IMG/VR virus record: IMGVR_UViG_3300019776_000564
Coordinates: 1 to 64,000 of that record
DNA from: a virus
Reading direction: 5' to 3' (one strand)
DNA: 64,000 nt
In this document: positions 1 to 64,000 of the stretch, one piece after another
Numbering within the stretch: the first letter of the stretch is position 1
Layout of the letters: every line of letters starts with the position of its first letter
Made by a program: the position numbers and the translations under genes
The notes under the pieces: model-generated
Told to the model about the DNA's origin: nothing
The model's input: the letters and a program-made list of their open reading frames with translations, nothing else
The model's database searches: none

Positions 1-1
1 C

Positions 2-1006
2 ACTGAGATCACCCTGATTAACAGCGAAGAAGAGGTTGCAGTATGCAATCTTGGCTCTATCGTTCTGCACAAGTTTATCCGTCATGACGGCCGGCTCGAC
101 AGCGAGAAGCTTCAGAAGGTAGTTAATACCGCTGTTCGTATGTTGGACAACGTAATCGACCTGAACTACTACCCAACAGAGACATCCAGACGCAGCAACC
201 TACGTCACCGTCCAATTGGACTGGGTGTAATGGGCTATGCAGAGGCTCTGCTGAAGTGTGGCATCGATTGGGAAACCCAAGATCACTTGCAGTGGGCGGA
301 CGAGACTTTCGAGGAGATTAACTACTACTCGATCAAGGCTTCGATGAACCTTGCCAAAGAGCGTGGTGCCTACGAGACGTTCAAGGGCTCCCTGTGGTCT
401 CAAGGCAAGCTGACCATCGATACCGCTGTGGATCAGCGTATGAACGTGTTCAGCCCTATGGAATGGCAATTGCTGCGTGAGGACGTGATGCAGTACGGTA
501 TGCGTAACAGCAACCTTACCGCCATCGCACCGACTGCAACTATCGCCAACATCGTTGGTACAACTGAATGCACCCAGTTGATCAACGAGCGAGTCCTCGA
601 TAAAGAGAACCTCTCCGGGCGGTTCACTCAGATCAACCCGCTTCACAAGTACGGCAAGCCGGAACTGATCAAGACTGTGTGGGAAGTTGATCAGTTGTGG
701 TCTGTAAAGGCTAACAACCGTCGTCAGAAGTGGATCGACCAAGCTCAGTCTCTGAACCTGTATCGTAAGCAGGGCGTTAAGGGTCGCGAGATCGATACTT
801 GGTACACCGAAGCATGGCTTGGTGGTAGTAAGACCACTTACTACCTCCGTAATCAGGGAGCAGAAGATGGTGCCGGCCGTATCGAAGACAAGGTTGCTCA
901 AGAGTACGTTGCTCCTGAGCCTGAGATCGCTACCACTTACTTTGAGTACGTTGCTCCTGAGCCTGAGATCGCTACCACTTACTTTGAGTGCGAGGCTTGC
1001 CAATGA
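2..1006 (+). CDS. nrdA: Class Ia ribonucleotide reductase alpha subunit (5'-truncated by window)
   Basis: Frame open from nt 2 (TEITL..AVCNLGS); RPIGLGVMG, AIAPTATIA, IDQAQSLN, KTTYYLR; C-terminal CEACQ. Confidence 0.96.
   Translation, partial: TEITLINSEEEVAVCNLGSIVLHKFIRHDGRLDSEKLQKVVNTAVRMLDNVIDLNYYPTETSRRSNLRHRPIGLGVMGYAEALLKCGIDWETQDHLQWADETFEEINYYSIKASMNLAKERGAYETFKGSLWSQGKLTIDTAVDQRMNVFSPMEWQLLREDVMQYGMRNSNLTAIAPTATIANIVGTTECTQLINERVLDKENLSGRFTQINPLHKYGKPELIKTVWEVDQLWSVKANNRRQKWIDQAQSLNLYRKQGVKGREIDTWYTEAWLGGSKTTYYLRNQGAEDGAGRIEDKVAQEYVAPEPEIATTYFEYVAPEPEIATTYFECEACQ
902..985 (+). repeat. Perfect 42-bp tandem duplication (EYVAPEPEIATTYF x2) in nrdA C-terminal linker
   Basis: 902-943 identical to 944-985. 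Confidence 0.95.
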
Positions 1007-1057
1007 TCGACGTTCGTCCTGATATCTAACGGTAAGTAGCGCAGGGAAGCGCTTAAC

Positions 1058-1088
1058 CCGTCAAACCCCTACTTTAGAGCGCTAACAT
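1058..1088 (+). promoter_or_regulatory. CC-N8-CC-N13-TAACAT promoter-like site (first of a family, see findings); overlaps a 12-bp-arm palindrome at 1074-1099
   Basis: CC 1058-59, CC 1068-69, TAACAT 1083-88; TTAGAGCGCTAA-CA-TTAGCGCTCTAA. Confidence 0.65.
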
Positions 1089-1123
1089 TAGCGCTCTAAT
1101 TCTTTATAAAGAGTGAAAGCGCA

Positions 1124-2029
1124 GTGACTAACGAATTTAAATCGAAAACCGTCGAAGTTAACCCAGCCGATTTCACCAAAGAGAAGTGCTGGGAAAAGCT
1201 TGAGAATCTTGCAGAGATCTTGAGCGTCCCGGGTCTTCTTCAGGCAGAACTGAAGCTGAGTCCTAAGTTCGGCAAAGCCTTCGACGACAAAAGCAAAGAA
1301 CTTCTTCACCTGATCGTCGATAGCTTCGACATCGCAGAGCGCGGCACCGACGAGTCGGTCGAAAAGATCTCCAAAGCCATCAACGATATTCGGAAGATCA
1401 AGTTTGACCACTTGATCGAAGAGGTTTCTATCGGTGCTCTGGCCCTTCAGAACCTCGATATCAGCGAGGTCATTATCCATATGGAGAAGGCTGAAGAGTC
1501 TGATCTTCCGGCGGGTGATGTTGATCGCGTCAGAAAGTTTGCCGAAAACCTCGACATCGACAATGACTCCATCGCCATTGCGAAGATCCACCCAACCATT
1601 TCAAAGATCATCCGTGCCGGCGTGTTTGCAGCCGGCAGTGAAGCTGCGTTCACTGAAATGCAAATGTCCGCAATGATGGCTATCCCCGAGAGCAGCCGTG
1701 AAAATCCTTCGGTAGTTCTTGCAGGGCAAATCACCGGCGCTCTGACGAAGGCGATCATTTCCAAAGCCATTGAAGAAGATATGGTTCGAGTTACGGCTCG
1801 CTCTATCATCGAAATGGTTATCGGCGCCAAGCAAGCGATCTGCATGGATCTCATTGCACCGTTCCAACTGAGTCCGGAAAACATGATCGATTCGCTTCAC
1901 GCCAGTGTGAAGCGCAGCATCCTTGATAATGGCGAGGAGGTTGAAGAGGTTGAAGAGGACGAGTCTCAGAACATGCCTTCTATCAAAGAAACCTCCCAAG
2001 TTTTCTCTGGCAACGGAACTGTGAACTAA
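1124..2029 (+). CDS. Hypothetical acidic protein
   Basis: 301-aa ORF downstream of promoter motif. Confidence 0.8.
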   Translation: MTNEFKSKTVEVNPADFTKEKCWEKLENLAEILSVPGLLQAELKLSPKFGKAFDDKSKELLHLIVDSFDIAERGTDESVEKISKAINDIRKIKFDHLIEEVSIGALALQNLDISEVIIHMEKAEESDLPAGDVDRVRKFAENLDIDNDSIAIAKIHPTISKIIRAGVFAAGSEAAFTEMQMSAMMAIPESSRENPSVVLAGQITGALTKAIISKAIEEDMVRVTARSIIEMVIGAKQAICMDLIAPFQLSPENMIDSLHASVKRSILDNGEEVEEVEEDESQNMPSIKETSQVFSGNGTVN

Positions 2030-2030
2030 G

Positions 2031-2396
2031 ATGAATGCCAAGCAGCGCAAAATCGCAGCCAGAATGCGTGAACGTGCGCTGCTTGACTCGGATGAGAAGC
2101 TTCGGAAGATAGAGGCTTCTCTTCGCGAGTTGGCAGCGGAACGTCAAGAGTTCGAGGAGAATTGCCGTTCGGTAAAGGAAACTCTCGCCGATCAAATCAA
2201 CAAGCACAACAAAGAGGTAACTGAGTTCCGCGAAGAGCGAGCAAACGCTATGAAAACTTGGCTAGAAGAAACTGGCCGACTGGAGAACGTTAACATCGTT
2301 CGTGAGGCTCTTCTTCAACTAGAGTTGGATGTAGACCCAGCGGAAATTGCTCTGGGTATCCGAAAGCAGCTTGGACTGATAATCCCGGAGTGGTGA
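2031..2396 (+). CDS. Hypothetical coiled-coil protein
   Basis: Tightly packed ORF. Confidence 0.75.
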   Translation: MNAKQRKIAARMRERALLDSDEKLRKIEASLRELAAERQEFEENCRSVKETLADQINKHNKEVTEFREERANAMKTWLEETGRLENVNIVREALLQLELDVDPAEIALGIRKQLGLIIPEW

Positions 2397-2397
2397 T

Positions 2398-2721
2398 GTG
2401 AATAGCATTTTAGAGGATGAGGTTCTTCAAGAGACAAAACGACTTAAAGCCCTCAATAAAGATCTCGTTAATTGGTCGCAAGAGATCGAAAAGAAAGAGG
2501 TCGAGCTTTACGAGCTTCGTGACTCTCTTGAGTGCCGAGAGTTCACGGTTGATGATCGAATTGAAAAGCTCAAGAAGGCTGAGACTCAAATGAGGGCGAT
2601 TAACAAGCCTGTCATCGACCTGATCAACGAGGTTATCCTTATGCTTGAGCTTGAAGCAGACAAGGATGAAATCCTCAAAATGGCAATCGAAAAGCGAAAA
2701 GCGTTCGACATAAATTGGTAA
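2398..2721 (+). CDS. Hypothetical coiled-coil protein
   Basis: Tightly packed ORF. Confidence 0.7.
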   Translation: MNSILEDEVLQETKRLKALNKDLVNWSQEIEKKEVELYELRDSLECREFTVDDRIEKLKKAETQMRAINKPVIDLINEVILMLELEADKDEILKMAIEKRKAFDINW

Positions 2722-2761
2722 ACTCGGGCGCTAACGTCTAATCCAGTAAGAGAAATATCAA

Positions 2762-3814
2762 ATGACCAAAATCATCAAAACGCCTGGCGATTTCGATTTC
2801 GACAAAGGCATCACCGCTCAAGAGCGTGCGCTGAAGGTCATCAACTCTCGCCGTGTAATTCTCGGCCCAAATGATGATCTGATGTCCCCATCGCCAAAGA
2901 AATACGATATGCCGATGCGTATTCTGGATAAGGCTCTGCGTGACGACTGGAAGCACTGGCACGTTTCGCTGGTAGACGACCTGCGAGACTTCCGTACTCT
3001 CGATTCAAAGGTTCGTCGCTCTGTTCAGATGAACCTGGGTTTCCTGTCGAACCTCGATGGCATCCAGTTGAGCACGCTGGCAAACAACATTCAGGCTCAC
3101 ATCACAGCGCCGGAATATCGAATGGCTCTGACTCGTCAAGCCTACGAGGAGTTGGTTCACGTTCTGACCTACGACCACATGATCACGTCGTTGGAGATGG
3201 ACCCAATCGAAACCTACAATCTATTCATGACTGACGAGATTCTCGAAGCCAAGAACAGACACATCCTCAAGATGGCAAACCTGTTGGGTGACGACTTCAC
3301 TGGCGAGAACTTTGTTCGCGCTATCGTTGCCAACCAAGCTTTGGAAGGCATCTACTTCCAAATGGGCTTCAAGCGCTTCTACATCCTGCATAAACGCGGT
3401 CTGATGGCCGGCTGTGCGCAGGATATCCGCTACATCCAGCGTGACGAAGGTTCTCACCTGCAAATCTTCAACAGCATGTGGCGAGACGTTCGTAAGGAAA
3501 ACCCAGAACTGTTCACCCCGGCCGTCATGAAAGATTGCAGCGAGATCCTGCGCGTGGCTGGTGAAATGGAGATGGTCTGGAACCGCCATGTGAATCAGGG
3601 TGGTCAGTTGGGTATCACTGACGAGATCAGTGATGGCAGCATCATGTTCGGCACCAACGGCGTTGCGCGAGCAGTGGGCATCGAAGAGCCTTTCCCGCAA
3701 GTCAAGAAAGACCCTCTCGCGTGGACAGACGCCTATCTCAAAGAGCATGGCGTGGAGTCGAACTTTTTTGAAACCAAAGTCCTTGACTATGAAGACAAGG
3801 GTTTGGAGTGGTAA
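2762..3814 (+). CDS. nrdB: Ribonucleotide reductase beta subunit
   Basis: Di-metal motifs EELVHVLTY, LEGIYF, RDEGSH; C-terminal NFFETKVLDY. Confidence 0.95.
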   Translation: MTKIIKTPGDFDFDKGITAQERALKVINSRRVILGPNDDLMSPSPKKYDMPMRILDKALRDDWKHWHVSLVDDLRDFRTLDSKVRRSVQMNLGFLSNLDGIQLSTLANNIQAHITAPEYRMALTRQAYEELVHVLTYDHMITSLEMDPIETYNLFMTDEILEAKNRHILKMANLLGDDFTGENFVRAIVANQALEGIYFQMGFKRFYILHKRGLMAGCAQDIRYIQRDEGSHLQIFNSMWRDVRKENPELFTPAVMKDCSEILRVAGEMEMVWNRHVNQGGQLGITDEISDGSIMFGTNGVARAVGIEEPFPQVKKDPLAWTDAYLKEHGVESNFFETKVLDYEDKGLEW

Positions 3815-3833
3815 CGCCAAGTAGCTGAACAAG

Positions 3834-3860
3834 ACCCGGCTTAATCGCCGGGTTTCTTTT
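3834..3860 (+). terminator. Rho-independent terminator
   Basis: ACCCGGC-TTAATC-GCCGGGT followed by T tract. Confidence 0.8.
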
Positions 3861-3992
3861 GGCTAAATTTCAGTAAATCGCGGCAAAAATTTAGGACGGA
3901 TAGAATTTTAACCTTACACATAAGCCGACAACTGCCTTGTTCTACGTGACAGAATCATCTTGAGCTAAAAACGTATAGCGAGGTGATTAAGG

Positions 3993-4331
3993 ATGCGCTT
4001 TGTGAGAGCTTTAAAGACGTTATCCGCTGTTATGCTGATCTCTAGCGCTGCAATGCTCGCAAGCGTCTCAGAGAGCGTTACAGCGTCTTCCCAATGCGAT
4101 CATGAGCATCATCATGATCATGATCACGACGACGATAGCGATACCGACTACAAGCACCCGCATATTCACGCAAAGCCGGATCGATACGTCAGACCCTATT
4201 CAAGCAGTCAAGGCATAAGAGGCGACTTTGACCCCTATAATGTCTTCCGCAGCGAAGACCAAGAATCAGATTACGACCGCGATCATGGTCGTAATATGTA
4301 CGACGAATATCCCGATGAACCAGAAGAGTGA
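3993..4331 (+). CDS. Probably exported His/Asp-rich protein
   Basis: Signal-peptide-like N-terminus then HEHHHDHDHDDD; own promoter motif 3925-3955. Confidence 0.65.
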   Translation: MRFVRALKTLSAVMLISSAAMLASVSESVTASSQCDHEHHHDHDHDDDSDTDYKHPHIHAKPDRYVRPYSSSQGIRGDFDPYNVFRSEDQESDYDRDHGRNMYDEYPDEPEE

Positions 4332-4339
4332 AATGAAAC

Positions 4340-5302
4340 ATGGCTAATACGCACGACTCTACCTATCTTCGACAGGTAAAAGGTCTGCTTGAGTACGGTC
4401 GAAAAAGCAGTGATCGAACTGGCACTGGCACAATCAAAGCTGCCGGCCTGTCCATGCGATTTCATATGGACAACGGCTTCCCTCTGCTGACCAGCAAATT
4501 CACCAGTATGCGGTTCATCGAACTGGAACTTCGCATGTTCCTGAACGGTATCACGGACAACAAGTTCCTGGCTGATGAAGGTGTCAATATCTGGACGCCG
4601 TTCGCCAACGAAAACGGCGATTTGGGGCCTATCTACGGTTCTATTTGGCGCGGCATCGATAGCGACGAGCAGCCTGTGGATCAGATCACCGAGCTAATGA
4701 AAGGCTTGCGTGAGAACCCAATGAGCCGCCGGCATATCGTTACTGGCTGGATTCCCAAGCTTCTGCCTGTCGAAGGTCGAAGCCACGCTGAAAACGTCAA
4801 TAACGGTCTGCAAGCGCTCCCACCGTGTCACACCATGTGGCAAGTTCACTGCTGTGAGTTGACGGTAGAAGAGCGTGAAGAGCTGGCTCAGAAGTCGCAC
4901 AAAACCTACCCGGTTCTTGAAAGCGATGAGCAGCGCAATTGCGTATTCGATAACCTGAATATCCCACGTTACGGCGTCAGCTTGCAGCTCTATCAGCGTT
5001 CGGCCGACATGTTCCTGGGTGTGCCGTTCAACATCGCTTCTTATAGCCTGCTGCTGCATTACATCGCGCACAGTCTGAATATGAAGCCTATGGAGTTCAT
5101 CTGGAACGGTGGTGACTGCCATATCTACAACAACCACATCGAGCAGATGAATCTGCAAATCTCCCGAGAGGAAGAAGCGCCGGCCTCTCCGACCATTCGC
5201 TTCGCGTGTGCTCCTAAAAATATCTGGGACTATACGGCTGATGATTTCGAGATCGTCGGCTATAAGCACATGGGCAAAATTCAAGGAGACATGGCTGTAT
5301 GA
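4340..5302 (+). CDS. thyA: Thymidylate synthase
   Basis: DRTGTGT, FPLLTSK, LGPIYG, ALPPCH, YQRSADMFLGVPFNIASY, GDCHIYNNH. Confidence 0.97.
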   Translation: MANTHDSTYLRQVKGLLEYGRKSSDRTGTGTIKAAGLSMRFHMDNGFPLLTSKFTSMRFIELELRMFLNGITDNKFLADEGVNIWTPFANENGDLGPIYGSIWRGIDSDEQPVDQITELMKGLRENPMSRRHIVTGWIPKLLPVEGRSHAENVNNGLQALPPCHTMWQVHCCELTVEEREELAQKSHKTYPVLESDEQRNCVFDNLNIPRYGVSLQLYQRSADMFLGVPFNIASYSLLLHYIAHSLNMKPMEFIWNGGDCHIYNNHIEQMNLQISREEEAPASPTIRFACAPKNIWDYTADDFEIVGYKHMGKIQGDMAV

Positions 5303-6144
5303 TGCTCAAGCAAATTTCGCTGTCTATGACAGATAGCGGCGCGATAGGTGTTGGTGACAATCTCCTGTTCTTGTCGAAGGCTGATCTTTTAAGATTCTCC
5401 AAGTTCACTGCCGGCACTGTGATGATTGCTGGGTTTAATACCGCTCAGCAGATGATCTCCGGCGGCGCGAGAATCACTAAAAGCCGACCACTTGTGGTTA
5501 TCACTGAAAGTCGCCATATTTCCTTTCGCCTAAACAGCGAAGAGGGCTATGTCTACTACGCGTCCAGCCTGAAAGAGGCTATCAGTCTCTCTTCGGTGCT
5601 CTGCGAAGAGTATGGTCTTAACGGATATACGATTGTAGGCGGCGTGACCGTGTACAACGATTATCTTGAAATGGTCGACTTGGGCAAAGAAAGGCCGAAT
5701 AGCGCCTATATCTTCAAGCATGAGCTTGATCCATCTAAGCCTGTTCATCCTGAAACGCGCAGCATCAAGCTGGACTTTAAGCGGGTTCTTAAGTTGCTTG
5801 AAGCGCGCATGGTTGACCCGGCGATCAGTTCGATAAAGGCTGACATTCACGGCGGCACTTACAGCGCTCAAACCCGAAGCAAAGGTGGCGAGATCATCAC
5901 CATCTATGACCAAGACTGTATTGACCCAACCTGCGCTCGCAAGATTGGCAATCAGCTTCGCATCAAGTCGGACGCTTCGACGGCGACCATTCGCACTCGC
6001 TCCATCGCCGGCTGGCACGTAAGACGAGATATTCAGTCTGTGGATATCTGGCTCGAAAGCGGTGAAAGCGTTACCTTACGCACAAGCAGTAAGTCCGGGT
6101 TGAACTCCCTGATTTTTGAATTGAACATGACTGCGTTCGACTAA
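5299..6144 (+). CDS. Divergent dihydrofolate reductase-like protein with C-terminal extension
   Basis: GAIGVGDNL..DLLRF..T..IAGFNT, IVGG..VY; coupled to thyA. Confidence 0.65.
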   Translation: MMLKQISLSMTDSGAIGVGDNLLFLSKADLLRFSKFTAGTVMIAGFNTAQQMISGGARITKSRPLVVITESRHISFRLNSEEGYVYYASSLKEAISLSSVLCEEYGLNGYTIVGGVTVYNDYLEMVDLGKERPNSAYIFKHELDPSKPVHPETRSIKLDFKRVLKLLEARMVDPAISSIKADIHGGTYSAQTRSKGGEIITIYDQDCIDPTCARKIGNQLRIKSDASTATIRTRSIAGWHVRRDIQSVDIWLESGESVTLRTSSKSGLNSLIFELNMTAFD

Positions 6145-6194
6145 ATCAACTAAAGGCTCAGCGTGTTGCTGAGCCTTCCACCAAAGGAAATACC

Positions 6195-6842
6195 ATGCCT
6201 CATCCTCAGTTTATCCTCGCCGTAGAAAACGAAACTCTGATCAAAGCAGGTCTCACCGGAGTTGAGCAGGAGCTTCACGTTCTACAGGTTCAGGATTTCC
6301 TACCTCATATCCAAGGTGGCATCGTTATTGGACAGCGCGAAGCGCTTGAGGTTGACGAGTCCAAGCGTCAGATCCTCCCGTACATCACTCTGACCAAGAA
6401 GATCGACGGCGTGCAGAAGTTCTTCGCATACCGTCGCGGTAAAGGCGTTGGTGAAAGTCGTCTGAGCGGCAACGTCAGCATCGGTGTAGGCGGTCATATC
6501 GATCTCGCCGACGTTGTTCATACCGGCAGCGTTATCGATACCATGAGCACTGTCATCACCGCAGTGACCCGTGAACTTGGAGAGGAGATCGAGTTCACTG
6601 GCGACGGTGATGTTGGATTCAACAGCATCGGTGCAATCGTAGAAAACACCAACGCTGTTGGTCGAGTTCACATGGCTCTGTCCATTCTCGGTATTGTTTC
6701 AGAGGACACAGAGGTCAAGTGCGCAGAAGAAGAGTTGGAAACGCTTGGCTGGTTTACCGCAAAAGAGCTTCTGAACTCCGGGTTGCCTCTCGAAAACTGG
6801 ACAAAGATTCTCTGCAACTTCCTCGCGGAGAATGAAGAGTGA
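6195..6842 (+). CDS. NUDIX-family phosphoesterase
   Basis: KRQILPY, SIGVGGHID, RELGEE, VGRVH, LENWT. Confidence 0.8.
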   Translation: MPHPQFILAVENETLIKAGLTGVEQELHVLQVQDFLPHIQGGIVIGQREALEVDESKRQILPYITLTKKIDGVQKFFAYRRGKGVGESRLSGNVSIGVGGHIDLADVVHTGSVIDTMSTVITAVTRELGEEIEFTGDGDVGFNSIGAIVENTNAVGRVHMALSILGIVSEDTEVKCAEEELETLGWFTAKELLNSGLPLENWTKILCNFLAENEE

Positions 6843-7429
6843 GCAAACTCATTGGCGTTGTAGGTGTAATGGGAACGGGTAAAACCACTCTCTGCGCTGA
6901 GAGCGGCTATGAGTTCATCAAGACCGACGTGTCCGGGATATATAAGCGAAACAACCTTGATCCTAAGGTGTTTATGGATTTCGATACTCGTCTGCGGATT
7001 CAGGAAGAGATTCTTGAGTACCACAGCGATATCTGGATGAAGGCTAAAAATGACTCGATGACGGTCATGATCACTGACAGAACGCCGCTTTGTTTCATGG
7101 CGTTCACCCTTGCAGAGATTAGCGGTTATGGATCGCTAACAGAAAAGCAGGATCAGGATCTAAAGAGCTACATTCATCGGTGCTGGTTGGCTATGAAGCT
7201 TTTCGACGGCATCGTGTATCTCAGTCAGTCATTCACGCCTCCTGTAGACCTCTCTGGGAAGGTTCGAGCCTCTATGTCATATGGTTATCGAGAACACTAC
7301 GATAACCTTCTGAAGGGGCTTATGAGCGACATGGATGCTTATCTGGCTAAGTGCGACACATCCGATAAGATTGCAAGGCTTTCGCGCCTTCATCGGTTTG
7401 TTCGCTATGTGAACTGGGTATCGACTTAA
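6839..7429 (+). CDS. P-loop nucleotide kinase-like protein
   Basis: GVMGTGKT, ITDRTP. Confidence 0.75.
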   Translation: MSKLIGVVGVMGTGKTTLCAESGYEFIKTDVSGIYKRNNLDPKVFMDFDTRLRIQEEILEYHSDIWMKAKNDSMTVMITDRTPLCFMAFTLAEISGYGSLTEKQDQDLKSYIHRCWLAMKLFDGIVYLSQSFTPPVDLSGKVRASMSYGYREHYDNLLKGLMSDMDAYLAKCDTSDKIARLSRLHRFVRYVNWVST

Positions 7430-7509
7430 CGCCCATGTAAGCCCTCAGTAGAAAAGTTAGACTGTCAGCTATCAAAGTGACAGTCTTTTTTATTGAAGGA
7501 GAACAAGCA

Positions 7510-8205
7510 ATGCCAGCAGCTAAACCAGCAGTAAAGAAAACTCCGCTGACAACCAAGCAAAAAGAAATCATCACCAACTCTGTGTGCATGGCCCTGTCCA
7601 AGCAGGTTCACGCGGAGACCTGGGAAAATGTCTGCAATGCCTTCGATCGTGGCTTCAAAACGTTCTTTGACGAGATCTACAAGACGCCGGATCAGAAGGC
7701 TGCAATCGAAGTTCTTGTCAGGGATAGCCTTGTAGAAATTATCCCGAGCGTAGAAATCAGGGACTATGTGAATTTCCACATCGTCACCATTGACGCCGGC
7801 ATTGAAGAGTTCAGCGTCGAGACGGGCATCGGCTGCGGCAAGAACTACAGCAAAGGCAAGACGATCATCAGCGGGCGATCAATGGTAGGTATGAAGGGTA
7901 AGTGGCCCAACTTCATCTCCGAAAAGATCAAGTACGCAGGCGATGAGTACGAACCGCTTCGTAAAGCGATGCTTGAGGATGTGACCAAGCAGCTTCTGCC
8001 TTATAAGAAGTATGCCCATGTTGCTCGCGTAACCAGAGCTACTGTTCACGGCTCTAAGTACGTTGAGGATCTCAAAGCCGACATGCCGGAGATCGCTGAT
8101 CTCATCAATGAAGTAACCAAAGTACCTCCACCTGTGCCGACAGTTATCAGCCCTGCAATCAGCGCCTCTCTGTCCTCCCTGTCGCCTATTCGAGTTTGCG
8201 AATGA
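7510..8205 (+). CDS. Hypothetical protein
   Basis: AAGGAG RBS; promoter motif 7433-7463. Confidence 0.75.
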   Translation: MPAAKPAVKKTPLTTKQKEIITNSVCMALSKQVHAETWENVCNAFDRGFKTFFDEIYKTPDQKAAIEVLVRDSLVEIIPSVEIRDYVNFHIVTIDAGIEEFSVETGIGCGKNYSKGKTIISGRSMVGMKGKWPNFISEKIKYAGDEYEPLRKAMLEDVTKQLLPYKKYAHVARVTRATVHGSKYVEDLKADMPEIADLINEVTKVPPPVPTVISPAISASLSSLSPIRVCE

Positions 8206-10296
8206 AACGTTTATTTAAGGATGTTCAATTGGTTCTGACATCGGCGATCACCCTGGCAATCGGTCTGGCTTTTGGTGCTGTAATTGGCTCAGCGCTTGTA
8301 GATAAGCCTAACGAAAACGAAACGAGGGCGGCTCAGAACGAGCTTTGCCTCAAGGCCAACATGAAGCCTATTCTCGAAAAAGGCGAAATCGTCTGCTCTC
8401 CAAGTGAGGGCATTCAGTTGATCCGCGACTTCTTTGACACAAAGATGGCTAGCATTGTGATCGCTGAAAAGCTGCGACAAGAAGGCTTCCGCCCTAAAGG
8501 TGACGTGAACTGGCCTTCTGATAAAAAGGAAGACTTCAGGAAGCTGAACCCAATTGACCCAAACAGCTTTGAAACCAAGTCTAAGGTCACTGAGTAATGA
8601 ACGCATCTGAAGCCTTTTTGAAGTTCTGCAAGAAGAAAGGTATCAAGCCTAACGGTCAATTTGCTGAAGAGAATGGCTATCTATTCGTTGAGGGCTACAA
8701 GGTCGGTCACAAGACTGCAAGCGACCGAGTGCTGAAGTTCCAGCGCATGAGCAAAAAGGCTTCTCAAATGCAGCTTGAGGAGCACACAGAGGTTCTTGAG
8801 AAGTTCCTCAGGGTTTATCAGGCCGCTATTGCAGTCGTCAAAAGTGAAATTGCGGATGTAGCTGTTCATCCGTGTGACGAGAACAATGAAGAGGTGAAAG
8901 CTAAAAAGCTCCCACCTCTTCTTTCCGACCTTTACGAAGCGCTCAAGGATGTCCCTTGAGCATTACAAGTGGAGATGAAAATGAGCAAGCTTAGTCGTAG
9001 CCGTAAGCGTGAGATCCGGGAGAAAGTTCGTGAAGCTGTAGCTTGCGAGATTCGCGATCTGGACGCAAAGGTGTTTGAAAACATCGCGGAGAACGAAGAG
9101 GAACAGGCTTACGTGATGAAGGAGCGTGAAGAGATTGCCGCTCGCATCAACTATAAGCCGACAGGTGATAGCGAGTGAGCCAAACAAAGCTGCAATCTCT
9201 GAAAGAGACGCTATCCAACACTTTCATTGGCATGTTGGGTAGCTGGCTGATTGTTCTCACCTGCATAACCTACATTCAAAACAACCTTGTAGCGGCAACA
9301 ACCTCGACCATCCTTTGCACCTTTTGGAGCGTTGGTCGGGGTTACTGTGTTCGCCGCTACTTCAACAAACGAGAGACAGCATGAAAAAGCTTACAGACAA
9401 GGTTCAGAAACTCGAAGCTCGGGCTAAGCGAACCCTTGCGAAGAAACAGGCAAAGAAGCTTGAGCATCAGGCGGCAAAGTTCCGAGAGGACAGCTTGAAG
9501 CTTGGCTCGCAGCTTTCGGTTGCAGGTCAAAACATCTACAAGATCAACCATCCGGCGTATGAGGAGCTTATCCTCCCGCTTCTTGAACGAGCAGCGTCCA
9601 TCGCAGCGTTCTATGGCTTCAACGCGCTGTTTCAGGTTCATACGCCATTTGAAGAGCAGCCTCTGTTCACCAGTTGTATTGGTACGTTAAACGAAGAAAC
9701 CATTACCCCGACAATGCGCGGCTGCATCGAACTGATCGAGAAGCGCCCTGTCATTGGCAAGGTCAATGACGAGCTTATCTCTAAGCCTCGTACTGAACCT
9801 CTGATCCCCAAAGAATAGCTGCGATAATCACTGCTCATTAGTGAGGTGTTAAATGAGCGACGAATACTGCCTTGATGACGAACTCACCCGTAAAGCGGGT
9901 GAGGCTGCGTTATGGCTTGATGGGGAGATCAAGCGAGGAGGTCTTACACGATTTGAGGCTTACAACGCCCTTATCGTGTTCGATATGATCACGCTTGGCT
10001 TGATAGACCCGAAGTTCAACGACTGGGCGCGTGAAGAGCGAAACAAGGCTGCTATTGCCTATCCCGACAAGGTTGTTATGCACGCATACAACGCAAAGGG
10101 AGAGGAAACAGTTATTTCCGTTTCTCTTCGCCGTTCTGTGGGTGAAGTGGTCGTAACGCAACTGACCAGAAACCCGGAGTTTACATCGAAGACTCATACC
10201 TTTGATAACGAACCCGATCCCGTAACTGCTGCTTGCAAAGGCTATCTCGATATCATCGATAGGCTCAAAAGCAAGGGCTGTGTGGTGGTAGCCTAA
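8202..10296 (+). CDS. Run of six hypothetical ORFs (8202-8597 membrane-anchored, 8597-8959, 8969-9178, 9175-9384 membrane, 9381-9818, 9853-10296)
   Basis: Overlapping start/stop packing. Confidence 0.7.
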
Positions 10297-10297
10297 T

Positions 10298-10864
10298 ATG
10301 TCCTGGAAAGTGCTTGCGTTTGGAGATATTGAAACCACAGGACTTAAGCAGGAGGATGGTCATCGAATCATCGAAGTTGCTTTGTCCTGCTGGGGATTCA
10401 ATACGGTAACTGGCGAAAGAAGAAAGATTGGTAAGCCTTACATTCAGCGAATCAACCCGGAAAGGCCGATCGATCCGGGCGCTGAGGCTGTTCACAAGAT
10501 CAGTCTGTCTGATCTTCGCGGCAAGCCAAAGTGGAAAGCAGTAGCGCCGATCGTCAGCAACATCCTCAGCAAGACCGATATCTTTGTTGCCCACAACGCT
10601 CAGTTTGACGCTCCATTTTTGGCGCTTGAGCTTGTTCGTGAGGGCTTGCCGATGCCTACTTTTGGCGTCTACTGCACTATGGATAACGGTCGAAAGGCTA
10701 CCGGGATGGGTAAGGTGCCTAATCTAGGTGAGCTTGCTTACGCATGTGGTATCGATTACGACGCGGACGCTGCTCACAGCGCACTCTATGACACTCAGCT
10801 TTTGGAAGAGTGTTACTGGATAGGCGTTGATCGTGGCCTGTACAAGAGTCCGGCTGATCTGTAG
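10298..10864 (+). CDS. DEDDh 3'-5' exonuclease (DnaQ/epsilon-like)
   Basis: DIETTG, VAHNAQFD, HSALYD. Confidence 0.92.
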   Translation: MSWKVLAFGDIETTGLKQEDGHRIIEVALSCWGFNTVTGERRKIGKPYIQRINPERPIDPGAEAVHKISLSDLRGKPKWKAVAPIVSNILSKTDIFVAHNAQFDAPFLALELVREGLPMPTFGVYCTMDNGRKATGMGKVPNLGELAYACGIDYDADAAHSALYDTQLLEECYWIGVDRGLYKSPADL

Positions 10865-10930
10865 CTGCCGACTCTTTCCTGTGTGCGCTGCGTAAAATCA
10901 GCGCACAATCAACAACATAGAGCGCACAAC

Positions 10931-11260
10931 ATGCGGCTTAGCAAATTAGCGTTAGTCCTCGCTGCAAGCATGGCCCTCGCAGGCTGTGATAAAGCAGTCA
11001 TGATCTCCGAGAAACGTATCATTGTTGAAGTGGTTAGCGTTTCGCTTAGCTCCAAGTCAAATAGTCGGGTTACTCTGCGTGAGTTGCCATACGGCTATAT
11101 GTGGGAGGATCAGCGTCTGTCTTGCAGTAACAGTCGCGCTCGCCACGTCGAAGTTGGCAAAAGATGGGAAGTCACTGAGGCCCGCTACGAATACTCCGAA
11201 AGCAAGGGTCAGTTCTCCCGTCTTCTCGGCATCCCTTCAATCTGCGATCAGAGCAACTAA
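10931..11260 (+). CDS. Lipoprotein
   Basis: Signal peptide with lipobox LAGC. Confidence 0.75.
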   Translation: MRLSKLALVLAASMALAGCDKAVMISEKRIIVEVVSVSLSSKSNSRVTLRELPYGYMWEDQRLSCSNSRARHVEVGKRWEVTEARYEYSESKGQFSRLLGIPSICDQSN

Positions 11261-11262
11261 TC

Positions 11263-11754
11263 ATGGCTAGCATCTATCAAGACATCGACGGGTCTGGTAT
11301 CGGTTCCAAAACCTGGGAACAAAAGAAAGACAGCCCGGAGTGGACTCTGAAAGAGTACCGCAATGACAAGATCTGGGTTCGTCTCCACTGGATCGGTAAG
11401 TACGATAAGAGCCTGCCGGCCGAGTATCGTCACAGTCACGGTATCCAGGTTTACAACCGACTCATCGTCAAGAAGACCGAGTGGGAGGAAGAGACTTTCG
11501 AGGACAAAGGCTGGATTATCGACCCCGCTGCAACTCAAACCTTCCGAACCAAGTCTGCTGCCGAGTCTGCCTATGAGGATATGCTGCTTCTCTATACAGA
11601 GTGCAGCATTGACGTTGACGAGGATGGCGAAACTATCTTTGTTGAGGCAGGTAATCAGCTTGCGCCAGTTGTAGCTGGTAGCAGCTTGATTATGGATGAG
11701 GAGCAGATTGCTGCCGCTGCTGAAAAAGGCGTTTCGGTTGGCGGCTGGTCTTGA
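11263..11754 (+). CDS. Hypothetical protein ending VGGWS (tail-motif family)
   Basis: ORF and C-terminal motif. Confidence 0.8.
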   Translation: MASIYQDIDGSGIGSKTWEQKKDSPEWTLKEYRNDKIWVRLHWIGKYDKSLPAEYRHSHGIQVYNRLIVKKTEWEEETFEDKGWIIDPAATQTFRTKSAAESAYEDMLLLYTECSIDVDEDGETIFVEAGNQLAPVVAGSSLIMDEEQIAAAAEKGVSVGGWS

Positions 11755-12344
11755 GTCATTACTTTGAACTGGAAGATGCGCCGGACTATCTGGCGCATTT
11801 CCCTGTGCTGCGCGGTAAAGCACAGTTAGGTCGTGGCGAATACTCTGTTGTATTTGAGGGTTGCTGCCCTAAAACCGTACTAAAGCTAACTGTGGATGAA
11901 ACTACGGTTAACTTCCTGCTTAACAGTCGAATCTTAGGCTGTGAGGGTCTTGTGGAGTTCGTTGAGTATCACGGCTCTATGAAATCCCCAGAGCATGAGA
12001 ATGGAGTACACCTCGTTGAGCTAAAAAGGCTTTACCCAATAGAGCCTGATGCTCACAGATCCCTCTACTGGGAAAGAGAGTCGGTCATTGCGGCGATCCG
12101 TCATCGGATAATTGAGAGTGATCGGTTCGAGGGAATCATCCCGGCTCAAGAGCGTTATGCAGGCGCAATTTACGAGCTTGCGTCCTCTAACCTTTTCAGC
12201 CAGTCAATATCAAAAGCGCTTCACTGTATCAGCCAGTTCATGAAAGCCAGCAGCTTGGATCTTCTTCATGATCTGTGTAACCCCGCAAACTATATGACCG
12301 ATGGTTCTCGGCTCATAATCACCGACCCCCTAGTCACTGTATAG
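11751..12344 (+). CDS. Protein-kinase-like fold protein
   Basis: LGRGEYSVV Gly-loop, VLK, HDL.NPANYM, IITDP. Confidence 0.65.
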   Translation: MSHYFELEDAPDYLAHFPVLRGKAQLGRGEYSVVFEGCCPKTVLKLTVDETTVNFLLNSRILGCEGLVEFVEYHGSMKSPEHENGVHLVELKRLYPIEPDAHRSLYWERESVIAAIRHRIIESDRFEGIIPAQERYAGAIYELASSNLFSQSISKALHCISQFMKASSLDLLHDLCNPANYMTDGSRLIITDPLVTV

Positions 12345-12493
12345 GTTGACTAGAGGCTCCCGCATCAAAGCCACACTCTGCCTTGTTGCGCTCTGTATCA
12401 TGAGCGCAACAGCTAAAACGCTAAGTAGCTGATTCGATTAGCTTTATATTTAGCGGTACTCACTCAAATATCAAAATCAAATAGGTGATTCGC

Positions 12494-13354
12494 ATGGCAG
12501 GCAAAAGCGCACTTCAGCAAGTAGAACAAGAACTTCCTATTGGTGAAACAGGCGTAGAAGAGATCGTAATCGGCGCTACAAGCGATACCGGCCTCGATGC
12601 TCTGGATGCGCTTGACGCAATGTTCGATCAACTTGGCGAAGGTGTTTCTACCGAAAGCATCGTTGTGAGCGGCCTGCCTTCTGTAACGGAAGCTGCAACC
12701 GAAAAGCAGATGATCGAAGCAGGTCATGCTGTGAACACCGAAGAGCTTAAGAAGATGGCTCTCGAAGAACTGGACGAGCAATCGCAGCCGGCACCTGACA
12801 ACGTTCAAGCGCCAGCTCCAGTAGCAAAGCGTCAAGCTCCAGTTACCAAGCGCATCAGCACCGTCGGTATGGCAAAGTCTGAAGCTCTGGCTGTTGCACT
12901 TGGTGACAAGCTTGATGACCTTCTGACCATCGACACCAAAGACCTGGCGATGAGCGATGAACAGCGCTTTGATAAGCGCGTTGCCTTGCTTGAGCAGATC
13001 GACAAGATGCCTAAGAAGATCGGCGAGAAAGCGACCAACCTTTTTGCGCACGTCTCCAAAGGCGCAGCGTTGTCCAACTACACCCGGATCGCAATCAACT
13101 TTCTGGTTCAGAACGACGAAATGTCCAGCAAGCAGTTGAAAGACGCCTATCTGAGCCGGCCTTATAGTGAGGGTACTTCCTCCAGCCAATGCACTCAGTT
13201 GATGCACCTTCTGCCTGCACTCGGTATCGCAATCAAAAGTGGCGGTCGACTGATCCCCAACCCAACCTCTACTCTGCTGCCTCTACTGACAGCGCTGAAT
13301 CAACCCGGCCCAACCACCGGCCCGGTAGAGACTGAAGAAGACTCGGCTGAGTAA
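12494..13354 (+). CDS. Hypothetical protein with acidic N-terminus
   Basis: Long ORF with promoter motif 12371-12401; terminator-like hairpin at 13373-13393. Confidence 0.8.
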   Translation: MAGKSALQQVEQELPIGETGVEEIVIGATSDTGLDALDALDAMFDQLGEGVSTESIVVSGLPSVTEAATEKQMIEAGHAVNTEELKKMALEELDEQSQPAPDNVQAPAPVAKRQAPVTKRISTVGMAKSEALAVALGDKLDDLLTIDTKDLAMSDEQRFDKRVALLEQIDKMPKKIGEKATNLFAHVSKGAALSNYTRIAINFLVQNDEMSSKQLKDAYLSRPYSEGTSSSQCTQLMHLLPALGIAIKSGGRLIPNPTSTLLPLLTALNQPGPTTGPVETEEDSAE

Positions 13355-13406
13355 TTCGGTTTCCCCACCTTGCCCGCTTAGGCGGGCTTTTTTATGGAGA
13401 GTAGAA

Positions 13407-13616
13407 ATGAGCAGTCTTCCTGATTGTGACCGTGATGTATACGAGCGCGGCGAAGTTGTCGGCGTATACAATATGCCCAAAGAAGAGGCTGAAGCTCTTC
13501 GTCATAGGCTCACCAAAGAAACTGGCAACTTGCATGACTGGCACTACTCTGGCGGTCGCGTTGTTATGAAGGTTCTGCTAGAGCCTAAAGAGAGAAAAGA
13601 GGGTATCTGGGCATGA
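13407..13616 (+). CDS. Small protein ending EGIWA (tail-motif family)
   Basis: GGAG RBS; ORF. Confidence 0.7.
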   Translation: MSSLPDCDRDVYERGEVVGVYNMPKEEAEALRHRLTKETGNLHDWHYSGGRVVMKVLLEPKERKEGIWA

Positions 13617-13724
13617 GCAAGGTTATGAAGTGCTTAGGATTTTGCATGATGATTGTAGGCAGCCTGGCTCTCGTTTACTGCATGGTTAACTTGATTCTTT
13701 TGGCTCAGAGTACAGGTAACTGAA

Positions 13725-14279
13725 ATGACAAACCCTTTTCATCCGTACCCGGAGCCAAAGCTGACCATTGAATTGGTTCCATCCAGTCAATGGGGTGACA
13801 ACCTTCGCAGTCATCTGAAGCCTTTGCAGTGGGATCTTCTTCGTCAAGCCTGCTATGTTCGTGCTGATAACCGCTGCGAAGTATGCGGCGGTCGTGGGCA
13901 CAAGCACCCGGTCGAGTGTCATGAAATCTGGGAGTACAACGACAGTGCCCGGATTCAGAAGCTGCTTGGATTGGTTTCGCTGTGTCCAAGCTGTCACAAG
14001 GTGAAGCATATCGGCTTTGCTTTGACACAGGGTCAGGACTCTTTCATGAGATCGCTAGGTCAGTTGGCTACTGTGAATAAGTGGCCTATGGAGTTGGCTA
14101 TTGAGTATGTCGATCGCCAGTTTCAGATTCACAAGATCAGAAGCCAGTGGAAATGGCAGATTGATCTTAGCTGGCTGAACGATGTTGAGCAGTACATCGA
14201 AGAGTCTGAAACCAAACAGCGGGAAGCTCGCTCAGAGCGCGCACAAGACGTTTTATTGAACATGACACGCAAGCGCTAG
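13725..14279 (+). CDS. HNH endonuclease-like protein
   Basis: CEVCG..ECHEIW..LCPSCHKVKH. Confidence 0.8.
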   Translation: MTNPFHPYPEPKLTIELVPSSQWGDNLRSHLKPLQWDLLRQACYVRADNRCEVCGGRGHKHPVECHEIWEYNDSARIQKLLGLVSLCPSCHKVKHIGFALTQGQDSFMRSLGQLATVNKWPMELAIEYVDRQFQIHKIRSQWKWQIDLSWLNDVEQYIEESETKQREARSERAQDVLLNMTRKR

Positions 14280-14397
14280 AGTCTGTCGATAGCGCAGCTT
14301 ATACGAGCTTGTAGGCATGGCTTAAGTCACAGACTGCCGGGATAAGCCTATAAGCTGCGCGTAGAATCTAAGCATGTAGATCTATAGGAGTTCCAGA

Positions 14398-14679
14398 ATG
14401 TCCAGAGGAAGAAAGAGCGAAGCTATTCAGGCTCTCGCGGATAAAAGAAAGAGTGACCTGTGCAAGGTCATGAACTCGTTTAGCCGCACCTGCTCCAAAT
14501 GCAAAACGGCCGGAAGCAAGCGAAGGCTGTTTGACCTTGAAGATGGCCTGCTGTGCTTGTTCTGTCTTCCTGAAGGCGTAAATGGCGTCATCGCTTCGGA
14601 GCTTGAAAGGGAAAATAAAGAGCGGCTTGAGTTGGAGAAAAACAAGCCGAAGCCAGAGAGCTATGGTGAATGGTCATGA
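14398..14679 (+). CDS. Zn-ribbon protein ending PESYGEWS
   Basis: CSKC..CLFC; tail motif. Confidence 0.75.
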   Translation: MSRGRKSEAIQALADKRKSDLCKVMNSFSRTCSKCKTAGSKRRLFDLEDGLLCLFCLPEGVNGVIASELERENKERLELEKNKPKPESYGEWS

Positions 14680-14900
14680 ATAACAATGCGGAGTATTGGG
14701 AAGAAGAGGCCGTTTCGCAAAAAGAGGATATGAAGAAAAAGATCGACCTCTTTATCCAGATGGCGAAACAAAGTAACCAAGTCGGAGTTGAGCGAACCAG
14801 AAAATTGGTTTCGGAATCTGAAAAGAAAAGGCTTGAAATGGATGTTGAAGAGTTGCTGGCAGAAGAGCAACGATCAACCGTCATGGGTACATGGGCGTGA
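14676..14900 (+). CDS. Small protein ending MGTWA
   Basis: ATGA coupling; tail motif. Confidence 0.7.
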   Translation: MNNNAEYWEEEAVSQKEDMKKKIDLFIQMAKQSNQVGVERTRKLVSESEKKRLEMDVEELLAEEQRSTVMGTWA

Positions 14901-15286
14901 GATACGAAATCACTAATATGGCGGATGACAGTCTTTATCAATACTTAAAAGGGGACGATAACAGCAAGAAAGAAATGTATGAAGCGATAGTCGCCATGAT
15001 TAAGGCTGAAGAGGAGATTGCAAAAGCAAAAGCGCTTAAAGAAAAGCTGGAAGAGGAAACGGAGGCTGAAAACACCGCATGGTCTAACGTTATGATCGAG
15101 GCGATTGATAGCGGGGTGGTCGACGCAAGCGAAATCACCGAAGAGATATTCAAGATGCGCCGTAATGGTATGTCTATAGGCGCAGCGAGAAGAATGGTTA
15201 AGTCAATTATCAGCCATGAAAGAAGCAAGTTAGCGGAGCTTAAAAAGCTAGAGCCAAAACCTGAAGGCTACGGTTTGTGGTCTTAG
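14897..15286 (+). CDS. Protein ending PEGYGLWS
   Basis: GTGA coupling; tail motif. Confidence 0.75.
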   Translation: MRYEITNMADDSLYQYLKGDDNSKKEMYEAIVAMIKAEEEIAKAKALKEKLEEETEAENTAWSNVMIEAIDSGVVDASEITEEIFKMRRNGMSIGAARRMVKSIISHERSKLAELKKLEPKPEGYGLWS

Positions 15287-15373
15287 TCTAGGCTAAATTC
15301 TGGCGCCCAAATAAAACCTCAACGCGCTCTGTAAAATCAGAGTGCAAACAACAACTTAGTGAGAGTCCAAGCA

Positions 15374-16042
15374 ATGAAAGTTATCGGCAACGCAAAAGGC
15401 AAAGCACCTAAAGGCTGGTGCTTGATGAAGAACGCAAAAACTGGCTTCTTCTATGTCGGCTATGACGGCGACTGGCCTATTCATGGCGGCTACGAAGAAG
15501 TTCTTCACAAGGTAAAGGTCTTCAAAGATGAGCTGGCTGCTCAAGGCGATCGTCCAGTAGTTCTGCCTGAAGTTCCCTGCCCTGGCTATCTGGACTTTCG
15601 GATCGACCGCAAGACCCTGCCTCAAGAAACGCAAGATGCTTACAGCGCATACGAGGCGTACAGTAACTCGGTCTATCTCGCTGACCAGTGGGACAAGTTG
15701 GAAGAAAAGACTCACGTCGTGCCTTTCGACCACATGCCGCTGTTTGAAGCAGAGCTTCGTTTTGTTGGCTACACACGAGGCCGTAGCTCAGTAACCATGA
15801 AGTTTGAAGCAGAAAACGGCCAGATCATTGAGTTCGGCCCATCCGGCATCGACGGTCTGATTCAGGGCATTATCGATGGCAAGTGCGAAACCTGTGAACT
15901 GACAGGTAAGTACGAAGAGGAGACCTGGGATGAGATTAAACAGGAATATATCTGCACCATGATCCCGCGTGGTAAAGGCATCAAGGCCCGCTTCAAGTTC
16001 GCGAAGAAGGGTCAAAACACCTACGCTGAACTGTCGGAGTAG
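15374..16042 (+). CDS. Hypothetical protein
   Basis: GAGAG RBS; promoter motif 15307-15337. Confidence 0.8.
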   Translation: MKVIGNAKGKAPKGWCLMKNAKTGFFYVGYDGDWPIHGGYEEVLHKVKVFKDELAAQGDRPVVLPEVPCPGYLDFRIDRKTLPQETQDAYSAYEAYSNSVYLADQWDKLEEKTHVVPFDHMPLFEAELRFVGYTRGRSSVTMKFEAENGQIIEFGPSGIDGLIQGIIDGKCETCELTGKYEEETWDEIKQEYICTMIPRGKGIKARFKFAKKGQNTYAELSE

Positions 16043-16047
16043 TAGCC

Positions 16048-18197
16048 ATGACTCTCGTCATTGTTGGCTGGGTAGCAATCCTGCTTATCACTGCATACCT
16101 GCTTTTCTCCAGCTTCGCAATTTTCGTTGGTGGGCTTGGTCTGACAGGCAAAGTTCCGGGTGAGTTCTACTTCTTTGTGGTTCTAACAGGGCTTATGGTT
16201 TGGCTCTGCTATCACACTTGGCCCTTTGAAGTAGCTATTAAGGCCACGCAATGATTTGGCTGAAGCGGCTTTTCAACTTGCCAGCCCTTGTGTGCCTCCA
16301 CGTCCAGCACTCAAAGCAGTATATTCGTGTTCAGAAAGCGCAGAGCGACTTACATTGGGCTTGCGATCAGTGTGAAGACCCTAACAGCATGGCTGTTAGA
16401 AGCTTCACCCGCAGTCTGGAGCTTGAGCTTGAACGGATGACTGAAATTGACGAAAGGATCTATAAGCTATGGTCGAAGGGTCGAGGTTTGAAGATCGACT
16501 AACCGACATTGCCCGGGCAGAGTTTTGTGCTCTGCTCAAGGCAAGGGTTTGGCAGTTGGAAGTTGAAATCGCAGAGCAGTTGGAAATCGAAGAAGCTTTG
16601 ATGGTCGAGTTCCAAGTCGAGAATCGCAAAATTATGGGAGGTTGGGCATGAAAGGTTTTTTGAAGCGTAAAGTTGGCAAGCTGTTTGGTTTCTCGAAAGA
16701 GATCGAGCGTCTGGAAATGGCTTTGGTTGCTGTAAGCGTTGCTACTCAGGCAAACACTCGTCAGGCCGCAATTCAGCAGCGTCTGTCGGAAGACAGCCCC
16801 TGGTTCTGCGCAGCAGTTGCCGATGTTCATCATGCAGTTAACCGTGAGATCGCTCTCCGTGAAGAACTTCAGGCTGCTAACGAACGTTTCAGCTTTTCGA
16901 TCAGTGCCCGTGACAACCTCCGCGAAGCACTGCGACGCAAGTCCGGCGAGTGTGAGGATCTGAAAATCAAGATCATTGAGCTTGAATCCTTAGGCTCTAA
17001 ACTCACCCTCATCGACCCTCTGTCAACCAAGAACTGCATCAAGTGCGGTAGCGAAATGATCCCTCTTCGCAGCGAGGACAAAAAGCTGTGCAGTAACGGC
17101 GCTTGTGGTCATGAGATCGAATGGCTTCTCGAAGAGGGTCAGGAGTACATGCACAAGCGCAACGTGGAACCGTTCGTGGAAGATCGCTCCAACGTATCTC
17201 TTCGCCGTGAAATCGAAGAAGAGTGATCCCATGAACAGGATCATGAAATTGATCTCTGAAGACGTAGACGGCGCAGTTATTGTTGCCGTCGTTTCTCTCG
17301 TAGCGGTGCTCATAGCAATAGTTGCTTTGGGCTATTTGAAGTAGGGGGTAAGCGTGGCGATCCATATCAAGACAGATATGCTTGCAACGGTTGTAAATCA
17401 GCAGACTAACCCGGATATGTTTGCAGGTTCGGGTGACGGTGGCATGCACCTCAAGGCTATGCGCAGTCTGGTTGGCGGCGACATTCAGATTATCAGTCTG
17501 AAAAAGCCTCTGATCATGGATGGTGTTACTTACACCTGCATGGGTATGAACGAGGAAGGCAAGTTCAGCGGCCTCAAGATCAACATGGTTGCAACCAAGA
17601 TCGCCAAAGAGCATACGTCGATTGCACATGACGATGTGATCGTTGGTGATGCGGTTCTTTTTGAAGCAAGTGAGGTGCTGTGATGGCTCGTCTCATCACC
17701 GAAGAACAGTTGGCGGAAATCATCAACGATCTTCGCAGCCAACCCGGCTGTGTCTCCAGCGAAAGCTATAACTTTGGTTCAGACCATGCTTCTGAGCTAA
17801 TCATCAACAAGCTCAAAACTCTGCCGAAATACGAGGAGGTAAAAGAATGAGCCAGTACAGCACCGTAACTCACGTTTCGCCGCACAAACTCGGCTGGTTC
17901 CGCAAATTTGCAAATATGCTGACTGGCTGCCGCTTCCACTACCAGATCGATCTGGTCTATTACTACGAGCAGGATGAAGATGGCTGCTTCGTAGACAACA
18001 AGTTCTACAGCCACACCACCCAAATCAGCGTTATCGACCCGAAAGCCCTCGACTACGATCAACGCCGGACCCTCCATAAGATGCTGTTCCCGAAATTCAT
18101 CAAACGCATCAAGGGCTACGGCGGTGGTAATACGCTCAAGGGCGGCAAGACCAATAGTATCCGCATCGAGAACATCCAGTATCTGGGTTACTACTGA
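16048..18197 (+). CDS. Run of small ORFs (16048-16254 membrane, 16251-16502, 16469-16651 ending MGGWA, 16648-17226 Zn-ribbon, 17231-17344, 17354-17683 DUF3846-like, 17683-17850, 17847-18197)
   Basis: Coupled starts/stops; NEEGK..N..AT..IVGDAVL in 17354-17683. Confidence 0.7.
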
Positions 18198-18209
18198 TCG
18201 GAGATCAAA

Positions 18210-18476
18210 ATGGCTTCAATGATCCGAGTCAAATGTGAATACTGCGGCAACGGCATTGAAGTTCGTGAGGCTGATCGAAAGCGTGGCTGGGGAAGGTTCT
18301 GCAACAAGTCGTGCAAAGCCGCTCACCAGTCATTCGGGCCAAAGTACCCAGCCACGCCCAAGCCCAAATCTACAAAGCCGACGCCCAAGAACATGAAGAA
18401 GGGCGGCGTGATACCTCCACCGCGTGAATCAATGAAAAGCACGCCAAAGCCAGAGAACTACGGAGGATGGTCATGA
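18210..18476 (+). CDS. Zn-finger protein ending PENYGGWS
   Basis: CEYC..RGWGRFCNKSC; tail motif. Confidence 0.75.
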   Translation: MASMIRVKCEYCGNGIEVREADRKRGWGRFCNKSCKAAHQSFGPKYPATPKPKSTKPTPKNMKKGGVIPPPRESMKSTPKPENYGGWS

Positions 18477-18784
18477 TCAGCATCGGCATTCTTGAAAGAC
18501 ACGACGTGATTCGCGCCGACGACTATGTTCGCTGTACGAGCATTCAGTTATTTGGTCAGAGCGACACCGTTATGACCCGGGCGACATACGGCGGCGCCCC
18601 GCTCAACTATTTCCGCTGGCTGACTGTCGAGCAGTCGATGATGTTCCACTTCATCGGCAAAACCGTTGGCTACGTCAACAAGACAATGAGCAAGATGACC
18701 GGCAACGAAGAGCCTCACTACGAGTTTGCACGCGGTCAGATCCCTGATGCTCACAAAATGACCCTTAGAAAGGAAGGCTGGTAA
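18473..18784 (+). CDS. Hypothetical protein
   Basis: GGAGG RBS; ATGA coupling. Confidence 0.7.
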   Translation: MISIGILERHDVIRADDYVRCTSIQLFGQSDTVMTRATYGGAPLNYFRWLTVEQSMMFHFIGKTVGYVNKTMSKMTGNEEPHYEFARGQIPDAHKMTLRKEGW

Positions 18785-18803
18785 TGGACAAGGGGCAATT
18801 GAA

Positions 18804-19235
18804 ATGGCTGTGAAGTCGGTCGAAGCCAAAATTGACCAGCGAAGCATCATGCCTGCGCCTACAAAGTGCCGGTTTTGCAAATCTAAGGTCGAGTATGTAA
18901 GCCATGCAAAGATCTATGGAGGAAGAACCTTCAGCGATTGGCCTTATATCTACCTCTGCACTAATTCTGAATGCGGCGCTTCTGTAGGTGTTCATGCTGG
19001 CACAGAACATCCACTTGGCACGCTTGCAGACCAGACTACAAAGAACGCCCGTAAGGCTGCACACGCTGCCTTTGATCCTATCTGGAAGTCCGGTCAGATG
19101 AAGCGCTCTGAAGCCTATAAATGGCTTGCAGATCATCTGGATATCGAACGTTGGCGCTGTCACATCAGTTGGTTTGATACAGAGGTTTGCAACAAGGTTG
19201 TAAAGATCTGCATGAGCAGAAAACCCTCCAACTAA
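18804..19235 (+). CDS. Zinc-finger protein (DUF3268-like)
   Basis: CRFC, IYG, VGVH.GT..PLGTLAD, AHAAFDPIW, AYKWLA, CHISWF. Confidence 0.8.
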   Translation: MAVKSVEAKIDQRSIMPAPTKCRFCKSKVEYVSHAKIYGGRTFSDWPYIYLCTNSECGASVGVHAGTEHPLGTLADQTTKNARKAAHAAFDPIWKSGQMKRSEAYKWLADHLDIERWRCHISWFDTEVCNKVVKICMSRKPSN

Positions 19236-19336
19236 TAAGTTTGGCTGTCAAATGGCAGCCAAACTTACCTATCTCAAAAGCTCGTAGAATCAACGCTCAA
19301 ATCAATGACTTACGTTAGCGCGTAACTTGAGCGAGG

Positions 19337-19882
19337 ATGTCTCAGATGAGCTTACAGAAGCTCCCCAGTCAATCTAACGTGCTCTTTTCAGAAGAGTTTA
19401 AGCTGATTCGCAAGCACTACGGCAATCGTGTAGCGAAGCGCAGCCAGTTACCGCTGATCAATCATATCCTCGAAGGCTTGGATATGATGGATCGTATGAG
19501 TGCAAGCCAAGAAGCAAAGAAAGCTTTCTGCCTGCATCCTCTCATTCAAGACGACAGAGCGCTTGAGAAGAACTGGGAGAAGACTGTCAACAACCCGAAC
19601 GTATGCCGGGAGTCTCTCAGCCTGGCTATGAAGTATAGTTCTGCCGCAAACGCCTATATGTGCTGGCCTAGCACCGATAACTTCACTCTTCTTGATCTCA
19701 AGGTAAAAGTTGGCCCGTTGAATCAAGACCTGATTCACATGCTGGTCGCAGACAAAATCCAGAACGAAAAGGATTTTGAGATCCACCACAAGAAGACTCA
19801 TCACCGTAGTAAGCAGTTGGCTCGATACTACGATCTGTGGCTTCAGTACCTCGATATTTGCGAGGCTGAGTTGCCAAAATGA
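19337..19882 (+). CDS. HD-fold-like hypothetical protein
   Basis: RSQLPLINH, LHP, VADKIQN resemble an HD hydrolase pattern without a canonical HD. Confidence 0.45.
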   Translation: MSQMSLQKLPSQSNVLFSEEFKLIRKHYGNRVAKRSQLPLINHILEGLDMMDRMSASQEAKKAFCLHPLIQDDRALEKNWEKTVNNPNVCRESLSLAMKYSSAANAYMCWPSTDNFTLLDLKVKVGPLNQDLIHMLVADKIQNEKDFEIHHKKTHHRSKQLARYYDLWLQYLDICEAELPK

Positions 19883-20343
19883 AGCGATACATCTGTCGTG
19901 CTTGCGGTAAATTTGCCAACCCACCTAAAGGCTCAAGCGACGTTGAGTGCCCTCACTGCGGTGCTATCACCGGCAACCCAGAAATTCGCACCGAATCGGT
20001 GATGCCAGCCGCAAATGTTGAGCGTATTGGCAAAGATGAAGTTGCCAAAATGAAGTATCCAAATGGCCGGCGCTATCCTAAGAATGACGGAAGTAAAAGC
20101 TATCTGACTGTACTTTGGAACAAACCTGCCCATGAGGAGGTTGATCTTCAGTATTACTGGCGCATGAGCAACGACCACTTCAACTCACCTAACCGTCCGG
20201 TGATGAAGCCGGATATTAACCTTCTGATGCACCATTTTCAGTCGCTGAAAGGCTATTCGGGAAGAACCCTTGTCGAAGAGCTTGTTCATCGCGGCTATGA
20301 CATCAGTACCCTGAAATTCACCATCGAGAAATTAAAACCATGA
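19879..20343 (+). CDS. Zn-ribbon protein
   Basis: CRAC..CPHC. Confidence 0.7.
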   Translation: MKRYICRACGKFANPPKGSSDVECPHCGAITGNPEIRTESVMPAANVERIGKDEVAKMKYPNGRRYPKNDGSKSYLTVLWNKPAHEEVDLQYYWRMSNDHFNSPNRPVMKPDINLLMHHFQSLKGYSGRTLVEELVHRGYDISTLKFTIEKLKP

Positions 20344-21710
20344 CAACGGCATACCGTGTGTTTCTGTACAGCAGCGATGTCGGTCGGCTGACGTTTGAGA
20401 GCGACTTCGCCACCGAAGAAGAAGCAAACGCCAGTGTCCAGCGGTGGATAGGCGACCGTGACTGGGGTGAAGAGTTGGAACGTGGCATGTTCCAGATTCA
20501 GGTTCGCAATAACAGCCATCTGAAAGGCTATTACGGCGCCTATGCTCACGCCTATCCGATCATCGAAAAGCCAAAGCATAAGAAAGGCGATAGTCTTGAA
20601 GTCTTCAACGAGAAGAACAAAAAGTTCCAAACGGAACTTCAGGTTAAATCTCGTCCGATTCTGAGTCATGTGCCGTACCCAACCCGAGAATGCGCTGAGT
20701 TGGCTATTGACCGCGCTGTCGCTGAGTTGGCTCAAGATCTGGATATTCGGCTTTACAGTCGCATTCAGCGCGAGCAACGAGCGGCCGGCATTCATGAGCG
20801 GTTTATCACTGATCTCACGCCGTTCGGCTTCAAAGTCTATCGTGGGGAGAGTGGCACCAAGTTCTCCTACGACGAGAGCGTGACAGTAGAAGATCTGAAG
20901 AATATGGTCTTCCCGGAGCCACGTACCGTTCTGTCGAAGAAACTGCCTTTCAGTGTGCTATCCGGTGCGCTGCGAGTAACTGACCCGTGCTACAGCATGG
21001 ATACATGGTGTGCCGGCACTACTCGCAACGTCATGAACGGCAAGTGGTTCGCACAAGTTGGTCAACATACCGAAGCTGTAGATGGCTTTACCAAAGAGCG
21101 CTTCGATAAAGAAATAGCCGAGCTTGAGAACCCAGAAGAGTTGTCTCGGGTTAAAGAACTGCGGGAAGCTATCAAGAACCTCAGCGGCCTTGAGCTTGAA
21201 GAGACTGAGAAGAGTCTTAATAACCTGCTGAACTTCCACAAGAGCCACATGCTGCGCGAGTTCGGCCGTTGCTGGGGTAATCCCGACGATTGGAATGGTC
21301 GAGTGTCCTTTCTGCACATCCGGCATGAGTCTGTAGTCGAAGAGGCTATCAACCCATCAACCTTTGTTAAGAACGAAGAGATTCATGTCGGCGTTGACAG
21401 CGGTCAGGCCGGGTTCTTTGACCTTGAAGCCTTCGAGAAGGTTGCGACTCACAAAGACCACAAGAACAGTTCTCAGCATGAAGCCTTCTATGAGGCTTGT
21501 GGTGATAAAACTCTGGGTTCTGAAATGTGGGGTGCGGTCAACAGCATGGGTTGCGTTAGCAGCAGCGGCTATGGTGATGGCGGCTACTCACTGTACGAGC
21601 GTCGTAACGAAGCTGGTGAGCTTATCGAGGCTCGCATCGTGTACATGCTTGAAGGTAGCGAAGCATTCTCGGGTGTTAGCGACGAAGACGAAGAAGGTGA
21701 AGAAGAATGA
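20340..21710 (+). CDS. Large protein with DUF4241-like C-terminal domain
   Basis: LRVTDPCY, GVDSGQAGFFD, SSGYGDGGY. Confidence 0.65.
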   Translation: MTTAYRVFLYSSDVGRLTFESDFATEEEANASVQRWIGDRDWGEELERGMFQIQVRNNSHLKGYYGAYAHAYPIIEKPKHKKGDSLEVFNEKNKKFQTELQVKSRPILSHVPYPTRECAELAIDRAVAELAQDLDIRLYSRIQREQRAAGIHERFITDLTPFGFKVYRGESGTKFSYDESVTVEDLKNMVFPEPRTVLSKKLPFSVLSGALRVTDPCYSMDTWCAGTTRNVMNGKWFAQVGQHTEAVDGFTKERFDKEIAELENPEELSRVKELREAIKNLSGLELEETEKSLNNLLNFHKSHMLREFGRCWGNPDDWNGRVSFLHIRHESVVEEAINPSTFVKNEEIHVGVDSGQAGFFDLEAFEKVATHKDHKNSSQHEAFYEACGDKTLGSEMWGAVNSMGCVSSSGYGDGGYSLYERRNEAGELIEARIVYMLEGSEAFSGVSDEDEEGEEE

Positions 21711-22006
21711 CCTGCTCAATCTCACTCATTCTTAAATACTCGCGTCGGCTTTGCACGATGAATAAGAGCCAGATCATGCACGCTATCACCGAAGAAACCG
21801 GTGAGCTTGCAACTGAGGTCGCTATCGATGCAGGCTACAAGAAGCGTGAGCATGGTAAAGACGGCATTATCGGGGAGGCTGTTGATGTGATTGTGTCGGC
21901 CGTAGATATGATTTATGCCGAAAATCCGCATATTACTGCGGAGGAAATCCATACTCTAATTTCTGCAAAGCGTGGAAAGTGGGCATATAACATCGAAAGG
22001 GGTTAA
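21707..22006 (+). CDS. MazG-like nucleotide pyrophosphohydrolase
   Basis: EETGELA..GEAVDVI. Confidence 0.7.
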   Translation: MTCSISLILKYSRRLCTMNKSQIMHAITEETGELATEVAIDAGYKKREHGKDGIIGEAVDVIVSAVDMIYAENPHITAEEIHTLISAKRGKWAYNIERG

Positions 22007-22010
22007 CAAG

Positions 22011-22403
22011 ATGGCTACGCTAACCCAAAAGCTGATCGCAAAGGCTCAGCAAGCGTGCGTAGCCTTCTACCACGTCGCAACCGACTACGATGACTGGGGG
22101 ACAATACCCGAACACTGGCTTCAGATTCACGCTGAGAGTCCTGCGCCGGGTTATATCAACAGATACTTCGTCCGAGTCAAGAGCACCAGACGCTTCGAGC
22201 ACCAGACGGATGCGTTGAGTGATATCGACCGAACTAGAGGCGTTGTGTGCGTCACCTTTCTGCACGGGGCGATCACGGCTGACACCGAATGGTATGTGAA
22301 GCCTAGTGGTCGCCATGCAAATCCACTGGAAAACTATCAATATAGAGACGCGCAAGAAGAGATTGAGGCTAACAAGCCAGAGGGGTATGGAAATTGGGCA
22401 TGA
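22011..22403 (+). CDS. Protein ending PEGYGNWA
   Basis: ORF; tail motif. Confidence 0.75.
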   Translation: MATLTQKLIAKAQQACVAFYHVATDYDDWGTIPEHWLQIHAESPAPGYINRYFVRVKSTRRFEHQTDALSDIDRTRGVVCVTFLHGAITADTEWYVKPSGRHANPLENYQYRDAQEEIEANKPEGYGNWA

Positions 22404-22828
22404 ATGTTGAAGAGTGCAAGTCGCTGATTTGCCAGATTATGAAAAATCTGATTTCCAAAGTGTCTGACGATGATCTGAAAGAACTCGGTACGGAAGAGAC
22501 TTTACGTCTTAGCGATGTTCTGGATGAGAAAATGTGGAAAGAGTCGAGCAAGAGAACCTCATCAAAAGATGGTGTTACTCGCGTTTTTTCCAACATATCA
22601 ATTGACGCCAAGATTACGCTGCAAGAAATCCCTAACGCTGATGGCAATTCTCACGTTGAAGTAAATATGACCAAGATACCGAACATACTTCAGCGAGCGG
22701 TGGATGCGGTGGATCAGATGGATCTGCCGGGTAGCGGAAATGTTGGCCCATCAGTAGCTCGACGTACTGAAGAAATTCCATCAATGAAAGAGGGGCCAAA
22801 GCCAGAAGGCTTTGGGATGTTCTCATGA
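22400..22828 (+). CDS. Protein ending PEGFGMFS
   Basis: ATGA coupling; tail motif. Confidence 0.75.
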   Translation: MNVEECKSLICQIMKNLISKVSDDDLKELGTEETLRLSDVLDEKMWKESSKRTSSKDGVTRVFSNISIDAKITLQEIPNADGNSHVEVNMTKIPNILQRAVDAVDQMDLPGSGNVGPSVARRTEEIPSMKEGPKPEGFGMFS

Positions 22829-24756
22829 CCGTTCGCACGCTTGTAGTACGAGAGGATGAGAAAGGACTGTACGTTAGCTATAAGGATATGGATCAGCGCA
22901 TCACCATACGTCCCGGTACTATTACTGACGCTGACAAGATTGGCCTCTATAGCAAAGGCGAAAAGATAAAGGTTCATCACTGGAACAAGATGATGGGCTA
23001 CCTCATGGTTAGAAAACATGGTGGCTACTTGGCGCAGTGTGTATGGCAAGGGCCACGTTACGACAATCAATCCCGCAAATGGGTATATGACAAATGAAAA
23101 CCGTATTCGATAAAACCTACAGCGCCGAAGAACTGGCTGATGTCGACCGCGATATCTGCGAAGCCTTTGATGACAATCCTGTGGTCGAAGAAATTCCCGT
23201 CGATGAAAAGGGCTTTCAAAAGGGTACCTTCAAAGTAACCATCACCTGGACTCCAGAATAATGAGTAAGGTTGAAGCTCTAATTCTGGTAGACACTTTGG
23301 GTGGAGAGTTCGAGGCTTCGATAGAAGTCTTTGAAGAGCCGGCAGAGAGAACGATCTGCATTACTATCGATGATGAGCCTCAAAGTTTTCATTCTGCCAA
23401 TTTGGGGTGGGAGGAAGCAAAGGCGTTGCGTGATTGGCTGAATGAGGCGCTGAAAGATGACTAAGTTCAACCCATACAGGCTCAAGAAGCCATGTGCAAA
23501 CTGCCCGTTCCTAAAGGACACCAGCAAAGCTATCAGGCTTAGCTCTGATCGAGTGCCAAGCATCATAGAGGATCTTCTCTCTGGCGAAACTACAGGCTTC
23601 ACCTGTCATAAGACTCTCAAGGGTCAATACCAAGAGTCTGACGATGATTACGGTGAAGTCTACGTTCCTGGCGAAAACGAACAGCAGTGTGCCGGCGTTC
23701 TTGCTGTCCTCGAAAAACTGAACCACCAAACTCAGCTAATGCAGGTTATGGGTCGCTTAGGCTTGTATAACCGCGATACTTATCGAGCGCTGTCTGACGT
23801 GGTGATCGACTATGAGCCAAAATAACAATCCTTTGATCGAAAGAATAAAAAGAGAGGGGTGCTACCTCGACATAAAAGAGCTGGAAGACGGGACGATAGT
23901 AGCCATCGGTGAGCTTATGTTCACCAGAGCGATCTATTGGGATTGCGATATATGTGGCTGGGGAAAGCGATTCTGCTATGAGGATCGTGATCTTGCGACG
24001 GCTCAGTACGCCTTAGCAAAAGATGGCGACGAGTACCCAACAGGTTGGATTGCAACTCGACCAGAGCCTTAGGCGTGATAAAGTGAGGCTTTGATAAATC
24101 AGAGGGCTTTAAACATGAGCAACAAGCTGAATGTCTCCAATTTCAACCTACAAATCGGCAACGATGAAGTGGTAGAAGCGAGCAAGGTTGCAAAGTTCAA
24201 AAGCGGCAACTTCGCGGTAGTTAAAGACACCGTTCGGATGTCAGTTGTTGGAGAAATGGGCAAGCCGGCATGTTTGCTTATTGAAGACTCCAAGAGCGGC
24301 TGGAAGCCAAAAGAGTCAGACTGCAACATCCTATGCTTCGATGTAACCATCAACGAACCCGGGCCTGATCGTGAGGTTATTCTGGCTCAGGTTGTTACGG
24401 TCAGCGGTATTGCGGCCGCCCAGATCGTTTGGATGGATCATGAGGCAACAGGTAAGGGTAAGGTTGTTCTCCGAGTCAAAGAGTACATGCCCGTAAATCC
24501 TGTCGATGTGGTCTTAAAAGGTGAGGTTGAGATTGGTGAAGAGATTTCGCTGATCCTCAGCCTTAAAAAGGACTCGAAGATTGAAGTGGCTACTATTGGC
24601 AGTCGGCTTAGCGTGGATTCGTTCCAGCTTAACGCTCAGTCGTATTCCAATGAGTCATTCAGGTTTGTAGTTGGGCCTCAAATCGAAGAAAACGATGACG
24701 GTCTTGCCTCAGTCGTCTTCACGACAATTGGCGTTCTCCATAAAGAAGCCCAGTAA
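22825..24756 (+). CDS. Run of hypothetical ORFs (22825-23097, 23094-23261, 23261-23464, 23457-23825 with PCANCPF, 23812-24072, 24115-24756)
   Basis: Coupled starts/stops. Confidence 0.7.
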
Positions 24757-24855
24757 GAAAGAGCGGCTGTCGGTATTTTATTGGCAGCCGCTTCCTGCCT
24801 CTATTTATAGCTTAAAATTCGCATGTGTTAATAACAACGCATGAGAGTAGAAAGC

Positions 24856-25425
24856 ATGAGCAAAGATAACCACGAACACAACCCAGAGTGCAGCCACTGT
24901 CAGATGCTCGCATCTGGCATGACTGAAGAGCAGGTTCGCGAAGCCTCCATTCAGCAAATCAAGGAAATGATCGAACGAAGCGGTATCGCGATCATTGGCG
25001 TTTCGCATGATGCCGAAAACAATGTTCCGGCATTCTTCTACACCGTTGGCTTTACTGACATCGGTATGCCAGAAGTGATTCTGTTTGGCCTGCCTGAAAA
25101 ACATGCTCTGCCAGCGATCAATCGCTACTTCAGTGAAGTCAAAGAAGGCACTCGCCCGAGTGGGCCTAGCCTGATCGATGACTACTTCAACCTGCCTGTC
25201 CAGATCATCAACGCAGACGCCGAAATTTCTTTGGGGATTGCGAGCGATACGGTCGCCTACTACGAGAATCAGGGTAAAGACTTGAAGCCAACCTTCGTTC
25301 AGTGGGTGCTGTCTGACAAGAATGGCGAGTTTCCCTGGAGCGAGAACTTCGAGCCTCACTTCTATCAGCCAGTAATCGGCCTTCCGCCGACTGAAGATCA
25401 GGCTTCAGACCGAGTTCTGCACTGA
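24856..25425 (+). CDS. DUF4262-like protein
   Basis: FFYTVGF..GMPEVILFGL, QWVLSDKNGEFPW. Confidence 0.75.
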   Translation: MSKDNHEHNPECSHCQMLASGMTEEQVREASIQQIKEMIERSGIAIIGVSHDAENNVPAFFYTVGFTDIGMPEVILFGLPEKHALPAINRYFSEVKEGTRPSGPSLIDDYFNLPVQIINADAEISLGIASDTVAYYENQGKDLKPTFVQWVLSDKNGEFPWSENFEPHFYQPVIGLPPTEDQASDRVLH

Positions 25426-25458
25426 TAACCATAAACAAATTCTGATCATGTGGTGAAA

Positions 25459-27302
25459 ATGAAAAGCCTCGAAACGTTGGTTGAAGTCCCGGAAGAGTTG
25501 AAGGGTATCTACTCTTCATTGGAAGAGTTGAAAGCTGAGTTGGCGATCGTTGCGCCAAACAGCGAGCGCAACGATGTTCTCATGGGTAAGATCTTTGAGA
25601 AATTGACCACTGCTGAGGCAGAAGAGGTCAAGAAAGAGATCACGGAAATCGCCGTTGCGATGAACGATCTGATGAAAAAGCGTTTCGGTGAACCAACGCC
25701 AGAAGCAATTACTGGCCTCATCGTGTTCTCCGACTTGCTGCACGAATACTGCGAACCGCCGGCACTATCGTCTGAGCAGTTTCACGTACTTGTGGATTCA
25801 GGCGCCTTTGACGAACTGATGACGGGTACAGGCAAGTAGTAGTAAGCGCTTGCAAAGTCCAACACCTGCCACTCGCTCTCTCGTAAACTAGCTTTAACGC
25901 AGCGCAAAAGCTGCGATTTACGAGAGAGCTTTCCCATGACCGACAAGAATATCCACCTCGCCAGCAATAAACTGATCGCCGCAGCTTTTGAAGCGGCCGC
26001 TGTTGGAGAACCCGGGCAGTGTGTTATCGGGGTTTTCAAAGGTCTCGCCATCACAGCCTTAAAGTTTGAAGCTGTGACAGAGCGAGAAGGTATTGTTCGA
26101 GCCATCTGCACTGGCCCAGATAACAGTATCGTGGGGATCTGCGAAGCCAAAAAGTTTGAAGATATCCACGACTACCTAATAACCCGGTGTCAGCTAGCTC
26201 CTGCTCGCGTGAACTATGAGTGGAGCAAGTTCATCACCGCGAATGAAGCCGCTCTCCCCTACAAAACTCGCTTTGAAGAGGCTGAGTTGTTCAACAAGGC
26301 CAGCGAAGAAGCATCTCTAGGAACGATGGGTCAGTTTGAAGCTAATGGCCTCATGTACAGCATCGTTCACAATTCCGCGTTTCGCATCGTCGATAAAGAC
26401 GCCAGCAAAGATAGAACCAATCCAGAGTTCTATACCGTGTACATCCAAAACTCATCCGTGCAAGACCCTGATGAGTGTCTGGTCGACACAGAGTCGTTCG
26501 ATACCACGTTTGAAGCGATTGTGTTCATTCGCAACCACATTGAAAAGTCCCTGATGAAAGAATTTATGCCGAAAATGTTCTAACTCACACAACCAGTTGG
26601 GGTGAATAACATGATCCAGAAAAAGATAGGCAAAATTACCTTCGGTGCCGGAATCATGAGCTTTGTGCCGGCCGACATAGACACCAGTCTCAGCGATGAG
26701 GTCGTTTATATGGCTGCTCTGGGTGACGCCATCAACAACGCAGGTGGTCACCGAAGCTTCATGCGAGAAAATGGCTTTGTCCGTCGCAACACACTCGGTC
26801 ATATTCAGATTCAGGGAGAAGGCTGGATCATCGATTTCAAGAGCGAAGAGTTTATTACCGAGTTCAATCGCCTCAAAGACTCGAAAGACTGGGTAGCTTT
26901 CGCCGCACTGTCTCAGTTCGACACAGTGACCTCGTTCGATAACAAGGGAAATAAGAAGCCATGAGCCGCATTGACCTGATCAAACAAAAGCTTGGCGAAC
27001 CTACCTTGATTCACACAACCTGGGGTGTCGCAGAAAAGTGGCTGTTAGGCGCTCGCGTATCTCTGATCAATTGGCCTGAGAATGCCGGGACGTATCTGTG
27101 CTTTATCCCAACTCAACAGCAAGACTCTCGGCAGCTTGAGTGGCGTGCGGGAGATCAAGCTGCATGGTTCAGAGAACTGTACCCACAGTTCGATAAGATC
27201 AGCCTGTCTCACAGTCAGACCATCAGCAGAGAAGGCTTTGATGAGTGGCTAGATAAAGTGATCGCAGCTATGGCGCTCATAGCAACAAAGGGCACGCTGT
27301 AA
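25459..27302 (+). CDS. Four hypothetical ORFs (25459-25839, 25936-26583, 26602-26964, 26961-27302)
   Basis: ORFs; terminator-like hairpin at about 27324-27350. Confidence 0.7.
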
Positions 27303-27799
27303 TTATCTAGTAAACGCTTGCACAAAAGCCTGCTCTAAGCAGGCTTTTTATTTGGTGAACATAGCGCCTTGGAATCGTGAACATGTGTAAACCATTAACA
27401 TTCTGATGCACAACCTTAGGCGCGACAAAAGCCAACAAACATAAGGGTGAAAAGCCTGTTTACCCGTGTTCGAATGTTAATGGGTTGTTAATACCCATGC
27501 AGAGACGAGACAGCGATCAGCTAAGACAGAAATTTGTCTCTGGGAAGACGTCTGAGAGCTTCTACAAGACGAGAACCGGATATAAACAAGTCAGCGTACT
27601 GCTCAAACATTCCCATCGCTTATACGAGCTTGTAGAAGCTCGACCATTTTACGAAAACAGAACTTTAGGACTCCGGGTTAGTTACCTGTTTGGGAGCCAA
27701 CTCTTCCCTATTTAATAACTAGATAATACAAGCTGAAGTATTAAATAAGGGAAGGGTTGGATGAGGCTCTTACCCTAGAAGCCAAAGAGAGGGAGTTGC

Positions 27800-28141
27800 A
27801 TGATCAACCCGGAACAAGAGCAGTTTCTGTCGACCATCTCGGCGCTTGCTCACAGCCTAAGAGGCCAAACTTTGACCGACTTGCAGTTGGATCAGCTTCA
27901 GATTGTGGAGCGTCTTCTGACCAACCTTGCTGTTCAGAAAGCAACTGAAAAGCCGGAAGCAAAGCCAGAGCCTGTCGAGTATCAGATCGGTGAACAGGTG
28001 ATGCTTGAGATGCCAACAGGTATGCAGCTAACAACGGTCATCGATAAGGTCGCTGCGGATACAGGCTACGAGTACAAGACCGCTGCTACTGGTCGCACCC
28101 TCTGGATTGGCACTCGCAGACTGCAAAAGGTGAGCAAATGA
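27800..28141 (+). CDS. Hypothetical protein
   Basis: GAGGGAG RBS; promoter motif 27697-27727. Confidence 0.7.
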   Translation: MINPEQEQFLSTISALAHSLRGQTLTDLQLDQLQIVERLLTNLAVQKATEKPEAKPEPVEYQIGEQVMLEMPTGMQLTTVIDKVAADTGYEYKTAATGRTLWIGTRRLQKVSK

Positions 28142-28674
28142 ATACCGAGTCTGAGTTCAAAGGCTTTCGATGGATCAAGTTCCATGAAACCTTGAAGATC
28201 ATGGGTTGGGATATGGCATGGGATCTGGACAACAATCTCAAGAATGAAGACCGTGTGGGAATCGTTCGCATTCTCCCGTCTATCAGGCTCTGCCCAGAAG
28301 GCTATGTAGCTATGCACCCGGAGCAAGAATCTAAAACGATCGCTTCAAAGCTGACCAAAACAGGCCATCTAGCAAGGCTCGTATCTATCAAGAGAGAAGG
28401 GTCTGCAAGATACGCAATAGAGATCTGTAACGTAGTCTCAGGGCGCAATTCTGCTGGCTATCCTGTTACCTACAACTGGGCCAACCTCGACGGCAAAATC
28501 CAAGAGCATACCCCTTACGTAAGCCTGTCTGAGGCTCTTGAGCAGTTCGCTGTAGATTGGGCAGGCAATATAGAAACCCCAATAGACTACGCAAAACTGG
28601 TCAAAAACAAGCCTATCGAGGCTCCTGTTGTGTCCCGGGCTGAGATCTATCAAGACTTCGGTACGTGGTCTTAG
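28138..28674 (+). CDS. Protein ending YQDFGTWS
   Basis: ORF; tail motif. Confidence 0.75.
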   Translation: MNTESEFKGFRWIKFHETLKIMGWDMAWDLDNNLKNEDRVGIVRILPSIRLCPEGYVAMHPEQESKTIASKLTKTGHLARLVSIKREGSARYAIEICNVVSGRNSAGYPVTYNWANLDGKIQEHTPYVSLSEALEQFAVDWAGNIETPIDYAKLVKNKPIEAPVVSRAEIYQDFGTWS

Positions 28675-28836
28675 ATACGGCTACCGCTTAACCCAAGCAC
28701 GTATCCCGTGTAACCCCATAGCTGTCTAGCTAGACTACACACAAGCGCACACAGATAGCGCTACGCAAGACCATTGGTAATGAAACAAGCAAGTCATGGA
28801 AGTCAACAAGCCCTTAAACCAAGTGGAGTGTTAACG

Positions 28837-29121
28837 ATGTCCAGTCAAGCTCGTATCAACAAAACCAACAGCGTCGTAGTCCCGCTAGTACAGACGAACA
28901 AGGCAGTATTGTCGTTCTCTGATCTGGTAGTAGGTGATCGCTTTCAACCCGTGTACGCAATCGGGAAAGGTTTCCCCGTATACACGAAAACCCGGCATGA
29001 CCAAGCGCGCTGTCACAGCCTTGAGTCGATAGAACTGAAGAAGAACAGCTATGGCTATCTCGAAGATCCAATCGTAGCCGTAGCTGCAAATGAGAAGGTT
29101 CGTTTTCTACCCGTCGAGTGA
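28837..29121 (+). CDS. Hypothetical protein
   Basis: GGAG RBS; promoter motif 28706-28736. Confidence 0.65.
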   Translation: MSSQARINKTNSVVVPLVQTNKAVLSFSDLVVGDRFQPVYAIGKGFPVYTKTRHDQARCHSLESIELKKNSYGYLEDPIVAVAANEKVRFLPVE

Positions 29122-29236
29122 GCTTCGACGTGGTAAAGGCTGTAGTGACCGTAAAGCTTTCTTAAGCCTCTTACGGTCACTTTCTTAAAACCGTTTTAAC
29201 CAAGGCAAACCTAAAGAAAAGCAGGAGCACACAAGT

Positions 29237-30077
29237 ATGTCCATCAAGCCACAAATCAAACCATGCAAACTCCCGGAGAACATCTATCTGCTTCTAGAGA
29301 ACGGCAAATACGTAGGCCGCACAACCGATCTCAAGAACGTCATCCATTTCGCAGAGCGTACTAGCCAAGGCAAGCTCAAGGTAGAAGTAGATCTGCTCAC
29401 TGATAACAGCCTTGAGAAGGTAGATCTAGAGATGCTTAAAAGTCTGCTCAAAAAGGAAAACTACAAAGCCGGCGTAGAGAAACGTCAGGCCACTTTGGCT
29501 AAAAAGAAACTCGAAGCCAAAGCCTCTGTTAACGGTCTTCCTGCAGGCTCTTACGGGATTTTCTCATGATCATTCGCAAACCACCTAAGGGTGAACCAAT
29601 CCCAGAAGCTTTGTTGATTCACAAAGAGAAATCCCTTAAAGGCCAAATCAAGAAAGCAGAACGTGACCTCAAACGTGTAACCACAAGAAAGAACCAACTG
29701 GGTAAACACGTCGTAGAAAGATTTCAGAAATACCTAGACCAACAGTTCACCACTCTCTATCAGTTTACAGAGTACCTAGAAACCAAAGACCTCGATTCTA
29801 TAAGCCTCAAGCAGAAGCAACCCGGATACCAAGACTGGGGAGGTTTCCAGTGAGCAAGAGAAACCCCAATAAATACAAACCTAAGTACAACCAATCACCT
29901 CTGTCCAAATTTTACAAAGAGGCTACCAAGGAAGAACGAAAGAAGGTTTTCCTAGAGGTAGCAAGAAAGGCAATAGAGAAACAGAACCAGATAAAGGATA
30001 GAGGTATACAGATAACCTTCATGGTCATAGATGAAATGACAGAGTACACAGGAGAGACAGTGACAAACCCGGGATAG
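29237..30077 (+). CDS. Three basic ORFs (29237-29569 ending YGIFS, 29566-29853 ending WGGFQ, 29850-30077)
   Basis: AGGAG RBS; coupled stops/starts. Confidence 0.7.
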
Positions 30078-30439
30078 AGGATAGAACCACATAGGGAATG
30101 CGTAGAGGTGTAGAGAGGTATCTGTAGAGAACCATAGAGATATGCAGCGTAAGAAAGACCTGTAAGGAAGGGCGTGGTTCCTATAGAGGTGTAAGGGGTT
30201 GATGTAAGGAAGGAGGGGTGGTGTGTATTCAATTCACTGTCTCTATCTACCATCACAGGCCAAACCTTACAGTCTGAGTACGGTCTATCTAGCTCAGGCA
30301 CACATGACGGTCCACCTAATCCCGGCACACAGACACACCTACGCGTGATAAGCAGAACCTTCTGATAAGTACAGAGGAAGCCATCCGGTAGCCTCTGTAC
30401 CTCTAACACTTACCTCTCTTCTCTCTATAGACTTCACTC

Positions 30440-30683
30440 ATCAGCTAGAAACAAGCGTAGACAAGCAGCTAGCAGACACAGTGGGAAGCGCTCTGAAAGC
30501 TCGCACAAGCGACGAACCAGATTTACAGATATCAGAGCGTAGACAAGCAGAAGAAAGAGCTTCCCAGCGTGTTACAGAATCGAGCCAGGATAGGGCGCAT
30601 ATACTATCCCTCTCTCTTACTCCGCCTGAGGAGTATTCAAGACCACAGTCATTCCCTCTCCTTTATGACTGTGGTCTCTTTTT
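30440..30683 (+). ncRNA. Putative ~245-nt small RNA
   Basis: CC-N13-TAGACT at 30413-30433, internal helices, 13-bp terminator 30640-30683, no credible ORF. Confidence 0.5.
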
Positions 30684-30710
30684 ATCAGCAAGCCCGGGAC
30701 TCCACGGGCG

Positions 30711-33700
30711 CCGCGGCTTTAACAAACACCATCTCTACCCAATAAGACCCAAGCCCCAACAGTGCCGCGGCTAGCTTTAATAAACGCCGGGCCGTGGGAC
30801 ACCGAGTCCTTGGTAAGATTGGAGCCGCGGCAAGCCACTCTATGGATAGATTTGGGAGAACCAGAAAAAGGCTATAGGTGCCGTTATATATCACCAAGGT
30901 GCGTGTTTACCGCGGGGATAAGAGATAGGCATTACCAAGAGATAGGTAAGAGGCTTGCCAAGGCGTTTAGCCGCGGGAGCCATGTTTACAAATGTTGGTT
31001 TATTCACCGTCTGCCAAAATTTCTCTTACACAGGCACAGAGGTTAAACACGGCTTATACGGTGATAGAGGTGAAAGCAGGCTGAGATAGGTCTACCGCGG
31101 CGGGTATGATGCCTAACCTTGGTTGTTTGAACCACCCGGTATGCCGCGGCTCGGCGGTGTTAAAAACCATAAAACAGGTACTAAACAGGCTACCGGATAA
31201 CACCACTTGCAAGCGTTTACTATGAATCAACTCAGAGCAACAGACTCTGGGAACACTGAGAGAGCACCTATGAAAGACCTGAACGTTTTGCTGAAACAAA
31301 TGCAGGCGCACGAAAACGGTATGACTCTTGAGCAGTATCTGGGTCACTTCACCGAAGTCACCAAAGAACAGCGCCTGTTCAAGCTTGAAAGCTGTGAAGG
31401 TGACACCGGGTTTCTGCTGCGCAACGAAGATGGTTGCTATCACATCTGGTACGTGAGCACCTCTACTTCTCCCCTCTATGAGGGTGAGCGTTACCACGTT
31501 ACAGAAACCGGAAGCTGGTATCCCAATCAGCTCAACGAGGCCATGACTGACCTCATGCTGCAAATGAAGATCGATTGTGCGGGGTTGATCGAGCGTAACG
31601 GGGTGAAAATTCGGTAGAGATGAAACATAGGGGCTTCTGCCCCTTTCTTGTAGATAGGTTTACCGCGGCGATTTTATGACTCCCGACACATACCTAAAGC
31701 AAGCGTTTACTCTAATGTTCTACGCACATGAGAGAGTAACCGATGAACAAGCTCAACTTCGCCGCATACCGGTATGCGCTGAACAACGCCAAAGAAGAAG
31801 TGCAAGATGGCCGTTACTTTGGCGTTAACTGTGTAATGGTTGAACTGGTCAGCATCGACCAAGATGACTATCTGGTGATCTACAGCGCAGTAGAAAACAC
31901 TGGACCAGATACGGCCAACATTTTCTACAACGGTGAGCACTGTGCTGGTGTTATACACATACCCGGCGATCAGTGGTCTAAAGCAAACACCGTATTCACA
32001 GAGTTGTTTGGTGTAGCTCTGAAAGACGGTTTGCGAGGTGTGAAAGCGTATTATGACTCAGTAGCGTAGAAATACGCTCACGGTATAGCGCTGTGAGCTT
32101 CTATAACGCGTTTTGAGAGCTTTACCGCTATAAAGATGAGTCGATGTACTGCTTGTCTTGGGAAAGCGCTCAAAACGCGTTATACGAGCTTCTAGATAAG
32201 CCGTGGCAAACGTCTGTCCCAGTACCTATTGCCAACAAGTGCCAATTGCAAGCGTTTACTATGATCTCAGTGAGCAGCGACACAGCTGCCGTTACTGAGA
32301 GAGTGATATGAAAACCACAGACTTCAAGGTGCTAGCGCCGGTTGCAGTGAAGGGTAAGAGCCTTCGTGAGCTTCAAAAGGCTTTCGTGGCCTATCGTGAC
32401 GACAACGATCTCGGTTCTCGTGACCTGAAACGCTATGACGGCTGTGTGTATCGCAGTGGTGTGCTTGTAGGCTACTTCTCGTACAACGGTCGCTTCTGGC
32501 GTAAAACGATTCACGGTCAACCACTTCACGTCACTTCGTATCACGGGAGCTAACGCCATGCAAAAGTACCAAATTCGCTACACAATCGGTGACAGCGCTC
32601 GCTGCCGTTACTTTGAAGGTGAATACGAAAGCGAAGGTGAAGCTATCGAAGACTGGGAAGACTACTGCGAGCGCTTCGACGACGGTGTTGATTTCATCGA
32701 TTGCCGTGAATTTGCAGAAAACGGTAAAGAGTTTATCGAATGAACAAGCTTGAACTCCGGGAGTTTCTGGAAAAGAAGGCCGCTGAGTACGCCTCGCGTA
32801 ACCCTATCTATACCCATGCAGAGAGCTTTGACCAAGAAAAGCGCCTCAAAGCCAAGATTGAGACCCGTAAGAAGCCTGCAAACCTCACACAAGACGGTTA
32901 TGTGGTGTATCTGAACGAGCTTAAAGTCGGCACTCACAAGACAGAGGTTAAGCCTTCAGAAGACTTGTGGGACGTAGAAATGCCCCGTTATGAGGTTCGC
33001 TACAAAGAAAGGGGTAGTACGGTAATCAAGAGATGGCGCTGCTATGCCCAAGATGCAGACGAAGCCATTGAAGACTTCAAGCACCTGTACAAGAAAACAA
33101 GCGTGGTGAAAGCTTGGATCATCGAGGCTATTAAAATTAGCGAATAGCCATAAACAAAAAAGCCACTTCTTGTTAGAAGTGGCTTTGTTCGTCGGGTATA
33201 GGCATAGCCTATACCCTAGAACGGTAGATTGTCAAGAGCCGCGGCATAGGTTTGTTTACCAACATATGCCAATAGCAAGCGTTTACTATAACAACAGATC
33301 GAAGCAAACGACTTCGACAGTAGAGAGAGCTTTACCATGATTGATTCCCAGATTCTCGCCGGATTATCCGAAGAGCACCGTGAGCGTGTTCTGAACATGA
33401 ACCGTGTAACACCGTTCTTGATGATGTGTGAAGCTGTAGGTTCAGAGGCTCTACCGTCGCAGATTGCTCGCCTCGAAGAATCTGCCAAGAAAATGTTTGC
33501 ACCTGAGTATCGCTTCTATGCTCACCGCGCTGCCGAACTTTGCGGCATCAAGCTGAACCTCGAACGCACCGAAACTGATAATGACGGTATCCCACTATGA
33601 TCGCCACAGCAGTTGTTCAGAAAACCGTGTTTCTCGTAATCATGGCCTGCACAGGCATGAGAGATACAGCCTGTGATGATTCTGTCTATGCCGAATCTTG

Positions 33701-34811
33701 GTATGGCCCAGAAAGCAAAGAAGAGTGCGAAACCTTTATCCACCGTAAAGAGTTCGACCCCAGTGACTACCTTACTCTGGGTAATCATGAATACTACGCA
33801 GTGAGGTGCGAGTGATGAACAACTACGGCTATGAAGTGAAATACTGGGATGCAAACGGGAATCTTCTCTGTGTAGAGGTAGTCGTAGCTGCACCCGAAGA
33901 CTGGCGCTATGCAGAGCGCATGGTTCTAGAGCAGTCTCATGTGACCACTGTAGAAAGCTCTGTGTTCCTGGGCATGACCGACACTGCACCCGGCATTCAA
34001 GAATCAACCGTTCTTGTACTGAGAGAAGCAGAGCCAGAGTAATCTGGCTTTTAAACACAGCCGTGCCGCGGCAAACCTATAGTAGAGGTAGTCCACGGTC
34101 TATAGGCACTAGGCATGACGGTCCATGGACTCCCGGCACACAGGTCATGCGTGTATGGTTCTCTTAAGCCGTTCTAAGAGGTTTACCGCGGCGCGTCCTT
34201 GGGCCGACCCGGGTTAGTCTTCTAAACGCCTCCTAGTGCCTCTCTGAGAGCTTTAAACTGCTTGTATAGCAGCGTCAGACTGCTACCAGACATTGAGAGA
34301 GGCTCCACCATGAAATTGATCTGCAACGGGTTCAAAACCACTGGTACAGACAGTGAAGACCATATCTACTTCTTCAAAGCCACTTTCAGCGGTGAAGACC
34401 TGTTTTTCGAGCTGACCAACAGTGAAATCGCCGAAATCACTGATGACGGTGATTACCAGCTCCCACCACGCTTCGATTTTGGTTTCCGTGAACCTATGAT
34501 CTGCCAGCTTCTTCACTGGATGCATACCGTCTACTGGAAAGACGAAGACGGGATTCTCGAAGGTTGCACCATCGAAATGACTCGACCAGAAGGTGTCTAA
34601 CCAGAGCAGCCCGGTTACACCGGGCTTTCTTAGCTATCTCAGAGCCGCGGTAAGCCGATCTCAGCCAATATCAACCTTGGTCCAAAAAAGGCTATAGGTG
34701 CCGAATATAGGTATAAGGCGGGCTTTGGACATATGTGGTGTAGTCCCGCGGCGCTCTCAAATGAGAATCATTCTCAGGGGCGCTGCGAATCGTTCTCATT
34801 CGCGACCGCGG
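30711..34811. repeat. 14 intergenic CCGCGG-core motifs (extended consensus GATAGGYTTRCCGCGGC, both orientations)
   Basis: Starts at 30711, 30765, 30825, 30910, 30971, 31095, 31144, 31663, 33239, 34066, 34186, 34645, 34746, 34806. Confidence 0.85.
31270..34600 (+). CDS. Small ORFs in separately promoted units (31270-31617, 31743-32069, 32308-32553, 32558-32743, 32740-33147, 33337-33600, 33597-33815, 33815-34042, 34310-34600)
   Basis: Each unit has a CC-N8-CC-N13-(-10) motif and a GAGAGAG RBS on its first gene. Confidence 0.75.
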
Positions 34812-34979
34812 TTGAGACGCATTCTCAAATGCAAATGATTCTCATTCTCAAATACGAATGATTCTCATTTCACTCAAATGAGACGCATTCTCAAATGCAA
34901 ATGATTCTCATTTTCAGACAATAATCGTTCTCATTCTCAAACAAGAATTTATCTAATTCTCAAGTGCGAATGATTCTCA
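34762..34979. promoter_or_regulatory. Array of nine Fur-box-like 15-mers
   Basis: TGAGAATCATTCTCA (perfect 7-1-7) plus eight variants; 34-bp direct repeat 34813-34846 / 34879-34912. Confidence 0.7.
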
Positions 34980-35098
34980 ACACCTGTCTTCTCTTATTAC
35001 ATGCGCACGCGCGCAAGTAGCACAGCAAATTAGAATGAGCAAGAATTTTTTAGTTATATGCTTATGCTTTTCCGATCTATCAAATATCTAATAATCGC

Positions 35099-35126
35099 TT
35101 GCATCAAAATCTAGTTAGTCTAATAT
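35099..35126 (+). promoter_or_regulatory. Sigma70-like promoter of the CC/GG-free operon
   Basis: TTGCAT-N16-TAATAT. Confidence 0.5.
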
Positions 35127-35206
35127 TCAACTCAAGCGACGCAACAACGCGACGCTAACGAAGTAGCTCAATAACGAAGCTACTCACTTCTAGAGAGAGA
35201 TATAAA

Positions 35207-35761
35207 ATGACTCAAGTTAACGCTAAAGCTGTAGCTAACAAAGAAGCTTTTGAAGTTGTTGCAGCTGAGTTTGCTGCAACTAAAGAGCAAGCAAGTGCGC
35301 AAGCTGCTCAAGCTCAAAACGACGAAGAGCGTAAAGCGTTTGCAGATGCTGCTAAAACAGCGTCTACACACGAACGCTACACTAACGCACTTGCTAACAT
35401 GAGCGAAAAAGCGCTCGCAAGTTTGAACAAGTACAAAATCAACGCTACTGAACTTGCTAAACAATCGCGTGAACTGAAAAAGCGCTCTATTGCGATCATC
35501 GAAGCGATTGTAACTAAGCAACGCGTTAACGATCGCGCACTTGACGCAGTGTTACAGTACATCGTCGCTAAAGACGCTGCGAGCATGACGCTTGAGCAAG
35601 TGCGCACGCAAATGCAGCACGAAACTACTACGCAAGCGCAATACTTCAAAACTTGCGCAATCTTTTTCAACTTCGCGCAGTACTCTAAGTCTGAAAAGAC
35701 TATCAACTTCAACAAAGACGCTACTGTCTTGAAAGAGTTGATCGCGATCTACACTGTGTAA
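35207..35761 (+). CDS. Island protein 1 (184 aa; no Gly/Pro/Trp)
   Basis: GAGAGAGA RBS; followed by hairpin plus T tract at 35772-35808. Confidence 0.85.
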   Translation: MTQVNAKAVANKEAFEVVAAEFAATKEQASAQAAQAQNDEERKAFADAAKTASTHERYTNALANMSEKALASLNKYKINATELAKQSRELKKRSIAIIEAIVTKQRVNDRALDAVLQYIVAKDAASMTLEQVRTQMQHETTTQAQYFKTCAIFFNFAQYSKSEKTINFNKDATVLKELIAIYTV

Positions 35762-35829
35762 CAGTGTGCGCAAGCGCTCTAGAACGTCTCTAGAGCGCTT
35801 TTCTTTTCTAGTCTGAGTGAGACAACGCA

Positions 35830-36129
35830 ATGAACAAGCAAATCGCTGTAAACGCGCTACAGAGCGCTACAGAGCAAGCGCTGCTAGACGTGCAAGCTAG
35901 CGTGCTGCATATGCTACAGAATCGTAGTGCTGAGACGTACTATCAGCACGCACAAGCGCTGCGACATACGCTCACATACGCTAGCACTGAGTATGTGTTT
36001 AACGCTGTTAAACGACACGTGCAGCGCACTACAGCGCAACGTGTGAGCATGAAGCAAAGTATCAGTGTATTGCGCAGTGATATACGCGCTGCTATGCGTG
36101 CAGATAAGTATTCATTGTTTGCACACTAA
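35830..36129 (+). CDS. Island protein 2 (99 aa; no Gly/Pro/Trp)
   Basis: ORF with GAGTGAG RBS. Confidence 0.7.
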   Translation: MNKQIAVNALQSATEQALLDVQASVLHMLQNRSAETYYQHAQALRHTLTYASTEYVFNAVKRHVQRTTAQRVSMKQSISVLRSDIRAAMRADKYSLFAH

Positions 36130-36164
36130 GTTATTTAAACTTTTCTCTTCTTACTTGTGAGTAT

Positions 36165-36497
36165 ATGCAAATGACTAAAGTATCGTTCTCTAACGTTATC
36201 GCTGACGCTTTCAGCGCTGAACAAATGCAAGATATCAGCAAAGCAGACTATAACAATCTGCTTTCTATTCTCGACATAAAGTCAAAGTATATCGAGTTTG
36301 TTAATAACGCTGAGTGCATGCACTTGCTTATTGTGCATGATGCGCGCAATAACAAGTATGAAATTGTTAGTGTGTATATCAGCGCTAACTTAGAGCATTA
36401 TCAAGTAACGTTAGTTGATACTTGCGATACACTGTCAGACGCATATAACGAACTGCATAATTCGTTGCAACTTCTACTCAGTGAGTGCGACAACTAA
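36165..36497 (+). CDS. Island protein 3 (110 aa, acidic; no Gly/Pro/Trp)
   Basis: ORF. Confidence 0.75.
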   Translation: MQMTKVSFSNVIADAFSAEQMQDISKADYNNLLSILDIKSKYIEFVNNAECMHLLIVHDARNNKYEIVSVYISANLEHYQVTLVDTCDTLSDAYNELHNSLQLLLSECDN

Positions 36498-36505
36498 GTT
36501 AGTTG

Positions 36506-36684
36506 CTTACTTACACTTTTCTAAGTTGTCAAAGTCTTAGAAAAGTGTAAGTAAGACGTGACCCTACTCCCTTCTAAATCCCGGATACCTGCACTCTAAC
36601 CTTACACAGGTAGGTAGGAAGTTCCCACACGCTCTCCTTACACAGGTAGGAACAGGTTCACAATACAATCCCTTACACAGGTAG
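36506..36684. repeat. 20-bp perfect inverted repeat plus three CCTTACACAGGTAG direct repeats
   Basis: Arms 36506-36525 and 36536-36555; repeats at 36600, 36636, 36671. Confidence 0.9.
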
Positions 36685-36779
36685 CCTTACGCTCCCAACG
36701 TCTTACGCACATACTTGATAAACAGTCAGCGCTGATAAGCAGCTAAGCACTTAACCACTAAACACTTAAGGAGTTACCC

Positions 36780-37466
36780 ATGACAGCAAAGTCCAATAAT
36801 CCAAACCAACCCGGTTCCGTGCCGCCTGCGGCGGACGCAACCTGGCTATCCAAGCTGTTTGACAGAATCAACAAGAGGCTTAACCTTTCTTCGTGCCCAG
36901 AAGACCTTGCTGCTTTCTTTGAGCAAATTAACCAAGAAGCGGAAGACCTTAAAATCCAGGAGTTCAATGAGATTTACCTGCACAAGTACGTGATGTTTAT
37001 CGCGCCTATTAAAAATCAGCGGTTAACCGGGATTGTTAACAAGATTGAGCACGCTGAAAGCGGTGTGACGTTCACTATTAACCGTGTTGTGTTGATCGCT
37101 GGTGAGCTTCTGGAAACAAACGAGGTGTTTGACAACGTACCTCTGACGGCAAGCTTTGCCGTATTCAGGAACAAAGAAAGCTGCATCAACGACATCAAAG
37201 AGACGAACAGAGCCAGAGCCAAAGCGAAAGCTGTTAGGCAAGAGGTTGAAGAGCGTCTTAAAAACGACCAAGAAATAGAGCGCAGGAAAGAAATCAAAAA
37301 GATCGCAGAGCAGATCTTGGTACAGCGTGCAGCTAACGGTGAGATTTGGGCAGTGTTTGACAATGCAGACGTTAAGGCAGTGTTTAGACAGGCAGAGAGT
37401 ATTGTTGATGGTCTTAAGAGCCTAGACCCAAGTAAACAAGACAGCGAAAACACCGACACCCGGTGA
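36780..37466 (+). CDS. Hypothetical protein
   Basis: TAAGGAG RBS; promoter motif 36685-36715. Confidence 0.8.
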   Translation: MTAKSNNPNQPGSVPPAADATWLSKLFDRINKRLNLSSCPEDLAAFFEQINQEAEDLKIQEFNEIYLHKYVMFIAPIKNQRLTGIVNKIEHAESGVTFTINRVVLIAGELLETNEVFDNVPLTASFAVFRNKESCINDIKETNRARAKAKAVRQEVEERLKNDQEIERRKEIKKIAEQILVQRAANGEIWAVFDNADVKAVFRQAESIVDGLKSLDPSKQDSENTDTR

Positions 37467-37615
37467 AATGTAAGTCTCTTTCCGCTTAATAAAAGCCCAG
37501 ACCATGAATCTGGGCTTTTATTTGGCAGTCTGTACTTGCCATAGATGCAAGCGTTTAATAGACAACTAGAAACGACGCACGCTCTTTAACAGACAAAGCA
37601 GTTGATAGATAGGTA

Positions 37616-40067
37616 TTGGAGATGACTTCTATTGGAGATGTTTGGGGAGCTAAAGAAGAGCCTATAACGGTAAACGTTACCAATACTGGAGACAGCAACC
37701 CGGCAGTTGAAAGGTTTGTTGCAGACATCATGGAAGAGAAAGCTAGGCTTCTGAAAAGAATAGACGCCTTCTTTATAAATGGGCAACACGAACTGATGAG
37801 CCGCGAAATGATGCTCTACGTCATGGACGTAGGCTCAAATGACCTTGATCTTATGATTGTTGGCAATATCGAGGACATCTCGCTGACCGTCATGCGTAGA
37901 GCGGTTTACAGGCTTAACAGATTTGAAAACGAAAGGAAGATTACCTTAAGTGTCCTATAGTGCGATTGAGAGTCAGGCGAGAGAGCGAAAGCTTCAAAAG
38001 ATGGAAGATTTCGAGCGTGATGCCTTGAACATTGGTGTTATCAACCAGTGTGAGTGTCACCGTAACCCGGAAGATGAAACGAAGTGGTCTATGGTTCACA
38101 TGGATCGCTTGTACAGGCTTTGGCAAGCAGGAGCGAGATACGGACAGGATCAATTGAACACTTCTAAGTAGGCGATAACCCATGAACAGCGACAGCGGTT
38201 TAGATGAAAGACAGGTAAAGCCAGCACGTCTACAGTGCCTCTTTGAGCACTGTTATCTAAACACGATTAAGCACACGCCGGACTTTGCAAAAGATGAGGC
38301 CGGCAATTACATCAACCAAGAAATGCAGGATCACTATGAGCTATGGCTTAGCGGACATTGCCAGGGTGTAGTCGATCATGCTGTTTATACCGGAGAAGTG
38401 AAGCTGTGACCGAAGTTAAAACAGATTGCCGTAGTTTTGATGGAATAACCGTAGGGCTGATCGACAGCATTATTACCGCAGCCCGGGTGTTGGTAGATCG
38501 TCCGCAGTGCGCCGATAGCGTACAGGAGGCGCTGAAAGACCTGCGTAGTGATACCGACGTTCGCTACCTTCTGTTGCAGGAGAACACGGATCAGAAGAAA
38601 AGCGAAAGCGCCTTTTATCTGAACCAGTTCTATAAGCGAATGTGCGCCGCGCTTGATCTGGAAGATGACCCTGTTGTCACAAGCTGGCACGAAATCATCG
38701 GGCGAGCGGAAATCAGACTGCTTCGAGCCAAAGAAAAACCCCAGTACCCGATCATTCATCGTCACGACACTATTCAGGGAATGGTGATCCAGTACGACGA
38801 GAACGTCTTTATCTGGCATACGCTGCCAACGAAGACCCGCAAAGCAGAGCAGCGCGTTGCCAGCAGTCTGAAGAAAGCTTGGGCATATCGCGCTAGCCAT
38901 CTTCGTGTAGTGAAGGAGGTGGTATGAAAAAGCTCACCGTGAAGGAGCAGATGGCTTACTCGACAATTGCACAGCTTGAGGGGAAAGTTGCAACACTCAA
39001 GAATGTCTTATCCAGCGAACTGCACCGATACAACCAGGCCAGTGACACCATCAACTATCAGGCTGCGCAGATCGAGAAGCTGGAAGAGCGGCTGAATAAG
39101 CTTCAGGCTGATGCAGATCGCTATCAGTTCCTCAAAGATCACTGCGGCGAAGTAGACTACGATGGCGGTTACACTCTGTTCTATCGGTTCCCGCAACTGA
39201 ATCGTGAACTCGACGACAAGAGTCTGCCGATTGATCACCGCTACTTCACCAATATCGACGCCTGCGTCGATCACCACAGGAATAAATAATGAAGCTGTCA
39301 GAACTGAAACTGCTGGTCGACAAAGCGACTGAACGAGCTAACAAATTTGGCTTTGATCCGTTGGTCTGCACTGTGGACTTCCGCATGGGACAGACTCGGG
39401 CTAACGAATCCGGCCCGGGTGAAGAACTTCGCCACGTCAACGAAGCATGGTTGATCGAAATGCGTAGTCTGGAGCCTAGTTGCTCTAGCCTTGAGTTCGT
39501 TGCTCGCGAGGGTATGTTCGCCAATCACCCGATCTTCTACATTACTGCCGACGACACAACGGGGATTCTCTGATGCCACAAATTTTTATCCCGCCATTGG
39601 GCACTGTTATCAAACTCACCGAAGACTGGCACTTCAGCCTGTACAACGAGGGCCGGAACGAGAAGCTCCAGCAGATTACGGGCCTTTTACCACCATTTCG
39701 CGCGCTCACTGGTGGCCTGTACGAATGGCGTCAACTGAGCCTTGCTGAGCGCCGCAAACGTATCGACGAATCGGTTTGGACGCATGTGCCGGTCTGGGAC
39801 AAGGAAAGAACTGATCTCTGGGGTGGCGATTGGCATACGCCGTTTGTGTTCCGTGCCGAAACCGAGCTAAAGATCGACCGCATCTACATCCGGCAGGGTC
39901 AGAGCGATTACGACAGCGTTAGTTTCCGTACCGACTGCTGGGTGTCTAACATCGGAGATCCTTTGTTCACCAAGAAGTACGTGAACGGTCGCAAGATCAA
40001 GAGCCTGCGGTTTTGGGCGAAATTGGAAGACGTGAACAAGATAGTTGGCAACATTATTGCCCGATAA
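37616..40067 (+). CDS. Operon of seven hypothetical ORFs (37616-37960, 37950-38171, 38182-38409, ~38406-38927, 38924-39289, 39289-39573, 39573-40067)
   Basis: Coupled ORFs; terminator about 40071-40112. Confidence 0.7.
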
Positions 40068-40184
40068 GCTAAAAAGCCCTTGAATTGTCATACGGCAGTC
40101 AAGGGCTTTTTGTTGGCTAACTTGAAAAATCTAGTAAACTCTTGCATACTTTACACATAACAGACGTACAGCGAGACACGAATA

Positions 40185-40787
40185 ATGGCTATGCCAAAGA
40201 CAATCGAAGTAGGCGGCGTTGTGATGCCTTGTCGCCAGATTAACGTCGGGACAAGCATCCTTGATGTGCCCAAAGGCATTGGTCGCAACAATCGGAACAA
40301 GTGCTGGCAGATAAAGATCATTCGCAAAGGCGAAGTTCTACTCTCCGGGCAGTTCACTGACGCTCAATATGGTGGCGCTCAGAAGTCGCTCGACGCCGCA
40401 CTCAAGCTTCTGGCCGACTCGAAGCTGGTTGAAGCGCCTAAAACACTGAAGCTAAGTGCCAGACTGTCATTATTCTGGGCTTTTAGCAGTGCGAACGTGC
40501 TGAGCTTGAGTGCAAGCTTGTACAACCAGAACACCGGCCGTAGTCACACGACCTACCTTATCAGCCACCATAAGCTGAAGTCTGGCAAGATCGACGGTCT
40601 TCATGAGAAGTTGTTAGGCGTTTACGTGAGAATGTGGGCTGAGGTGAACAACCTCAAAACGAGCGACGTCCCGGTCTTGCGAAGAATTGAGCTGGTTAAA
40701 ACCGTTGGCGACGTAATGAAGAGCAAAGAGTGGGAAGACTTCATGAGCTTGGGCGCTGAGTTAGCCGCCCAGAAAGAAAAGGCTTAA
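40185..40787 (+). CDS. Protein with AP2-like DNA-binding domain
   Basis: PKGIGR..WQIKI.RKG..FTD.QYGG...L.AA; sigma70-like TTGAAA-N17-CATACT at 40122-40150. Confidence 0.55.
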   Translation: MAMPKTIEVGGVVMPCRQINVGTSILDVPKGIGRNNRNKCWQIKIIRKGEVLLSGQFTDAQYGGAQKSLDAALKLLADSKLVEAPKTLKLSARLSLFWAFSSANVLSLSASLYNQNTGRSHTTYLISHHKLKSGKIDGLHEKLLGVYVRMWAEVNNLKTSDVPVLRRIELVKTVGDVMKSKEWEDFMSLGAELAAQKEKA

Positions 40788-41020
40788 AGCGAATCCAGAG
40801 AAACCAGATACTTGCTTTCCAAAGCAACGTTTCCAAACCCATCAACTAAAAACCCCGCTCTCAATGCCTTGTCATCAATAATGACTGGCTGAGAAGCGGG
40901 GTTTTCTTCTTGTGCATCTGCAATCAACGAGAAAAGGTCACTCTGGCGATCACTTACGTCGATCAGTTTGAAGCCTTTACCGTCATCTACTATCAGGTAG
41001 TACATATGGCGTCTCCTCAA
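40784..41020 (-). CDS. Small hypothetical protein
   Basis: ORF; GAGGAG RBS suggests start near 41005. Confidence 0.6.
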   Translation of the reverse strand: MRRRHMYYLIVDDGKGFKLIDVSDRQSDLFSLIADAQEENPASQPVIIDDKALRAGFLVDGFGNVALESKYLVSLDSL

Positions 41021-41043
41021 GAGTACGCCATTAACGTATCACA

Positions 41044-41304
41044 TCAGCCAATCTTCCGAAGATTAATACCTTCAGTATTCAGATGGTTAACGAGATCTTT
41101 GTAGCCACCGACGTGATACTGCCCGGAAGCATTGTCCATGATGATCTGGGGTAGTGTTCTTACCGGGCCGACCTTTTCTACAAGCTCTTGAGGCGTGAAC
41201 TGAGTAACCTCACTGAACTCCAACCCCTTCCGAGTCAGCAAGTCCTTTGCGTTCTTGCAGTCTGGGCAATTTGGCATGGTGTAAACGATATACAGAGCGG
41301 TCAT
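41044..41304 (-). CDS. Glutaredoxin
   Basis: CPDC, RTLPQI, VGGYKDL. Confidence 0.9.
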   Translation of the reverse strand: MTALYIVYTMPNCPDCKNAKDLLTRKGLEFSEVTQFTPQELVEKVGPVRTLPQIIMDNASGQYHVGGYKDLVNHLNTEGINLRKIG

Positions 41305-41382
41305 GGTGAAGTCCTATTGGTTTGAGCTAAATGTGGGTCTATGATAATGCTCGCACGATATAAAATCGACGGGGAAGTAGAT

Positions 41383-41892
41383 ATGACCACTATTGCTTAT
41401 GATGGGCGTTATTTGGCTGCCGATGGTCGTATGACCTGCGGGAATATCATCACCGGACACCAAGCGAAAAAGCTTCATCCGGTAACGATCTTTCTGCGAG
41501 GTGAAGAGCAGGAGGCAGTTGTATCTGGTAGCGGTAGCTATGCCGATATCATGAGTGCGGTTGAGTGGTTCAAACAGGGCTTTGACCCTGTAAGTTTCGA
41601 CGCTGAACAAGTCCGGCCGATGCTTGAAAAGGGTGAGGTCGACCTGCTGTTGCTGACAAGAAGCGGCGAACTGTATGGCGTAGATAGCTCGCTTCAAATC
41701 ATGCCAATGGAGTATCCGTACTCAAGCGGTTCGGGTATGCCCTTCTCGATGATGGGTATGCGCCTCGGTATGAACGCCGTTCAGTCTGTATACGAAGCCA
41801 TGAAGCATGACTGTGGCACTGGAGGTAAAGTAGCCTGCTTTGACACCGAAATCTGGGACTTCATCGACCCGGATACTGTGTGGAAGGAATAG
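41383..41892 (+). CDS. HslV/proteasome-beta-like Ntn protease
   Basis: MTTIAYDG..LAADGR N-terminal Thr, SGSG, D..TGGKV. Confidence 0.8.
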   Translation: MTTIAYDGRYLAADGRMTCGNIITGHQAKKLHPVTIFLRGEEQEAVVSGSGSYADIMSAVEWFKQGFDPVSFDAEQVRPMLEKGEVDLLLLTRSGELYGVDSSLQIMPMEYPYSSGSGMPFSMMGMRLGMNAVQSVYEAMKHDCGTGGKVACFDTEIWDFIDPDTVWKE

Positions 41893-42055
41893 CTTCTAGC
41901 GTTCCTGGCAAGCTTCTCTAAAGCACGCTAATAGCGTGCTTTTTCTTTAGCGCTATGCTGATACTCAGATATCTATAAAAGCGCTCAAAACGCACTACAG
42001 ACAGCTTCCCAATGAATAGATAATGCTCTGTTCTGAGTGCTTTTTAACAGACAAC

Positions 42056-42080
42056 AAAAAGCCCTCTTTCGAGGGCTTTG
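42056..42080 (-). terminator. Terminator for minus-strand operon
   Basis: GCCCTC-GAAA-GAGGGC-TTTTT on minus strand. Confidence 0.75.
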
Positions 42081-42081
42081 G

Positions 42082-42540
42082 TTTCTGCTAGGAGTCGTTC
42101 CCTTCAGAAGGCAGGGTTAGAGGAGATCACAGATTTTGAGAGTTAGACGGAACCACAGCAGAATCTAACCCCTCGACAGGCTCTGCGAATTTCGTAGTGA
42201 CTCTCACGACCCACGGAGACTTGTCACCGCTACTTATTCACCTGTCGAACCCAAGCAACACAACAACGCACAGCAGGAAACTTGACACTCAGAGATTACG
42301 ACAACTCTTTTCGATTTGCCATAAAAATCTTCACTCAGAACGACACGGTTTACAATCCACCACCCGAAAGTGTTTGTCGTGTGGCCGAAACTTACGACCG
42401 GGGATCAATCCGGCGCTATACAATCGGCTCTGACCGCAATCTCGGGAGTGTCTAGAATCCCAAGATGTTTTGGTCAACAAGGCTGCGTACTGAAACACCG
42501 CTAGCCGTGTCGTTCTGAGTGAAGACTTTTCAGTCTTCAC
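42082..42540. ncRNA. Putative structured RNA (two ~200-nt domains)
   Basis: 21-bp perfect long-range helix 42328-42348 / 42505-42525, plus several nested stems. Confidence 0.55.
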
Positions 42541-42555
42541 CTTACAACTTACAAC

Positions 42556-42942
42556 TTACTTGCGCAGGCTTTTGGTCAGATAACCGCCAATTGCCATAGC
42601 GGAAGCTTCAAAGTTGCCGGCCCATTCCCACTCACCCAAAACCCACCGCTTGAACGTTTGTTCGTCCAGTTCAACCTGAGCTTGAACCGACATTTCGATC
42701 ATGGCGATAGCACGCTCGAAATCTTTCGAGAAGTTGCCGGGTTGTTGCAGACGAAAGTGGATATCGGACAGATCACCAGTCTTGGCGCGCTCGACAGCCT
42801 GTTCCAGAAAATCGACCGCAGCCTGCTTGAATCCGGCATCAGCGATCTTGAACTCGGCCTGATGCTTTTCCAGACCAGCGCGAAGCTTCTCCAGAAGATC
42901 AGCCTTGTTAACAGTAATCTTGCGGTCGTTACCTACAAACAT
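42556..42942 (-). CDS. Hypothetical protein
   Basis: GGAG RBS; 128-aa ORF. Confidence 0.75.
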   Translation of the reverse strand: MFVGNDRKITVNKADLLEKLRAGLEKHQAEFKIADAGFKQAAVDFLEQAVERAKTGDLSDIHFRLQQPGNFSKDFERAIAMIEMSVQAQVELDEQTFKRWVLGEWEWAGNFEASAMAIGGYLTKSLRK

Positions 42943-43207
42943 GGTCTAACTCCGATGGTTTGTGAAAACTTAGGTCTGAACCATCGTATTGATCAGCGTT
43001 TCGTCACTGACATACGGGATTCCACTGTGGCCACAGTCCGCGTCTTTACCTTTAGACGACAATGCAAATGGCTCAGACCTAAATTTTCAAGAAAGCAGGC
43101 TCGCGCCGGCGGCCTGCTTTCTAAGTCATCAATTCTATATTCATCGCCTCGCTTAGAGGTCGGCTCGGAGGTTTAACGGGCCTCTGCTCGACCTCTAACG
43201 AGGCAGT

Positions 43208-43405
43208 TCACTCCTTTGGAGTGGTTTCGGCGCTAGGTTTGGTTTTGATCAAAGGCAGGATCAAAACCAGAAGAAGAACTGCAAGGAACCCGTCTGCGCA
43301 CACGCTGATGATCCGGGATACGCTATCGATCACCACAATGCCAGCAAGAAGGATCATGATGAGAATCGCCCGAAGGCGACTCCCGATCTCTGTGACCCAG
43401 GCCAT
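43208..43405 (-). CDS. Small membrane protein
   Basis: Two hydrophobic segments; coupled to TerB-like gene. Confidence 0.7.
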   Translation of the reverse strand: MAWVTEIGSRLRAILIMILLAGIVVIDSVSRIISVCADGFLAVLLLVLILPLIKTKPSAETTPKE

Positions 43406-43851
43406 CAGTCTTCAAAGTCCTTCAGGTTCAGGCCCATCCACTTGGCAGCCTGTTCCAGAGCTTTGCGCTCGCCTTCGTCGATGCCGCCTTCGTCGGCGAT
43501 GGTCAGCATGATGTTCATGACGGTCTTGGCTTCTTCCGGGCTGTGCTTGAGATCGCTCAACTCTTTCTCGGCGTTCTGACGCAGAATGCGACGACCACCA
43601 TCGCGGAAGTCAGCTTCAGCGCGGTCGATGGTGTCGGACAGTTCAGCACCGAAGCCTTTCAGCATAGGGTTGTTAGCGATCAGCTTTTCGGTCTTTTTCA
43701 GTTCTGTCTCGCTCAGATCGCCATCAGCAGCAGCGACGAAGACTGCACCGTAGACGACGCCCTGCATCAGATCGCGGTTCATGTTTTTAGCCATCGCTGC
43801 CTGAGCTTCTGCGGTGGTCTTTTTGAATTTCTTGCCGAACATGCCGAACAT
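43405..43851 (-). CDS. TerB-family protein
   Basis: VAAADGDLSETE, IADEGGIDEGE..L; AGGAG RBS. Confidence 0.8.
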   Translation of the reverse strand: MFGMFGKKFKKTTAEAQAAMAKNMNRDLMQGVVYGAVFVAAADGDLSETELKKTEKLIANNPMLKGFGAELSDTIDRAEADFRDGGRRILRQNAEKELSDLKHSPEEAKTVMNIMLTIADEGGIDEGERKALEQAAKWMGLNLKDFED

Positions 43852-43865
43852 TGTGAATCTCCTAA

Positions 43866-44390
43866 TTAACGAGTCCATGACTCGATCTTTACCCTGTCTT
43901 GCGGAATTGCAAGGTTCAGAGTAAGCACACCAGCCTTTTTAGCGGTTCTGATGTACCTTTCAACGTGATCGCCGGGTTCAGACCAGCAAATCAGCATCTT
44001 TGCAACGCTCACTCGGTCAAGACCGTAAATCAGTGAGTTTGAAACTATCTCCCACTGTCTCTCTGACAAAGGAAGCATCAGAAAGCCCGGGTTTATTGAG
44101 CGAGCAAAGGTGGCATCACCACTCGACGGAGAAGTATCCGAAGGTATGGCCCAGGGAGAGTACGACTTTACAATCGCATCATCCCGGTCAAGCGATTCGT
44201 CTATGAATCCACACGGCACAAACGAATGAAACATGCCCATAGAACCACTGATGAACGCTTTGTCTGCGTTATTCTGCTCGCTGCATCGAAGCATGATGCC
44301 TTTACCTCGCATCACTTTAGCCATTCGAGTCATAAGGCTGAGAACGTCAGAAGGAGTGTTGCTTGAACCACCTGCTGCATAAGCTCTCAT
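43866..44390 (-). CDS. Divergent SLOG/DprA-like protein
   Basis: YAAGGS..TP..LR....ADKAF, LICWS; sigma70-like TTGCTA-N17-TAAAGT upstream. Confidence 0.5.
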   Translation of the reverse strand: MRAYAAGGSSNTPSDVLSLMTRMAKVMRGKGIMLRCSEQNNADKAFISGSMGMFHSFVPCGFIDESLDRDDAIVKSYSPWAIPSDTSPSSGDATFARSINPGFLMLPLSERQWEIVSNSLIYGLDRVSVAKMLICWSEPGDHVERYIRTAKKAGVLTLNLAIPQDRVKIESWTR

Positions 44391-44552
44391 CTTTATTTCT
44401 CTTGTCGCTGCGTTTCGATGAGTGAACTTTATAGACGCTGTGTAAGGTTAGCAAGCGCTTTGTGTAAGTTTTTTATTGAAGCCCACTTAAGATGATTGGA
44501 TAAAAATCTCTTGCAAACCTTTCAGACGCTCGGATAGTATCCACTTCGTTGA

Positions 44553-44629
44553 TGCGGGTTAGCTCAGACGGTCAGAGCGGCGGACTCATAATCCACAGGT
44601 CACTGGTTCAAATCCAGTACCCGCATCCA
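44553..44629 (+). tRNA. tRNA-Met/Ile2 (CAT)
   Basis: Cloverleaf, TTCAAAT T-loop, encoded CCA. Confidence 0.88.
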
Positions 44630-44635
44630 GTTTCT

Positions 44636-44711
44636 TGGGGTATAGCTCAGTTGGTAGAGCAAACGGCTGTTAACCGTTAGGTCACTGGTTCGAGTCCAGT
44701 TTCCCCAGCCA
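44636..44711 (+). tRNA. tRNA-Asn (GTT)
   Basis: Canonical cloverleaf, encoded CCA. Confidence 0.93.
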
Positions 44712-44815
44712 AAAGCGAGAATCTCGGTGTAATCCTCAGAAAGGTCTGTTGATTCACAGCGAGAGTCGAGAAATCAACCGGCGTGGTGCCGCCGTTCTCG
44801 CAGCACCAAGATTTC

Positions 44816-44900
44816 GTCGTTTGATTCCACTCTGGGAAGTGGTAGGGGCTGTAACCCCCGAGTCGTTGACTGCGTGGTTCGATTCCATCAAACGGCACCA
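44816..44900 (+). tRNA. Atypical tRNA with GTA anticodon (9/3-type fold)
   Basis: GTCGTTTGA/TCAAACGGC acceptor, TGG-TTCGATT-CCA T arm, long variable arm, CCA. Confidence 0.75.
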
Positions 44901-44905
44901 AATAT

Positions 44906-44982
44906 TGGTGATTAGCTCAGTCGGATAGAGCATCCGCCTTCTAAGCGGATGGTCACAGGTTCAAGTCCTGTATCACCAACCA
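44906..44982 (+). tRNA. tRNA-Arg (TCT)
   Basis: Canonical cloverleaf; terminator at 44986-45012. Confidence 0.93.
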
Positions 44983-45031
44983 GACAAAAGCCCCTTAAGT
45001 AAGGGGCTTTTTGTTGTCTGAAAATCACTGC

Positions 45032-46726
45032 TTATATAGAGAGCTTTTTCAGACCAAAGGATTCAAAGTCGAACGACTTTACGATGTTCTCCCCAAATCC
45101 CGGCGTCTCCTGAATGATTCTCAGGCACTCTCTGCTGTGACTGTTAGTGTGGTTGTTCCAGTTGTCGTTGAACATGACGACAAAGCACACGTTCGGGCCT
45201 GATTTTTTAGAGCGAAGACCTCGACCGATTCTCTGGCGAACAGCCACTTCCGCTTTGCCGCCTCCAGCGAGAATAACCATCCCAACGGATGGAACGTCAA
45301 CGCCGACATCAAGAATGGTTGTACCGATCAGAACATCAAGCTTGCCGGCTCCGAGCATATCCAGAGCTTTCTGACGTTCCTCCTGCGAGTCCTCACCTCT
45401 AATGAACTCAGCACGAAGACCTGCCGCTTTGAGAAGATTCTTGAGGATGTCGCCGTGATCAGTGCGCTGGACAAGAATCATGGTGGTCAAACCATATTTC
45501 TTGGCCTCAATTGCGTGCTTCAGGATCTGGGTATTCCGACCCGGGTTCTTAACGATCCCGCGCTCGTAAGCTACAGGGAAAGCAGAGCCTCTGTTTACGC
45601 CCGCGCATGGAGTGCTATCAACGAACTTGAAGTATGGCGTGGCGAGAATGCCCTTATCGATAAGCTCCTTCTCCGAGACTCGAATGCCGATCGTACCTGC
45701 GACGGCTGCCAATCTCATGTTCGCTTCCTGCGAATCCTTCATGTTTGGGGTCGCAGTAAGTGCCAGGCGATAGTTGGCGTTCGTCATGGCATTACAGAGG
45801 TCGAAGAACCCGGTGCCGGATACTTCATGAGCCTCTTCGAGGGTCAGAAAGCCTATGCACTCAAGGAACTTAACCGTTTCGGCTCTTACCTTGGCTTTCT
45901 TGTCTGCCGTCGCTTGAGCCTTCGTTCTTACCTCGCGCTCATCAATGGCATACTTCTCGTTTACCTTTTTCTTGAGATATTCGATCTTGTCCAGAACGGA
46001 TTTATCGGCTTTTCTCAGAAGGGCCGGGTTGACTGGAAGGTTTGCCTTTTTCAGAACCTCTTCGATCTTCTTATCCAGCATAGAAACATGCTTGTCCAAG
46101 AGTCGGTTTAGCTCGATCTCAAACGAGGACTCTTCCATTCTTGATACGAGGGTATCAACGATGGCGAAGTTCACGCCATTTGGTTGAGGGTTCCAGTGAC
46201 CATCACCTAGAAAACCGATCGGTCTAGATGATTTGACCGATTTGTACCCTTTAGCCATCTGGTACATAAGCGATTTTCGAGTGGTGATGAACAGTGTGGG
46301 TAGATTCAAGCGCTCACAGCACAATTTAAAGATCTCAGACTTACCCCCACCCGTTGCCACTTGCGCTGTCATGCGCTGTAGCTGCACCAGACGCTGCATC
46401 GTCTTCGTTTGATAGTCGTATCGCGGGTCAGCAGGGAAGTCGCTCACAACGGGCTGTAGAGGGCCGGCAGGGTCTGGAACGACTTTGCCTTTTACGATCA
46501 CTCTGTAGCCATGTTTCTCCAGAGTATTTCTTACCAGTCTAACGAAGCCGGTAGGGAAGAAGTCTTTGCTCATATCGAACATTGAGCCATGAGCTACGCC
46601 CATGCCTTTGATACCACTCTCAATCTTGTAGGAGAGCAGTTCGTTCACGATAAGCCTTGCATTGCGATCTGGCTCGATCAGTCTCGCCCGCACAGCGTTG
46701 TGGACGATTTTCAAAGTTTTGGACAT
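45032..46726 (-). CDS. Superfamily 2 helicase
   Basis: VATGGGKS, LEEAH, LTATP, DVGVDVP, QRIGRGLR. Confidence 0.9.
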   Translation of the reverse strand: MSKTLKIVHNAVRARLIEPDRNARLIVNELLSYKIESGIKGMGVAHGSMFDMSKDFFPTGFVRLVRNTLEKHGYRVIVKGKVVPDPAGPLQPVVSDFPADPRYDYQTKTMQRLVQLQRMTAQVATGGGKSEIFKLCCERLNLPTLFITTRKSLMYQMAKGYKSVKSSRPIGFLGDGHWNPQPNGVNFAIVDTLVSRMEESSFEIELNRLLDKHVSMLDKKIEEVLKKANLPVNPALLRKADKSVLDKIEYLKKKVNEKYAIDEREVRTKAQATADKKAKVRAETVKFLECIGFLTLEEAHEVSGTGFFDLCNAMTNANYRLALTATPNMKDSQEANMRLAAVAGTIGIRVSEKELIDKGILATPYFKFVDSTPCAGVNRGSAFPVAYERGIVKNPGRNTQILKHAIEAKKYGLTTMILVQRTDHGDILKNLLKAAGLRAEFIRGEDSQEERQKALDMLGAGKLDVLIGTTILDVGVDVPSVGMVILAGGGKAEVAVRQRIGRGLRSKKSGPNVCFVVMFNDNWNNHTNSHSRECLRIIQETPGFGENIVKSFDFESFGLKKLSI

Positions 46727-46806
46727 AGATCACTTCCACTATTAGGTGTCAACCGCTATTGTACAACCACTGTAAGGTTATCAACCAACACTAACAAGGC
46801 AAACCA

Positions 46807-47592
46807 ATGATTGACGACGATTTCTCCGATCTTGACGACCTGGAAATGAACCTCAACGACCTCGCCGCTGTAAATGAGGCAATCGAAAAGGCCAAGATCG
46901 TACCTACAACAGAGATGGACGTTGAGTATGCAAACCCTCACGACCTTCTACCGAACCCCTGGAATCCAAACTCTGTAGACCCGGTAAACCAAGCAAAGCT
47001 TGAGAACTCCATCAAGCGTGATGGCATCAAGCGCCCTATCGTTGTTCGTCAGCTTGATAACGGCGATTTCCAGATCATCGGCGGTCAGCACCGAACAGAA
47101 GCAGCTATTGAGCTTGGCATGAAGAAAGTGCCAATCATCAACAGAGGCAAGATCAGCGATGCAGAGGCGAAGAAAGAAACGCTTCTGGACAACTATCGAT
47201 ACGGCTCAGACAACCTTGATCGACTGTCCGCCCTTCTGAGTGACCCTGAGATTGGCGACGCCGCTACCCTGCTCGACACTATGCCTATCGATGAAGAGGA
47301 ACTGGCCGAATACTTCAGCCACGTAACCTCTGAAAACATAGATATGGAGATCGAAGACGCTTTGGATGACGGCACAAAATCGGACGATGAAGACGACGAT
47401 GTTGTAGATTTGAGTACCGGCAAGCCTCTGAGAACTCACCAGATTATTCGGTTCCGCGTTTCAATCGAAGATCAGACAAAACTGGCTGAACTGCTGAAGA
47501 AGGTAAAGATTGACGAGGGCTATGTGACCTCAGACGACCTTACCAATGATGGTGACGCTTTGATTCACATGCTGAGAGATCAGTTTGAATGA
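46807..47592 (+). CDS. ParB/Srx-domain protein
   Basis: PNPWNPN, PIVVR, IIGGQHR. Confidence 0.85.
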   Translation: MIDDDFSDLDDLEMNLNDLAAVNEAIEKAKIVPTTEMDVEYANPHDLLPNPWNPNSVDPVNQAKLENSIKRDGIKRPIVVRQLDNGDFQIIGGQHRTEAAIELGMKKVPIINRGKISDAEAKKETLLDNYRYGSDNLDRLSALLSDPEIGDAATLLDTMPIDEEELAEYFSHVTSENIDMEIEDALDDGTKSDDEDDDVVDLSTGKPLRTHQIIRFRVSIEDQTKLAELLKKVKIDEGYVTSDDLTNDGDALIHMLRDQFE

Positions 47593-47748
47593 CCAATCAA
47601 AGCGAAAAGAACTCGGTAGAAGAAAGAATACGCCGGCGAGAAATTATCGAAAAGGCGGCTCAGAAAGCCAGAGAAAAAGAAGAACGAAGACCGATGAACC
47701 CGGACTACGACTTCTCCTGGGAAAACACCAATTTCGAGAGAAACGACT

Positions 47749-48441
47749 ATGACTGAAGCCTACCAAAAGAAAGACGAGATCTGGTCTATTGACCGCCTTG
47801 TCCCTTATGCAATGAACAGCAAGAAGCACGACCCTAAACAGGTCGCTAAAATTGCTGCGTCCATCAGCAAGCACGGGTGGACTACAAGGATCATCGTTGA
47901 GCCGGATGGGACGATCATTGCGGGCCATGGTCGACGACTAGCGGCAATCGATCTGATGCAGGAGAAGGTTCCAGTTACAGTCCTTCACGGTATCAGCAAG
48001 GAGCAAGCAAAAGCTCTGCGGATCATCGACAACAAGACGAACGAAGGTGGTCACGACACTGCGATCCTCAGTCAGGAGCTTAAAGAGCTTATTCTGGAAG
48101 ATGGCATTGATATGAGTGACTTCTTCGATGTCCGGGATCTGAGCTTCGCCATTGAAGATCTTGGCGAACTGGATATGGAAAGTCTCAGTCCTGATATCAC
48201 ACCAGAAGTTGCTGAGCAAACCACCAGAACCGAGCAGCAAATCGAAGAGACTGATGAGAACGAGGTTAGCCTTACAAAGGCAATCGGCATCAGCAGAATC
48301 AGTGGTTCGCAGGCGAGAGAAATGAAGCGCTATGTCGGCTTTGCTCAGGACTACTACAACTGCGACCCAGCAGAAGCGATGCTGAGAGCGTTGGAAGACT
48401 GGTATAGCGGCAATAAGCTGGATGAGGATGACTGCAAATGA
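47749..48441 (+). CDS. ParB/Srx-domain protein
   Basis: LVPYAMNSKKH, IIAGHGRRLAA, LRIIDNK. Confidence 0.88.
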   Translation: MTEAYQKKDEIWSIDRLVPYAMNSKKHDPKQVAKIAASISKHGWTTRIIVEPDGTIIAGHGRRLAAIDLMQEKVPVTVLHGISKEQAKALRIIDNKTNEGGHDTAILSQELKELILEDGIDMSDFFDVRDLSFAIEDLGELDMESLSPDITPEVAEQTTRTEQQIEETDENEVSLTKAIGISRISGSQAREMKRYVGFAQDYYNCDPAEAMLRALEDWYSGNKLDEDDCK

Positions 48442-49073
48442 CCACATATACAGTAAACAAGTCCTTTTCCAGCAACGTTGTTCGTAGCCGGCGTGTCCTT
48501 GAGGTTGCAGAAGGCTTTGGTCTTGGCCTTGAGGACAAGGACTTTACCGTATACAAGGACTTCAAGATCGATGTCAGTCAGGGTGATGTTGTGTATATCA
48601 CAGGGCAGTCTGGTTCGGGTAAGTCTCTCCTGCTTAAGGAGCTTGCAAAGCAGATCTCCGAAGAGCAGTCGGTAGCAGATATCGACCTCGTTAAGTACCA
48701 AGAGATCCCTTTGATTGACCAAATCGGTTCGAGCACCGATGAAGCCATTCAAATCCTCAGCCTAGCCGGCCTGAACGACGCATACCTGCTTGTTCGTAAG
48801 CCAAGCGAGTTGTCTGACGGGCAGCGCTATCGCTTCCGTATCGCGCTCCTGATGCAGTCAGGTTGCAAGGTCTGGATTGCAGATGAATTTGGCGCTGTTC
48901 TCGACCGTGTAACCGCTAAGGTTGTGGCTTTTAACCTTCGCAAGCAGGCTGCAAAGGTTGGGGCTACAGTGATCGTTGCTACCACACACAAAGACCTCAG
49001 AGACGAGCTTGCGCCCACTATCTATGTGGACAAACGTTTCAAGGACAAAATCAACGTTGAGGTGGCGGAATGA
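48438..49073 (+). CDS. Stand-alone ABC-type ATPase
   Basis: GQSGSGKS, LSDGQ, IADEF, ATTH. Confidence 0.9.
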   Translation: MTTYTVNKSFSSNVVRSRRVLEVAEGFGLGLEDKDFTVYKDFKIDVSQGDVVYITGQSGSGKSLLLKELAKQISEEQSVADIDLVKYQEIPLIDQIGSSTDEAIQILSLAGLNDAYLLVRKPSELSDGQRYRFRIALLMQSGCKVWIADEFGAVLDRVTAKVVAFNLRKQAAKVGATVIVATTHKDLRDELAPTIYVDKRFKDKINVEVAE

Positions 49074-50116
49074 AATTTCGCAAAAAGCCTGTTGTGATTG
49101 AAGCAACTCAGTGGTTCAAGAACGGCGATCACCCGCTTGATCATGACCCTATCGGAATCGCCAACCCGTCAAGCGTGGACTTGGCTAAGTACGACGAATA
49201 CAAGCAGTTTGAAGGCAAGGTTGTTCGCTATTTCAGAGATCCATATACCGCTGGCAGCAGCATTTGTAAGCACTGCGGTGAAACCATGCACAATCATGGT
49301 TGGATCGATACTTTGGAAGGCGGTCACATCGTCTGCCCGGGTGACTGGATCATCACCGGAGTAGCGAACGAAAAATACCCGTGCAAACCTGACATTTTTG
49401 AAGCCACATACGAGAAGGTATGATCATGAAGCACGAAAAATTCGCAATCTGGCTGTCCGGGTTTACCGATCTGAACATGGGCAATGTGCCAACAAAAGAA
49501 CAGTGGGATCTGATCACTGAAAGGCTGGCGGAATGCTTTGACGAAGTTCAGGAGCTTTCCGTAAAGCAGCAGTACCGTTCTCCAACCTATGGGTTATTTG
49601 CAGGTCAACCTTCTGACGCTCTCTTGAGAGCTACCTCAGTGGCTGATGCGATTTCACTGGCTGCATCAACTGCCTCTGCTGTCACAAATACTGCCAAACG
49701 ATAGGCAAAACTTACACAAAGCCTAATCAAAAAGGTACTCTTTACAGAGTACCTTTTCCGTATCTGGAGCAGAGCAAATGTCAGAACTAATCAAAGTGGA
49801 TTTCAAGGAACGCAAGGTTGTCAATCGAGTAGACCTTGAAGCTCCGGTGCCGGAGTGGTCTGCTAAGAAAGATCCATACTTCAAGGGTTTCATTGAAGGC
49901 ATCATCCTTAGCGCAGAAGAAATGCACAAAAGCGGTGGTGATTGGCGTCGAATGGTCATCGTGCTTCAGGATGAAACGTCTTTAGAGGGCGATGTGTGCA
50001 TTACTCTTTGGGACAAGAACGTTGTTACGGATGAGCAGGCTTCGGATATTCTGATGATTGCCTGTAACAAGATCGACATCAGAGCGGAGGAGAAAGCCTC
50101 ATATGAAGAATCCTGA
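49070..50116 (+). CDS. Three ORFs (49070-49423 PGDYG-like, 49420-49704, 49778-50116)
   Basis: TLEG..PGDWIITG..YPCKPDIF in the first. Confidence 0.7.
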
Positions 50117-50984
50117 ATTTGAAACGGTAATCGAGCTTAACCCGTCCGCTAAACCAAGATTTTCCTTGCTTGATGGGATGCGAGTAGAGAGAGGAACAAA
50201 AGATGATTGGGCGATGCTTCATGACCTTCATTACAAGGCTGAGAACCTACCTGCCGGCCCTCGTTTTTGGCGCTGCGTCACTGCTGATGGCGACCTCGTT
50301 GGTATCGTTGTGCTTAGCACCGTCAGCCTACTACTCGCCCCGCGTCATCAGGTATTCCCGAAGCTCAAACCTGGCAAAGACAGCCATTTTACTAACGTCC
50401 ACCGGGCCACGTTTCTAAACGCGAACTTTAAGCGAGCAGCAAGGATCGTTACGGACACGATGTACCGCGGTATTGGTGTTGCATACAGAATGGTAAACCT
50501 TGCCATGAGGATGGAAGGGATGAGGTTCATCGAGATTCAATCCTCGATGTCCAAGTTCAACCCATTCGATGTAAAGGCCGGGTTCAAGCACGCTCACCTG
50601 AAACCAGCGGCAGCTTATGAGCAGGGTCTGAAATTCATGCGATCCCAGTTCAAAGCTCACCCTGCGGATCATCAAGCGATCATGACCGAGCTTAATAGCT
50701 TCAGTCCTGCTCACCAGAAGCGTGTGATGACAGCCATGCAAGAGTTCTATTACCGCCACAGCGCGCGTGAGAAGACAGGGAGCAACCTCAATGCGGGTAC
50801 GAGTAAAGTACAAGCGATGGCCGCCCCACACCTTCTCAGGGAGCTTCAGCAGCTTGTGTTCGCGAGTCCAGTTTATGGGATCTGGGAGAACCCGGATCTA
50901 GGTAAAGAAATTCCACAATCGCTTCCACTCCGGGCTTTTGATTTGCAAGGCCCGAATCAACCACTGAGGTTAGATCTGCTATGA
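50103..50984 (+). CDS. GNAT-fold acyltransferase (type usually paired with the ABC ATPase)
   Basis: LHY, ARIV....YRGIG motif A, SSMSKFNPF..KAGF. Confidence 0.75.
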   Translation: MKNPEFETVIELNPSAKPRFSLLDGMRVERGTKDDWAMLHDLHYKAENLPAGPRFWRCVTADGDLVGIVVLSTVSLLLAPRHQVFPKLKPGKDSHFTNVHRATFLNANFKRAARIVTDTMYRGIGVAYRMVNLAMRMEGMRFIEIQSSMSKFNPFDVKAGFKHAHLKPAAAYEQGLKFMRSQFKAHPADHQAIMTELNSFSPAHQKRVMTAMQEFYYRHSAREKTGSNLNAGTSKVQAMAAPHLLRELQQLVFASPVYGIWENPDLGKEIPQSLPLRAFDLQGPNQPLRLDLL

Positions 50985-51322
50985 AACCGTTGACCACAAA
51001 ACAGCGTCACCTGATTAAAGTGATCGTCATGGGGAACCTTGATGTATCGGGGAACCGGATCTCGAATGTGGATATCTATCAGATCCAATCGAGGGTTCCG
51101 TATCAGACAACCCGGGAGTCACTGATGTGCAGCCTACCTATCCTTGAGAAGCAGGGATGGATAGTGAAGGCAGGTAAAGATAACCGGGACGGTAGAATGA
51201 AGCAGACCTGGGAACCAACAGCTTTAGCTATCCGGGTTGTTAATCCATCTCCAGTTTCTAAGGAACCGGAGTATGTAGAGATCGATGGGGATGATGATGT
51301 GGTTTTGTTGGAACTGACTTGA
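50981..51322 (+). CDS. Probable winged-helix protein
   Basis: LTTKQ.., L..LEKQGWIVK..R.GR pattern. Confidence 0.5.
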   Translation: MKPLTTKQRHLIKVIVMGNLDVSGNRISNVDIYQIQSRVPYQTTRESLMCSLPILEKQGWIVKAGKDNRDGRMKQTWEPTALAIRVVNPSPVSKEPEYVEIDGDDDVVLLELT

Positions 51323-51575
51323 TCCGGGTGCCTGCTTTCCCTTTATTAAGCTTGTTCTTTTAAGCTTGTATCTTACAAGTTGTTAAAAGGGACAAGCAGT
51401 ATAATCTTACAGAGCAAGGGCTAAAGCAATAGGTACTTGAAATAAAGTCTGAATCCCGACGAAATACCTGCAAATGGCTCTCATTTGACAATTCCGGGAT
51501 CGGCTGATCCAATGATGGCCATTACTTAAGTGATCCATTAGGCAGAGAGCCATACCCTCTGCCTACCTTTTTGCG

Positions 51576-52298
51576 ATGGATACCATGACAGAAAACACAG
51601 AAAAACCTGCATCCGGCGTTGATGATGACGAAAAGTCCAAACGCCTGACGCCTCGCGAATACGCCAGAGCCAAGCAAATGTGGCAGTCCGGCGATTACAG
51701 CCTCAAGGAAATCTCCGACACCGTTGGCGTAAGTGCCACTGCTCTCAGTCGCCGGTTTAAGCGAGACAGCGTTTCCAAAGGCTCTGATGCCAAAAAGGTT
51801 TCGGCCGCAGTCAAGCGCGCCATCGAAAAGACCAGTGCGGCTCAGGCTGAAGAACTGGCTTCTACGGCGCACGACATCAAAATGTTGGCTCTGAAATCAA
51901 TCGAGCTATTCAACAAGAAGAACTATGCGGACGTAGTTGCCTGTATTAAGGCGAATCGACCATTGGCCGAAATTCAGGGCGACTTGAAAGCTTTGAAAAT
52001 CGCCTCTGAAATCGTCAGCATGAACTACGGCACCGGTGCCAGGATTCTGGGTCTCGACCAAGACCTCAATTCTGACGACCAACTGCCGGAACTCGTCATT
52101 AACCTGATGACCGAGAATGATGTCGCCGAGCTTCGTGAGCAGCAGCGCCGTGAAGAGTTGGAGGCAAACGGTGAAATTGATGACGATGACCTGCTCGGTA
52201 CAGAGCTAAGCTCGGACGATCTTGATGCACTTGATGCGGCGCTTGACGAGGACGATGACGACATTGTTGTCGAAGGCGACGACCCGGCGGTGACCTAA
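51576..52298 (+). CDS. Terminase small subunit
   Basis: N-terminal HTH; immediately upstream of large subunit. Confidence 0.7.
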   Translation: MDTMTENTEKPASGVDDDEKSKRLTPREYARAKQMWQSGDYSLKEISDTVGVSATALSRRFKRDSVSKGSDAKKVSAAVKRAIEKTSAAQAEELASTAHDIKMLALKSIELFNKKNYADVVACIKANRPLAEIQGDLKALKIASEIVSMNYGTGARILGLDQDLNSDDQLPELVINLMTENDVAELREQQRREELEANGEIDDDDLLGTELSSDDLDALDAALDEDDDDIVVEGDDPAVT

Positions 52299-53566
52299 TG
52301 AAGATCACTAACGCCTCGCCTCAGTTAACACCTCTTGCGCTGAAGATCGGTCTTCATCCAAAGCAAGCAGAGGTGTTCCTTGATACGACTCGATTTCGAG
52401 TCGTAGTTGCCGGCCGTCGTTGGGGTAAAACTGCCCTAGCTAAGACGGAGATGATTCAACGAGCCAAGATACCCGGTCAAAAGATTTGGTACATCGCCCC
52501 GACATACCGGATGGCGAAGCAAATCATGTGGAACGACCTTAAAGCCTCTATCCCTCGAAAGTGGATTATTCGAGAGCATGAGACTGAAATGTCCATTACG
52601 CTCCGAAATGGCTCGATCATCGAATGCAAGGGCGCAGATAACCCTGACACTCTTCGAGGCGTTGGTCTTAACTTCGTGGTAATGGACGAGTTCCAGGACA
52701 TCCGTCCTGACACTTGGACTACGATTATCCGTCCTACTTTGGCTAAAGACCGCGGTGAAGCTCTATTCATCGGTACGCCAAAGGCTTACAACCAGTTGTA
52801 TGAGGTTTATCAGTTCGGACAAGACCCTGCTCGCAAGGCATGGTCTAGCTATCAGTTCCCAACCATCACCTCACCTTTCATCCCTGAGACGGAGATCATC
52901 GAAGCTCGCAGGGATATGGACCCTCGGACATTCAGACAGGAGTTTGAGGCGTCCTTTGAAACTATGAGTGGTCGAGTCTACTACCCGTTCGATCGTCGCG
53001 AGCATTGCAGCACAGACATCAAGTTCAACCCGGGTCGACCTATCTATGTTGGCGTGGACTTTAACATTGACCCAATGTCCGCTTGCATTATGCAGCCCCA
53101 AACAAACGGCGAACTCTGGGTGGTTGATGAGATCTTCCTTCATAACTCCAACACCCTTGAGGTTTGTGAGGAACTGGAGAGAAGGTATTGGCGATATATG
53201 AGCCAGATCACAATCTTCCCTGACCCGGCCGGCGCTGCACGTCAGCACGCTCGCGGTGAATCTGACCTTGAGATCTTCAGGCAGAAAGGATTCAATCGGA
53301 TTAAGTTCCGCAGAAAGCACCCGCTTATTGCAGACCGTGTTAACAGCGTTAACCGTTTATTAAAGGACGCATCCGGCAAAATCACCCTTAAGGTGAATAC
53401 TGGATGTACAAACGTAGTCCAGTCTCTTGAGCAAACCCTGTACAAGGCAGGCAGTCGAGATATCGATAAGGCCGCAAGTATGGAGCACATCACTGACGCT
53501 ATGGGCTACTGCATTGAACTGGAACATCCGGTCAAAAAAGTTGTTATCGTCGGACACTCTCTATAA
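52298..53566 (+). CDS. Terminase large subunit
   Basis: AGRRWGKT, YIAPT, VVMDE, IGTP, GVDFN, HITDAMGY. Confidence 0.95.
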   Translation: MKITNASPQLTPLALKIGLHPKQAEVFLDTTRFRVVVAGRRWGKTALAKTEMIQRAKIPGQKIWYIAPTYRMAKQIMWNDLKASIPRKWIIREHETEMSITLRNGSIIECKGADNPDTLRGVGLNFVVMDEFQDIRPDTWTTIIRPTLAKDRGEALFIGTPKAYNQLYEVYQFGQDPARKAWSSYQFPTITSPFIPETEIIEARRDMDPRTFRQEFEASFETMSGRVYYPFDRREHCSTDIKFNPGRPIYVGVDFNIDPMSACIMQPQTNGELWVVDEIFLHNSNTLEVCEELERRYWRYMSQITIFPDPAGAARQHARGESDLEIFRQKGFNRIKFRRKHPLIADRVNSVNRLLKDASGKITLKVNTGCTNVVQSLEQTLYKAGSRDIDKAASMEHITDAMGYCIELEHPVKKVVIVGHSL

Positions 53567-53614
53567 ACGCTTGCACTATGGTAAATAAGTCATTTACCAT
53601 AGTGCCATTCAAAT

Positions 53615-55216
53615 GTGGATACGCCCATGCCAGTTGACAGTAAGACCGCCAAGGCGATAGTTGAGAGAAAGCACCCTCTTTACGAAGAGCTTGTGCCTCA
53701 CTGGGATTTCCTTGAGGCCAGTTACAGGGGTGGGCGTGGGTGGTTCAAGAACAACATCTTCCGCTACATCAAGGAAGGTGATCGCGAGTACAAGGATCGC
53801 GTAGAGCGAGCCTATCGATTCAACCATACTCGCGAAACAGTTGATCTGGTCAATAAATATCTTTTCCGAGCACCTATTGCCCGAAACTTTGATGATGCTC
53901 CCGAGAGCGTCAGAGAGTTCTGGAATGATGTGGACGAAACCGGCCTCAGCATTGACGAGTTCATGCGGATCGTTTCGCTCAAGCAATCCATTTTCGGCAG
54001 ACCTTGGATCGTAATCGATAACAGAGTTACCGATATCCCTGAGAACGCCAGCAAAGCTGACACCAAAGGTGTTGATCTTTACGCCTATATGGTTCCGCCT
54101 CAGCAGGTTCCAGACTACGCTTTCGATGAGTGTGGTGAACTGTTGTGGGTATTGATCGAGGAGCACATCCGAGACGACCAAGACCCTATTAACGGCACAG
54201 GTGACGTTTTCAAGAGATATCGCTTGTGGACTCGCACTGACTGGATGCTGTTTGAGTTCAAGAAGGGTTCCGGCAAGTCTGGCGGTAGATGGGAACAGGT
54301 CGACGAAGGTCGCCATGATCTCGGTCTTGTTCCAGCCATTCCCGCAAACAACAGCGTAATCAACGATAAGTGGGACTGCCCGGCTCTGATTGCTGAGGTT
54401 GCCTACCTAGATCGCGCAGTCTCCAACTACGCGAGTAACCTTGATGCCATCATTCAAGACCAGTCGTTCTCACAGCTTGCGATGCCGGCTCAGGGCGTAT
54501 TACCTGGCGATGACGCTTACAACAAGGTTCTCGAAATGGGGACTAAACGAGTGTTTCTGTATGACGGAGAAGCTGGAGCCGCTCCACAGTTCCTCTCTCC
54601 TGATCCGAGTCAGGCATCGCTTATCCTTTCTGCCATTGGTCAATTGATCAACGAGATCTACCATTCGGTTGGTCTTGCAGGTGAAAGAACAAAGCAGGAC
54701 AACAGCAAGGGTATCGATAACAGTTCCGGCGTTGCTAAGGCTGTGGACTTTGAAAGGGTAGTTGCATTACTCTCGTCCAAAGCAGATGCTTTGGAAGTTA
54801 TCGAAGCCAAGATGCTGAAAATTATTTGTGCGTGGTCTGGTGAAGAACTGCCAGATGATGTAGAACTTGTTACCTACCCAGTAGAGAGCCAGTTTGACGT
54901 TCGCACTCTGTACGACGAGATCGATATTGGCATGAAGCTTCGTCTTATGGGCTTGCCGCCAATGATCCTCGAAGAGCAAGTAAATCGCCTTGTAACTAAA
55001 CTCTTCCCGGGTCTAGGTGAAAAGGTGATTGAATCGATCAAAGCAGAAGTTAAGCAATGGGCAAATGAGCCACCACCGGGAGAGACTCCGGCTGGCAACA
55101 AACCCGGAAGCGACGCTGCCGCTAAGGTCGTAGAGGAAGCAAAGCGCAATCGCGCAGCGGCCTCTGAAAAGAAAACCGCCACACAAAGCCGAGAGACTGG
55201 CAAAACCAACGGCTAA
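53615..55216 (+). CDS. Portal protein
   Basis: Size and position; YRGG, SSGVAKAVDF. Confidence 0.85.
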   Translation: MDTPMPVDSKTAKAIVERKHPLYEELVPHWDFLEASYRGGRGWFKNNIFRYIKEGDREYKDRVERAYRFNHTRETVDLVNKYLFRAPIARNFDDAPESVREFWNDVDETGLSIDEFMRIVSLKQSIFGRPWIVIDNRVTDIPENASKADTKGVDLYAYMVPPQQVPDYAFDECGELLWVLIEEHIRDDQDPINGTGDVFKRYRLWTRTDWMLFEFKKGSGKSGGRWEQVDEGRHDLGLVPAIPANNSVINDKWDCPALIAEVAYLDRAVSNYASNLDAIIQDQSFSQLAMPAQGVLPGDDAYNKVLEMGTKRVFLYDGEAGAAPQFLSPDPSQASLILSAIGQLINEIYHSVGLAGERTKQDNSKGIDNSSGVAKAVDFERVVALLSSKADALEVIEAKMLKIICAWSGEELPDDVELVTYPVESQFDVRTLYDEIDIGMKLRLMGLPPMILEEQVNRLVTKLFPGLGEKVIESIKAEVKQWANEPPPGETPAGNKPGSDAAAKVVEEAKRNRAAASEKKTATQSRETGKTNG

Positions 55217-55239
55217 GAGAACAGCCAAAGGAGTAATAA

Positions 55240-56139
55240 ATGCACCGCTATATGATCAAGCTCTTGGGTCGCGCAGGCGTCTATCTGGACGATAACGATG
55301 GTAACGGCAACGATCTTCCAGGCGGTTTGACCGCAGAAGAAATCGCCGCTGCCGCAGCAGCGAAGGCTAAAGCCGATGCAGATGCAGCAGCCGCTGCCGC
55401 TGAGGAAGAAGCCAAACGCATCGCAGCAGATAAGGCAAATAAAGACCAAGACGGTAACAAGCCATCCGATACAGAAGCCAAGCTTCTGAAGGAACTGATG
55501 GCTCTGAAGGCCAAGCAGAAAGAAGCTGATGCTGAACTGAAGGCGTACAAAGACGCTGCCGGGGAAAGCAAGCCTGATGAGTTGAAGGCGTTGATCGATG
55601 CCAAGAAAGAAGCCGACCGGCAGGCACTCGAAAAGCGCGGCGAGTACGACCGTATCCTTGAGCAAGTGAAGACCGAGCATACGAAGGAGATCGAAGCTCT
55701 GAAGGCAGAACTGGAGGCTACAAAGCTTCTGGTGTCTCAGAAGGACGATAACCTTGTGGAACTGACCGTCGGCCGAGCTTTCAGTGAAAGCGCGTTCATT
55801 CGCGAGAAGTCCGTAATCCCGGCATCGATTGCCCGGAAAGAGTTTGGCTCTTACGTTGACATCGTTGATGGCGCAGCCGTTGTGTACGACAAGCCTCGCG
55901 GCGCAGCCGAACGCACCCCGATTGTTGGTGCAGACGGCAAGCCTAAAAGCTTTGAGGATGGTATTGCGGCACTGTATGCTGCACATCCTGAAGGCGCGGG
56001 TCTGATCAAAGCACAGGGCAAGCCCGGTGCAGGTTCGCAGAACGTTGATTTGGGCAACAAGAAGCCTGATGACAAGTCGAAAGATTCCGTCTCCGGTGTT
56101 GGCCGAATCGCTCTGGGTCTGAACAAGAAGAATCAGTAA
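55240..56139 (+). CDS. Capsid scaffolding protein
   Basis: Coiled-coil; position before capsid gene. Confidence 0.75.
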   Translation: MHRYMIKLLGRAGVYLDDNDGNGNDLPGGLTAEEIAAAAAAKAKADADAAAAAAEEEAKRIAADKANKDQDGNKPSDTEAKLLKELMALKAKQKEADAELKAYKDAAGESKPDELKALIDAKKEADRQALEKRGEYDRILEQVKTEHTKEIEALKAELEATKLLVSQKDDNLVELTVGRAFSESAFIREKSVIPASIARKEFGSYVDIVDGAAVVYDKPRGAAERTPIVGADGKPKSFEDGIAALYAAHPEGAGLIKAQGKPGAGSQNVDLGNKKPDDKSKDSVSGVGRIALGLNKKNQ

Positions 56140-56214
56140 GAGCCTGACAAGGGCGGTGCTTTACTGGTACTGTGAAGAACTCATGTTTTAAAAGCTAACT
56201 AAGGAGTTAGTAGA

Positions 56215-57120
56215 ATGCCACTGTTGCGCGAAGTTGCAGAAACGCTGTCCCAAGAGGACATGCTCCGCGGCGTAATCGAAGAGATCATCCATCGTGACGA
56301 TCTGCTCGGCTTGCTGCCATTCAGCCGCACCGACGGTAAAGCGTTGGTGTATATCCGTGAACTGACCAACAGCGAAGGCACCTTCCTGGAAGTCAACGAT
56401 GTTGTGCCAGAAGGCACCAGCACCGTGGAAGAAGTCGTCACCAAGCTGCGAATCATCGCCGGCGACGTGGACGTTGACAAATTCCTGGACGAAACCATGA
56501 GCGACAAGAACAGCCAACTGGCTCTTCAAATCGCCATGAAAGCGAAGGGTATGGCTACCACCTTCCGTCGCGCTCTGGTTCTGGGCAACAACACCGTCAA
56601 TCCGAAAGAGTTCGATGGTATCCAGAAGCTGGTTGCTGACACCGGCAACTTCTTCGAGGCAGGTGTAAATGGCGCGGCTATTTCCCTGTCGATGCTGGAC
56701 GAACTGATCGACAAGCTGCAAGGTCGTCGCCCTGACGCTCTGATGATGCGTACCGGCACCCTGCGTGCTCTGAAGGCTCTGTGGCGCGCAGCCGGTGGTA
56801 ACACTGGTGGCATGATGCAGATCGACAACTTCGGTCTGTCGGTTCCTGCTCATGACGGCGTACCGATCATCCTGAACGACTTCATCCCTGTTGTCGCTCA
56901 TGGCACCGCGCCTTCGACCTGCTCGATCTACGCTCTGCGTCTGAACGAAGTTGATGGTCTGCACGGCCTGTACGGCGGTGAGTCTGCCGGTATCCGTATC
57001 GAAGATATCGGTACTGTGCAGAACAAAGACGCCACCCGTACCCGCCTGAAGTGGTACTGCGGTCTGGCTCTGAAGTCCACTGTATCGCTGGCCGCCGTTG
57101 TTGGCGTAACCAACGTGTAA
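56215..57120 (+). CDS. Major capsid protein
   Basis: GDVDVDKFL, EFDGI, TRLKWYCGLA; recalls SSU5-type capsids (from memory, not searched). Confidence 0.9.
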   Translation: MPLLREVAETLSQEDMLRGVIEEIIHRDDLLGLLPFSRTDGKALVYIRELTNSEGTFLEVNDVVPEGTSTVEEVVTKLRIIAGDVDVDKFLDETMSDKNSQLALQIAMKAKGMATTFRRALVLGNNTVNPKEFDGIQKLVADTGNFFEAGVNGAAISLSMLDELIDKLQGRRPDALMMRTGTLRALKALWRAAGGNTGGMMQIDNFGLSVPAHDGVPIILNDFIPVVAHGTAPSTCSIYALRLNEVDGLHGLYGGESAGIRIEDIGTVQNKDATRTRLKWYCGLALKSTVSLAAVVGVTNV

Positions 57121-57202
57121 GTGGAAGATTGCCTCGGCAATCTGCTATAAAGGGGCTTGGGAAACCAAGCCCCTTTTTTAATACCTCAATTAAGGTAATC
57201 AA

Positions 57203-60200
57203 ATGAAAATTCGCATTCTGGACAAAGGCTTCGCAAACCTCACCGGCCCATTCGGCACTGTCGAATTTGTTGACGGCGTTTCCGTTGACGAAGTTTCTGC
57301 CGCCGAAGCTGCGCGTCTGGGTACTATTCTCAGCGTCGAGTGTGTCGATAGCGGCAAGAACCCTTCGACCACTCAACTGATGGTTGATATCCACGCCAAG
57401 AACACAGAAGAGCTTGGTATCAAGGCTGCCGGTCTGCGCAAAGCCACCACCGTTCAGCCACAAGTTGCTGACAACCAACCTGAGAGCGTTCCTCAGGCGA
57501 GTCATGAAACGGTAAAAGCTGTTCTCGAAGGCACTCCGGCGCTCAAGTATGACTATGACGTTGAGCAGCTTGACGCTCTGGTCAAACGTGAAGGCATTGC
57601 TGGTCTGCGAGCGTTTGCAAGCGCGTATGCAGTTAACGGTCAGAGCGTTGCAACCATCATCAAGAAGCTGATGGAGCTTAAAGCCGAGAACGTTAAGCCT
57701 GAACAGGAAGAGCCAAAGAAAGAAGAGCCTACCGCTGAAGAAGTGGAAGAAGCTCGCAAGGCTGAGATCCTGGCTGAACTGGAAGCTCTCGGCAAACGAG
57801 CAATCGCTATCGCCAGCAATTCTGAACTGACCGAAGAAGAGAAGTTGGCTCAGTTGGCTGAAGTAGATGCGGCTATCGCTGCTTTCGAGCAGGAGTAATA
57901 GGTAATGGCGAGTGTCATCAATAGTGGCGCCGCCATCACTTTCCCTGTAACTCCGGGACAGAACTCGTTTCCAGCTTCAGCGGGTTCTGTATCCCTTCAG
58001 GTTACAATCGGTGATGTCGTTGTCTGGGAAGACCATACTAAAGTCCTGTGGGCTGATGCGCTGGTAAGCGGCGTAACATTCCCCTCAGCCTCTTCCGTAA
58101 TTGCAGAGCCGCAAGCCTTTGCAAAGTATTCGATCCTTCTTTGGGACGATCTCGATCAACCTCTAAACCCGGGCAGCGTCTCGTTTGAGGTTATCATCGA
58201 GTCGACCGATCTTCTTCGCGTTCTCGAAAACAGCTTTGGTCAGTGGGGAGAGTTATCGCTGCTGGCAAGAAACATGGTCAGTCTTAAGTCGTATCAGTTC
58301 GCCCAACCTGACGAACAGAAAGCGGCGTTGATTAACGCGTTCCATAATATCGCTGACGTGCATGTAAACTTCTGCCCGCCTCACAGCAGAGCGCGATGGC
58401 ATAACCAGTCTCAAATGTGGGACGGCGAGGGCGTATTCGAGGATGCTCTTGAGGGAATCTACTCAACCCGGCAGCTTACCGATGTGATTTGGGCAAAGCT
58501 CAAACCTGAAGTAAAAGACAAGCTGATGCGGGCACAGTTGATTGAGGCTAACTACCTTCTTTCGGATCAGACTCCTGAGAAGCAAAGACTTGCCGGCCTT
58601 CTGTCTCACTCTGCTGGCGAATCTGCGCATTTCTACCGAACCGTAAAACCGCTCGAACTGCCTGTCAGTAGAGCTACAGCATTGGCTTTGAAAGGAATTA
58701 TCAGCTATGTCGTTCGTATCGGCGGATAACAAAGAGATCACGGACTCTGTATCCCGGATCAGTTCGGGCTATGCAGCTTTTGAGACGACTCTTCGCGGAG
58801 CAGTTGCAGAGGTTCTCAATGGACTCGGTAACGGCCTGTACAGTCTCTCCAATATGATTCAGCCAATTGAGTCTGTAGCTCAGCGATATCTAAGCTCAGT
58901 GAGAGAGCAGACGCTTGAAGACCTCGGGAACGTGTCTGAGAGAGCGCTGAAGACCTCCGGGGCAGAACTAGACCCAAGTGTAGCGAGTAAAGCTATAACA
59001 GTCGCTGATGCGCTTTATAAGGGCTTTGGCGTAGAGGTTGAAAACTCTATCGAGAGAGCGGTTGCCAAAGACGTTAAAACCGCTTTGGACTTCATCCGAC
59101 TACAGGTTGCTCAGGGAAGGTTTCTAGCAACTACAGATCAGCTAACCCACGACCTCGAATTTACAGTTACAGGTAAAACCAGAATTGGATCAGTTGATTT
59201 CGTTACCAGAGAAGTTAATTGGGCTTATCGTCAACAGTACAACACAATCATGGTTCACGTTCTTAGCGAGCGGGGCATCGACAATGCCGTTGTTAATGGG
59301 GGTAGTTCTGACGGCATGGTTGTAAGATTGGATATTTATGACCAAATTCAGGCAAAAATATTCCATCACAACTCGAAAAGCCTTCTACAACCCCTTGACG
59401 TAGGAATATAATGTTGTCATGAGCGCATTTATTCCAACTACCGTAGGTTACATTCGCCGCGCATCCGATACGTTTTCGGTTACTGGCGATAAGACCTACG
59501 GAGATCCGATAAAAGTAGGGCTGTCCGTCGTCAGAATGGTTGACGGCTCACAGCCTACTTCCGTTCGCGCTGACACATCCGGCTCAAAGTCGTTTGCCAA
59601 CGAAAACGTTGAACAGGGAAGAGCGCTTATTCACCCTAGAGTGACCCCTAAAATTGGGGACATTCTTATTGTTGGTCAACAGCAGCTTGAGATCCAAGCT
59701 GTTAGACCGCTGTTCGATATGTACGGCGGCGTAGATCACTATCAGGTTGAGTTAACAACGTGGGTCTAACAGTCAAAGGGCTGCCGGCCGTTCAAGCTAG
59801 AATCTCCCGAACGGAGACGAAGGTTATGGAAGGCTCTCTAAGCGCTTTGCGAGCAATGGCTAAGCTGGTTGTAGCAGAAGCTGTTCGTAACGCACCAGTA
59901 GATACTGGAGAGCTTGAGAACGCTATTGTTGCGATAGAAGAGCGAAGCAGAACAGACCTTGGTCAATTCGGTCAGATCACGATCAGAGTTGGTGTTGACG
60001 TAACCAAGCTTGACCTTGAAGCTCATGGCGGTTACGACTACTCGATCAGGATGCACGAAGACCCAAATTACAACCTTGGCCCCAAGTCAGAAGCGAAACA
60101 GGCTGGTCAAGGCAATACCGTTGGCTACAAGTATCTTGAGCGCGCACTGAAGGACACTCAGGAAGAAATTCGCAGACGCGTAGAAAAAGCGATTAAAGAG

Positions 60201-60592
60201 GGTATCCAATAATGAAACTGGAAGACGCTCTGATCAGCCATATTTCAGCAAACGCACCCGGCTTAGTACAGGGCGTTTCGCTGTTTCACTCTCACATGCC
60301 AGCGGGCATCGCATCTGGAGTTCTTGTGATGACCCGTGTACCGATCGAAGTTGGTCTATACACTGGTATGCGAAATGGCACCTTCCAGGTAGTATGTCGC
60401 GACGTGAGTATTCCATTGGCTCATGATAAAGCCAGTGAAATAATCAAGGCGATATCTTCCGAAGGGGTAAGGGTAGGTACGGTGAACTTCCGGTTCATCA
60501 AACCTCAACATGAACCACTGGTGTTTCCACGCACCGAAGGCGCTCAATTTGAGGCAGCCGTGAATTACATTTTTGCAGCTAACTGGGAGTAA
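57203..60592 (+). CDS. Head completion/neck genes (57203-57898, 57905-58729, 58707-59411, 59419-59769, 59760-60212 HK97 gp10-like, 60212-60592 tail-terminator-like)
   Basis: Synteny; APVDTGELENAI and KYLERAL in the gp10-like gene. Confidence 0.7.
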
Positions 60593-60598
60593 ACCAGA

Positions 60599-61138
60599 AT
60601 GACGAGTTCTACCGAAAACATCCGAATGGGCACCTGCCGTATTCTTTATGACGGCGTTGACCTGGGCTTCACCACTGGCGGTGTCGAAGTTACTGTCGCG
60701 ACTACTACCAAAGAGATCAAGGTTGACCAGTACGGTGACACCTTGGCAAACGAGTACATCATGGGTCGAACCATCAGCGTAAAAGCGCCGTTGGTGGAAA
60801 CTACCATCGATAACATGGCTAAGATAATGCCCGGTGCAGATCTGGTTGTGGACAACACCGACCCTCTGAAGCCTAAGAAAAAGGTTGTTGCAAAATCGGG
60901 CACCGGCATCTCTTTGCTGTCGATGGCTAAAGAGCTGGTACTGCACCCAATCGCAAATGCCGAGAATGACAAGTCGGAAGACCTGACCATCCCTCTGGCT
61001 TCTACTGCGGGTGCAATGAACTTCGCCTACAAATACGATGCAGAGCGCGTGTTTGACTGCGAGTTCAAAGGCTACGCTGACGCAGAAACCGGCGTCCTGT
61101 TCATCTATGGCGACAAGGCTGTTACTGCCCTGCCATAA
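60599..61138 (+). CDS. Major tail (tube) protein
   Basis: DLGFTTGGVEV, VDQYG; position. Confidence 0.85.
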   Translation: MTSSTENIRMGTCRILYDGVDLGFTTGGVEVTVATTTKEIKVDQYGDTLANEYIMGRTISVKAPLVETTIDNMAKIMPGADLVVDNTDPLKPKKKVVAKSGTGISLLSMAKELVLHPIANAENDKSEDLTIPLASTAGAMNFAYKYDAERVFDCEFKGYADAETGVLFIYGDKAVTALP

Positions 61139-61209
61139 TCTGGTACATTCACCGCAGTAGATCACAAATAAGCGTCCTCACTTGAGGACGCTGCACTGGA
61201 GCTTTAAAA

Positions 61210-61931
61210 ATGAACCTGCTTAATATTGACGAGTTATCCGGCCCAGAACGTTTTGTAACTATCCGCGGTATCCAATATCCGGTTGTTGATCGCAGCGTTG
61301 GTTTGATGCTCGATAGCATTCAGGCTGTAAAACAGCAGTCGAAGCTGAACGGTAAGGGCAAGGGCGCCCATGTCGATGAAGAAGTTTTCTTCTCCAACAT
61401 CATCAAGACCCTGAGAACAATTCTGCCAGAGTGCCCGGAAGAAATTGTTCGAGGTTTGAGCATGGTTCAGATGATGGCTATTCTGGACTTCTGCAACCAA
61501 GACCCGAACAAGATGGCTGAAGACGCAATCAACGAAGCCAAGAAGTCTGGTAACGAAGGCGATGTTAACGACAGCAAGGTAGTAGAAGAGGGAAAAGTCT
61601 AACCGTCGAAGCGATAGACTTTTCATACGTCTTCTCACGTTTCTGCTGGTTCTACGGTTGGACTGATACTCATGTGCTGGCAATGCCAGCACGTAGGTTT
61701 TGGATGATGGAGCGCCAGATAGATCGAATCCAAGCGGAACAAGAAATCCGCAAAATTCAGTTCTCCACACTCATCTGTCCACCTAAAACCAAAGACGCAT
61801 TCAAGGCAATCACCGAGCACATCGGCCGGTTGACTCTTGAGATAGGCGAGAAAGTTACGGTTCGACGGAACATCATTGTCGCCCCCGAGCCTGGCGCCGC
61901 CGCAAAATTCGCAAAACTGTCCGGGGGTTAA
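61210..61931 (+). CDS. Tail assembly chaperone (61210-61602) with -1 frameshift extension to 61931
   Basis: Slippery G GGA AAA at 61590-61596; -1 frame open to 61931. Confidence 0.85.
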
Positions 61932-61935
61932 AGAA

Positions 61936-64000
61936 ATGAGTTTGGGCCAACTGGTTCTGGATCTGAAGCTCAACGGCAACGAATTTACCGTGGGGCTGAA
62001 ATCAGCTTCAGGTCAATTGGGTCAATTCGTTGCTGGCGCTCAGCGCGCTAACAGTGTCATCAAGAGCGCTGAGCGCTCCACTTATTCGTGGGGCAATGTC
62101 ATTAGAGATACGGTTATTGGGCTTGCTCTTGCCCGTGACGCTGTACGTACTCTAAGCGCAGTTACATTTGGTTGGCAGAAGGCTATCGTCGGTGTAAACA
62201 GCGATATGGAGAGATCCATCGCTCTGATGAAAAACTTCTCGAAAGAGACCAACTCCGTAAAAGCTACATCCGAAGCCGTCTCTGACGTTAACAAGCTTCT
62301 GGAAAGAGCATCAACATCCCCATTCTCTCTCACCGCTATTACCGACGCCTTTGTTAAGCTGCGCGTTGGTGGCGTTGAGCCTGTATTTAAGTCGATGGAC
62401 ACCCTTGTGGACTCAGTGTCTGCATTTGGTGGTAGCGGCGAAAACCTTAAGCGTGCCGGCGTTGCTATTCAGCAGATGGCAGGTAAGGGCGTTGTCTCTA
62501 TGGAAGAGCTTCGTCAGCAACTTGGTGAAGCTGTCCCGACTGCAATTAACGCAATGGCTGCCGGCCTTGGTACAACTTACTCGAAACTGGTTAAAGAGAT
62601 TAGCCAGGGTAAAGTTCTATCTAAGCCAGCGATCATCGCAATGATGCAACAGATGGAACTCCAATTTAAGGGTTCCGCCGCAAACATGATGAACACATGG
62701 GGCGGCGCTGTTGCTCAGTTTGAAACTGATGCCAAGAAACTAGCCGTAGCATTCGGTGGTCTTGGTAAAGATGGCTACGAAGAAGGCGGCTATCTAAAGA
62801 CGATCACGAAGGAACTCAAAGGCCTTAACGAGGTTCTTTCAGACCCGGAGATCATCAACAGCGCCAGAGATATCGGTAAGGCTGTTGGTGAGATGATCAC
62901 AAGCCTTGCAAACGGTACAAAATGGGTTATTGCTCACCGTGAGGCGATCTATGAGTGGGGTAAGGCTCTTCTTTATCTCTGGGCTGCGTACAAAGGCGCA
63001 TCGATTGTAAGTGGGGTTCTGAAGACTGCTGGCGCAGCAACAGAAACTCTTGCAATGAAACTCATTCAGATGAGGATGCAAGGTCAGAGCGTAACGACCG
63101 CGATGGGCGGTATGGTTAGCTCTATGAGTGGCTGGAACAGCACAGCGGCTATTGCAGCGGGTGGCGCTACAAGAATCGCAACCGGGTCTAACGCTGCCGG
63201 CGTAGCCGTTCGGGCGCTTGGTGGCGCCATTGGCATACTCGCAGGCCCAATCGGTCTTGCCGCAACGCTCGCTGTCAGCCTTGGTATGGCTTACTTTGAG
63301 TCAAAAAGAGGCGCGGATGCAGCTAGAGATGCCGTTCTGGGCCTCAATGGCGCTCTGACTGATTACAACCAGCTTTCGATTCTTGGTCAGGCCAGAAACG
63401 ATAAGAGAAAGTCTTATGAAGAGCTGTACGGCCCGGAAGCTGAAAAGAACCTTGCTTACCAAAGTAAGGAATACGTAGAGCAGTACAAGAAGGAAAAAGC
63501 GGCAGCGAAAGCTGACCTTGATAAGACCGATAGCGATCTGCTTAAGGCTCGCCTGAACGTTGCTCGGACTTATGCAAATACTGAGGCTCAAGGTGTTATC
63601 TCGGCAAACTCTGCCGCAATCGCTGAGATCTCCAAGTCATACAAAATTGACTCTGCTGCCATCTATGAGCAGTTCGAGGAAGAGGCCAAGAAGAGCGGCA
63701 AGGCTTTCGACGAGGCCGGTTACAAGAATGCCTTGAAGCAACGAGGCAGCATCAAGTACCAAGAAGAGATTGATACCTACGTAGAGGCAAGAAACCAAGC
63801 TATCGAGGCTAAAAACAAGCTTGTAGCGGAGAACACGGATTCAAAAGGAAGGCTGATTGTTGATGATGAAAAACTCAAGCAGCTTGAAACCGCAAAGACT
63901 CTGATCTCCAGCTTCGATGAGAAAATCGCAGATACCAAACTCTCAATGCAGGAGCTTGGTAAATATGATCTCGCCTCTACTCTTGTAAATGGCCCAGGCG
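61936..64000 (+). CDS. Tape measure protein (3'-truncated by window)
   Basis: Long Ala/Gly-rich ORF after chaperones; QQMAGKGVVSMEELRQQLGE. Confidence 0.9.
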   Translation, partial: MSLGQLVLDLKLNGNEFTVGLKSASGQLGQFVAGAQRANSVIKSAERSTYSWGNVIRDTVIGLALARDAVRTLSAVTFGWQKAIVGVNSDMERSIALMKNFSKETNSVKATSEAVSDVNKLLERASTSPFSLTAITDAFVKLRVGGVEPVFKSMDTLVDSVSAFGGSGENLKRAGVAIQQMAGKGVVSMEELRQQLGEAVPTAINAMAAGLGTTYSKLVKEISQGKVLSKPAIIAMMQQMELQFKGSAANMMNTWGGAVAQFETDAKKLAVAFGGLGKDGYEEGGYLKTITKELKGLNEVLSDPEIINSARDIGKAVGEMITSLANGTKWVIAHREAIYEWGKALLYLWAAYKGASIVSGVLKTAGAATETLAMKLIQMRMQGQSVTTAMGGMVSSMSGWNSTAAIAAGGATRIATGSNAAGVAVRALGGAIGILAGPIGLAATLAVSLGMAYFESKRGADAARDAVLGLNGALTDYNQLSILGQARNDKRKSYEELYGPEAEKNLAYQSKEYVEQYKKEKAAAKADLDKTDSDLLKARLNVARTYANTEAQGVISANSAAIAEISKSYKIDSAAIYEQFEEEAKKSGKAFDEAGYKNALKQRGSIKYQEEIDTYVEARNQAIEAKNKLVAENTDSKGRLIVDDEKLKQLETAKTLISSFDEKIADTKLSMQELGKYDLASTLVNGPG

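Follow-up and report, generated by a model that had tools for sequence, protein, structure and literature searches.

The DNA analysed here, referred to as the window, comprises positions 1 to 64,000 (64,000 nt) of the IMG/VR record IMGVR_UViG_3300019776_000564, from a 108-kb phage (whole genome 108,018 bp) that is related to Pseudomonas phage nickie and in which most genes have no known family. Its plus strand carries a series of elements in which two CC dinucleotides, 8 nt apart, are followed 13 nt past the second CC by a -10 hexamer, typically TAnAAT or TAnACT. Positions below are counted from the putative transcription start, which most likely lies about 7 nt past the hexamer, where C or T followed by A is enriched. 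The initial annotation had listed 18 of these CC-N8-CC-N13-(-10) sites, and all are present with position and hexamer as listed.

The first site (1058..1088) holds its hexamer, TAACAT, in the loop of a GCGC-type hairpin, precedes the ORF at 1124 and is followed by no CC or GG until +54; in its nickie orthologue at 71523 the CCs are kept and the hairpin changes are compensatory. The site at 3925..3955 (CAGAAT, CC/GG-free to +20, nickie orthologue 75140) lies before ORF 3993, which is followed by thyA and a DHFR-like gene, and that at 7433..7463 (TAGACT, free to +28, ORF 7477, nickie 78644) overlaps the 5' arm of an intrinsic terminator. At 9798..9828 (GATAAT, ORF 9853, nickie orthologue 81501) the CC/GG-free stretch reaches only to +10, the first GG belonging to a GAGG ribosome site, and at 14337..14367 (TAGAAT, ORF 14398) it reaches +13, where the first GG is that of a GGAG ribosome site. 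Hairpin loops also contain the hexamers at 10868..10898 (TAAAAT, free to +30, nickie orthologue 82574), 12371..12401 (TATCAT, free to +47, ORF 12485, orthologues in nickie and hairong) and 15307..15337 (TAAAAT, free to +23 and into the coding sequence, ORF 15359, nickie 87425).

Further along the plus strand are the sites at 24788..24818 (TAAAAT, free to +45, ORF 24841, nickie orthologue 95362), 25859..25889 (TAAACT, free to +37, ORF 25936, nickie orthologue 96414), 28706..28736 (TAGACT, free to +28, ORF 28774) and 34229..34259 (TAAACT, free to +20, ORF 34310). A subfamily in which CC-N8-CC is followed by GCAAGCGTT and then the hexamer is found at 31193..31223 (TACTAT, free to +19, ORF 31270, nickie 102113), 31683..31713 (TACTCT, free to +20, ORF 31743), 32232..32262 (TACTAT, free to +20, ORF 32308) and 33259..33289 (TACTAT, free to +39, ORF 33337), while the site at 36685..36715 (CATACT, free to +33, ORF 36780) stands directly 3' of three exact CCTTACACAGGTAG repeats. 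Membership is ambiguous for 27697..27727 (plus strand, GATAAT), where the motif match forms part of the left arm of a long hairpin (27697-27760), whose other arm is the sole minus-strand match with an empty zone (27760). Two plus-strand variants are as the initial annotation described them: 30403..30433 has only the proximal CC (30413), with CT at the distal position, N13, TAGACT and a 69-bp CC/GG-free run, and the near miss at 19259..19291, before ORF 19337, reads CC-N7-CC-N15-TAGAAT with a 66-bp CC/GG-free run after the proximal CC.

The regular expression CC.{8}CC.{13}[TCG]A...T, suggested earlier for comparison with shuffled sequence, matches the plus strand of the window 27 times and the minus strand 5 times, against 6.25±2.5 (maximum 13) and 7.8±2.6 in 200 dinucleotide-preserving shuffles of the window; on the whole 108,018-bp genome it gives 36 and 11 matches. 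The other nine plus-strand matches in the window look like chance, being intragenic or having a CC or GG close behind. With the first C of the distal CC taken as idx 0, the matches are bimodal, as the next CC or GG after the proximal CC falls either before idx 43 (chance matches) or at least at idx 47. When no CC or GG is allowed from idx 11 through idx 45, exactly the 18 sites listed earlier remain on the plus strand of the window and one match on the minus strand, whereas 300 shuffles yield 0.66±0.80 sites (maximum 4) on both strands together. Six further full sites are found at 82-101 kb of the same genome, which brings the total to 24 on the plus and 1 on the minus strand; nickie has 17 on the plus and none on the minus strand, hairong 19 and 1.

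A plus-strand ORF follows each of the 24 full sites, with inferred leaders of 7-77 nt and a distance to the start codon of 14-84 nt. The genes so served function in nucleotide metabolism and replication or are small early genes, and the structural and lysis module (46.8-80 kb) contains no full site. The CC pair also emerges when it is not searched for: with intergenic TA...T as anchor and no CC demanded, CC peaks at -25 (15%) and -15 (14%) from the hexamer, against about 5% elsewhere. Moreover, the proximal CC, empty zone, N13 and -10 together define 33 sites when the distal CC is left free, and 24 of these have a CC exactly 8 nt upstream (background about 4%). The spacers had been called poorly conserved, which is broadly so, except for weak preferences: each CC tends to be preceded by G or C and is never followed by C, and T is favoured at idx 8.

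The strongest extra feature of the sites, which does not appear in the initial annotation, is the zone free of CC and GG that extends from just past the second CC to at least +10, usually to about +18. Its ends cluster at idx 54-58 (+17 to +21), and at a few sites it breaks early, between +10 and +16. Such stretches are rare, with 75 gaps of at least 42 nt among the 10,715 between consecutive CC/GG in the whole genome, and long empty runs are bounded on the left by CC in 49 cases and by GG in 26 (48 and 7 in nickie). GG and CC are both under-represented across the genome (rho 0.80-0.81). The two are avoided to the same extent, as expected of a single feature of double-stranded DNA and not of one at the RNA level. 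Where leaders are short (7433, 15307 and 24788) the zone enters the coding sequence; its reference point is thus the promoter, not the leader. Its usual end near +18 lies near the downstream limit of an open complex. The earlier concern that 4 bp is too little information does not hold, as each site also has approximately 44 bp without CC or GG, the flanking G/C and the -10.

The hexamers match the sigma-70 consensus at 4.4 of 6 positions on average, a score to which the A at position 2 and the T at position 6 contribute because the search demanded them. No -35 box accompanies them: the best match to TTGACA 16-18 bp upstream averages 2.38/6, compared with 2.43 at random genome positions, and a match of 4/6 is reached by 2 of the 24 sites. 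An extended -10 (TGn) is seen at only 4 of 24. Lacking a -35 and with few extended -10 elements, the sites probably need a factor, as do T4 middle or lambda CII-dependent promoters. The view that they form a real, strand-specific and gene-proximal promoter family with a sigma-70-type -10 and without a -35 is supported. A hairpin with the hexamer in its loop is present at eight or nine sites, about one third, with stem changes that are compensatory across genomes in 4 of 9 pairs, and intrinsic terminators overlap three sites (7433, 82427 and 87850).

In nickie, hairong and three uncultured relatives, the spacers of orthologous promoters have diverged, but the CCs, -10 hexamer and empty zone persist. 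Across 17 orthologous pairs with nickie, identity is 0.985 in the CCs and 0.84 in the -10, but 0.49 in N8, 0.62 in N13 and 0.33-0.45 in the flanks, and the pattern is maintained across 7 genomes even where the CCs lie inside a terminator hairpin. In more remote relatives, among them a Rhizobium phage, the conserved elements are reduced to the proximal CC, N13, -10 hexamer and empty zone. The distance from the proximal CC to the -10 is fixed in every lineage compared, whereas the distal CC is dispensable in some lineages and missing from most sites of the more remote relatives, being present at 5 of 16 in the relative G001 and at none in the Rhizobium phage; two-site reading may consequently hold only for the nickie-like group. 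Promoters of the Rhizobium phage, RHph_N1_15, read GCAAyCC-N13/14-CTAT. The empty zone persists between hosts that are as far apart as Pseudomonas and Rhizobium.

One nearby promoter with a -35 box forms a contrast class to the CC sites. It is a sigma-70-type promoter (35099..35126, plus strand, TTGCAT-N16-TAATAT) in front of a GG/CC-free island of 1.0-1.5 kb that is kept in nickie, G001 and the Rhizobium phage. CGCTTGCAy-N16-TAnAnT precedes the orthologous gene in nickie and hairong, and the G001 counterpart is CGCTTGACG-N16-TAAACT. The first island gene, P0001 (35207..35761, plus strand), encodes 184 aa without Gly, Pro or Trp and belongs to a family of 77 protein clusters. Its AlphaFold2 model (pLDDT 95) predicts a long helical hairpin (coiled coil) and a helix/strand domain with the layout of a winged helix, for which local Foldseek returns MarR-type domains with probability 0.97-0.99 and a weak E of about 0.3. 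A second, conserved protein of 181 aa is predicted to contain a Cys4 motif and a C-terminal winged helix (Z 7-8.6, with weak E-values). Both are plausible DNA binders according to these predictions, which give the fold only, and we infer that P0001 may be a candidate reader of the CC sites. Elsewhere in the genome, two ParB-like genes and an ABC-type ATPase are located before the terminase; the 'DNA methyltransferase' annotated in nickie is itself only a ParB-like protein.

Taken together, we give roughly even weight to the proposal that the CC sites are early/middle promoters used by host sigma-70 polymerase with a phage activator on tandem CCs, next to a GG:CC-free zone. Host RNA polymerase with its primary sigma factor would read the -10 hexamer, and where a -35 box is lacking there are two (G/C)CC half-sites, located around -37/-36 and -27/-26 of the non-template strand. 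Being one helical turn apart, these would present the same DNA face and flank the usual -35 position, so that a phage-encoded DNA-binding protein could bind them in tandem and recruit or stabilise polymerase, as lambda CII, PhoB and T4 MotA do. Symmetric dimers usually bind inverted and not direct repeats, which counts against a tandem-CC activator. The GG:CC step is excluded on either strand from the proximal CC to about +18, roughly the open-complex stretch, perhaps because a reader of such steps in the infected cell, either the activator itself or a mark on the bases, would block polymerase if it sat inside the zone. The promoter would then be defined by two well-placed CCs plus the absence of any other. 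The conserved -10-in-loop hairpins at about one third of the sites are not explained by the activator model.

A -10 box combined with a phage-specific upstream element is already familiar as a general scheme. In T4, host sigma-70 polymerase is redirected to a temporal promoter class in which the -10 is retained and a phage element stands in place of the -35 (PMC2988021, PMC6755090). The comparison with T4 middle promoters drawn in the initial annotation is fair as a possible mode of action, but does not extend to membership: the T4 element consists of one MotA box, 9 bp long and centred at -30, instead of two dinucleotides, T4 has no dinucleotide exclusion zone, no MotA box (TGCTT core at -30) is seen here in the idx 2-9 column counts or the site sequences, and six-frame searches found no match at E <= 1 to MotA (PF09114) or AsiA (PF09010), which very diverged analogues could escape. 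The lambda CII promoters pRE, pI and paQ contain the direct repeat TTGC-N6-TTGC with a 10-bp period (PMC2629481). They resemble the present sites in their weak or absent -35, normal -10 and 10-bp-period direct repeat at the activator site, but the half-site is TTGC there and (G/C)CC here, three lysogeny promoters contrast with some 25 lytic early/middle operons, lambda has no GG/CC-free zone, and no CII homologue is found here (PF05269, no match at E <= 1). The two halves of the CII repeat lie on either side of the -35 region, at about -38/-35 and -28/-25, and so nearly coincide in position with the CCs.

At PhoB/OmpR class II promoters, tandem direct half-sites with a 10-11 bp period replace the -35, and the winged-helix protein contacts sigma region 4. 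The pho boxes share with the CC sites the helical-turn period in place of the -35, but Pho half-sites are 7 bp long and their activator is a host response regulator; no receiver domain is seen in the candidate DNA binders here. The island beside the promoters, not the promoter family, resembles T5 pre-early (first-step-transfer) DNA and other site-poor first-injected regions in being a small block expressed first from promoters usable by unaided host polymerase, although T5 bans no single dinucleotide and its later promoters follow no such rule. Long direct terminal repeats like those of T5 occur in Nican01, a phage from the same genus (PMC11256456). In the literature searched, we found no description of a CC-pair promoter architecture with an empty zone, and nothing like the exclusion zone of about 44 bp with its sharp end.

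Other explanations were weighed against the activator model. A phage-encoded or phage-remodelled sigma-like factor that reads the CC element, above all the proximal CC, directly together with the -10 and with no separate activator seems unlikely to us. The constant distance between proximal CC and -10 in every lineage would suit it, RHph_N1_15 encodes a Sigma70 region 2 protein (E 1e-8) directly beside its homologue of the 181-aa protein, and the GCAAyCC of that phage resembles the AAC -35 box of ECF type. However, neither Sigma70 region 2 (PF04542) nor the sigma of the Rhizobium phage had a match in six-frame searches of the present genome, no sigma domain emerged when about 55 proteins of this phage were scanned against Pfam, and sigma region 4 recognises a single continuous element of 5-6 bp instead of two dinucleotides spaced by 10 bp. 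We consider it equally improbable that GG:CC steps are chemically modified, the marked CCs being recognised while the polymerase-covered stretch and the immediate-early island stay mark-free. Such marking would account for the ban on CC/GG in DNA under RNA polymerase, and the equal avoidance of GG and CC, the zone end near the open-complex edge, the conserved island and the ParB-like genes with the ABC-type ATPase speak in its favour; yet six-frame searches of this genome, whose genes mostly have no known family, found no TGT/DpdA, C5 or N4/N6 methyltransferase domain, and we know of no enzyme that marks a bare dinucleotide. Furthermore, host polymerase still transcribes T4 DNA despite its bulky glucosylated bases, which shows that a mark does not necessarily prevent initiation.

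There is even less probability that the CCs are unread leftovers and the -10 works alone, the zones having been cleared of GG/CC to escape a nuclease or a CC-dependent defence such as type I-F CRISPR. Type I-F CRISPR uses CC as its PAM, and targeted P. aeruginosa phages are depleted in this dinucleotide (PMC12174588). The genome-wide under-representation of GG and CC agrees with this, but thousands of PAMs remain elsewhere in the genome, so that the phage gains no protection from freeing some 25 scattered patches of 44 bp. Leftover CCs would keep neither the fixed 13 nt to the -10 nor a second CC at exactly N8, long empty runs are bounded on the left by CC and not GG, and -10-only promoters without TGn are weak. 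Least probable of all is that the sites are not promoters but RNA-level or DNA-structure signals (processing sites, terminators or phage-polymerase hairpin promoters) with a -10-like loop. The hexamer-loop hairpins with their compensatory stems and the three terminator overlaps would fit, but two thirds of the sites have no hairpin and nonetheless keep the CCs, N13 and hexamer. N4-type promoters combine a hairpin centred near -11 at every site with a phage RNA polymerase. The hexamer consensus at the present sites is moreover that of sigma-70 (its A at position 2 and T at position 6 being search-demanded), all sites closely precede a start codon, and no match to a T7-type RNA polymerase (PF00940) was obtained, in a search made with no positive control.

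Beyond the activator model itself, we tentatively suggest that the bare GG:CC step may be read, by a covalent mark or by a phage protein, and that initiation is stopped if the step lies between -25 and +18. If true, the first operon would be written entirely without a GG:CC step and the promoter code would operate largely by dinucleotide exclusion, in a clade that infects Pseudomonas and Rhizobium hosts; since almost every host promoter has a GG:CC step, the same agent would shut off the host. The exclusion zone connects the GG/CC-free early operons with transcription initiation, which narrows the range of possible GG:CC readers. The sites thus provide a testable promoter rule for a siphophage family of roughly 110 kb whose regulation was hitherto unstudied and which includes biocontrol candidates against Pseudomonas syringae.

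The initial annotation had proposed a promoter family, here termed the CC class, in which two CC dinucleotides one helical turn apart replace the -35 box (CC-N8-CC-N13-(-10), with the distal CC at about -37/-36 and the proximal CC at about -27/-26). All 18 of its sites, whose first CC runs from 1058 to 36685, were recovered at their positions, and the motif proved enriched over shuffled sequence: its regular expression matches the window 27 times on the + strand and 5 times on the - strand, against 6.25±2.5 and 7.8±2.6 in dinucleotide-preserving shuffles, and the whole genome 36 and 11 times. With an intergenic TA...T as the sole anchor, CC peaks exactly at -25 and -15 from the hexamer, and the signal is therefore independent of site selection. 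Weak additional preferences surround the CCs: G or C precedes each, C never follows, and T is found at idx 8, counting the first C of the distal CC as idx 0.

Moreover, in each promoter the second CC is followed by a stretch devoid of CC and GG. Mapping of every CC and GG showed that both are absent for at least 35 nt from just past the second CC at 23/23 sites here and 20/20 in the Pseudomonas phage nickie; the corresponding genome-wide frequencies per position are 0.099 and 0.131. The regular expression matches are bimodal, the next CC or GG falling either by idx 43 or at idx 47 or later, with a pile-up at idx 54-58, which corresponds to +17 to +21 assuming that transcription starts 7 nt past the hexamer. 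The latter group comprises 24 (+) and 1 (-) matches here, 17 and 0 in nickie, and 19 and 1 in the Pseudomonas phage hairong; within the window it consists precisely of the 18 annotated sites, and shuffles yield 0.66 with both strands combined. Among the 10,715 gaps between CC/GG genome-wide, 75 are at least 42 nt long and one third of these begin at a CC-class proximal CC, while the left edge of long empty runs in nickie is CC 48 times and GG 7 times. At short leaders (7433, 15307, 24788) the empty zone reaches into coding sequence, and it is thus anchored to the promoter and not to the untranslated leader. GC-rich hairpin stems inside the zone are built of GCGC, which indicates that the step GG:CC is avoided and not G+C. 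Extending from -25 to about +18, the zone roughly matches the footprint of an open complex. A putative sigma-70-like promoter (TTGCAA-N18-TAGTAT) is present at window 44520-44560, ahead of a tRNA-like + strand cluster; unlike the CC class, it contains CC and GG within the corresponding stretch, so the ban applies specifically to that class.

The source IMG/VR record, of which the window is the first 64 kb, is a complete 108,018-bp virus genome whose ends overlap within nrdA. Its structural and replication genes show ~77% DNA identity to the P. syringae phages nickie, ZY21, phiK7B1, hairong and Nican01 (genus Nickievirus), and its early region is almost unalignable with theirs. The + strand carries almost all genes. 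Nucleotide-metabolism genes occupy 1-37 kb together with many small ORFs, and a - strand block is found at 40-47 kb along with tRNA-like genes. Packaging, structural and lysis functions are encoded at 47-80 kb, replication and recombination functions at 80-104 kb. All full sites (24/24) lie upstream of a + strand ORF, with inferred leaders of 7-77 nt, and several are directly 3' of a stop codon or terminator. The genes served include nrdB, thyA, an exonuclease gene and many small ORFs; beyond the window, the class (82427, 83264, 84663, 85518, 87850 and 100818) serves operons around the primase, ligase, cobT/cobS, dnaE and sbcCD genes. Spacing variants are present at 90012 and 95354. No CC-class site was found in the 47-80 kb structural module.

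The hexamers match TATAAT at a mean of 4.4/6 positions, and C/T then A is enriched 6-7 nt downstream of them. Promoters with no -35 match and mostly without TGn are weak unless helped. At CC-class sites the -35 match is at background level and TGn is present in only 4/24 full sites, which supports the earlier interpretation in part, namely as regards a -35-less promoter with plausible dependence on a factor. Reading CCGACA as a TTGACA variant was rejected, since it requires a 19-bp spacer and applies to a subset of sites only. Dcm (CCWGG) or CCD-type sites were also considered; C never follows the CCs, but GG does not follow either. A consensus scan of 27-47 kb returned 10 sigma-70-like sites, fewer than the 20 in shuffles.

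Searching for the proximal CC, N13, the -10 and the empty zone gave 33 + strand sites, 24 of which have a CC exactly 8 nt upstream (background ~4%); the distal CC is present at 17/25 such cores in nickie and 19/27 in hairong. Orthologous promoters of nickie were matched via the downstream protein (17 pairs); identity reaches 0.985 over the four C positions and 0.84 over the -10, against 0.49 and 0.62 in the N8 and N13 spacers and 0.33-0.45 in flanking sequence. None of the orthologous promoters examined in seven genomes (the present phage, nickie, hairong and four IMG/VR contigs located via a conserved neighbouring protein) has lost the proximal CC or the empty zone. Most of them also retain the distal CC, even inside the terminator-hairpin loop ahead of cobT, but it is missing at some promoters in some lineages. 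A more distant relative of 110 kb (G001) has the core at 16 sites and the distal CC at 5, while the Rhizobium phage RHph_N1_15 has a CC-N13/14-CTAT core with the empty zone, a -35-like TTGCA upstream and no distal CC. Thus the proximal CC at -27/-26, the -10 and the exclusion zone constitute the ancient, universal part; judging from these sequences, the CC pair one turn apart is the form of nickie-like phages.

At about one third of sites the -10 lies in the loop of a hairpin, with 8-12 bp, GCGC-type stems at window 1075-1105, 10885-10912, 12386-12415 and 15323-15350 and at genome 82440-82475, 85530-85560, 90025-90055 and 95370-95400. The stems differ between genomes yet stay complementary, 4/9 pairs being compensatory at the cobS promoter. 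The hairpin would be absent from RNA begun at the inferred start, and would hence have to act in DNA or in read-through RNA. Other elements were noted. Three long AT-rich hairpins with CCCTT...AAGGG flanks and a GG/CC-free interior (window 27697-27760 and 51335-51400, genome 79915-79976) may be late promoters or boundary elements, and the Rhizobium phage has three similar ones (7466, 21500, 50649). Window 30078-31269 is 1.2 kb of non-coding sequence rich in CCGCGG and GTAGAG/ATAGAG words, and CCGCGGC occurs ~20 nt 5' of the distal CC at 31683, 33259 and nickie 102113. TACTAT-type leaders (window 31240-31270, 31725-31743, 32285-32308, 33310-33337 and 34290-34310) contain a small hairpin, then GAGAGAG where a GGAGG ribosome site is expected, so that the leader stays free of GG.

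The putative early operon, or island, at window 35072-36562 is 1,489 bp without CC or GG and holds three ORFs without Gly, Pro or Trp; the equivalent runs measure 1,136 bp in nickie, 1,068 bp in G001 and 1,149 bp in RHph_N1_15. It is preceded by a second promoter class, with a -35 box: CGCTTGCAy-N16-TAnAnT in the present phage, nickie and hairong, and CGCTTGACG-N16-TAAACT in G001. This fits a program in which the island would be transcribed first by unaided host polymerase, then the CC class. Allowing up to one mismatch, the 11-mer GCAAGCGTTTA, which may be an operator, occurs 10 times in both orientations where 1.2 copies would be expected (window 25843, 27311, 31209, 31699, 32248, 33275, 35092, 37547, 40135 and 53564). 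In one orientation it occupies the spacer of four TACTAT promoters, and in the other it includes the CGCTTGCA -35 region of the island promoter. Just 5' of that promoter, ATTCTCAAATGCGAATGATTCTCATT variants form a dense array (window 34760-34980) resembling iterons or operators. Between the island end and promoter 36685, at window 36600-36684, CCTTACACAGGTAG is repeated exactly three times with a spacing of 35-36 bp, and the distal CC of that promoter begins a fourth, partial copy.

Pfam and PHROGs scans of ~55 proteins of the genome revealed no sigma, MotA, AsiA, CII, RNA polymerase or DNA-modification domain, and six-frame family searches of the whole genome did not detect sigma, MotA, AsiA, CII, TGT/DpdA, DNA methyltransferase or T7-type RNA polymerase. 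A nickie protein annotated as DNA methyltransferase is actually ParB-like and lacks a methylase domain, and Pfam found no GNAT in its cluster. The first island protein, P0001 (184 aa, 35207..35761, + strand), has no Pfam or PHROG assignment and belongs to a family of 77 clusters; neither sequence nor profile comparison found a counterpart in the RHph_N1_15 island. Its model (pLDDT 95) combines a long helical hairpin (coiled coil) with a domain of winged-helix helix/strand order, whose local structural matches are MarR-type domains (probability 0.97-0.99, E about 0.3). A 181-aa protein encoded between cobS and dnaE, conserved out to RHph_N1_15 (28% identity, E 8e-16), carries four invariant cysteines and, at its C-terminus, a predicted winged helix (Z 7-8.6). 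In RHph_N1_15 (L005:16493-17655) a Sigma70 region 2 protein is encoded directly upstream of its homologue, and nickie-like phages have kept only the latter of this pair, between cobS and dnaE; the 181-aa protein was rejected as the RHph_N1_15 sigma itself, being homologous to that sigma's neighbour. Foldseek and VIA-align gave generic winged-helix matches only for both models; the low-scoring hits to MotA (N-terminal domain, E 0.32) and to N4 RNAPII (E 0.65) are not evidence. We infer only that P0001 and the 181-aa protein could be candidate readers of the CC sites.

The CC class has the geometry of lambda CII sites, a direct repeat across an absent -35 box; in lambda, the CII repeat is positioned across the -35 region. 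The 10-bp period of the CII repeat (PMC2629481) is shared, and the logic is the same as that of T4 middle promoters (PMC2988021, PMC6755090). From this CII-like geometry and T4-middle-like logic we favour, by analogy, a phage activator that would bind two (G/C)CC half-sites. The activator does not by itself account for the exclusion zone. CC is the type I-F PAM (PMC12174588), but PAM avoidance leaves the fixed spacing and orientation bias unexplained. GG and CC are equally banned, which suggests that the DNA is read in double-stranded form. The reader of GG:CC might be the favoured activator itself, bound at misplaced sites, or its role could be taken by a mark carried by GG:CC steps, as initially proposed.

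Literature on the phage names and on dinucleotide avoidance at promoters did not describe the CC motif, and a counterpart of the dinucleotide exclusion zone was found nowhere in the literature searched. The CC class is a novel variant of the -35-less, factor-dependent phage promoter.

Follow-up and report, generated by a model that had tools for sequence, protein, structure and literature searches.

A footprint-sized zone nearly free of CC and GG at the predicted promoters of a Pseudomonas-type phage and its relatives

At the middle promoters of phage T4, which depend on MotA and AsiA, the -10 element is combined with a phage-specific 9-bp box near -30 that replaces the -35 element, and we know of no dinucleotide ban around these promoters. 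Another T4 factor, RegB, acts on RNA and targets GGAG only, so whether a ribosome site has GGAG or lacks GG bears on gene class. Context-specific DNA modification is found with the 7-deazaguanines of DpdA and with Mom of phage Mu; there, sequence context could make segments "mark-free", and promoter-specific avoidance of the target motif is, to our knowledge, undescribed for phages of these types. Selective loss of short words is also familiar in phages, for restriction sites and for the CC PAM, for which work on phages of Pseudomonas aeruginosa reported a global depletion (PMC12174588; PMC4246573). In these known instances the loss extends across the genome and is partial.

Here, we describe a zone poor in CC and GG in a Pseudomonas-type phage record (IMGVR_UViG_3300019776_000564, positions 1 to 64,000; this stretch of 64,000 nt is referred to as the window) and in its relatives, cultured members of which, such as nickie, Nican01 and psageB1, infect Pseudomonas syringae strains. 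As in the described cases of motif avoidance, a short word is selectively missing, and it is the same word as the type I-F PAM, but its loss is near-absolute and confined to a 45-nt promoter zone beside a conserved CC. The likeness to T4 MotA/AsiA promoters lies in the layout only, a -10 element with a phage-specific element near -30 that substitutes for the -35 box, and in a presumed activator whose operon would be under a canonical host promoter and codes for one medium-sized protein and two small ones. Two CC steps stand where T4 has its 9-bp box, and no resemblance to MotA or AsiA emerged in sequence (PHROG) or in fold. Unlike the target of RegB, the banned word includes CC and the ban extends to untranscribed DNA; unlike in DpdA- or Mom-type phages, no enzyme of these pathways was found by Pfam, PHROG or six-frame searches. 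A literature search, including the papers on nickie-like phages, returned no account of promoters locally cleared of CC/GG. What is new here is the promoter zone of footprint size.

The promoter motif, sCC-N8-sCC-N13-TAnAAT, was derived independently, by EM. It was found at 23 sites in the window and at 22 in a distant relative, Nican01, and these 45 sites, all intergenic, are the basis of the aligned analyses. The motif ends in a -10 element close to TATAAT, while a -35 element close to TTGACA is absent from the family; the corresponding region reads sCC-N8-sCC, with an ACA core only. The second sCC ends 13 nt ahead of the -10 element, and the CC pair would lie at about -37/-36 and -27/-26, promoters and start positions being predictions from sequence. 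Two CC steps 8 nt apart are the sole conserved upstream features of the 45 promoters in two diverged genomes, and the pair is confined to the top strand (131 CC versus 25 GG at -40 to -21 from the motif end). A generic sigma-70 scan was dropped as alignment anchor because the strict consensus gave fewer sites (10) than shuffled sequences (17.6). Only a few canonical promoters are present, for example at 35098 and 40122.

Between the second CC and about +20, a span of 45 nt, we counted 22 CC and GG steps where shuffles gave 171.7 +/- 10.4 (observed/expected ratio, O/E, 0.13), whereas CG and GC were enriched 1.58-fold in the same aligned zone (285 versus 180.9 expected). Neither CC nor GG occurred in 33 of the 45 zones, compared with 2.4% of shuffled zones, and where about 108 were expected, the 25 nt after the motif held only 3 CC and 10 GG. 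The zone opens at the base directly after the second CC. Its far end is sharp: the chance per nucleotide of meeting the first CC or GG stays between 0.004 and 0.012 up to about +19 and then steps to 0.11, the genome-wide level, at +20 to +22, while a milder depletion persists within the leader from +20 to about +45. Where leaders are long, the ban ends 20 to 52 nt past the -10 element, short of the start codon. The untranscribed spacer (-25 to -13) is as empty as the rest; since the ban hits both CC and GG and includes this spacer, the constraint acts on double-stranded DNA. No such zone follows motif look-alikes that lie within genes or in the wrong orientation (median free distance 8 nt versus 31 nt, P = 8e-8), and at least 24 free nucleotides were found in 37 of 45 promoters, compared with 13 to 15% of random intergenic positions. 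Many promoters carry GCGC-based inverted repeats around the -10 element, with compensating changes between orthologues, and other palindromes like those of restriction sites (GCGC, AGCGCT, AAGCTT, TCTAGA) are plentiful in the zones. The zone would match the stretch lying under RNA polymerase during initiation at each early or middle promoter, about -25 to +20, and it points to some factor that reads CC/GG and is kept off the region where polymerase starts.

All 11 CC/GG-free runs named in an initial annotation of this DNA were found, with bounds one base wider on each side. The sites are on the plus strand unless stated otherwise. The first (1056..1149) has its motif at 1056-1089, the -10 element TAACAT at 1083-1088 and a free run at 1069-1149; the first gene after it starts with GTG at 1124 and has a ribosome site without GG, and the Nican01 orthologue of this zone lies at 62243-62313. 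Predicted promoters, each with motif score and free run, follow at 3923..3982 (13.9, 3936-3982, GAGG at the run end, gene 3993), 7431..7498 (12.3, 7444-7498 including a terminator-like hairpin, gene 7510), 10866..10935 (15.2, 10879-10935, inverted repeat with the -10 TAAAAT in its loop), 12369..12455 (14.5, 12382-12455, long leader, gene 12494), 14335..14387 (16.1, 14348-14387 up to the GGAG of gene 14398), 16293..16357 (13.6, 16305-16357), 24786..24870 (13.7, 24799-24870, GAGAG, gene 24856) and 25857..25933 (11.9, 25870-25933, GAGAGAG, CCC before the ATG at 25936). A promoter-like site at 27695..27749 (15.7, 27708-27749) lies within a long AT-rich hairpin. GAGAGAG recurs at 31191..31249 (15.2, 31204-31249, gene 31270), 31681..31740 (15.6, 31694-31740, gene 31743), 32230..32289 (18.7, 32243-32289, gene 32308) and 33257..33335 (15.8, 33270-33335, gene 33337), and further promoters are predicted at 34227..34286 (19.3, 34240-34286, gene 34310) and 36683..36755 (11.1, 36696-36755, gene 36780).

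Weaker members of the family were scored at 15305..15367 (8.8, free run 15318-15367, GAGAG, gene 15374), 19258..19335 (8.6, 19269-19335, gene 19346) and 37527..37612 (8.9, 37540-37612), the last with a BoxA-like CGCTCTTTAAC at 37580 in its leader. The free run at 28717..28771 stands behind CCC-GTGTAA-CCCC, a weak family member (8.0), and that at 30414..30483 behind CC-N10-CC with the -10 element TATAGA, a variant spacing that the motif leaves unscored. A further run (40116..40187) spans a host-type promoter, TTGAAA-17 nt-CATACT, without a CC pair (gene 40185; Nican01 orthologue at 100610-100685). On the minus strand, the run at 44372..44446 lies 5' of the gene at 43866-44390 and shows CC, about 13 nt and TATAAA.

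The claim that first genes often use GAGAG ribosome sites held for all nine start codons named, although at 34310 the motif continues into GG. GG was missing from -20 to -4 in 17 of 41 promoter-proximal genes versus 28 of 240 others (P = 1.6e-5), and GAGAG was present in 11 of 41 versus 8 of 240 (P = 5.7e-6). These sites may be a by-product, as a short leader would put the ribosome site in or beside the zone, where it would be spelled without GG.

Orthologous zones of the window and Nican01 are 57 to 80% identical and free of CC/GG in both genomes, and another relative, L010, shows the same. Nican01 keeps the zone at 57% GC. The T7 host-type promoters A1, A2, A3, B and C carry 1 to 6 CC/GG each in -25 to +20, and the zone was absent from SSU5, a distant relative, when examined. 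The trait is lineage-specific.

A 1.75-kb region (34811..36562, plus strand) comprising a repeat array, a promoter, three genes and terminators has two CC and no GG, and the operon at 35073-36562 lacks both words entirely; other operons carry normal CC/GG inside their genes. Its promoter is canonical (TTGCAT, 16 nt, TAATAT, near 35098-35127) and of host type, so the operon is probably expressed first. The three genes (35207-35761, 35830-36129 and 36165-36497) encode no Gly, Pro or Trp. For the 184-aa product, a confident structure model (pLDDT 95.9) predicts a C-terminal winged helix resembling MarR-type DNA binders; searched against the PDB with Foldseek, this model matched nothing at E <= 0.001, and the winged-helix likeness is local only. 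Gly, Pro and Trp are absent from 64 of 77 homologues of this protein (44 to 100% identity). Ten proteins encoded at 31-38 kb, the three operon products among them, had no match in PHROG. Protein-atlas look-ups for the 99-aa and 110-aa products were at chance level, and a value of 0.82 to an Nmad4 "nucleotide modification" cluster was discounted.

The suggestion of the initial annotation that CC/GG hinders initiation fits a zone that spans the DNA which polymerase would occupy and that ends sharply at about +20. We tentatively propose that the zone is an RNA polymerase keep-clear zone for a phage-encoded DNA-binding factor that docks on CC. A CC step, on either strand, would be the docking signal of a DNA-bound factor in this phage lineage, most likely phage-encoded, with the 184-aa winged-helix protein as the candidate. 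At early and middle promoters, two CC steps separated by one helical turn would be read by the factor and would replace the normal -35 box. The range from -25 to +20 is that in which a bound protein occludes polymerase, and an additional CC or GG there would seat the factor where polymerase gets blocked; as a misplaced factor would block polymerase, selection would have purged CC/GG from the zone. Against this proposal, two bases would give very low specificity for a winged-helix protein, occlusion leaves the 1.5 kb of free coding DNA in the first operon unexplained, and the host-type promoters without a CC pair (35098, 40122) are also free.

Chance, AT-richness and ascertainment would be the simplest account if only the runs themselves were considered. 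Runs of at least 70 nt number 13 in the genome versus 19.5 under a local first-order Markov model, free runs of 55-80 nt are not in excess over the local Markov model, and averaging all upstream regions on the start codon reveals no extra depletion (CC+GG O/E at -70 to -1 of 0.79 where the gap before the gene is 75 nt or more, versus 0.77 in coding DNA). The initial annotation had conceded that AT-richness and its own ascertainment explained part of the pattern, and rightly so: the runs are unremarkable in length and number. By dinucleotide-preserving shuffles, the longest free run reached P < 0.1 in 16 of 45 upstream regions, compared with 4 of 45 for CG/GC. Significance rests on position, not on run length or number. 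Once promoters are aligned, the depletion survives correction for composition and CG/GC go the opposite way, so it neither disappears nor is shared by CG/GC, and it persists in the relative with 57% GC. With chance and composition rejected by the aligned analysis, we find them hardly credible as a cause. Genome-wide, the depletion appears mild: O/E is 0.82 for CC and 0.80 for GG in the window, 0.79 for CC/GG in Nican01 and 0.75-0.78 at codon junctions.

A covalent, possibly bulky modification of C or G in CC/GG context, clashing with polymerase at promoter cores, is unlikely but worth keeping in view. It would give a single cause for the promoter zones and for the fully free operon, which would be free throughout because the unaided host enzyme transcribes it. 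A footprint-sized zone that is symmetric between strands fits as well, some 70% of the genes lack a known function, and two ParB-like genes and an ABC-type ATPase precede the terminase genes. However, six-frame searches with positive controls found no TGT/DpdA and no C5-, N4- or N6-methyltransferase (PF01702, PF00145, PF01555), and the Pfam and PHROG lists for about 100 proteins contained no glycosyltransferase, Mom-like or other such family (one Pfam list giving the best 25 of 56 families). No GNAT/Mom-like gene was detected at 46.8-51.3 kb at E <= 0.001, and a PHROG "DNA methyltransferase" match stems from two ParB-like proteins. Furthermore, the thymidylate synthase gene adjoins that for dihydrofolate reductase, as for a true synthase, and a genome-wide O/E of 0.8 is unexpected for a protective mark. 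The earlier preference for a bulky modification over PAM avoidance keeps its second half, as PAM avoidance sits poorly with a conserved CC that would itself serve as a PAM, while no modification enzyme was found for its first. Evasion of host defence, whether of a CC PAM of type I-F (or I-A/I-B), of NGG of type II-A or of restriction enzymes, is most improbable, even though CC is a genuine two-letter recognition signal and depleted genome-wide (O/E 0.8). A cut at any genomic position is lethal, which leaves 45 nt cleared at promoters without protective value; the conserved CC at about -27/-26, directly 5' of the zone in every family promoter, would itself be a type I-F PAM for a protospacer across -25 to +7, and the zones are full of the palindromes listed above. 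Pseudomonas syringae strains rarely carry CRISPR-Cas. Selection on RNA, with leaders shunning GG (because of GGA/GGAG readers such as host RsmA/CsrA-type repressors or a RegB-like nuclease that cuts ribosome sites) and CC (because of Rho loading), could draw on the enrichment of GAGAG sites at promoter-proximal genes and on the weaker depletion from +20 to about +45, but it appears distinctly improbable given the equally empty untranscribed spacer, the end of the ban partway through long leaders and the equal ban on CC and GG, which would require two unrelated readers. The RegB profile PF10715 gave no match, and control genomes were equally unable to give one. We regard as equally doubtful an intrinsic effect, by which GG/CC steps would slow opening or escape or upset hairpins at the -10 element, leaving very strong early promoters with GC/CG only. 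The agreement of the zone with the putative polymerase footprint and the GCGC inverted repeats with compensating changes favour it. Yet the T7 promoters tolerate CC/GG in the same interval, the free coding operon is left unexplained, and GC and CG, which by standard nearest-neighbour values stack more strongly than GG/CC, are enriched.

Beside the docking factor, we considered a bolder and quite unlikely possibility, namely that an early phage product or mark blocks the host polymerase wherever CC/GG sits in the DNA gripped at initiation. If true, nearly every promoter of a GC-rich host would be blocked, while the CC/GG-free early and middle promoters of the phage and its first operon would stay active, and host shut-off would depend on a two-letter code instead of a phage polymerase or of modified bases, as with T4 Alc.

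At some two dozen promoters, a two-letter word is all but excluded from the 45 bp or so that polymerase would cover, and one whole operon lacks it too. The implied reader would act on double-stranded DNA, be non-lethal in gene bodies and conflict with transcription initiation. Such a factor or mark, if found, would represent a novel means by which a phage organises or protects early transcription.

The complete record measures 108,018 bp (IMG/VR), and the window, its first 64 kb, has a GC content of 49% with an O/E of 0.82 for CC and 0.80 for GG. On the basis of gene order and weak similarity at the DNA level, the virus falls near Pseudomonas phage Nican01 (genus Nickievirus); genomes of the Nickievirus-type group resemble phage SSU5 in plan. 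Nearly all genes, called with our own simple scorer, lie on the + strand. Among the encoded proteins are RecA, ribonucleotide reductase, thymidylate synthase and a polymerase of the Pol III alpha type. Siphovirus structural genes are present too, as are genes for CobS/CobT-like proteins and for two proteins resembling ParB. Three tRNAs, for Met (CAT), Asn (GTT) and Arg (TCT), are encoded at window 44553-44982.

The initial annotation had described CC/GG-free runs in promoter-proximal DNA and GAGAG ribosome sites in first genes, and all 11 runs and all nine sites that it named were found in the sequence as described. Run length alone showed no excess over chance: 13 free runs of at least 70 nt were observed vs 19.5 per genome in simulations under a first-order Markov model with separate fits for 2-kb blocks, and only the 1490-nt run at 35073-36562 was longer than in every simulation. 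A naive upstream average likewise showed no excess depletion, as the composition-corrected O/E of CC+GG was 0.79 at -70 to -1 of the 46 genes preceded by a gap of 75 nt or more, and 0.77 in random coding 70-mers. The position of the free runs does exceed chance. Ten of the 13 longest are intergenic, and in dinucleotide-preserving shuffles the longest free run reached P < 0.1 in 16 of 45 upstream regions, compared to 4 of 45 for CG/GC.

An EM motif search over 116 upstream regions from this genome and Nican01, in which CC/GG content was not consulted, yielded a single motif, sCC-N8-sCC-N13-TAnAAT. All zone results rest on the 45 intergenic, co-oriented sites scoring at least 11 bits (23 in this genome, 22 in Nican01), which are predicted promoters. 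Over the 45 nt that begin one base past the second CC of the motif and extend to about +20, we counted 22 CC+GG where mononucleotide shuffles gave 171.7 +/- 10.4 (O/E 0.13), and 285 CG+GC vs 180.9 (O/E 1.58), so that the depletion proposed earlier withstands composition correction on aligned promoters and is not shared by CG/GC. No CC or GG at all occurs in 33 of the 45 zones, compared to 2.4% of shuffled zones. The 25 nt 3' of the motif, which are independent of its construction, contained 6 CC+GG vs 51.1 expected in this genome and 7 vs 56.8 in Nican01. Both CC and GG are missing, from the untranscribed spacer to the same degree as from the leader. The median free distance was 8 nt at motif look-alikes in genes or on the opposite strand (n = 26) and 31 nt at the 45 sites (P = 8e-8), and at least 24 free nt follow 37 of the 45 sites but only 13-15% of random intergenic positions.

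The downstream limit of the zone is sharp. With the -10 box assumed at -12 to -7, the second CC falls at -27/-26; start sites are inferred from the -10, and zone coordinates relative to +1 are thus predicted. Per nucleotide, the first CC/GG is encountered with a probability of 0.004-0.012 as far as about +19; the value rises to 0.11 at +20 to +22 (genome-wide level, 0.098) and remains at 0.05-0.08 beyond +22 until about +43. At promoters with long leaders the free run nonetheless stops 20-52 nt past the -10, and we therefore conclude that the zone is tied to the promoter and not to the whole leader. The open complex encloses promoter DNA from -25 to +20.

Ribosome sites of genes directly after these promoters are also distinct. 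GG is missing at -20 to -4 in 17 of 41 such genes vs 28 of 240 others (P = 1.6e-5), and GAGAG is present in 11 of 41 vs 8 of 240 (P = 5.7e-6), its counterpart in Nican01 being AACGAGAG. Window-wide and with Nican01, these genes are twofold enriched for a CC no more than 7 nt ahead of the start codon (18 of 41 vs 53 of 240, P = 0.006), often in the form GAGAG-N4-7-CC(C)ATG.

The longest free stretch, the 1490-nt run, lies within the range covered by the initial annotation and becomes, with 34811-35072 added, a 1.75-kb stretch (34811-36562) in which CC occurs just twice and GG never. Three genes, a canonical promoter and terminators built without GG or CC make this stretch a single transcription unit, which we refer to as the free operon. 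Its promoter is of the canonical host type, whereas nearly all others carry two CC steps instead of a -35 box. None of the three gene products contains Gly, Pro or Trp. The model of the 184-aa product shows a helical hairpin followed by a C-terminal winged helix (pLDDT 95.9); local similarity of the latter to MarR-type DNA binders was found at a probability of 0.99 with E about 0.2, and the structure search with the whole model gave no match at E <= 0.001. Among 77 homologues (44-100% identity), 64 also lack Gly, Pro and Trp. The orthologous operon of Nican01 has a 1083-nt free run (96377-97459), and IMG/VR relatives also keep the unit. In the relatives L008-L013 the gene for the 184-aa product lies within CC/GG-free DNA, with single runs of 0.9-1.3 kb in five and about 0.9 kb interrupted by two occurrences in L009; in the most distant relatives (31% identity) the runs reach only about 100 nt.

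Several elements surround the free operon. About 11 ATTCTCA units lie directly upstream (window 34762-34979), with a perfect palindrome TGAGAAT-c-ATTCTCA at 34762; this could be an operator array or iterons. An alternating purine-pyrimidine tract (GCGCACGCGCGC core) occupies window 35000-35016, about 90 nt upstream of the promoter, with comparable tracts in Nican01 (about 96275) and the relative L012 (about 270). Right after the terminator, three direct copies of CCTTACACAGGTAG are spaced by 35-36 nt (window 36600-36684). The leader of the free operon in relatives contains CGCTCTTTAACAA or CGCTCTTTAAAAAC (L013, about 8650-8700; L009, about 9800; L016, about 9660), and a BoxA-like CGCTCTTTAAC is found in a promoter-proximal leader at window 37580-37590; these elements suggest Nus-factor antitermination.

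Further elements were observed elsewhere. CCGCGG, probably a protein-binding site, has 14 copies in 4.1 kb of intergenic DNA (window 30711-34806) and 4 in the remaining 60 kb; a frequent arrangement is (a/g)CCGCGGc some 15-20 nt ahead of a family promoter. A second candidate operator, GTAAACGCTTGCA, occurs in both orientations (window 27312 and 53565, +; 31208, 32247 and 37546, -), and the promoters at 31714 and 33290 have it in their spacers; in one orientation, as GCAAGCGTTTAC, it occupies the spacer of five early promoters. Long AT-rich inverted repeats between CCC and GGG, such as CTTCCCTATTTAATA ... TATTAAATAAGGGAAG, may be late regulatory sites or origins (window 27705-27752 and 51337-51390; about 79925-79985 in G000, apparently the full record of this phage; one just before the terminase genes). 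Hairpins that hold the next promoter's -10 in their loop, in some cases with a T run behind them, resemble overlapping units of terminator and promoter; in the pairs G000 82438-82484/Nican01 34400-34445 and window 1069-1100/Nican01 62243-62275 the arms differ between the two phages while complementarity is kept. The opposite of the free zones is window 30078-31200, 1.1 kb with no convincing gene in which CC/GG and short repeats (tagagg/ataGG types) are unusually abundant.

As the cause of the clearance, the initial annotation had favored a bulky base modification over PAM avoidance. A modification in CC/GG context would account for the zones and the free operon together, and many genes are of no known function; against it, neither TGT/DpdA nor a C5-, N4- or N6-methyltransferase turned up in six-frame searches whose controls worked, and scanning about 100 proteins against Pfam and PHROG gave no modification enzyme among the matches listed. 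Modification is therefore left with no positive support. A PHROG "methyltransferase" match was rejected as such an enzyme because it belongs to ParB-like domains. That PAM avoidance fits poorly was borne out: the conserved CC adjoining each zone would itself serve as a PAM, and 45 cleared nucleotides give no protection from a nuclease.

RNA-level readers explain neither the empty untranscribed spacer nor why CC and GG are lost to an equal extent. The zones are enriched in GC and CG, the more stable steps, which argues against intrinsic polymerase effects, and so does phage T7, in which the host-type promoters A1, A2, A3, B and C contain 1-6 CC/GG within -25 to +20. The simplest connected reading, which we offer tentatively and regard as possible rather than probable, is that the free operon would be expressed first, that its DNA-binding product would read the CC pair, and that CC/GG would be cleared wherever this factor would collide with polymerase. 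Weak points of this proposal are the tiny recognition word and the clearance of the operon's whole coding region, which it leaves unaccounted for.

The zones are kept at orthologous promoters of Nican01, which has a GC content of 57% and little DNA identity with this genome. Among 12 orthologous zone pairs (57-80% identity), 11 are free in both phages; in the remaining pair the Nican01 zone contains one CC/GG. The relative L010 contributes five further promoters of the same type. In SSU5 (first 100 kb of the record) neither the island nor the promoter pattern was found, and the longest free run is 154 nt. New here are the footprint-sized, promoter-aligned zone, its sharp limit at +20 and the controls. 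As the trait is present in the relatives and missing from the T7 host-type promoters and SSU5, we conclude that it is specific to this lineage and not general to strong promoters.

Follow-up and report, generated by a model that had tools for sequence, protein, structure and literature searches.

Why should a dozen small, apparently unrelated proteins encoded in one region of a Pseudomonas phage genome end in almost the same aromatic peptide, and what could this shared end be for? The question arose from a sequence-only reading of the window, i.e. the stretch of 64,000 nucleotides covering positions 1 to 64,000 of the 108-kb record IMGVR_UViG_3300019776_000564, which noticed twelve C-terminal tails of the form G-x-[W/F]-[S/A/Q], took them for a peptide motif and inferred a docking tag, degron or sorting signal plugging diverse effector domains into one hub protein. 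The observation itself is confirmed, since all twelve C-termini and their stop positions are exactly as listed there (Table 1). In addition, a scan of 1,810 stop-to-stop open reading frames of the whole genome found the pattern G-x-[WF]-[SAQ]-stop 15 times on the coding strand and once on the other strand, the three further members being located outside the window. From the amino-acid frequencies of the genome, only 0.10 such ends are expected in about 160 genes (binomial P about 7e-28), whereas the same four-residue pattern anywhere in the proteins occurs 31 times in 33,358 positions, including the terminal copies, against about 22 expected, so that only the C-terminal position is enriched. 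The motif is also longer than previously recognized, its commonest form being [KR]-P-x-x-[FYW]-G-x-[WF]-[SA]-COOH, with a second class having an aliphatic residue (M, V or I) before the Gly. The fifteen bodies show no BLASTP similarity to each other once the tails have been trimmed.

Table 1 Features with the tail and other features discussed in the text; coordinates are those of the window unless marked as genome positions, and G and L numbers designate individual genomes and loci of relatives
Position	Strand	Length (aa)	Protein	C-terminal end	Observations
11263..11754	+	163	Protein just after dnaQ	..KGVSVGGWS	Distant homologue of G006 76392-76832, which ends ..DSFGAW
13407..13616	+	69	Protein	..KEGIWA	Orthologues end ..GHGEWA, ..SDWA or ..SPWA
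14398..14679	+	93	Cys-rich protein	KPKPESYGEWS	Orthologues in four relatives end RPEDFGGWS or KPDKYGEWA
14676..14900	+	74	Helical protein	..STVMGTWA	L013 has a similar end, ..RSTSMGQWA
14891..15286	+	131	Coiled-coil-like protein	KPEGYGLWS	TAG stop with no overlapping gene
16469..16651	+	60	Helical protein	..KIMGGWA	Three orthologues end ..KLMGGWA
18210..18476	+	88	FCS/YacG-like zinc-finger protein with a Lys/Pro-rich linker	KPENYGGWS	Only the finger (residues 1-43) has homologues in 53 other phage records; the linker and tail do not
22008..22403	+	131 (143 from the GTG at 21972)	Protein	KPEGYGNWA	Orthologues end RPENFGSWA, KPAGYGAWE or KPEGYGTWA
22400..22828	+	142	Protein	KPEGFGMFS	Orthologues end KPEGFGAFA or KPGNWGSFA
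28138..28674	+	178	Protein	..YQDFGTWS	TAG stop with no overlapping gene; orthologues end ..GYGLFG or KPEGFGKWA
29237..29569	+	110	Basic protein	..AGSYGIFS	
29566..29853	+	95	Basic protein	..YQDWGGFQ	Weakest member, because its last residue is Q
41380-41892			HslV-like Ntn peptidase		Starts MTT..; matches phrog_1040 at E = 6e-32
Genome 84732-85508			Own copy of the WGR protein	G-x-[WF]-[SAQ]	Further member outside the window; matches WGR only at hhalign probability 77.6%, supported by gene order and the tail
Genome, ending at 104613				G-x-[WF]-[SAQ]	Further member outside the window
Genome, ending at 105476				G-x-[WF]-[SAQ]	Further member outside the window
Genome 87920-91332			CobS/CobT-like MoxR AAA+ ATPase and vWA pair		Outside the window; directly upstream of the DnaE polymerase

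With regard to the level at which the signal operates, the evidence points to the peptide and not to the DNA. The Gly is coded by GGT, GGA, GGG and GGC, the Ser/Ala by six codons, and the stops of the fifteen members are TGA in 11, TAG in two and TAA in two cases. It should be pointed out that, of the twelve stops in the window, all but the two TAG stops are NTGA overlaps with the ATG, GTG or TTG of the next gene, a feature missed by the sequence-only reading; tail genes are, in fact, enriched for such overlaps (7 of 11 against 17 of 70, P = 0.013), and GGAGG-like strings occur in some tails. A by-product of translational coupling—a GG-rich Shine-Dalgarno sequence plus an ATGA overlap encoded in the last codons—or a nascent-peptide effect on termination and re-initiation is nevertheless very unlikely, since 29 other 4-base gene overlaps lack the motif, tails also precede TAG and TAA stops with no overlapping gene, and neither the Trp or Phe nor the upstream K-P-E-x-Y is required by any ribosome-binding site.

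Conservation of the tails among homologues, which had been named beforehand as a point on which the idea could fail, was found. The end GGWS of the first protein in Table 1 is invariant in 52 homologues down to 52% identity, and the AF2 model of this protein consists of a folded body (residues 1-130) and a disordered tail (residues 135-163, pLDDT below 50). Each of four Nickievirus genomes contains 13-16 carriers, and the 70 carriers in five Nickievirus phages fall into 27 unrelated body families, in which the orthologue tails are kept. The tail thus has the properties of a short linear motif at a C-terminus with regard to its recurrence on unrelated proteins, its terminal position, its conservation and its predicted disorder. 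It is, moreover, older and wider than the sequence-only reading saw, extending beyond this phage genus. Distant phages of ~110 kb carry [WF]-G-x-[WF]-COOH, first of all on a PARP-type WGR protein, a putative DNA-break sensor, found in 141 metagenomic clusters, 139 of them with the tail, across very different genomes. The oldest carriers are DNA replication and repair proteins rather than effectors, sitting between primase and ligase (WGR), after Rad50/Mre11 and next to DnaQ.

Each genome has its own version of the tail, uniform within the genome and differing between genomes, i.e. [FY]G[MR]F in seven carriers of G010, WG[VILM]F in seven of G011, WG[ST]W in four of G008, ..FA in three of G001, and ..[WF][SA] in the own genome. 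The carriers within a genome have no body similarity, and yet the WGR family and the post-Rad50 family switch W to F together both in G003 and in G010, which points to one common reader. The earlier interpretation is thus partly supported: the motif acts at the peptide level, sits on unrelated bodies and behaves like a docking tag for one hub, whereas nothing in the present results supports a degron or an export or sorting signal specifically.

Based on the above results, the best explanation appears to be a short linear docking peptide at the extreme C-terminus—an aromatic or aliphatic residue, Gly, any residue, Trp or Phe, then at most one small residue and the free end—usually following a flexible Lys/Pro/Glu linker. 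In this view, it would plug many unrelated proteins into one common reader encoded by the phage lineage, these proteins including DNA-binding modules, such as the PARP-type WGR break sensor, a Ku-like Gam in relatives, the FCS zinc finger and proteins next to DnaQ and Rad50/Mre11, as well as a dozen small early proteins. The leading candidate for the reader is the CobS/CobT-like pair. The tail may enter a space-limited site at or near the central pore of the CobS ring, where the helix-2-insert hairpins lie, or on the vWA partner, and the ATPase may then load, remodel or strip the tagged proteins during replication and repair. The analysis itself establishes the motif and its position-specificity, its conservation, its change in step within genomes and the exclusion of HslV and Gam as readers by their absence from tail-bearing genomes; what is inferred is the binding as such and its consequence, the existence of a single reader, which is likely, its being phage-encoded, which is somewhat more likely than not, and its identity with CobS/CobT, which remains tentative. 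The whole statement, including CobS/CobT as the reader, is given a probability of about 0.35.

Concerning this candidate, the CobT-CobS-x-DnaE block and an intact MIDAS (D490, S492 and S494 invariant in 42 sequences) are conserved across the group, the pair is present in all genomes examined, and all 15 WGR-tail loci in which CobS was found keep the order DnaG, WGR, ligase, CobT, CobS. It should be noted, however, that all distant loci were picked through CobS or lie in the same gene block, so that the co-occurrence is partly by construction and equally true of DnaG, ligase and DnaE. Of about 4,370 alignment columns in DnaG, ligase, CobT, CobS and DnaE, only CobS E221 cleanly separates F-type from W-type tails, E going with W tails and Q, S or N with F tails in G001, L024/L025, G010/G011/L070, G003, L074 and L078, and the CobS tree needs at least 4 independent E-to-Q changes. 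According to the alignment to the solved CobS 9ujv, E221 lies in the TEFELGPL strand of the helix-2 insert, a hairpin that in true CobST grips the finger of the partner in the pore (bioRxiv 10.64898/2026.10.09.757910). This covariation is only suggestive, because the column was found after the fact among thousands and would not survive a strict multiple-test correction, and a permutation null was uninformative for CobS. Moreover, one Q-state lineage (G012/L075) has two W tails, an A-state lineage (L144) is mixed, the own genome and nickie have E221 but use both W and F, and E221 may co-vary with CobT rather than with the tails.

The reader could, alternatively, be another conserved phage replication or recombination protein—the DnaE polymerase, the gp32-like SSB, RecA/UvsX, DnaB, the ATP-dependent ligase or the FEN-like exonuclease—in a way resembling the acidic aromatic-tipped tails of T7 gp2.5 and gp4 docking on the polymerase. 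The positions of the oldest carriers, the acidic residues preceding the tail in distant phages (PEPERGEEWGSW), as in T7, and the conservation of all these proteins wherever tails occur speak for this possibility, but it seems doubtful, since no column in DnaG, ligase or DnaE separates tail types once more lineages are added, and the few columns seen with nine genomes, the only scan that included SSB, RecA and DnaB, did not replicate. A host reader, i.e. a protease or unfoldase recognizing a C-terminal degron, or a hub such as the beta sliding clamp, which these DnaE phages would have to borrow, appears unlikely as well. No clamp gene was found in the replication module, DnaE—and only DnaE—ends in a clamp-motif-like QVADIFDL, and hosts differ between lineages (Pseudomonas, and a Vibrio assembly holding a relative), so that a host reader differing between hosts could also give genome-specific tail versions. 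The tail, however, resembles neither the beta-clamp motif QL[SD]LF, or the hydrophobic LxF-type ends, nor ssrA-type degrons with their non-polar ..LAA-like end, its versions differ more than expected for a reader as conserved as the clamp, and conserved replication proteins are unlikely substrates for constitutive degradation.

The phage's own HslV-like peptidase was also considered, because the form G-x-aromatic-x-COOH matches the HbYX and GQYL tails docking on proteasome rings, the penultimate aromatic residue at the free C-terminus being present in the own and nickie-like genomes, but not in distant relatives, whose older tail form ends on the aromatic residue itself. This reading is very unlikely, since phrog_1040 is absent from 4 of 5 complete distant genomes (G006-G009), three of which (G006-G008) were checked and carry 3-5 tails each, and since the peptidase is only 44% identical between this phage and nickie, while the tails are unchanged.

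The general principle of shared C-terminal tails read by a hub is known from T4, T7, SSB and proteasomes, whereas this motif, its spread and the way it changes in step across a genome were not described in the papers that could be searched. As in the T4 proteins gp43, gp33 and gp55 binding the gp45 clamp, and in T7 gp2.5 and gp4, several unrelated phage DNA-metabolism proteins share a short C-terminal peptide, by analogy plugging into one hub, and in those systems the terminal aromatic residue matters; the sequence Phi-G-x-[WF](-[SA]) is, however, different, and there are far more carriers, most of them small early proteins. In the HbYX/GQYL system, too, diverse proteins share an end—hydrophobic-aromatic-x or G-x-aromatic-x—that inserts into pockets of one ring-shaped machine. 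Among the MoxR AAA+/vWA pairs CobS-CobT (CobNST), CbbQ-CbbO and NorQ-NorD, the phage pair is homologous to solved CobS (E = 5e-53 with the profile), but its CobS carries an extra N-terminal Cys2-His zinc finger, no CobN or other cobalamin gene is found among the products annotated for nickie, and many tail-tagged clients, as proposed here, are not described for any MoxR system in the papers searched. In the Ku-binding motifs of XLF, PAXX and APLF, basic or Pro-rich linkers are followed by a short hydrophobic C-terminal motif recruiting repair factors through a vWA domain, the X-KBM lying at the very C-terminus and ending in Ser (10.1101/2023.12.12.570754); its sequence is ..G-L-F-S. That system is eukaryotic, no homology is claimed, and the phage Gam, a Ku relative, carries the tail rather than reading it.

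About one gene in ten of this phage carries the tag, nearly all of these genes, as well as the 13-16 in each close relative, being annotated as hypothetical, so that one shared handle would give a single experimental entry point to a large block of unknown phage genes. If the CobS/CobT reading holds, it would explain why phages so often carry 'cobalt chelatase' genes without the rest of the pathway. A still bolder possibility, doubtful on present evidence, is that the 'cobS/cobT' genes widespread in large phages are not cobalamin genes but encode a protein-handling motor whose clients are marked by a genome-specific C-terminal tail; in this phage group, the motor would read an aromatic Phi-G-x-[WF] end on a PARP-like DNA-break sensor, on recombination and proofreading accessory proteins and on a dozen early proteins, one ATPase thus organizing or recycling the whole replication-repair and takeover set.

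The tag would also link a catalytically bare PARP-type break sensor to a partner. The assignment of this oldest carrier to the WGR domain rests on Pfam PF05406, which matches 6 of 12 members (best E = 3e-13), and on a Foldseek search, the top hits of which in the PDB are the WGR domains of PARP3 and PARP2 with probability 1.00. In contrast to PARP1-3, there is no catalytic ADP-ribosyl-transferase domain, a disordered linker and the tail standing in its place.

The proteins of the window, which is the first 64 kb of a single virus record of 108,018 bp, are 56-76% identical to those of the Pseudomonas syringae phages of the genus Nickievirus, i.e. nickie, ZY21, phiK7B1, Nican01 and hairong, and the syntenic 50 kb of four of these, together with all of nickie, were used for the comparison. 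The twelve C-terminal tails listed by the sequence-only reading are all present as described. In the whole genome, the pattern G-x-[WF]-[SAQ]-stop closes 15 ORFs on the coding strand and one on the other strand, so that three more carriers are found in addition to the twelve, whereas only 0.10 such ends are expected from the residue frequencies of the genome (P about 7e-28). Anywhere else in the proteins the same four-residue pattern occurs at the chance rate, so it is the free end that matters. The fuller consensus is [KR]-P-x-x-[FYW]-G-x-[WF]-[SA]-COOH, with a second class having M, V or I before the Gly. The coordinates of the features dealt with below are collected in the table.

Coordinates of tail carriers, candidate readers and other features (L008 positions refer to the same features of this genome; L010 and L023 are other contigs)
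Feature	Position	Position in contig	C-terminal end or remark
Three consecutive proteins, including the NrdB-like one	window 2031-3814		..IIPEW, ..FDINW, ..KGLEW
Protein with a terminal Trp	window 18467-18784		..RKEGW
Zinc-finger carrier	window 18210-18476		finger shared with 53 phage records from many hosts, one annotated 'putative DNA gyrase inhibitor' (YacG-like)
Site without the Mu Gam-like 'host nuclease inhibitor' gene	window 40067-40185		gene present at this spot in all four compared relatives, with the tail ..RPADFGHFS
HslV-family Ntn peptidase	window 41380-41892		catalytic N-terminal Met-Thr-Thr; no HslU gene beside it
Carrier, copy of the WGR family in this genome	genome 84732-85508		..SWGGFA
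CobS-like ATPase	genome 90028-91332	L008:6028-7332	extra N-terminal Cys2-His zinc finger
DnaE-type polymerase	genome 91960-95352	L008:7960-11352	..QVADIFDL
Protein between the UvsY-like gene and the SSB	genome 96631-97215	L008:12631-13215	one N-terminal membrane helix; long low-complexity Ser/Asp/Tyr-rich region
gp32-like SSB	genome 97373-98203	L008:13373-14203	..LDELDDLLEG
Carrier	genome 103813-104613		..NFGGWA
Carrier	genome, stop at 105476		..IGEWS
SSB and an unrelated ~220-aa protein of distant relatives		L023:17794-18669 and L023:2469-3137	..DELDELLADLDG and ..DLDSLLDDLDG
Five consecutive tail-bearing genes in a nickie-like IMG/VR contig		L010:7777-9825 (minus strand)	..FGEWA, ..FGAFS, ..YGAWS, ..YGTWS, ..FGAFS

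Since ten of the twelve stops are NTGA overlaps with the next start and some of the tails contain GGAGG-like strings, an artefact of translational coupling or of a Shine-Dalgarno sequence was considered as the first rival to a peptide signal. It was rejected, because 29 other NTGA overlaps in this genome follow ordinary C-termini, two members in the window end in TAG and two nickie carriers in TAA with no overlapping gene, and the Gly is encoded by all four codons while the last residue uses six. The genes with the tail are somewhat enriched for overlaps (P = 0.013), which we read as tight packing of small early genes.

With regard to conservation, each of the four relatives has 13-16 carriers in the syntenic 50 kb. 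After the tails had been trimmed, the 70 carriers fell into 27 BLASTP families, no two carriers of this genome being similar to each other. The orthologues keep the tail while its variable positions drift, and the few that miss the strict pattern still end ..SPWA, ..SDWA or ..WGxW. For the 163-aa protein encoded after dnaQ, 52 database homologues down to 52% identity all end GGWS; the AF2 model of this protein consists of a confident body (residues 1-130) and a disordered stretch of the C-terminal 30 residues, and a fold search with the body gave no match among solved structures. In the zinc-finger carrier only the finger has homologues in other phages, so the linker and the tail were added in this lineage. 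Pfam and PHROG scans of the carrier bodies yielded almost nothing, and a search of IMG/VR with the strict DNA pattern for KPExYGxW[SA]-stop found only nickie-like contigs plus two chance hits. One of the nickie-like IMG/VR contigs, L010, exhibits a local expansion of tail-bearing genes that is not present in this genome.

The tag is older and wider than the genus. A scan of IMG/VR for relatives of the CobS-like ATPase of the phage returned 80 loci, most of them from 100-118-kb contigs at 40-50% identity, with the conserved order CobT, CobS, a ~200-aa gene and DnaE. In these loci, 28 ORFs end [WFY]-G-x-[WFY] with at most one more residue, and most of them belong to one family positioned between primase and ligase. 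This family has a WGR domain, as shown by Pfam PF05406, by an AF2 model with pLDDT 90 and by PARP3 and PARP2 WGR as the top PDB hits. A profile search of 1.8 billion representative proteins found 141 clusters of 140-200 aa, of which 139 end W-[GA]-x-[WF] with or without a final Ala—including WGSW in 69 and WASW in 24—the consensus being P-E-P-[DE]-R-G-[ED]-x-W-G-S-W. The assignment of the copy in this genome is based on an hhalign probability of 77.6%, the same gene order and the same tail. Two further old positions carry tails, one of them being near DnaQ, the other being the gene after Rad50/Mre11 in all eleven complete genomes examined (designated here by G numbers), although it should be noted that the copy in G005 ends only ..IESW, which is outside the pattern. 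The Nickievirus lineage then spread the tag to a dozen small early proteins and added one small residue after the aromatic one.

Within a genome the tails share one version, whereas between genomes the version differs: [FY]-G-[MR]-F seven times in G010, W-G-[VILM]-F seven times in G011, W-G-[ST]-W four times in G008, [YF]-G-[AD]-F-A three times in G001, mostly W-G-T-F in G003, and ..[WF]-[SA] in both the genome studied here and nickie, the bodies of the carriers within a genome being unrelated. The WGR family and the family after Rad50 end in W in six genomes and both end in F in G003 and G010, two genomes that lie in different clades of the primase and CobS trees. Where the end is F, the preceding variable residue tends to be larger (M, L, I, V or R) than it is with W (S or T), which looks like a fit to a pocket of fixed size; the last residue after the aromatic one is absent or small. 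What the sequences show is a real and strongly conserved C-terminal address tag of a large phage group; from its behaviour we infer, without binding data, a space-limited site in one reader that differs between lineages, so that the reader would be either phage-encoded, or host-encoded and host-specific. The interpretation offered by the sequence-only reading, a docking tag, degron or sorting signal plugging diverse effector domains into one hub protein, is partly supported. The principle of such shared tails is already known from T4, T7, SSB and proteasomes, whereas literature searches on the motif, on phage HslV and on phage WGR found nothing relevant, and this motif, its spread and its concerted change were met in no paper found.

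Among the possible readers, the HslV-like Ntn peptidase, which starts MTT and matches phrog_1040, was attractive at first, because G-x-aromatic-x-COOH resembles the HbYX/GQYL tails docking on proteasomes. It was, however, dropped, since it is absent from four of five complete distant genomes, the three of those that were checked carrying three to five tails each, and since it evolves fast, being only 44% identical to its counterpart in nickie; its distribution among related phages is patchy. The Mu Gam-like, i.e. Gam/Ku-like, protein was excluded as well, because it carries the tail in relatives but is missing from this genome. A hidden sliding clamp was also looked for, but no clamp gene was found in the replication module, the 389-aa protein encoded after DnaE having a UvsY-like C-terminal part and not a clamp. 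The end of the DnaE-type polymerase, kept in relatives in the similar form [VT]-A-[DE]-I-[FIL], nevertheless resembles the C-terminal clamp/tau-binding motif of E. coli alpha.

The leading candidate, the CobS/CobT pair, consists of a MoxR ATPase with an N-terminal zinc finger and a vWA protein with an invariant MIDAS and a long acidic linker. In the finger, C8, C11, H16, H21 and H26 are invariant in 20 sequences and there is a weak Ros/MucR match; true CobS lacks it. A first covariation scan on nine genomes flagged columns in DnaE, ligase, RecA and others that did not replicate when more lineages were added. The alignments of DnaG, ligase, CobT, CobS and DnaE were then scanned for columns in which all lineages with F-type tails carry residues never seen in lineages with W-type tails, without the 141 WGR clusters and 120 CobS homologues being paired by contig. 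Only two columns passed, one in CobS and one in CobT, and none in DnaG, ligase and DnaE. The CobT column was set aside, because it varies widely among divergent lineages and mostly tracked general sequence divergence rather than the type of tail. The CobS column is E221, located in the strand TEFELGPL. It is E in all W-type lineages and in the nickie group, whereas in F-type lineages it is Q in G001, G003, G010/G011/L070 and L024/L025 (L numbers designating loci), S in L078 and N in L074. It is A in the mixed L144 and, as a clear exception, Q in G012/L075, which has two W tails. The CobS tree requires at least four independent changes. It should be pointed out that this finding is post hoc and that the cluster-permutation null was unusable for CobS and DnaE, the clusters being too few; CobS/CobT as the reader, inferred from sequence alone, is therefore only a tentative assignment (probability about 0.35). 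E221 aligns to K124 of solved CobS in the helix-2-insert hairpin, and in the true CobST motor these hairpins grip the finger of the partner inside the pore (bioRxiv 10.64898/2026.10.09.757910).

The same phages exhibit a second, acidic shared tail, since the gp32-like SSB ends in an acidic stretch, and in distant relatives the SSB and the unrelated ~220-aa protein have nearly the same end. The protein encoded between the UvsY-like gene and the SSB may anchor the replication module to the membrane. Finally, the four proteins of the window ending in Trp as the last residue may be degenerate relatives of the tag or may represent an unrelated NrdB-type tail.

Follow-up and report, generated by a model that had tools for sequence, protein, structure and literature searches.

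At the boundary of its early genes, the genome of a Nickievirus-like phage carries a dense array of sites that, at the level of sequence, are operators for the ferric uptake regulator Fur, an iron repressor of bacteria; such sites switch bacterial iron genes. This oversized Fur-like cluster has no iron gene attached and heads what appears to be the first transcription unit of the phage, and the same module marks the spot at which T5-type phages pause the injection of their DNA. Its occurrence outside the T5-like family, just upstream of the putative promoter of an early operon free of CC and GG dinucleotides, is new. The sequence match, the clustering of the sites and their comparative distribution are directly seen, and the explanation that we favour, at about an even chance, is that of a portable array that would recruit host Fe-Fur and act in cis at the early-region boundary.

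The window analysed here is a stretch of 64,000 nt that covers the first 64 kb of a genome of 108,018 bp. The contig was assembled as a circle with a 90-bp end overlap, and since the joint (108018/1) is crossed by the open reading frame (ORF) of a 782-aa ribonucleotide reductase (RNR), the contig ends are arbitrary. By sequence the phage is Nickievirus-like and not T5-like. The 533-aa ORF at 53615-55216 encodes the portal and not the terminase, the large subunit of which (terL) is encoded at 52298-53566. It shares 78-80% identity with the portals of Nickievirus phages that infect Pseudomonas syringae, and ~50% with the portals of SSU5-type phage-plasmids and of phages from Rhizobium, Xanthomonas and Stenotrophomonas. 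A tblastn comparison of the T5 pre-early proteins (dmp, A1, A2 and others) with the genome gave no significant match, and a search of the phage genome for a Fur-family gene found none.

The array lies at the centre of ~600 bp of non-coding DNA that stretches from a terminator-like hairpin to the ATG at 35207, and its G+C content is 38.5% (Table 1). The original prediction had listed nine 15-mers, at 34762, 34784, 34813, 34830, 34853, 34879, 34896, 34919 and 34965, all ending in TTCTCA, together with a 34-bp duplication; all nine positions and endings are right and the duplication is exact, with a period of 66 bp. The actual number of TTCTCA cores on the plus strand of the array is 12, where 0.07 would be expected in 231 bp from the remaining genome, and successive cores are spaced by 22, 29, 17, 6, 17, 26, 17, 23, 6, 23 and 17 bp. 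All but one of the 13 TTCTCA cores share the same orientation, and the array holds 11 of the 19 copies of ATTCTCA in the 64-kb window. Five site pairs are 6 bp apart (34825/34831, 34848/34854, 34891/34897, 34914/34920 and 34960/34966). A structured RNA at the array was considered and rejected, since the fold z-score of -6 is expected from a row of palindromes and Rfam gave no real match.

Table 1. Features of the array, its surroundings and comparable loci. Positions are those of the window or, where a contig is named, of that contig.
Feature	Position	Strand	Remarks
Terminator-like hairpin	34608-34631	+	7-bp GC stem, TTCTT tail; closes the long rightward gene block upstream
Family-conserved left intergenic part	34642-34755		Alignment with nickie and ZY21
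Motifs of the left part	34642-34650; 34692-34718; 34746-34755		GAGCCGCGG; CTATAGG...TATAGG; CCGCGGCGCT
Array of Fur-operator-like sites	34755-34985	+	12 TTCTCA cores, ~6 pairs of overlapping 19-mers
First site	34757-34776		Sole perfect 7-1-7 palindrome, TGAGAAT-C-ATTCTCA; 15.5 bits
Exact 34-bp duplication	34813-34912	+	34813-34846 and 34879-34912
Overlapping site pair	34825-34849		34825 (11.6 bits) and 34831 (18.3 bits)
Overlapping site pair	34891-34915		34891 (11.6 bits) and 34897 (19.3 bits, best in genome)
Overlapping site pair	34914-34938		34914 (6.5 bits) and 34920 (15.2 bits)
ACATGCGC and alternating GC run	34999-35014		Directly 3' of the array
Candidate host-type early promoter	35099-35126	+	TTGCAT-16 nt-TAATAT; in relatives cgcTTGCA...TAgAAT
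Three-gene CC/GG-free early operon	35207-36497	+	Genes 35207-35761, 35830-36129 and 36165-36497
Long near-perfect hairpin closing the island	36505-36557	+	Identified by reading; otherwise only spurious miRNA-like matches
Repeat arrays of relatives	L258 1780-1930; L259 1990-2140; L003 8460-8700; L257 1-330		
AATGMGAATSATTCKCATT(TAGA) upstream of terL	L019, L051, L058, L066, L068, L075, L082, L087, L088, L091, L093, L108, L110		
LexA-type boxes	L001 (T5, NC_005859) 9411, 6213; L002 5812, 8681, 8782; L007 2734; L008 2735; L020 3375; L094 37; L101 6585; L104 1879; L080 3430		

The likeness of these sites to Fur boxes had been proposed from inspection of the letters and was scored with a matrix to which nine Fur-regulated promoter regions of E. 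coli K-12 (fepA-fes, fepD-entS, fepB-entC, fhuA, cirA, fiu, fecI, tonB and exbB) each contributed their best site. The training sites score 12-20 bits, and in 39 kb of E. coli DNA that served as a control, scores of at least 12 bits occur almost exclusively at known Fur-regulated intergenic regions. Matrix scoring bears the proposal out, with four matches of at least 15 bits in the array (19.3, 18.3, 15.5 and 15.2 bits), which are the four top scores of the genome. At a threshold of at least 11.5 bits, nine matches fall within the array and one elsewhere in 108 kb, while 1000 shuffles of the array never gave more than two such matches and averaged 0.03. Likewise, all nine matches of the 108-kb genome to the motif AATGAKAATNATTMTCATT, at 14 or more of 18 positions, sit in the array.

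Comparison with Fur sites of other bacteria points in the same direction. The array core is that of the Xanthomonas campestris Fur consensus, AATGAgAATcATTctCATT (PMC1790865), with which the first site, AATGAGAATCATTCTCA, agrees at 17 of 19 bases, and it is also resembled by the Fur sites of A. baumannii (PMC3055841). As in bacterial Fur operators, a 19-mer close to the first site precedes iron-uptake genes: the consensus AATGAGAATCATTCTCATT, which shares 17 of 19 bases with that site, occurs in more than 120 bacterial genomes, and among ten adjoining ORFs that were chosen for large size, a choice that favours receptors, five encode TonB-dependent receptors, two FeoB and one a ZnuA-type binding protein. 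Fur reads the G of TGA, the T bases and the AT-rich centre directly, and the position at which the phage has G/C for T/A is free to vary in the crystal structures (PMC4506495); all three of the features that Fur reads are kept in the array sites. Many phage copies have a recurring TGCGAAT half-site that is off the Fur consensus. In footprinted Fur clusters of E. coli, neighbouring sites overlap at a spacing of 3 or 6 bp (Chen et al. 2007, PMC2189734). The grounds for the Fur-box-like assignment are therefore the matrix scores, the pairing of sites at 6 bp, the match to the Xanthomonas consensus and the very similar 19-mer in front of iron-uptake genes. With the E. coli clusters (fepA-fes, fepB-entC, fhuA, iucA and others) the array has in common the 19-bp AT-rich dyad, the contacted G and T bases, the 6-bp overlaps and scores within the range of footprinted sites, whereas it differs from them in its length, 229 bp as against a maximum of 142 bp (PMC2189734), and in being located on a virulent-type genome where it overlaps no promoter and has no iron gene downstream. 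A search for Fur boxes in the genomes of T5 or of lytic phages found nothing relevant in the literature covered.

Parts of the intergenic region that surrounds the array are conserved in the family. The hairpin at its left end narrowly fails the T-run rule of the terminator scanner, and the same element is present at this place in the related phages nickie and ZY21; the motifs of the conserved left part are present also in three further relatives (L257, L259 and L262). On the other side, a GTGCGCGC-type element that follows the array is kept in relatives, and ACATGCGC is found 3' of the array in an unrelated phage group (L383-L385) as well. From reading and alignment, the TTGCAT/TAATAT element is likely to be a host-type early promoter, which is sub-threshold in the promoter scan; the scan of the array itself revealed no good promoter overlapped by it. 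The stretch free of CC and GG downstream of the array, to which the original prediction had drawn attention, is real and extends from 35073 to 36561. Searches of the island and neighbouring ORFs against PHROGs and Pfam gave no informative match and no initiator or HTH family nearby. For the first island protein 77 relatives were found, every one an unnamed phage protein; closer relatives, with an island protein at 83% identity, are known from short contigs only. Three copies of CCTTACACAGGTAG are present at 36600-36690, in a CC/GG-rich spacer between the closing hairpin and the next gene (36780).

The similarity to T5-type phages emerged from a blastn search with the array region and not from a motif scan. 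In Yersinia phage phiR2-01 this search matched the non-coding "repeat_region"; it also matched the corresponding DNA in Erwinia phage KEY, in Pantoea phage AAS21 and in a 146-kb coliphage. In T5 (NC_005859) the core AATGAGAATCATT is repeated at 9549-9718, within the annotated injection stop signal. The elements located there, Repeat Region 3 with direct repeat C, DRE and palindromes E-I, were described as having a function impossible to guess, and 9618, the estimated shear point of the first-step-transfer DNA, falls among these repeats; neither Fur nor LexA is mentioned in that account (Davison, bioRxiv 10.1101/866236). The phage array resembles the T5 region in the repeated AATGAGAATCATT core with palindromic copies, in its location in non-coding DNA after a terminator and in the paired sites 6 bp apart. 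In contrast, the DnaA boxes (IRD'-spacer-IRC'), the LexA-type palindrome CTGTATAAATATACAG and the DRD repeats GTGCAAATCCGACA of T5 were sought in 33500-36000 and none was found, the DRD repeats being absent genome-wide. Further differences are that this phage belongs to another family and has no homologues of A1, A2 or dmp, that its array stands upstream of the early promoter whereas that of T5 lies behind the pre-early genes, and that all T5-likes keep the module whereas the Nickievirus-like family does not. Of the T5 region, this phage thus has the Fur-like module alone, and the occurrence of that module in another phage family without A1/A2 or DnaA boxes marks it as mobile and as separable from the T5 machinery. 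To our knowledge, the host factor of the T5-type injection pause has never been identified. The presence of the same module in T5-type injection-stop DNA suggests that early infection is probably subject to an iron sensor of the host.

As a separate observation, the DnaA boxes and the Fur-like array in the injection-stop regions of T5-like phages are accompanied by a perfect SOS box of the LexA type, either CTGTATAAATATACAG or a close variant of it, and such a box was found even in a distant T5-like contig, the A1 protein of which is 31% identical.

A motif scan of IMG/VR revealed arrays in T5-like contigs and in several others; arrays of the same grammar occur in T5-like phages, the 146-kb coliphage and other contigs. 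A second scan added a further lineage, L383-L385, in which the parts follow one another as in the window: G-rich repeats, an array of four to five sites, ACATGCGC, a TTGCGA/TATAAT promoter 60-100 bp further on, and an operon. This recurrence, together with the location of the window's array between a terminator and a putative immediate-early promoter, makes a role in cis our best guess. Judged from the sequence and from the known behaviour of Fur, binding of Fur to the array is reasonably likely, and such good sites would be expected to carry Fe-Fur in any proteobacterial host; an effect in cis, taken overall, has in our estimation somewhat less than an even prospect. In an iron-replete cell, Fe-Fur dimers would bind the ~6 overlapping site pairs cooperatively and coat ~230 bp, from the terminator of the preceding gene block to the host-type promoter of the CC/GG-free operon, presumed to be the first expressed. 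Such a nucleoprotein block would tie events at the early boundary to the iron state of the host. The event that depends on iron could be read-through, access to the promoter, silencing or perhaps the entry of the DNA. Fur sites can act from upstream, as at E. coli ftnA, where upstream Fur sites activate by displacing H-NS, or by number alone, as in the Fur titration assay, and the array would resemble both in this respect. Since no promoter is overlapped, simple repression is not the obvious mode, and classical repression is not favoured because the array ends ~115 bp upstream of the -35 element (35099) and relatives keep their promoters without it; in E. coli, ~83% of Fur clusters overlap a promoter (PMC2189734).

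Three functions had been put forward in the original prediction, namely iron-dependent control of the island, a Fur sponge and a coating of the leading DNA end, and all three are hypothetical. The number of sites also bears on a function in trans, in which the hundreds of ~12-site copies made during replication would act as a sponge that draws Fe-Fur off host operators and thereby de-represses iron uptake, for example for the benefit of the phage RNR. Titration of Fur by multicopy Fur boxes is the principle of the FURTA assay, and the number of Fur molecules per cell is roughly 5,000-10,000. Many strong sites without a promoter are better suited to titration than to repression, the array is longer than every E. 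coli Fur cluster and an RNR gene is present, but de-repression would come late in the lytic cycle with little time to pay off, and the nearest relatives manage without an array. Moreover, T5-like phages have kept these arrays although they destroy the DNA of the host within minutes, which would leave a sponge without a target. We therefore regard titration as quite unlikely to be the function of the array.

To place the array in the context of its family, we compared nickie and ZY21 with the contigs L257-L262, all six of which carry the island gene. All sampled relatives keep the CC/GG-poor island and cgcTTGCA-type promoters, and no Fur-like sites were found upstream of the island in nickie, ZY21 or L257-L262, which implies that the array is dispensable for the family. 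Instead, each relative has its own repeats in the same spacer, 3' of the shared left part (GAGCCGCGG, CTATAGG...TATAGG). The spacers of nickie, L257 and L262 contain CCGCGG repeats and G-rich runs, that of L258 five copies of TTCCGCCWGGCGGAA, and that of L259 three to four copies of TGCGGAT-N-ATCCTCA. On this comparison of sequences the array occupies a hypervariable cassette. The L259 repeat is a symmetric, GC-shifted form of the TGCGAAT-N-ATTCTCA of the window, to which the Fur matrix gives no score; a scan of IMG/VR with the GC-shifted motif returned matches at about chance level, with two copies only in the contig of its origin.

It is the L259 variant that speaks most strongly for a binder other than Fur, since such symmetric change is the pattern expected from a co-evolving phage protein. 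The array could, by this argument, represent iterons for a phage-encoded binder, either an early regulator or a terminal-repeat boundary factor for packaging or processing, and its Fur likeness would be incidental to an AT-rich dyad. The co-orientation of 12 of the 13 cores at intervals of 17, 23 or 26 bp is iteron-like, the region is hypervariable, with other repeats in L258, nickie, L257 and L262, and several T5 copies retain only the half-core AATGAGAATCATT. A boundary factor would also be in keeping with the long direct terminal repeats reported for the Nickievirus member Nican01, for which the source gives no coordinates (PMC11256456), and with the two assemblies of relatives that break within the region.

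With regard to these assemblies, contig L257 ends 740 bp and contig L261 starts 533 bp upstream of the island gene, so that two of ~9 relatives break inside the repeat region, and one assembly is circular with a 127-bp overlap. The breaks might reflect a long-terminal-repeat boundary, or merely the repeats. The contig-end overlaps of three relatives were considered as physical repeats and rejected, all of them being 127-bp assembler overlaps.

Also in favour of a phage-encoded binder are ~15 contigs with a terL 35-47% identical to that of this phage, in which one or two copies of the 19-mer are found in the non-coding DNA, 370-1100 bp upstream of terL; in the two contigs that were checked (L068 and L093), this DNA sits upstream of terS. 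In L029 and L125 the AATGMGAATSATTCKCATT(TAGA) site is downstream of terL. Several DnaA boxes are found at this location in L093, and GGGTAAACCCTAT repeats in L068, L058 and L091. Against a terminase-linked factor, the putative terS of this phage is 77-79% identical to those of nickie and L257, which have no motif, and 61% identical to that of the L259 genome; being closer in the motif-less relatives, terS does not co-vary with the motif, and it is encoded 16.6 kb from the array. The only proteins common to this phage and the T5-like or other array-bearing loci are terL and a few replication-type ORFs, none of which is both DNA-binding and adjoining an array, and no initiator or HTH family is encoded nearby. 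Since, in addition, the match to real Fur operators is far above chance, binding by a phage protein, which the original prediction had named as the alternative that would refute it, is weakened, and we consider it unlikely.

Iterons beside an AT-rich segment might alternatively indicate a replication origin. The direct repeats are about two helical turns apart and are followed by AT-rich DNA, and the distant portal relatives include SSU5-type phage-plasmids, but the region contains neither DnaA boxes nor a nearby initiator gene, and the relatives, which also need to replicate, do so without the array; an origin at this site is extremely improbable. The absence of the array from all sampled relatives, its position within a hypervariable spacer and its nearest DNA matches, namely the injection-stop repeats in Yersinia, Erwinia and Pantoea phages of the T5-like type, would fit a neutral remnant that has no role in this phage and that was left by recombination with a T5-like phage when the two shared a host. 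However, the 12 intact cores and the recent exact 34-bp duplication suggest expansion and not decay, the Fur-like module is present by itself, without the DnaA boxes, LexA boxes or DRD repeats, and the arrangement of an array followed by a promoter is repeated in L383-L385. A remnant is thus very improbable indeed.

Returning to host Fur acting in cis, if Fur does bind the array, this would mean that phages read or exploit the iron state of the host in the first minute of infection, and the relatives with and without the array provide a natural comparison for an effect of host Fur on early events. On a broader reading, which we regard as very unlikely, portable operator arrays for global regulators of the host (Fur here, and Fur with a perfect LexA box and DnaA boxes in T5-likes) would serve the entry and early programme of unrelated lytic phages. 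The bound host proteins would then act as a clamp or sensor where the first-entering DNA has its edge, so that the iron, SOS and replication state of the cell would bear on DNA transfer or on immediate-early expression; if true, this would name the long-sought host factor of the T5 injection stop.

Finally, the genome has a G+C content of 49.6%, compared with 52-57% in its Nickievirus relatives, and the T5-like phages that the array matches most closely in DNA are those of Yersinia, Erwinia and Pantoea; from these two observations we would guess that the host is perhaps a plant-associated enterobacterium rather than a Pseudomonas.

What the first reader, a model, noticed from the sequence alone, without database searches (positions are those of the whole stretch)
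35073..36562. 1.49-kb island with no CC or GG, encoding three proteins with no Gly, Pro or Trp
Seen: reading every line, I found no CC or GG from 35073 to 36562, and from 34812 onward only two CC and no GG. Roughly 100 or more would be expected at this composition (rough estimate). AA, TT, CG and GC are plentiful. The three ORFs (393 aa in total) therefore lack GGN, CCN and TGG codons. RBSs are GAGAG-type and the hairpins avoid CC/GG too. Both dinucleotides are missing, including at codon junctions and intergenic positions, so the selection acts on dsDNA rather than on protein or mRNA. Inference A: virion DNA is modified at CC/GG and the first-expressed genes must be unmodified for host RNAP to read them. 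Inference B: avoidance of the type I-F CRISPR 5'-CC PAM (established) or of other CC/GG-containing defence targets by a first-injected anti-defence cassette.
Basis: partly seen in the sequence, partly recalled or inferred. Interest (0 to 1): 0.96.

Follow-up and report, generated by a model that had tools for sequence, protein, structure and literature searches.

The report
CC/GG-free immediate-early phage regulator cassette
One small, first-expressed gene unit of this 108-kb phage, and of all its examined relatives, is written with no CC or GG, at the cost of three amino acids and normal ribosome-binding sites, so something still unidentified in the infected cell must read that short DNA word.

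Summary
Window 35073-36562 (1490 bp) has no CC or GG where about 140-148 are expected. It is the only such gap in the 108-kb genome.

It is not chance and not protein-level selection. Every examined relative, including Pseudomonas syringae phages nickie, Nican01 and hairong, has a purged island at the same place, apart from two residual words in one contig (L010).

- Nickievirus-like phages: GGN/NCC on both strands.
- One distant relative (G005): only GGB/VCC is banned, and GGA/TCC occur at the expected frequency.
- Another (G006): GGB is banned on the coding strand only.

The island is one host-type promoter-to-terminator unit. It encodes a conserved winged-helix DNA binder (ORF1), a fast-evolving small protein (ORF2) and ORF3. 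It sits beside conserved CC-rich boxes and the phage's own CC-N8-CC promoter-like code.

The type I-F PAM reading fits poorly: TCC is tolerated in G005 and the ban is one-stranded in G006. A blanket protective GG/CC mark also fits poorly: GG/CC-containing restriction sites are avoided genome-wide, and no modification gene was found.

My best guess (about 0.4) is that the immediate-early cassette exempts itself from a phage-specified activity keyed to CC/GG.

This scan had already noted the same island in nickie, and analogous islands in unrelated phages.

The parts
34645..34811 (.). Left flank: three CCGCGG boxes (34645, 34746, 34806). They end a cluster that holds 9 of the genome's 20 CCGCGG sites within 31095-34811. 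CC/GG depletion begins right after the last box.
34755..34980 (.). Array of about 8-10 palindromic boxes (TGAGAATCATTCTCA-like), mostly at 23-bp spacing. Boxes like these occur almost only here in the genome. The array lies in the largest non-coding stretch of the genome (34601-35206). It is not conserved in relatives.
34811..35072 (.). Upstream part of the depleted zone. It has no GG and only two CC (34983 ACC; 35072 TCC, inside the motif TTTTCCGATCT, which is also present in nickie and L009 but altered in Nican01).
35073..36562 (.). The island proper: 1490 bp with no CC or GG.
35099..35126 (+). Sigma70-type promoter: TTGCAT, 16-nt spacer, TAATAT, with a partly A/T-rich upstream stretch. The layout A-tract / cgcTTGCA / TAnAAT is conserved in relatives, some of which carry 2-3 tandem copies.
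35207..35761 (+). ORF1, 184 aa, with a GAGAGAGA ribosome-binding site. N-terminal helical hairpin plus C-terminal winged helix (residues about 105-184). It is the only island gene conserved across the whole phage group.
35772..35800 (+). Intrinsic terminator: 12-bp stem followed by a T-run. ORF1 can therefore be expressed as a monocistronic unit.
35830..36129 (+). ORF2, 99 aa, basic and helical. It is a fast-evolving family (28-31 % identity to nickie, L009 and L013) with a conserved C-terminal RSDIRA...AH motif. Nickie's record does not annotate it.
36165..36497 (+). ORF3, 110 aa (possibly starting at 36171), acidic. It is absent from nickie. The one homologue found (73 % identity) also has no Gly, Pro or Trp.
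36506..36555 (+). Perfect 20-bp-stem hairpin without a T-run. Its loop and 3' arm carry TTGTCAAAGTCTTAGAA (36526-36542). This is the last purged element, and it is conserved at the island's end in most relatives.
36563..36700 (+). Right border, rich in CC/GG. It holds a GnCCCTAY element, CCCGGA, three CC-CTTACAC-AGGTAG boxes (36600, 36636, 36671) and two CC-N8-CC promoter-like sites (36570, 36685). The same architecture occurs in most relatives.
36780..37466 (+). First gene after the island (228 aa, no family match). Its CC/GG content is normal.

Best explanation
The island is the phage's immediate-early master-regulator unit, read by host RNA polymerase. I propose that it is kept free of the short word GG(B)/(V)CC so that a phage-specified activity keyed to that word cannot act on the cassette itself. 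I call this self-exemption.

Shown:
- It is a self-contained unit running from a sigma70-type promoter to a terminator.
- Its one universally conserved product is a winged-helix DNA binder.
- The ban is maintained by strong purifying selection at the nucleic-acid level across the whole phage group.
- The banned word differs between lineages: GGN on both strands, GGB on both strands, or GGB on the coding strand only.
- The phage's own later regulatory signals are built from CC words (CC-N8-CC on the + strand, and CC-CTTACAC-AnCC boxes next to the island).
- In nickie, G005 and G006 the island is bracketed by the most CC/GG-dense DNA of the genome. In this window's genome the flanks are only moderately enriched.

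Inferred:
It could be ORF1 with partners acting as a cooperative CC-reading activator or silencer. It could be a short-word nickase, or a transcription shut-off factor.
- That activity acts on every other DNA in the cell.
- The cassette has to keep working while the activity is on.

Which molecule reads the word is not known.
For: - The ban is absolute, unique in the genome and limited to one transcription unit.
- It is kept in every relative examined, through 23-43 % nucleotide divergence of ORF1. A column-shuffle gives 141 +/- 8 CC/GG against 0 observed, and 24.5 % of possible single substitutions would create the word.
- 62 of 76 ORF1 homologues found lack Gly, Pro and Trp entirely; most others carry only one to three such residues.
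- An absolute ban kept in several sampled lineages fits a reader that is present in every infection.
- The rule shifts with lineage. G005 has 0 GGB/VCC in 1289 bp where 138 are expected, with GGA 15 against 17 expected and TCC 16 against 17. G006 has 3 GGB against about 38 expected on the coding strand, while VCC is only halved. G007 has a purged paralogue inside the island and an unpurged one outside it.
- ORF1 is predicted with high confidence as a winged helix: pLDDT 95, Z 7-8.6, rmsd 2.3 A over 72-74 residues against TubR, MarR and ArsR types.
- Intergenic CC-to-CC spacing on the + strand peaks sharply at 10 (46 against about 13 background), giving 39 collapsed CC-N8-CC sites (46 raw), two of them right after the island.
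- The CC-rich boxes and border elements are conserved in most relatives and change together with ORF1 (CTTACAC becomes CTTATAC in G005/G006).
- The flanks are at the 99th-100th percentile of CC/GG density in nickie, G005 and G006.
Against: - No reader of the word was identified. No nuclease, methyltransferase or transglycosylase domain was found in the island or in about 40 other proteins scanned.
- Removing every single CC/GG is far more than is needed to avoid composite 12-bp binding sites.
- G005 and G006 appear by eye to have similar ORF1 proteins (identity not computed), yet they differ in strand symmetry.
- If the activity cuts DNA, how the rest of the phage genome (normal CC/GG content) is protected is unexplained unless DNA entry is stepwise. 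The genome termini are unknown.
- In this window's own genome the flank enrichment is only moderate (80th-95th percentile).
Confidence: 0.4

Rival explanations
1. An RNA-level or transcription-coupled reader. A factor recognises GG(B) in the early transcript, or in the exposed non-template strand of this very heavily transcribed unit. This would be the bacterial counterpart of CpG avoidance by animal viruses that evade ZAP. The cassette avoids the word to keep its messages or its template intact.
For: - In G006 only the coding (RNA-like) strand is purged of GGB: 3 against about 38 expected, while VCC is only halved.
- In L009 and Nican01 the purged zone begins inside the promoter spacer, so there it matches the transcribed DNA.
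- The ban overrides normal GGAGG-type ribosome-binding sites.
- The scan found strand-specific purges in early genes of other phages.
Against: - In most lineages CC and GG are purged equally on the coding strand. That reverse-complement symmetry points to DNA.
- In this window about 290 bp upstream of the main promoter are also depleted.
- No known bacterial RNase or RNA-modifying toxin has GG or CC specificity (my own knowledge). DarT1, the known guanine ADP-ribosyltransferase acting on single-stranded DNA, showed no consensus motif (PMC11543638).
- Rho's YC preference does not fit, because TC is plentiful in the island (72 copies).
Confidence: 0.2
2. First reader's inference A. Virion DNA carries a modification at CC/GG that host RNA polymerase cannot read. 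The genes that must be read first from the incoming DNA therefore contain no modifiable site.
For: - It explains why a whole transcription unit, and only that unit, is purged.
- It explains a template-strand-only variant (G006: no VCC on the template strand).
- Lineage-specific words fit the evolving specificity of an enzyme.
- Motif-specific guanine hypermodification exists in other phages (CAjan: GA and GGC; my own knowledge).
- In nickie, 6-bp palindromes containing CC/GG as a class are not avoided (observed/expected 0.91) while those without are (0.45).
Against: - No TGT/DpdA match in the genome. No methyltransferase or other modification domain in about 40 proteins scanned, and none annotated in nickie, hairong or Nican01.
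- GG/CC-containing palindromes are strongly avoided genome-wide. G000: GGATCC 0 against 13 expected, CCATGG 3 against 22, TCCGGA 2 against 20. G005: CCCGGG 0 against 18, GGATCC 0 against 19. Nickie: AGGCCT 0 against 18, GGTACC 0 against 20. These sites therefore look exposed to restriction.
- The replication genes would still have to be transcribed from the incoming modified DNA.
Confidence: 0.15
3. First reader's inference B. The cassette evades a host defence that needs CC/GG on double-stranded DNA, such as the type I-F CRISPR CC PAM or restriction sites containing CC/GG. It does so as a first-entering anti-defence cassette, like phage T5 first-step-transfer DNA.
For: - T5 first-step-transfer DNA naturally lacks EcoRI sites (my own knowledge).
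- Nican01 was typed 'DTR (long)' by PhageTerm, as T5-like phages are (PMC11256456).
- The island is flanked by the genome's largest non-coding, repeat-rich regions.
- The whole family is under heavy restriction pressure.
Against: - TCC/GGA are fully tolerated in G005, and the purge is one-stranded in G006. A CC PAM does not distinguish these cases.
- An absolute ban implies a large cost per single site, unlike one extra protospacer or part of a restriction site.
- The island does not avoid palindromes in general. It even holds the genome's only AGTACT and one of its three CAGCTG.
- None of the island proteins resembles a known anti-defence protein.
- Host defences vary from strain to strain, whereas the ban is constant.
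- The position of the genome ends is unknown.
Confidence: 0.1

Closest known systems
Pre-early (first-step-transfer) DNA of phage T5/BF23, and the leading end of T7
   Same: A short block of genes read by unmodified host RNA polymerase before anything else. It is flanked by repeat- and palindrome-rich non-coding DNA and is naturally free of a target word (EcoRI sites in T5). It encodes a DNA-binding protein needed for the next step (A2 in T5). A relative (Nican01) has long terminal repeats (PMC11256456).
   Different: The avoided word here has 2-3 letters, not 6. The ban is absolute and rewrites the proteins. There is no homology to A1, A2 or Dmp. The position relative to the genome ends, and stepwise DNA entry, are both untested. 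The island is 1.5 kb against about 10 kb in T5.
Dinucleotide avoidance to escape a nucleic-acid reader (CpG suppression in animal RNA viruses and HIV-1 against ZAP; my own knowledge)
   Same: Selection removes a two-letter word, including at synonymous and non-coding positions, because a factor reads that word.
   Different: This is a phage, not an animal virus. The ban is limited to one cassette and is absolute rather than a statistical depletion. It is reverse-complement symmetric in most lineages. No reader is known.
Restriction-site avoidance and CRISPR PAM depletion in phage genomes
   Same: Avoidance of a word under selection. The same genomes also show classical genome-wide palindrome avoidance.
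   Different: The word is far shorter. The ban is local instead of genome-wide. It depends on context (GGB against GGA) and on strand in some relatives, which no known PAM or type II site explains.
Motif-specific DNA hypermodification (7-deazaguanine by DpdA, e.g. CAjan at GA/GGC) and the chlorovirus short-word enzymes (Nt.CviPII/M.CviPII at CCD); my own knowledge
   Same: Virus-encoded enzymes that act on 2-3-letter DNA words. Chlorovirus nickases destroy host DNA early in infection.
   Different: No homologous enzyme was found here (and the family scans). GG/CC sites look unprotected genome-wide. [quoted passage not shown]
T4 MotA/AsiA sigma appropriation
   Same: An early sigma70-driven unit encodes a DNA-binding factor plus a small helical protein. 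The genome has a second, phage-specific promoter-like class (CC-N8-CC).
   Different: No sequence or fold match to MotA or AsiA. The T4 early genes are not purged of any word.

Membership tests
T5-type first-step-transfer (pre-early) region | Lies at the genome end that enters the cell first, within a long terminal repeat | not testable with these tools
   All IMG/VR contigs are circular assemblies with 90- or 127-bp overlaps. The Nican01 record starts at the large terminase gene by convention. No sequencing run was listed. PhageTerm reported 'DTR (long)' for Nican01 but gave no position.
T5-type first-step-transfer (pre-early) region | Homologues of A1, A2, Dmp or other pre-early proteins | tested here: not met
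   Pfam and PHROG scans of ORF1-3 gave no significant family.
T5-type first-step-transfer (pre-early) region | Free of the restriction sites that the rest of the genome has to cope with | tested here: inconclusive
   The island has no site containing CC/GG. It does hold the genome's only AGTACT and one of three CAGCTG, both words that are strongly avoided elsewhere in the genome.
Type I-F CRISPR PAM (CC) avoidance | Every CC on either strand is avoided, whatever the neighbouring base | tested here: not met
   This holds in the window and in nickie. In relative G005, TCC/GGA occur at the expected frequency (16 against 17, 15 against 17) while VCC/GGB are zero.
Type I-F CRISPR PAM (CC) avoidance | Strand-symmetric avoidance | tested here: not met
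   In G006, GGB is purged on the coding strand (3 against about 38 expected) while VCC is only halved (42 against 78).
Motif-specific guanine hypermodification (DpdA / 7-deazaguanine) | A TGT-family DNA transglycosylase gene in the phage | tested here: not met
   PF01702 searched in six frames over the whole 108-kb genome gave no match at E <= 0.1. The control genomes all matched.
Self-modification at CC/GG of any chemistry | Restriction sites covered by the mark are not counter-selected | tested here: not met
   GG/CC-containing 6-bp palindromes have a median observed/expected of 0.15 in G000, 0.57 in G005, 0.21 in G006 and 0.12 in G007. Nickie as a class is not depleted (1.01), but AGGCCT, CCATGG and GGTACC are absent from it.
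Winged-helix DNA-binding proteins (MarR/ArsR/TubR-like), for ORF1 | Helix-turn-helix plus beta-hairpin wing fold | tested here: met
   AlphaFold model pLDDT 95.4. Residues 105-184 align to TubR, AntR, MepR-like, SarA and MarR chains at Z 7.3-8.4, rmsd 2.3-3.0 A over 72-76 residues. Foldseek probability is 0.98-0.99 but E is about 0.3. This is fold level only.
Winged-helix DNA-binding proteins (MarR/ArsR/TubR-like), for ORF1 | Sequence membership in a curated family | tested here: not met
   No Pfam or PHROG family passes its threshold. ORF1 defines its own family of about 100 members.
T4 MotA/AsiA-type middle-promoter activation | A second promoter class carrying a phage-specific box | tested here: inconclusive
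   CC-N8-CC is strongly over-represented on the + strand in intergenic DNA, with a spacing peak at 10 (46 against about 13). The sites lie mostly 13-115 nt upstream of genes. Promoter function and ORF1 binding were not tested.

The most novel reading that the evidence does not exclude
Phages of this group, and by analogy the unrelated phages in which the scan found similar islands, carry a so far undescribed takeover system that acts on every copy of a 2-3-letter DNA word: GG(B)/(V)CC here. It could be a short-word nickase, a DNA-coating silencer or a transcription-aborting factor. Their immediate-early master-regulator cassette survives by containing none of those words. The purged island would then be a genomic footprint from which the specificity of the unknown system can be read directly in each lineage.
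Probability: 0.3. Interest if true: 0.92.

Novelty: new variant of a known kind. Interest (0 to 1): 0.85.

Why it matters
A ban on a two-letter DNA word that is absolute, confined to one transcription unit, and strong enough to remove three amino acids and the normal ribosome-binding site has, as far as I could find, no described explanation in phage biology. The ban has been held through deep divergence.

The word changes between lineages (GGN, GGB, or GGB on one strand). This means a real sequence-reading molecule with evolving specificity stands behind it.

Cultured relatives exist (nickie, psageB1, Nican01, hairong, ZY21, all on Pseudomonas syringae). The question is therefore directly testable by recoding the island, mapping early transcription and DNA ends, and analysing virion DNA chemistry.

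Tried and rejected
- Sequencing runs for terminus and expression mapping: none was listed, and no RNA holder was listed.
Most of the 77 ORF1-bearing contigs could not be fetched. Relatives came from the search for related loci, the genome search and GenBank records.
- Terminal repeats of the IMG/VR contigs are only 90- or 127-bp assembly overlaps. The contig starts near ORF1 in L009 and L013 are not physical ends.
- Supplement of PMC11256456: no terminal-repeat coordinates for Nican01.
- I considered the two ABC-type ATPases next to the ParB genes as the agent, because G007 lacks them. I dropped this once G007 proved to have a purged island of its own.
- ORF2 as a minimal beta-beta-alpha-metal nuclease. 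The model is poor (pLDDT 67) and gave only generic helical-bundle matches. No support.
- ORF3: the Atlas look-up gave only weak leads.
- Rfam: only chance hairpin matches.
- DarT1 as a GG reader: its authors found no consensus motif.
- Rho YC avoidance: TC is plentiful in the island.
- General palindrome or restriction-site avoidance inside the island: not seen.
- A consistent asymmetry in how far the GG-free and CC-free runs extend upstream: mixed across relatives.
- Literature searches for a described dinucleotide-free early region, PAM-free anti-CRISPR cassettes, or restriction digests of Nickievirus DNA found nothing relevant.
Full report
**1. Observation**

A direct scan shows no CC or GG between the CC at 35072 and the CC at 36562, so the 1490 bp at 35073-36562 contain none.
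- The next longest such gap in the complete 108,018-bp virus genome (G000; the window is its bases 1-64000) is 173 bp and lies directly upstream.
- From 34811 onward there are only two CC (34983, 35072). The + strand has no GG from 34811 to 36583.
- About 137-148 CC/GG are expected. The log10 probability of an empty stretch of this length is about -67.6.
- No other dinucleotide class shows a comparable gap. Inside the island no further tri- or tetranucleotide is missing.
- The three ORFs (184, 99 and 110 aa) have no Gly, Pro or Trp. These residues make up 7.0, 3.9 and 1.3 % of the other proteins.
- The ribosome-binding sites are GAGAG-type.

**2. What the genome is**

G000 is syntenic, at 23-95 % protein identity over the matched genes, with Pseudomonas phage nickie (Nickievirus, 112 kb). 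Nickie is a siphovirus with DnaE, RecA, CobST, NrdAB, ThyA and two ParB-like proteins. Other cultured relatives infect Pseudomonas syringae: ZY21, phiK7B1, Nican01 and hairong. More distant members of the same group (G005, G006, G007) share the same core genes and gene order.

**3. Anatomy of the island**

- A sigma70-type promoter (TTGCAT, 16 nt, TAATAT; 35099-35126) is one of only two such near-consensus matches on the + strand of the whole genome. The other, at 44511, sits just upstream of three tRNA genes.
- The promoter layout (A-tract, cgcTTGCA, TAnAAT), a long leader and a GAGAG ribosome-binding site are conserved in relatives.
- ORF1 is followed by a good intrinsic terminator (35772-35800). 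Then come ORF2, ORF3 and a perfect 20-bp hairpin (36506-36555).
- ORF1 has about 100 homologues. Its model (pLDDT 95) is a helical hairpin followed by a winged helix at residues 105-184. That domain aligns at Z 7-8.6 and rmsd 2.3 A over 72-74 residues to TubR, MarR and ArsR-type DNA binders.
- ORF2 is a real but fast-evolving family with a conserved C-terminal RSDIRA...AH motif. Its model is poor.
- ORF3 has one homologue.
- Left of the island lies the genome's largest non-coding stretch. It holds a nearly unique array of palindromic boxes, mostly 23 bp apart.
- The right border is conserved in most relatives: TTGTCAAAGTCTTAGAA (the last purged element), then GnCCCTAY, CCCGGA, and two to four CC-CTTACAC-AnCC boxes.

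**4. The ban is conserved, and it acts on nucleic acid**

- Nickie, hairong, Nican01 and five IMG/VR relatives each have one CC/GG-free island of 0.7-1.3 kb at the same place. Another relative (L010) has two residual words.
- 62 of 76 ORF1 homologues found (44-83 % identity) have no Gly, Pro or Trp; most of the rest carry only one to three.
- Distant family members outside purged islands use these residues normally. The protein itself therefore does not require their absence.
- I shuffled letters within alignment columns of seven ORF1 orthologues, which have 356 variable columns. This creates 141 +/- 8 CC/GG (minimum 117), against 0 observed. 24.5 % of all possible single substitutions in the island would create the word.
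- This is strong, continuing, neighbour-dependent purifying selection.

**5. New here: the banned word differs between lineages**

- G005: a 1289-bp island (49488-50777) has zero GGC, GGG, GGT, GCC, CCC and ACC, where 138 are expected. GGA (15 against 17 expected) and TCC (16 against 17) occur at the expected frequency.
- G006: the homologous 1.3-kb island lacks GGB on the coding strand only (3 against about 38 expected). VCC is merely halved.
- G007: it has two ORF1 paralogues. The one inside a GGB/VCC-free island is purged. The other, 2.5 kb away, is not.
- Even in L010, the one retained glycine of ORF1 uses GGA.
- A real sequence reader with evolving specificity, and in one lineage a strand preference, must therefore lie behind the ban.

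**6.

*Type I-F PAM.* A CC PAM does not depend on the preceding base or on the strand. The G005 and G006 rules therefore speak against it. An absolute ban also implies a large cost per single site, which one extra protospacer does not carry.

*Own modification at CC/GG.*
- There is no TGT/DpdA match in six frames.
- No methyltransferase or other modification domain was found in about 40 proteins scanned. None is annotated in the three GenBank relatives.
- These genomes also show extreme genome-wide avoidance of 6-bp palindromes both with and without CC/GG. Examples in G000: GGATCC 0 against 13 expected, CCATGG 3 against 22, TTCGAA 1 against 38. In G005: CCCGGG 0 against 18. In nickie: AGGCCT 0 against 18 and CAGCTG 0 against 74. 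In G005 and G006: GTAC 0 against 162 and 222.
- DNA carrying a protective mark on GG/CC should not need to avoid GG/CC-containing sites.
- Nickie as a class is ambiguous (observed/expected 0.91).

The island itself does not avoid palindromes. It contains the genome's only AGTACT.

**7. The phage's own CC code**

- On the + strand of intergenic DNA, the CC-to-CC distance peaks sharply at 10 (46 against about 13 background). GG shows no such peak.
- This gives 39 collapsed CC-N8-CC sites (46 raw), mostly 13-115 nt upstream of genes. Two of them lie immediately after the island.
- Together with the CC-CTTACAC-AnCC boxes, this makes CC words the letters of the phage's later regulatory signals.
- In nickie, G005 and G006 the DNA bracketing the island is the most CC/GG-dense in the genome.
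- The boxes change (CTTACAC to CTTATAC) in the lineages whose ORF1 is most diverged.

**8. Interpretation**

I take as established that this is a self-contained unit read by host RNA polymerase. It is probably immediate-early. It encodes a winged-helix regulator, and its DNA must not contain GG(B)/(V)CC.

My preferred mechanism (about 0.4) is self-exemption. A phage-specified activity keyed to that word acts on other DNA in the cell while this cassette must keep working. The activity could be ORF1 with partners as a cooperative CC reader, a short-word nickase, or a transcription shut-off factor.

An absolute ban kept in several sampled lineages fits a reader that is present in every infection better than it fits variable host defences.

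The rivals are:
- an RNA-level or transcription-coupled reader (0.2; favoured by G006, disfavoured by the reverse-complement symmetry elsewhere);
- a virion DNA mark (0.15);
- host-defence evasion by a first-entering cassette (0.1).

**9. Prior notes of this scan**

The same island in nickie and its ORF1 had been noted before. So had analogous GG/CC-free, or other dinucleotide-free, early or regulator cassettes in unrelated phages, an archaeal virus and a phage-plasmid. I re-checked the nickie island, the ORF1 fold and the CC-N8-CC signal myself. I did not check the other genomes. I found no published description of this phenomenon.

Noticed in passing
whole genome G000 (window 1-64000 and beyond); also nickie, G005, G006, G007: Extreme genome-wide avoidance of many 6-bp palindromes. 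G000: TTCGAA 1 against 38 expected, CTGCAG 3 against 41, GAGCTC 0 against 25, CTCGAG 0 against 23.5, GGATCC 0 against 13. Nickie: CAGCTG 0 against 74, CGATCG 2 against 63. In G005 and G006 the 4-bp word GTAC is absent (0 against 162 and 222 expected). The set of avoided words differs between the phages.
   Followed up: partly
window intergenic regions 1-34700, plus 36570 and 36685; G000 80-101 kb: A strand-specific CC-N8-(G/A)CC signal (39 collapsed sites). The spacing peak at exactly 10 is seen for CC on the + strand only. Most sites lie 13-115 nt upstream of + strand genes and are often followed by a hairpin. It may be a phage-specific promoter or antitermination signal.
   Followed up: partly
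window 44511-44982: The genome's second near-consensus sigma70-type promoter on the + strand (44511-44540) sits just upstream of tRNA-Met, tRNA-Asn and tRNA-Arg(TCT) on the + strand. It lies inside a block otherwise read on the - strand (TerB-like protein, SF2 helicase). The 74-aa ORF called at 44677-44901 (-) overlaps the tRNA-Asn gene and is probably spurious.
   Followed up: partly
window 31095-34811: Nine of the genome's 20 CCGCGG sites are clustered in the 3.7 kb upstream of the island, some as TTTACCGCGGCG. Nickie has four CCGCGG in the equivalent flank. This may be another regulatory or packaging signal.
   Followed up: no
window 34755-34980: Array of about 8-10 palindromic TGAGAATCATTCTCA-like boxes, mostly at 23-bp (two helical turns) spacing. 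It resembles an operator or iteron array. It is nearly unique in the genome and is not conserved in nickie, L009 or L013.
   Followed up: partly
L001 8635-8958 (nickie MG018927, about 104690-105013): The ORF2 homologue (107 aa, no Gly, Pro or Trp) is not annotated in the nickie GenBank record, although it is conserved in Nican01, hairong, L009 and L013.
   Followed up: yes
G007 (IMGVR_UViG_3300028388_003330) 74008-74529 and 76801-77352, - strand: Two ORF1 paralogues lie 2.5 kb apart. Only the one inside the GGB/VCC-free island is purged.
   Followed up: partly
window 46807-51322: Conserved operon upstream of the terminase genes: two ParB-like proteins, then an ABC/SMC-type ATPase (211 aa), two small ORFs, a second ABC-type ATPase (308 aa), another small ORF and a DNA-binding-domain protein (phrog_867, a possible small terminase). 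G007 lacks both ATPases. Function unknown.
   Followed up: partly
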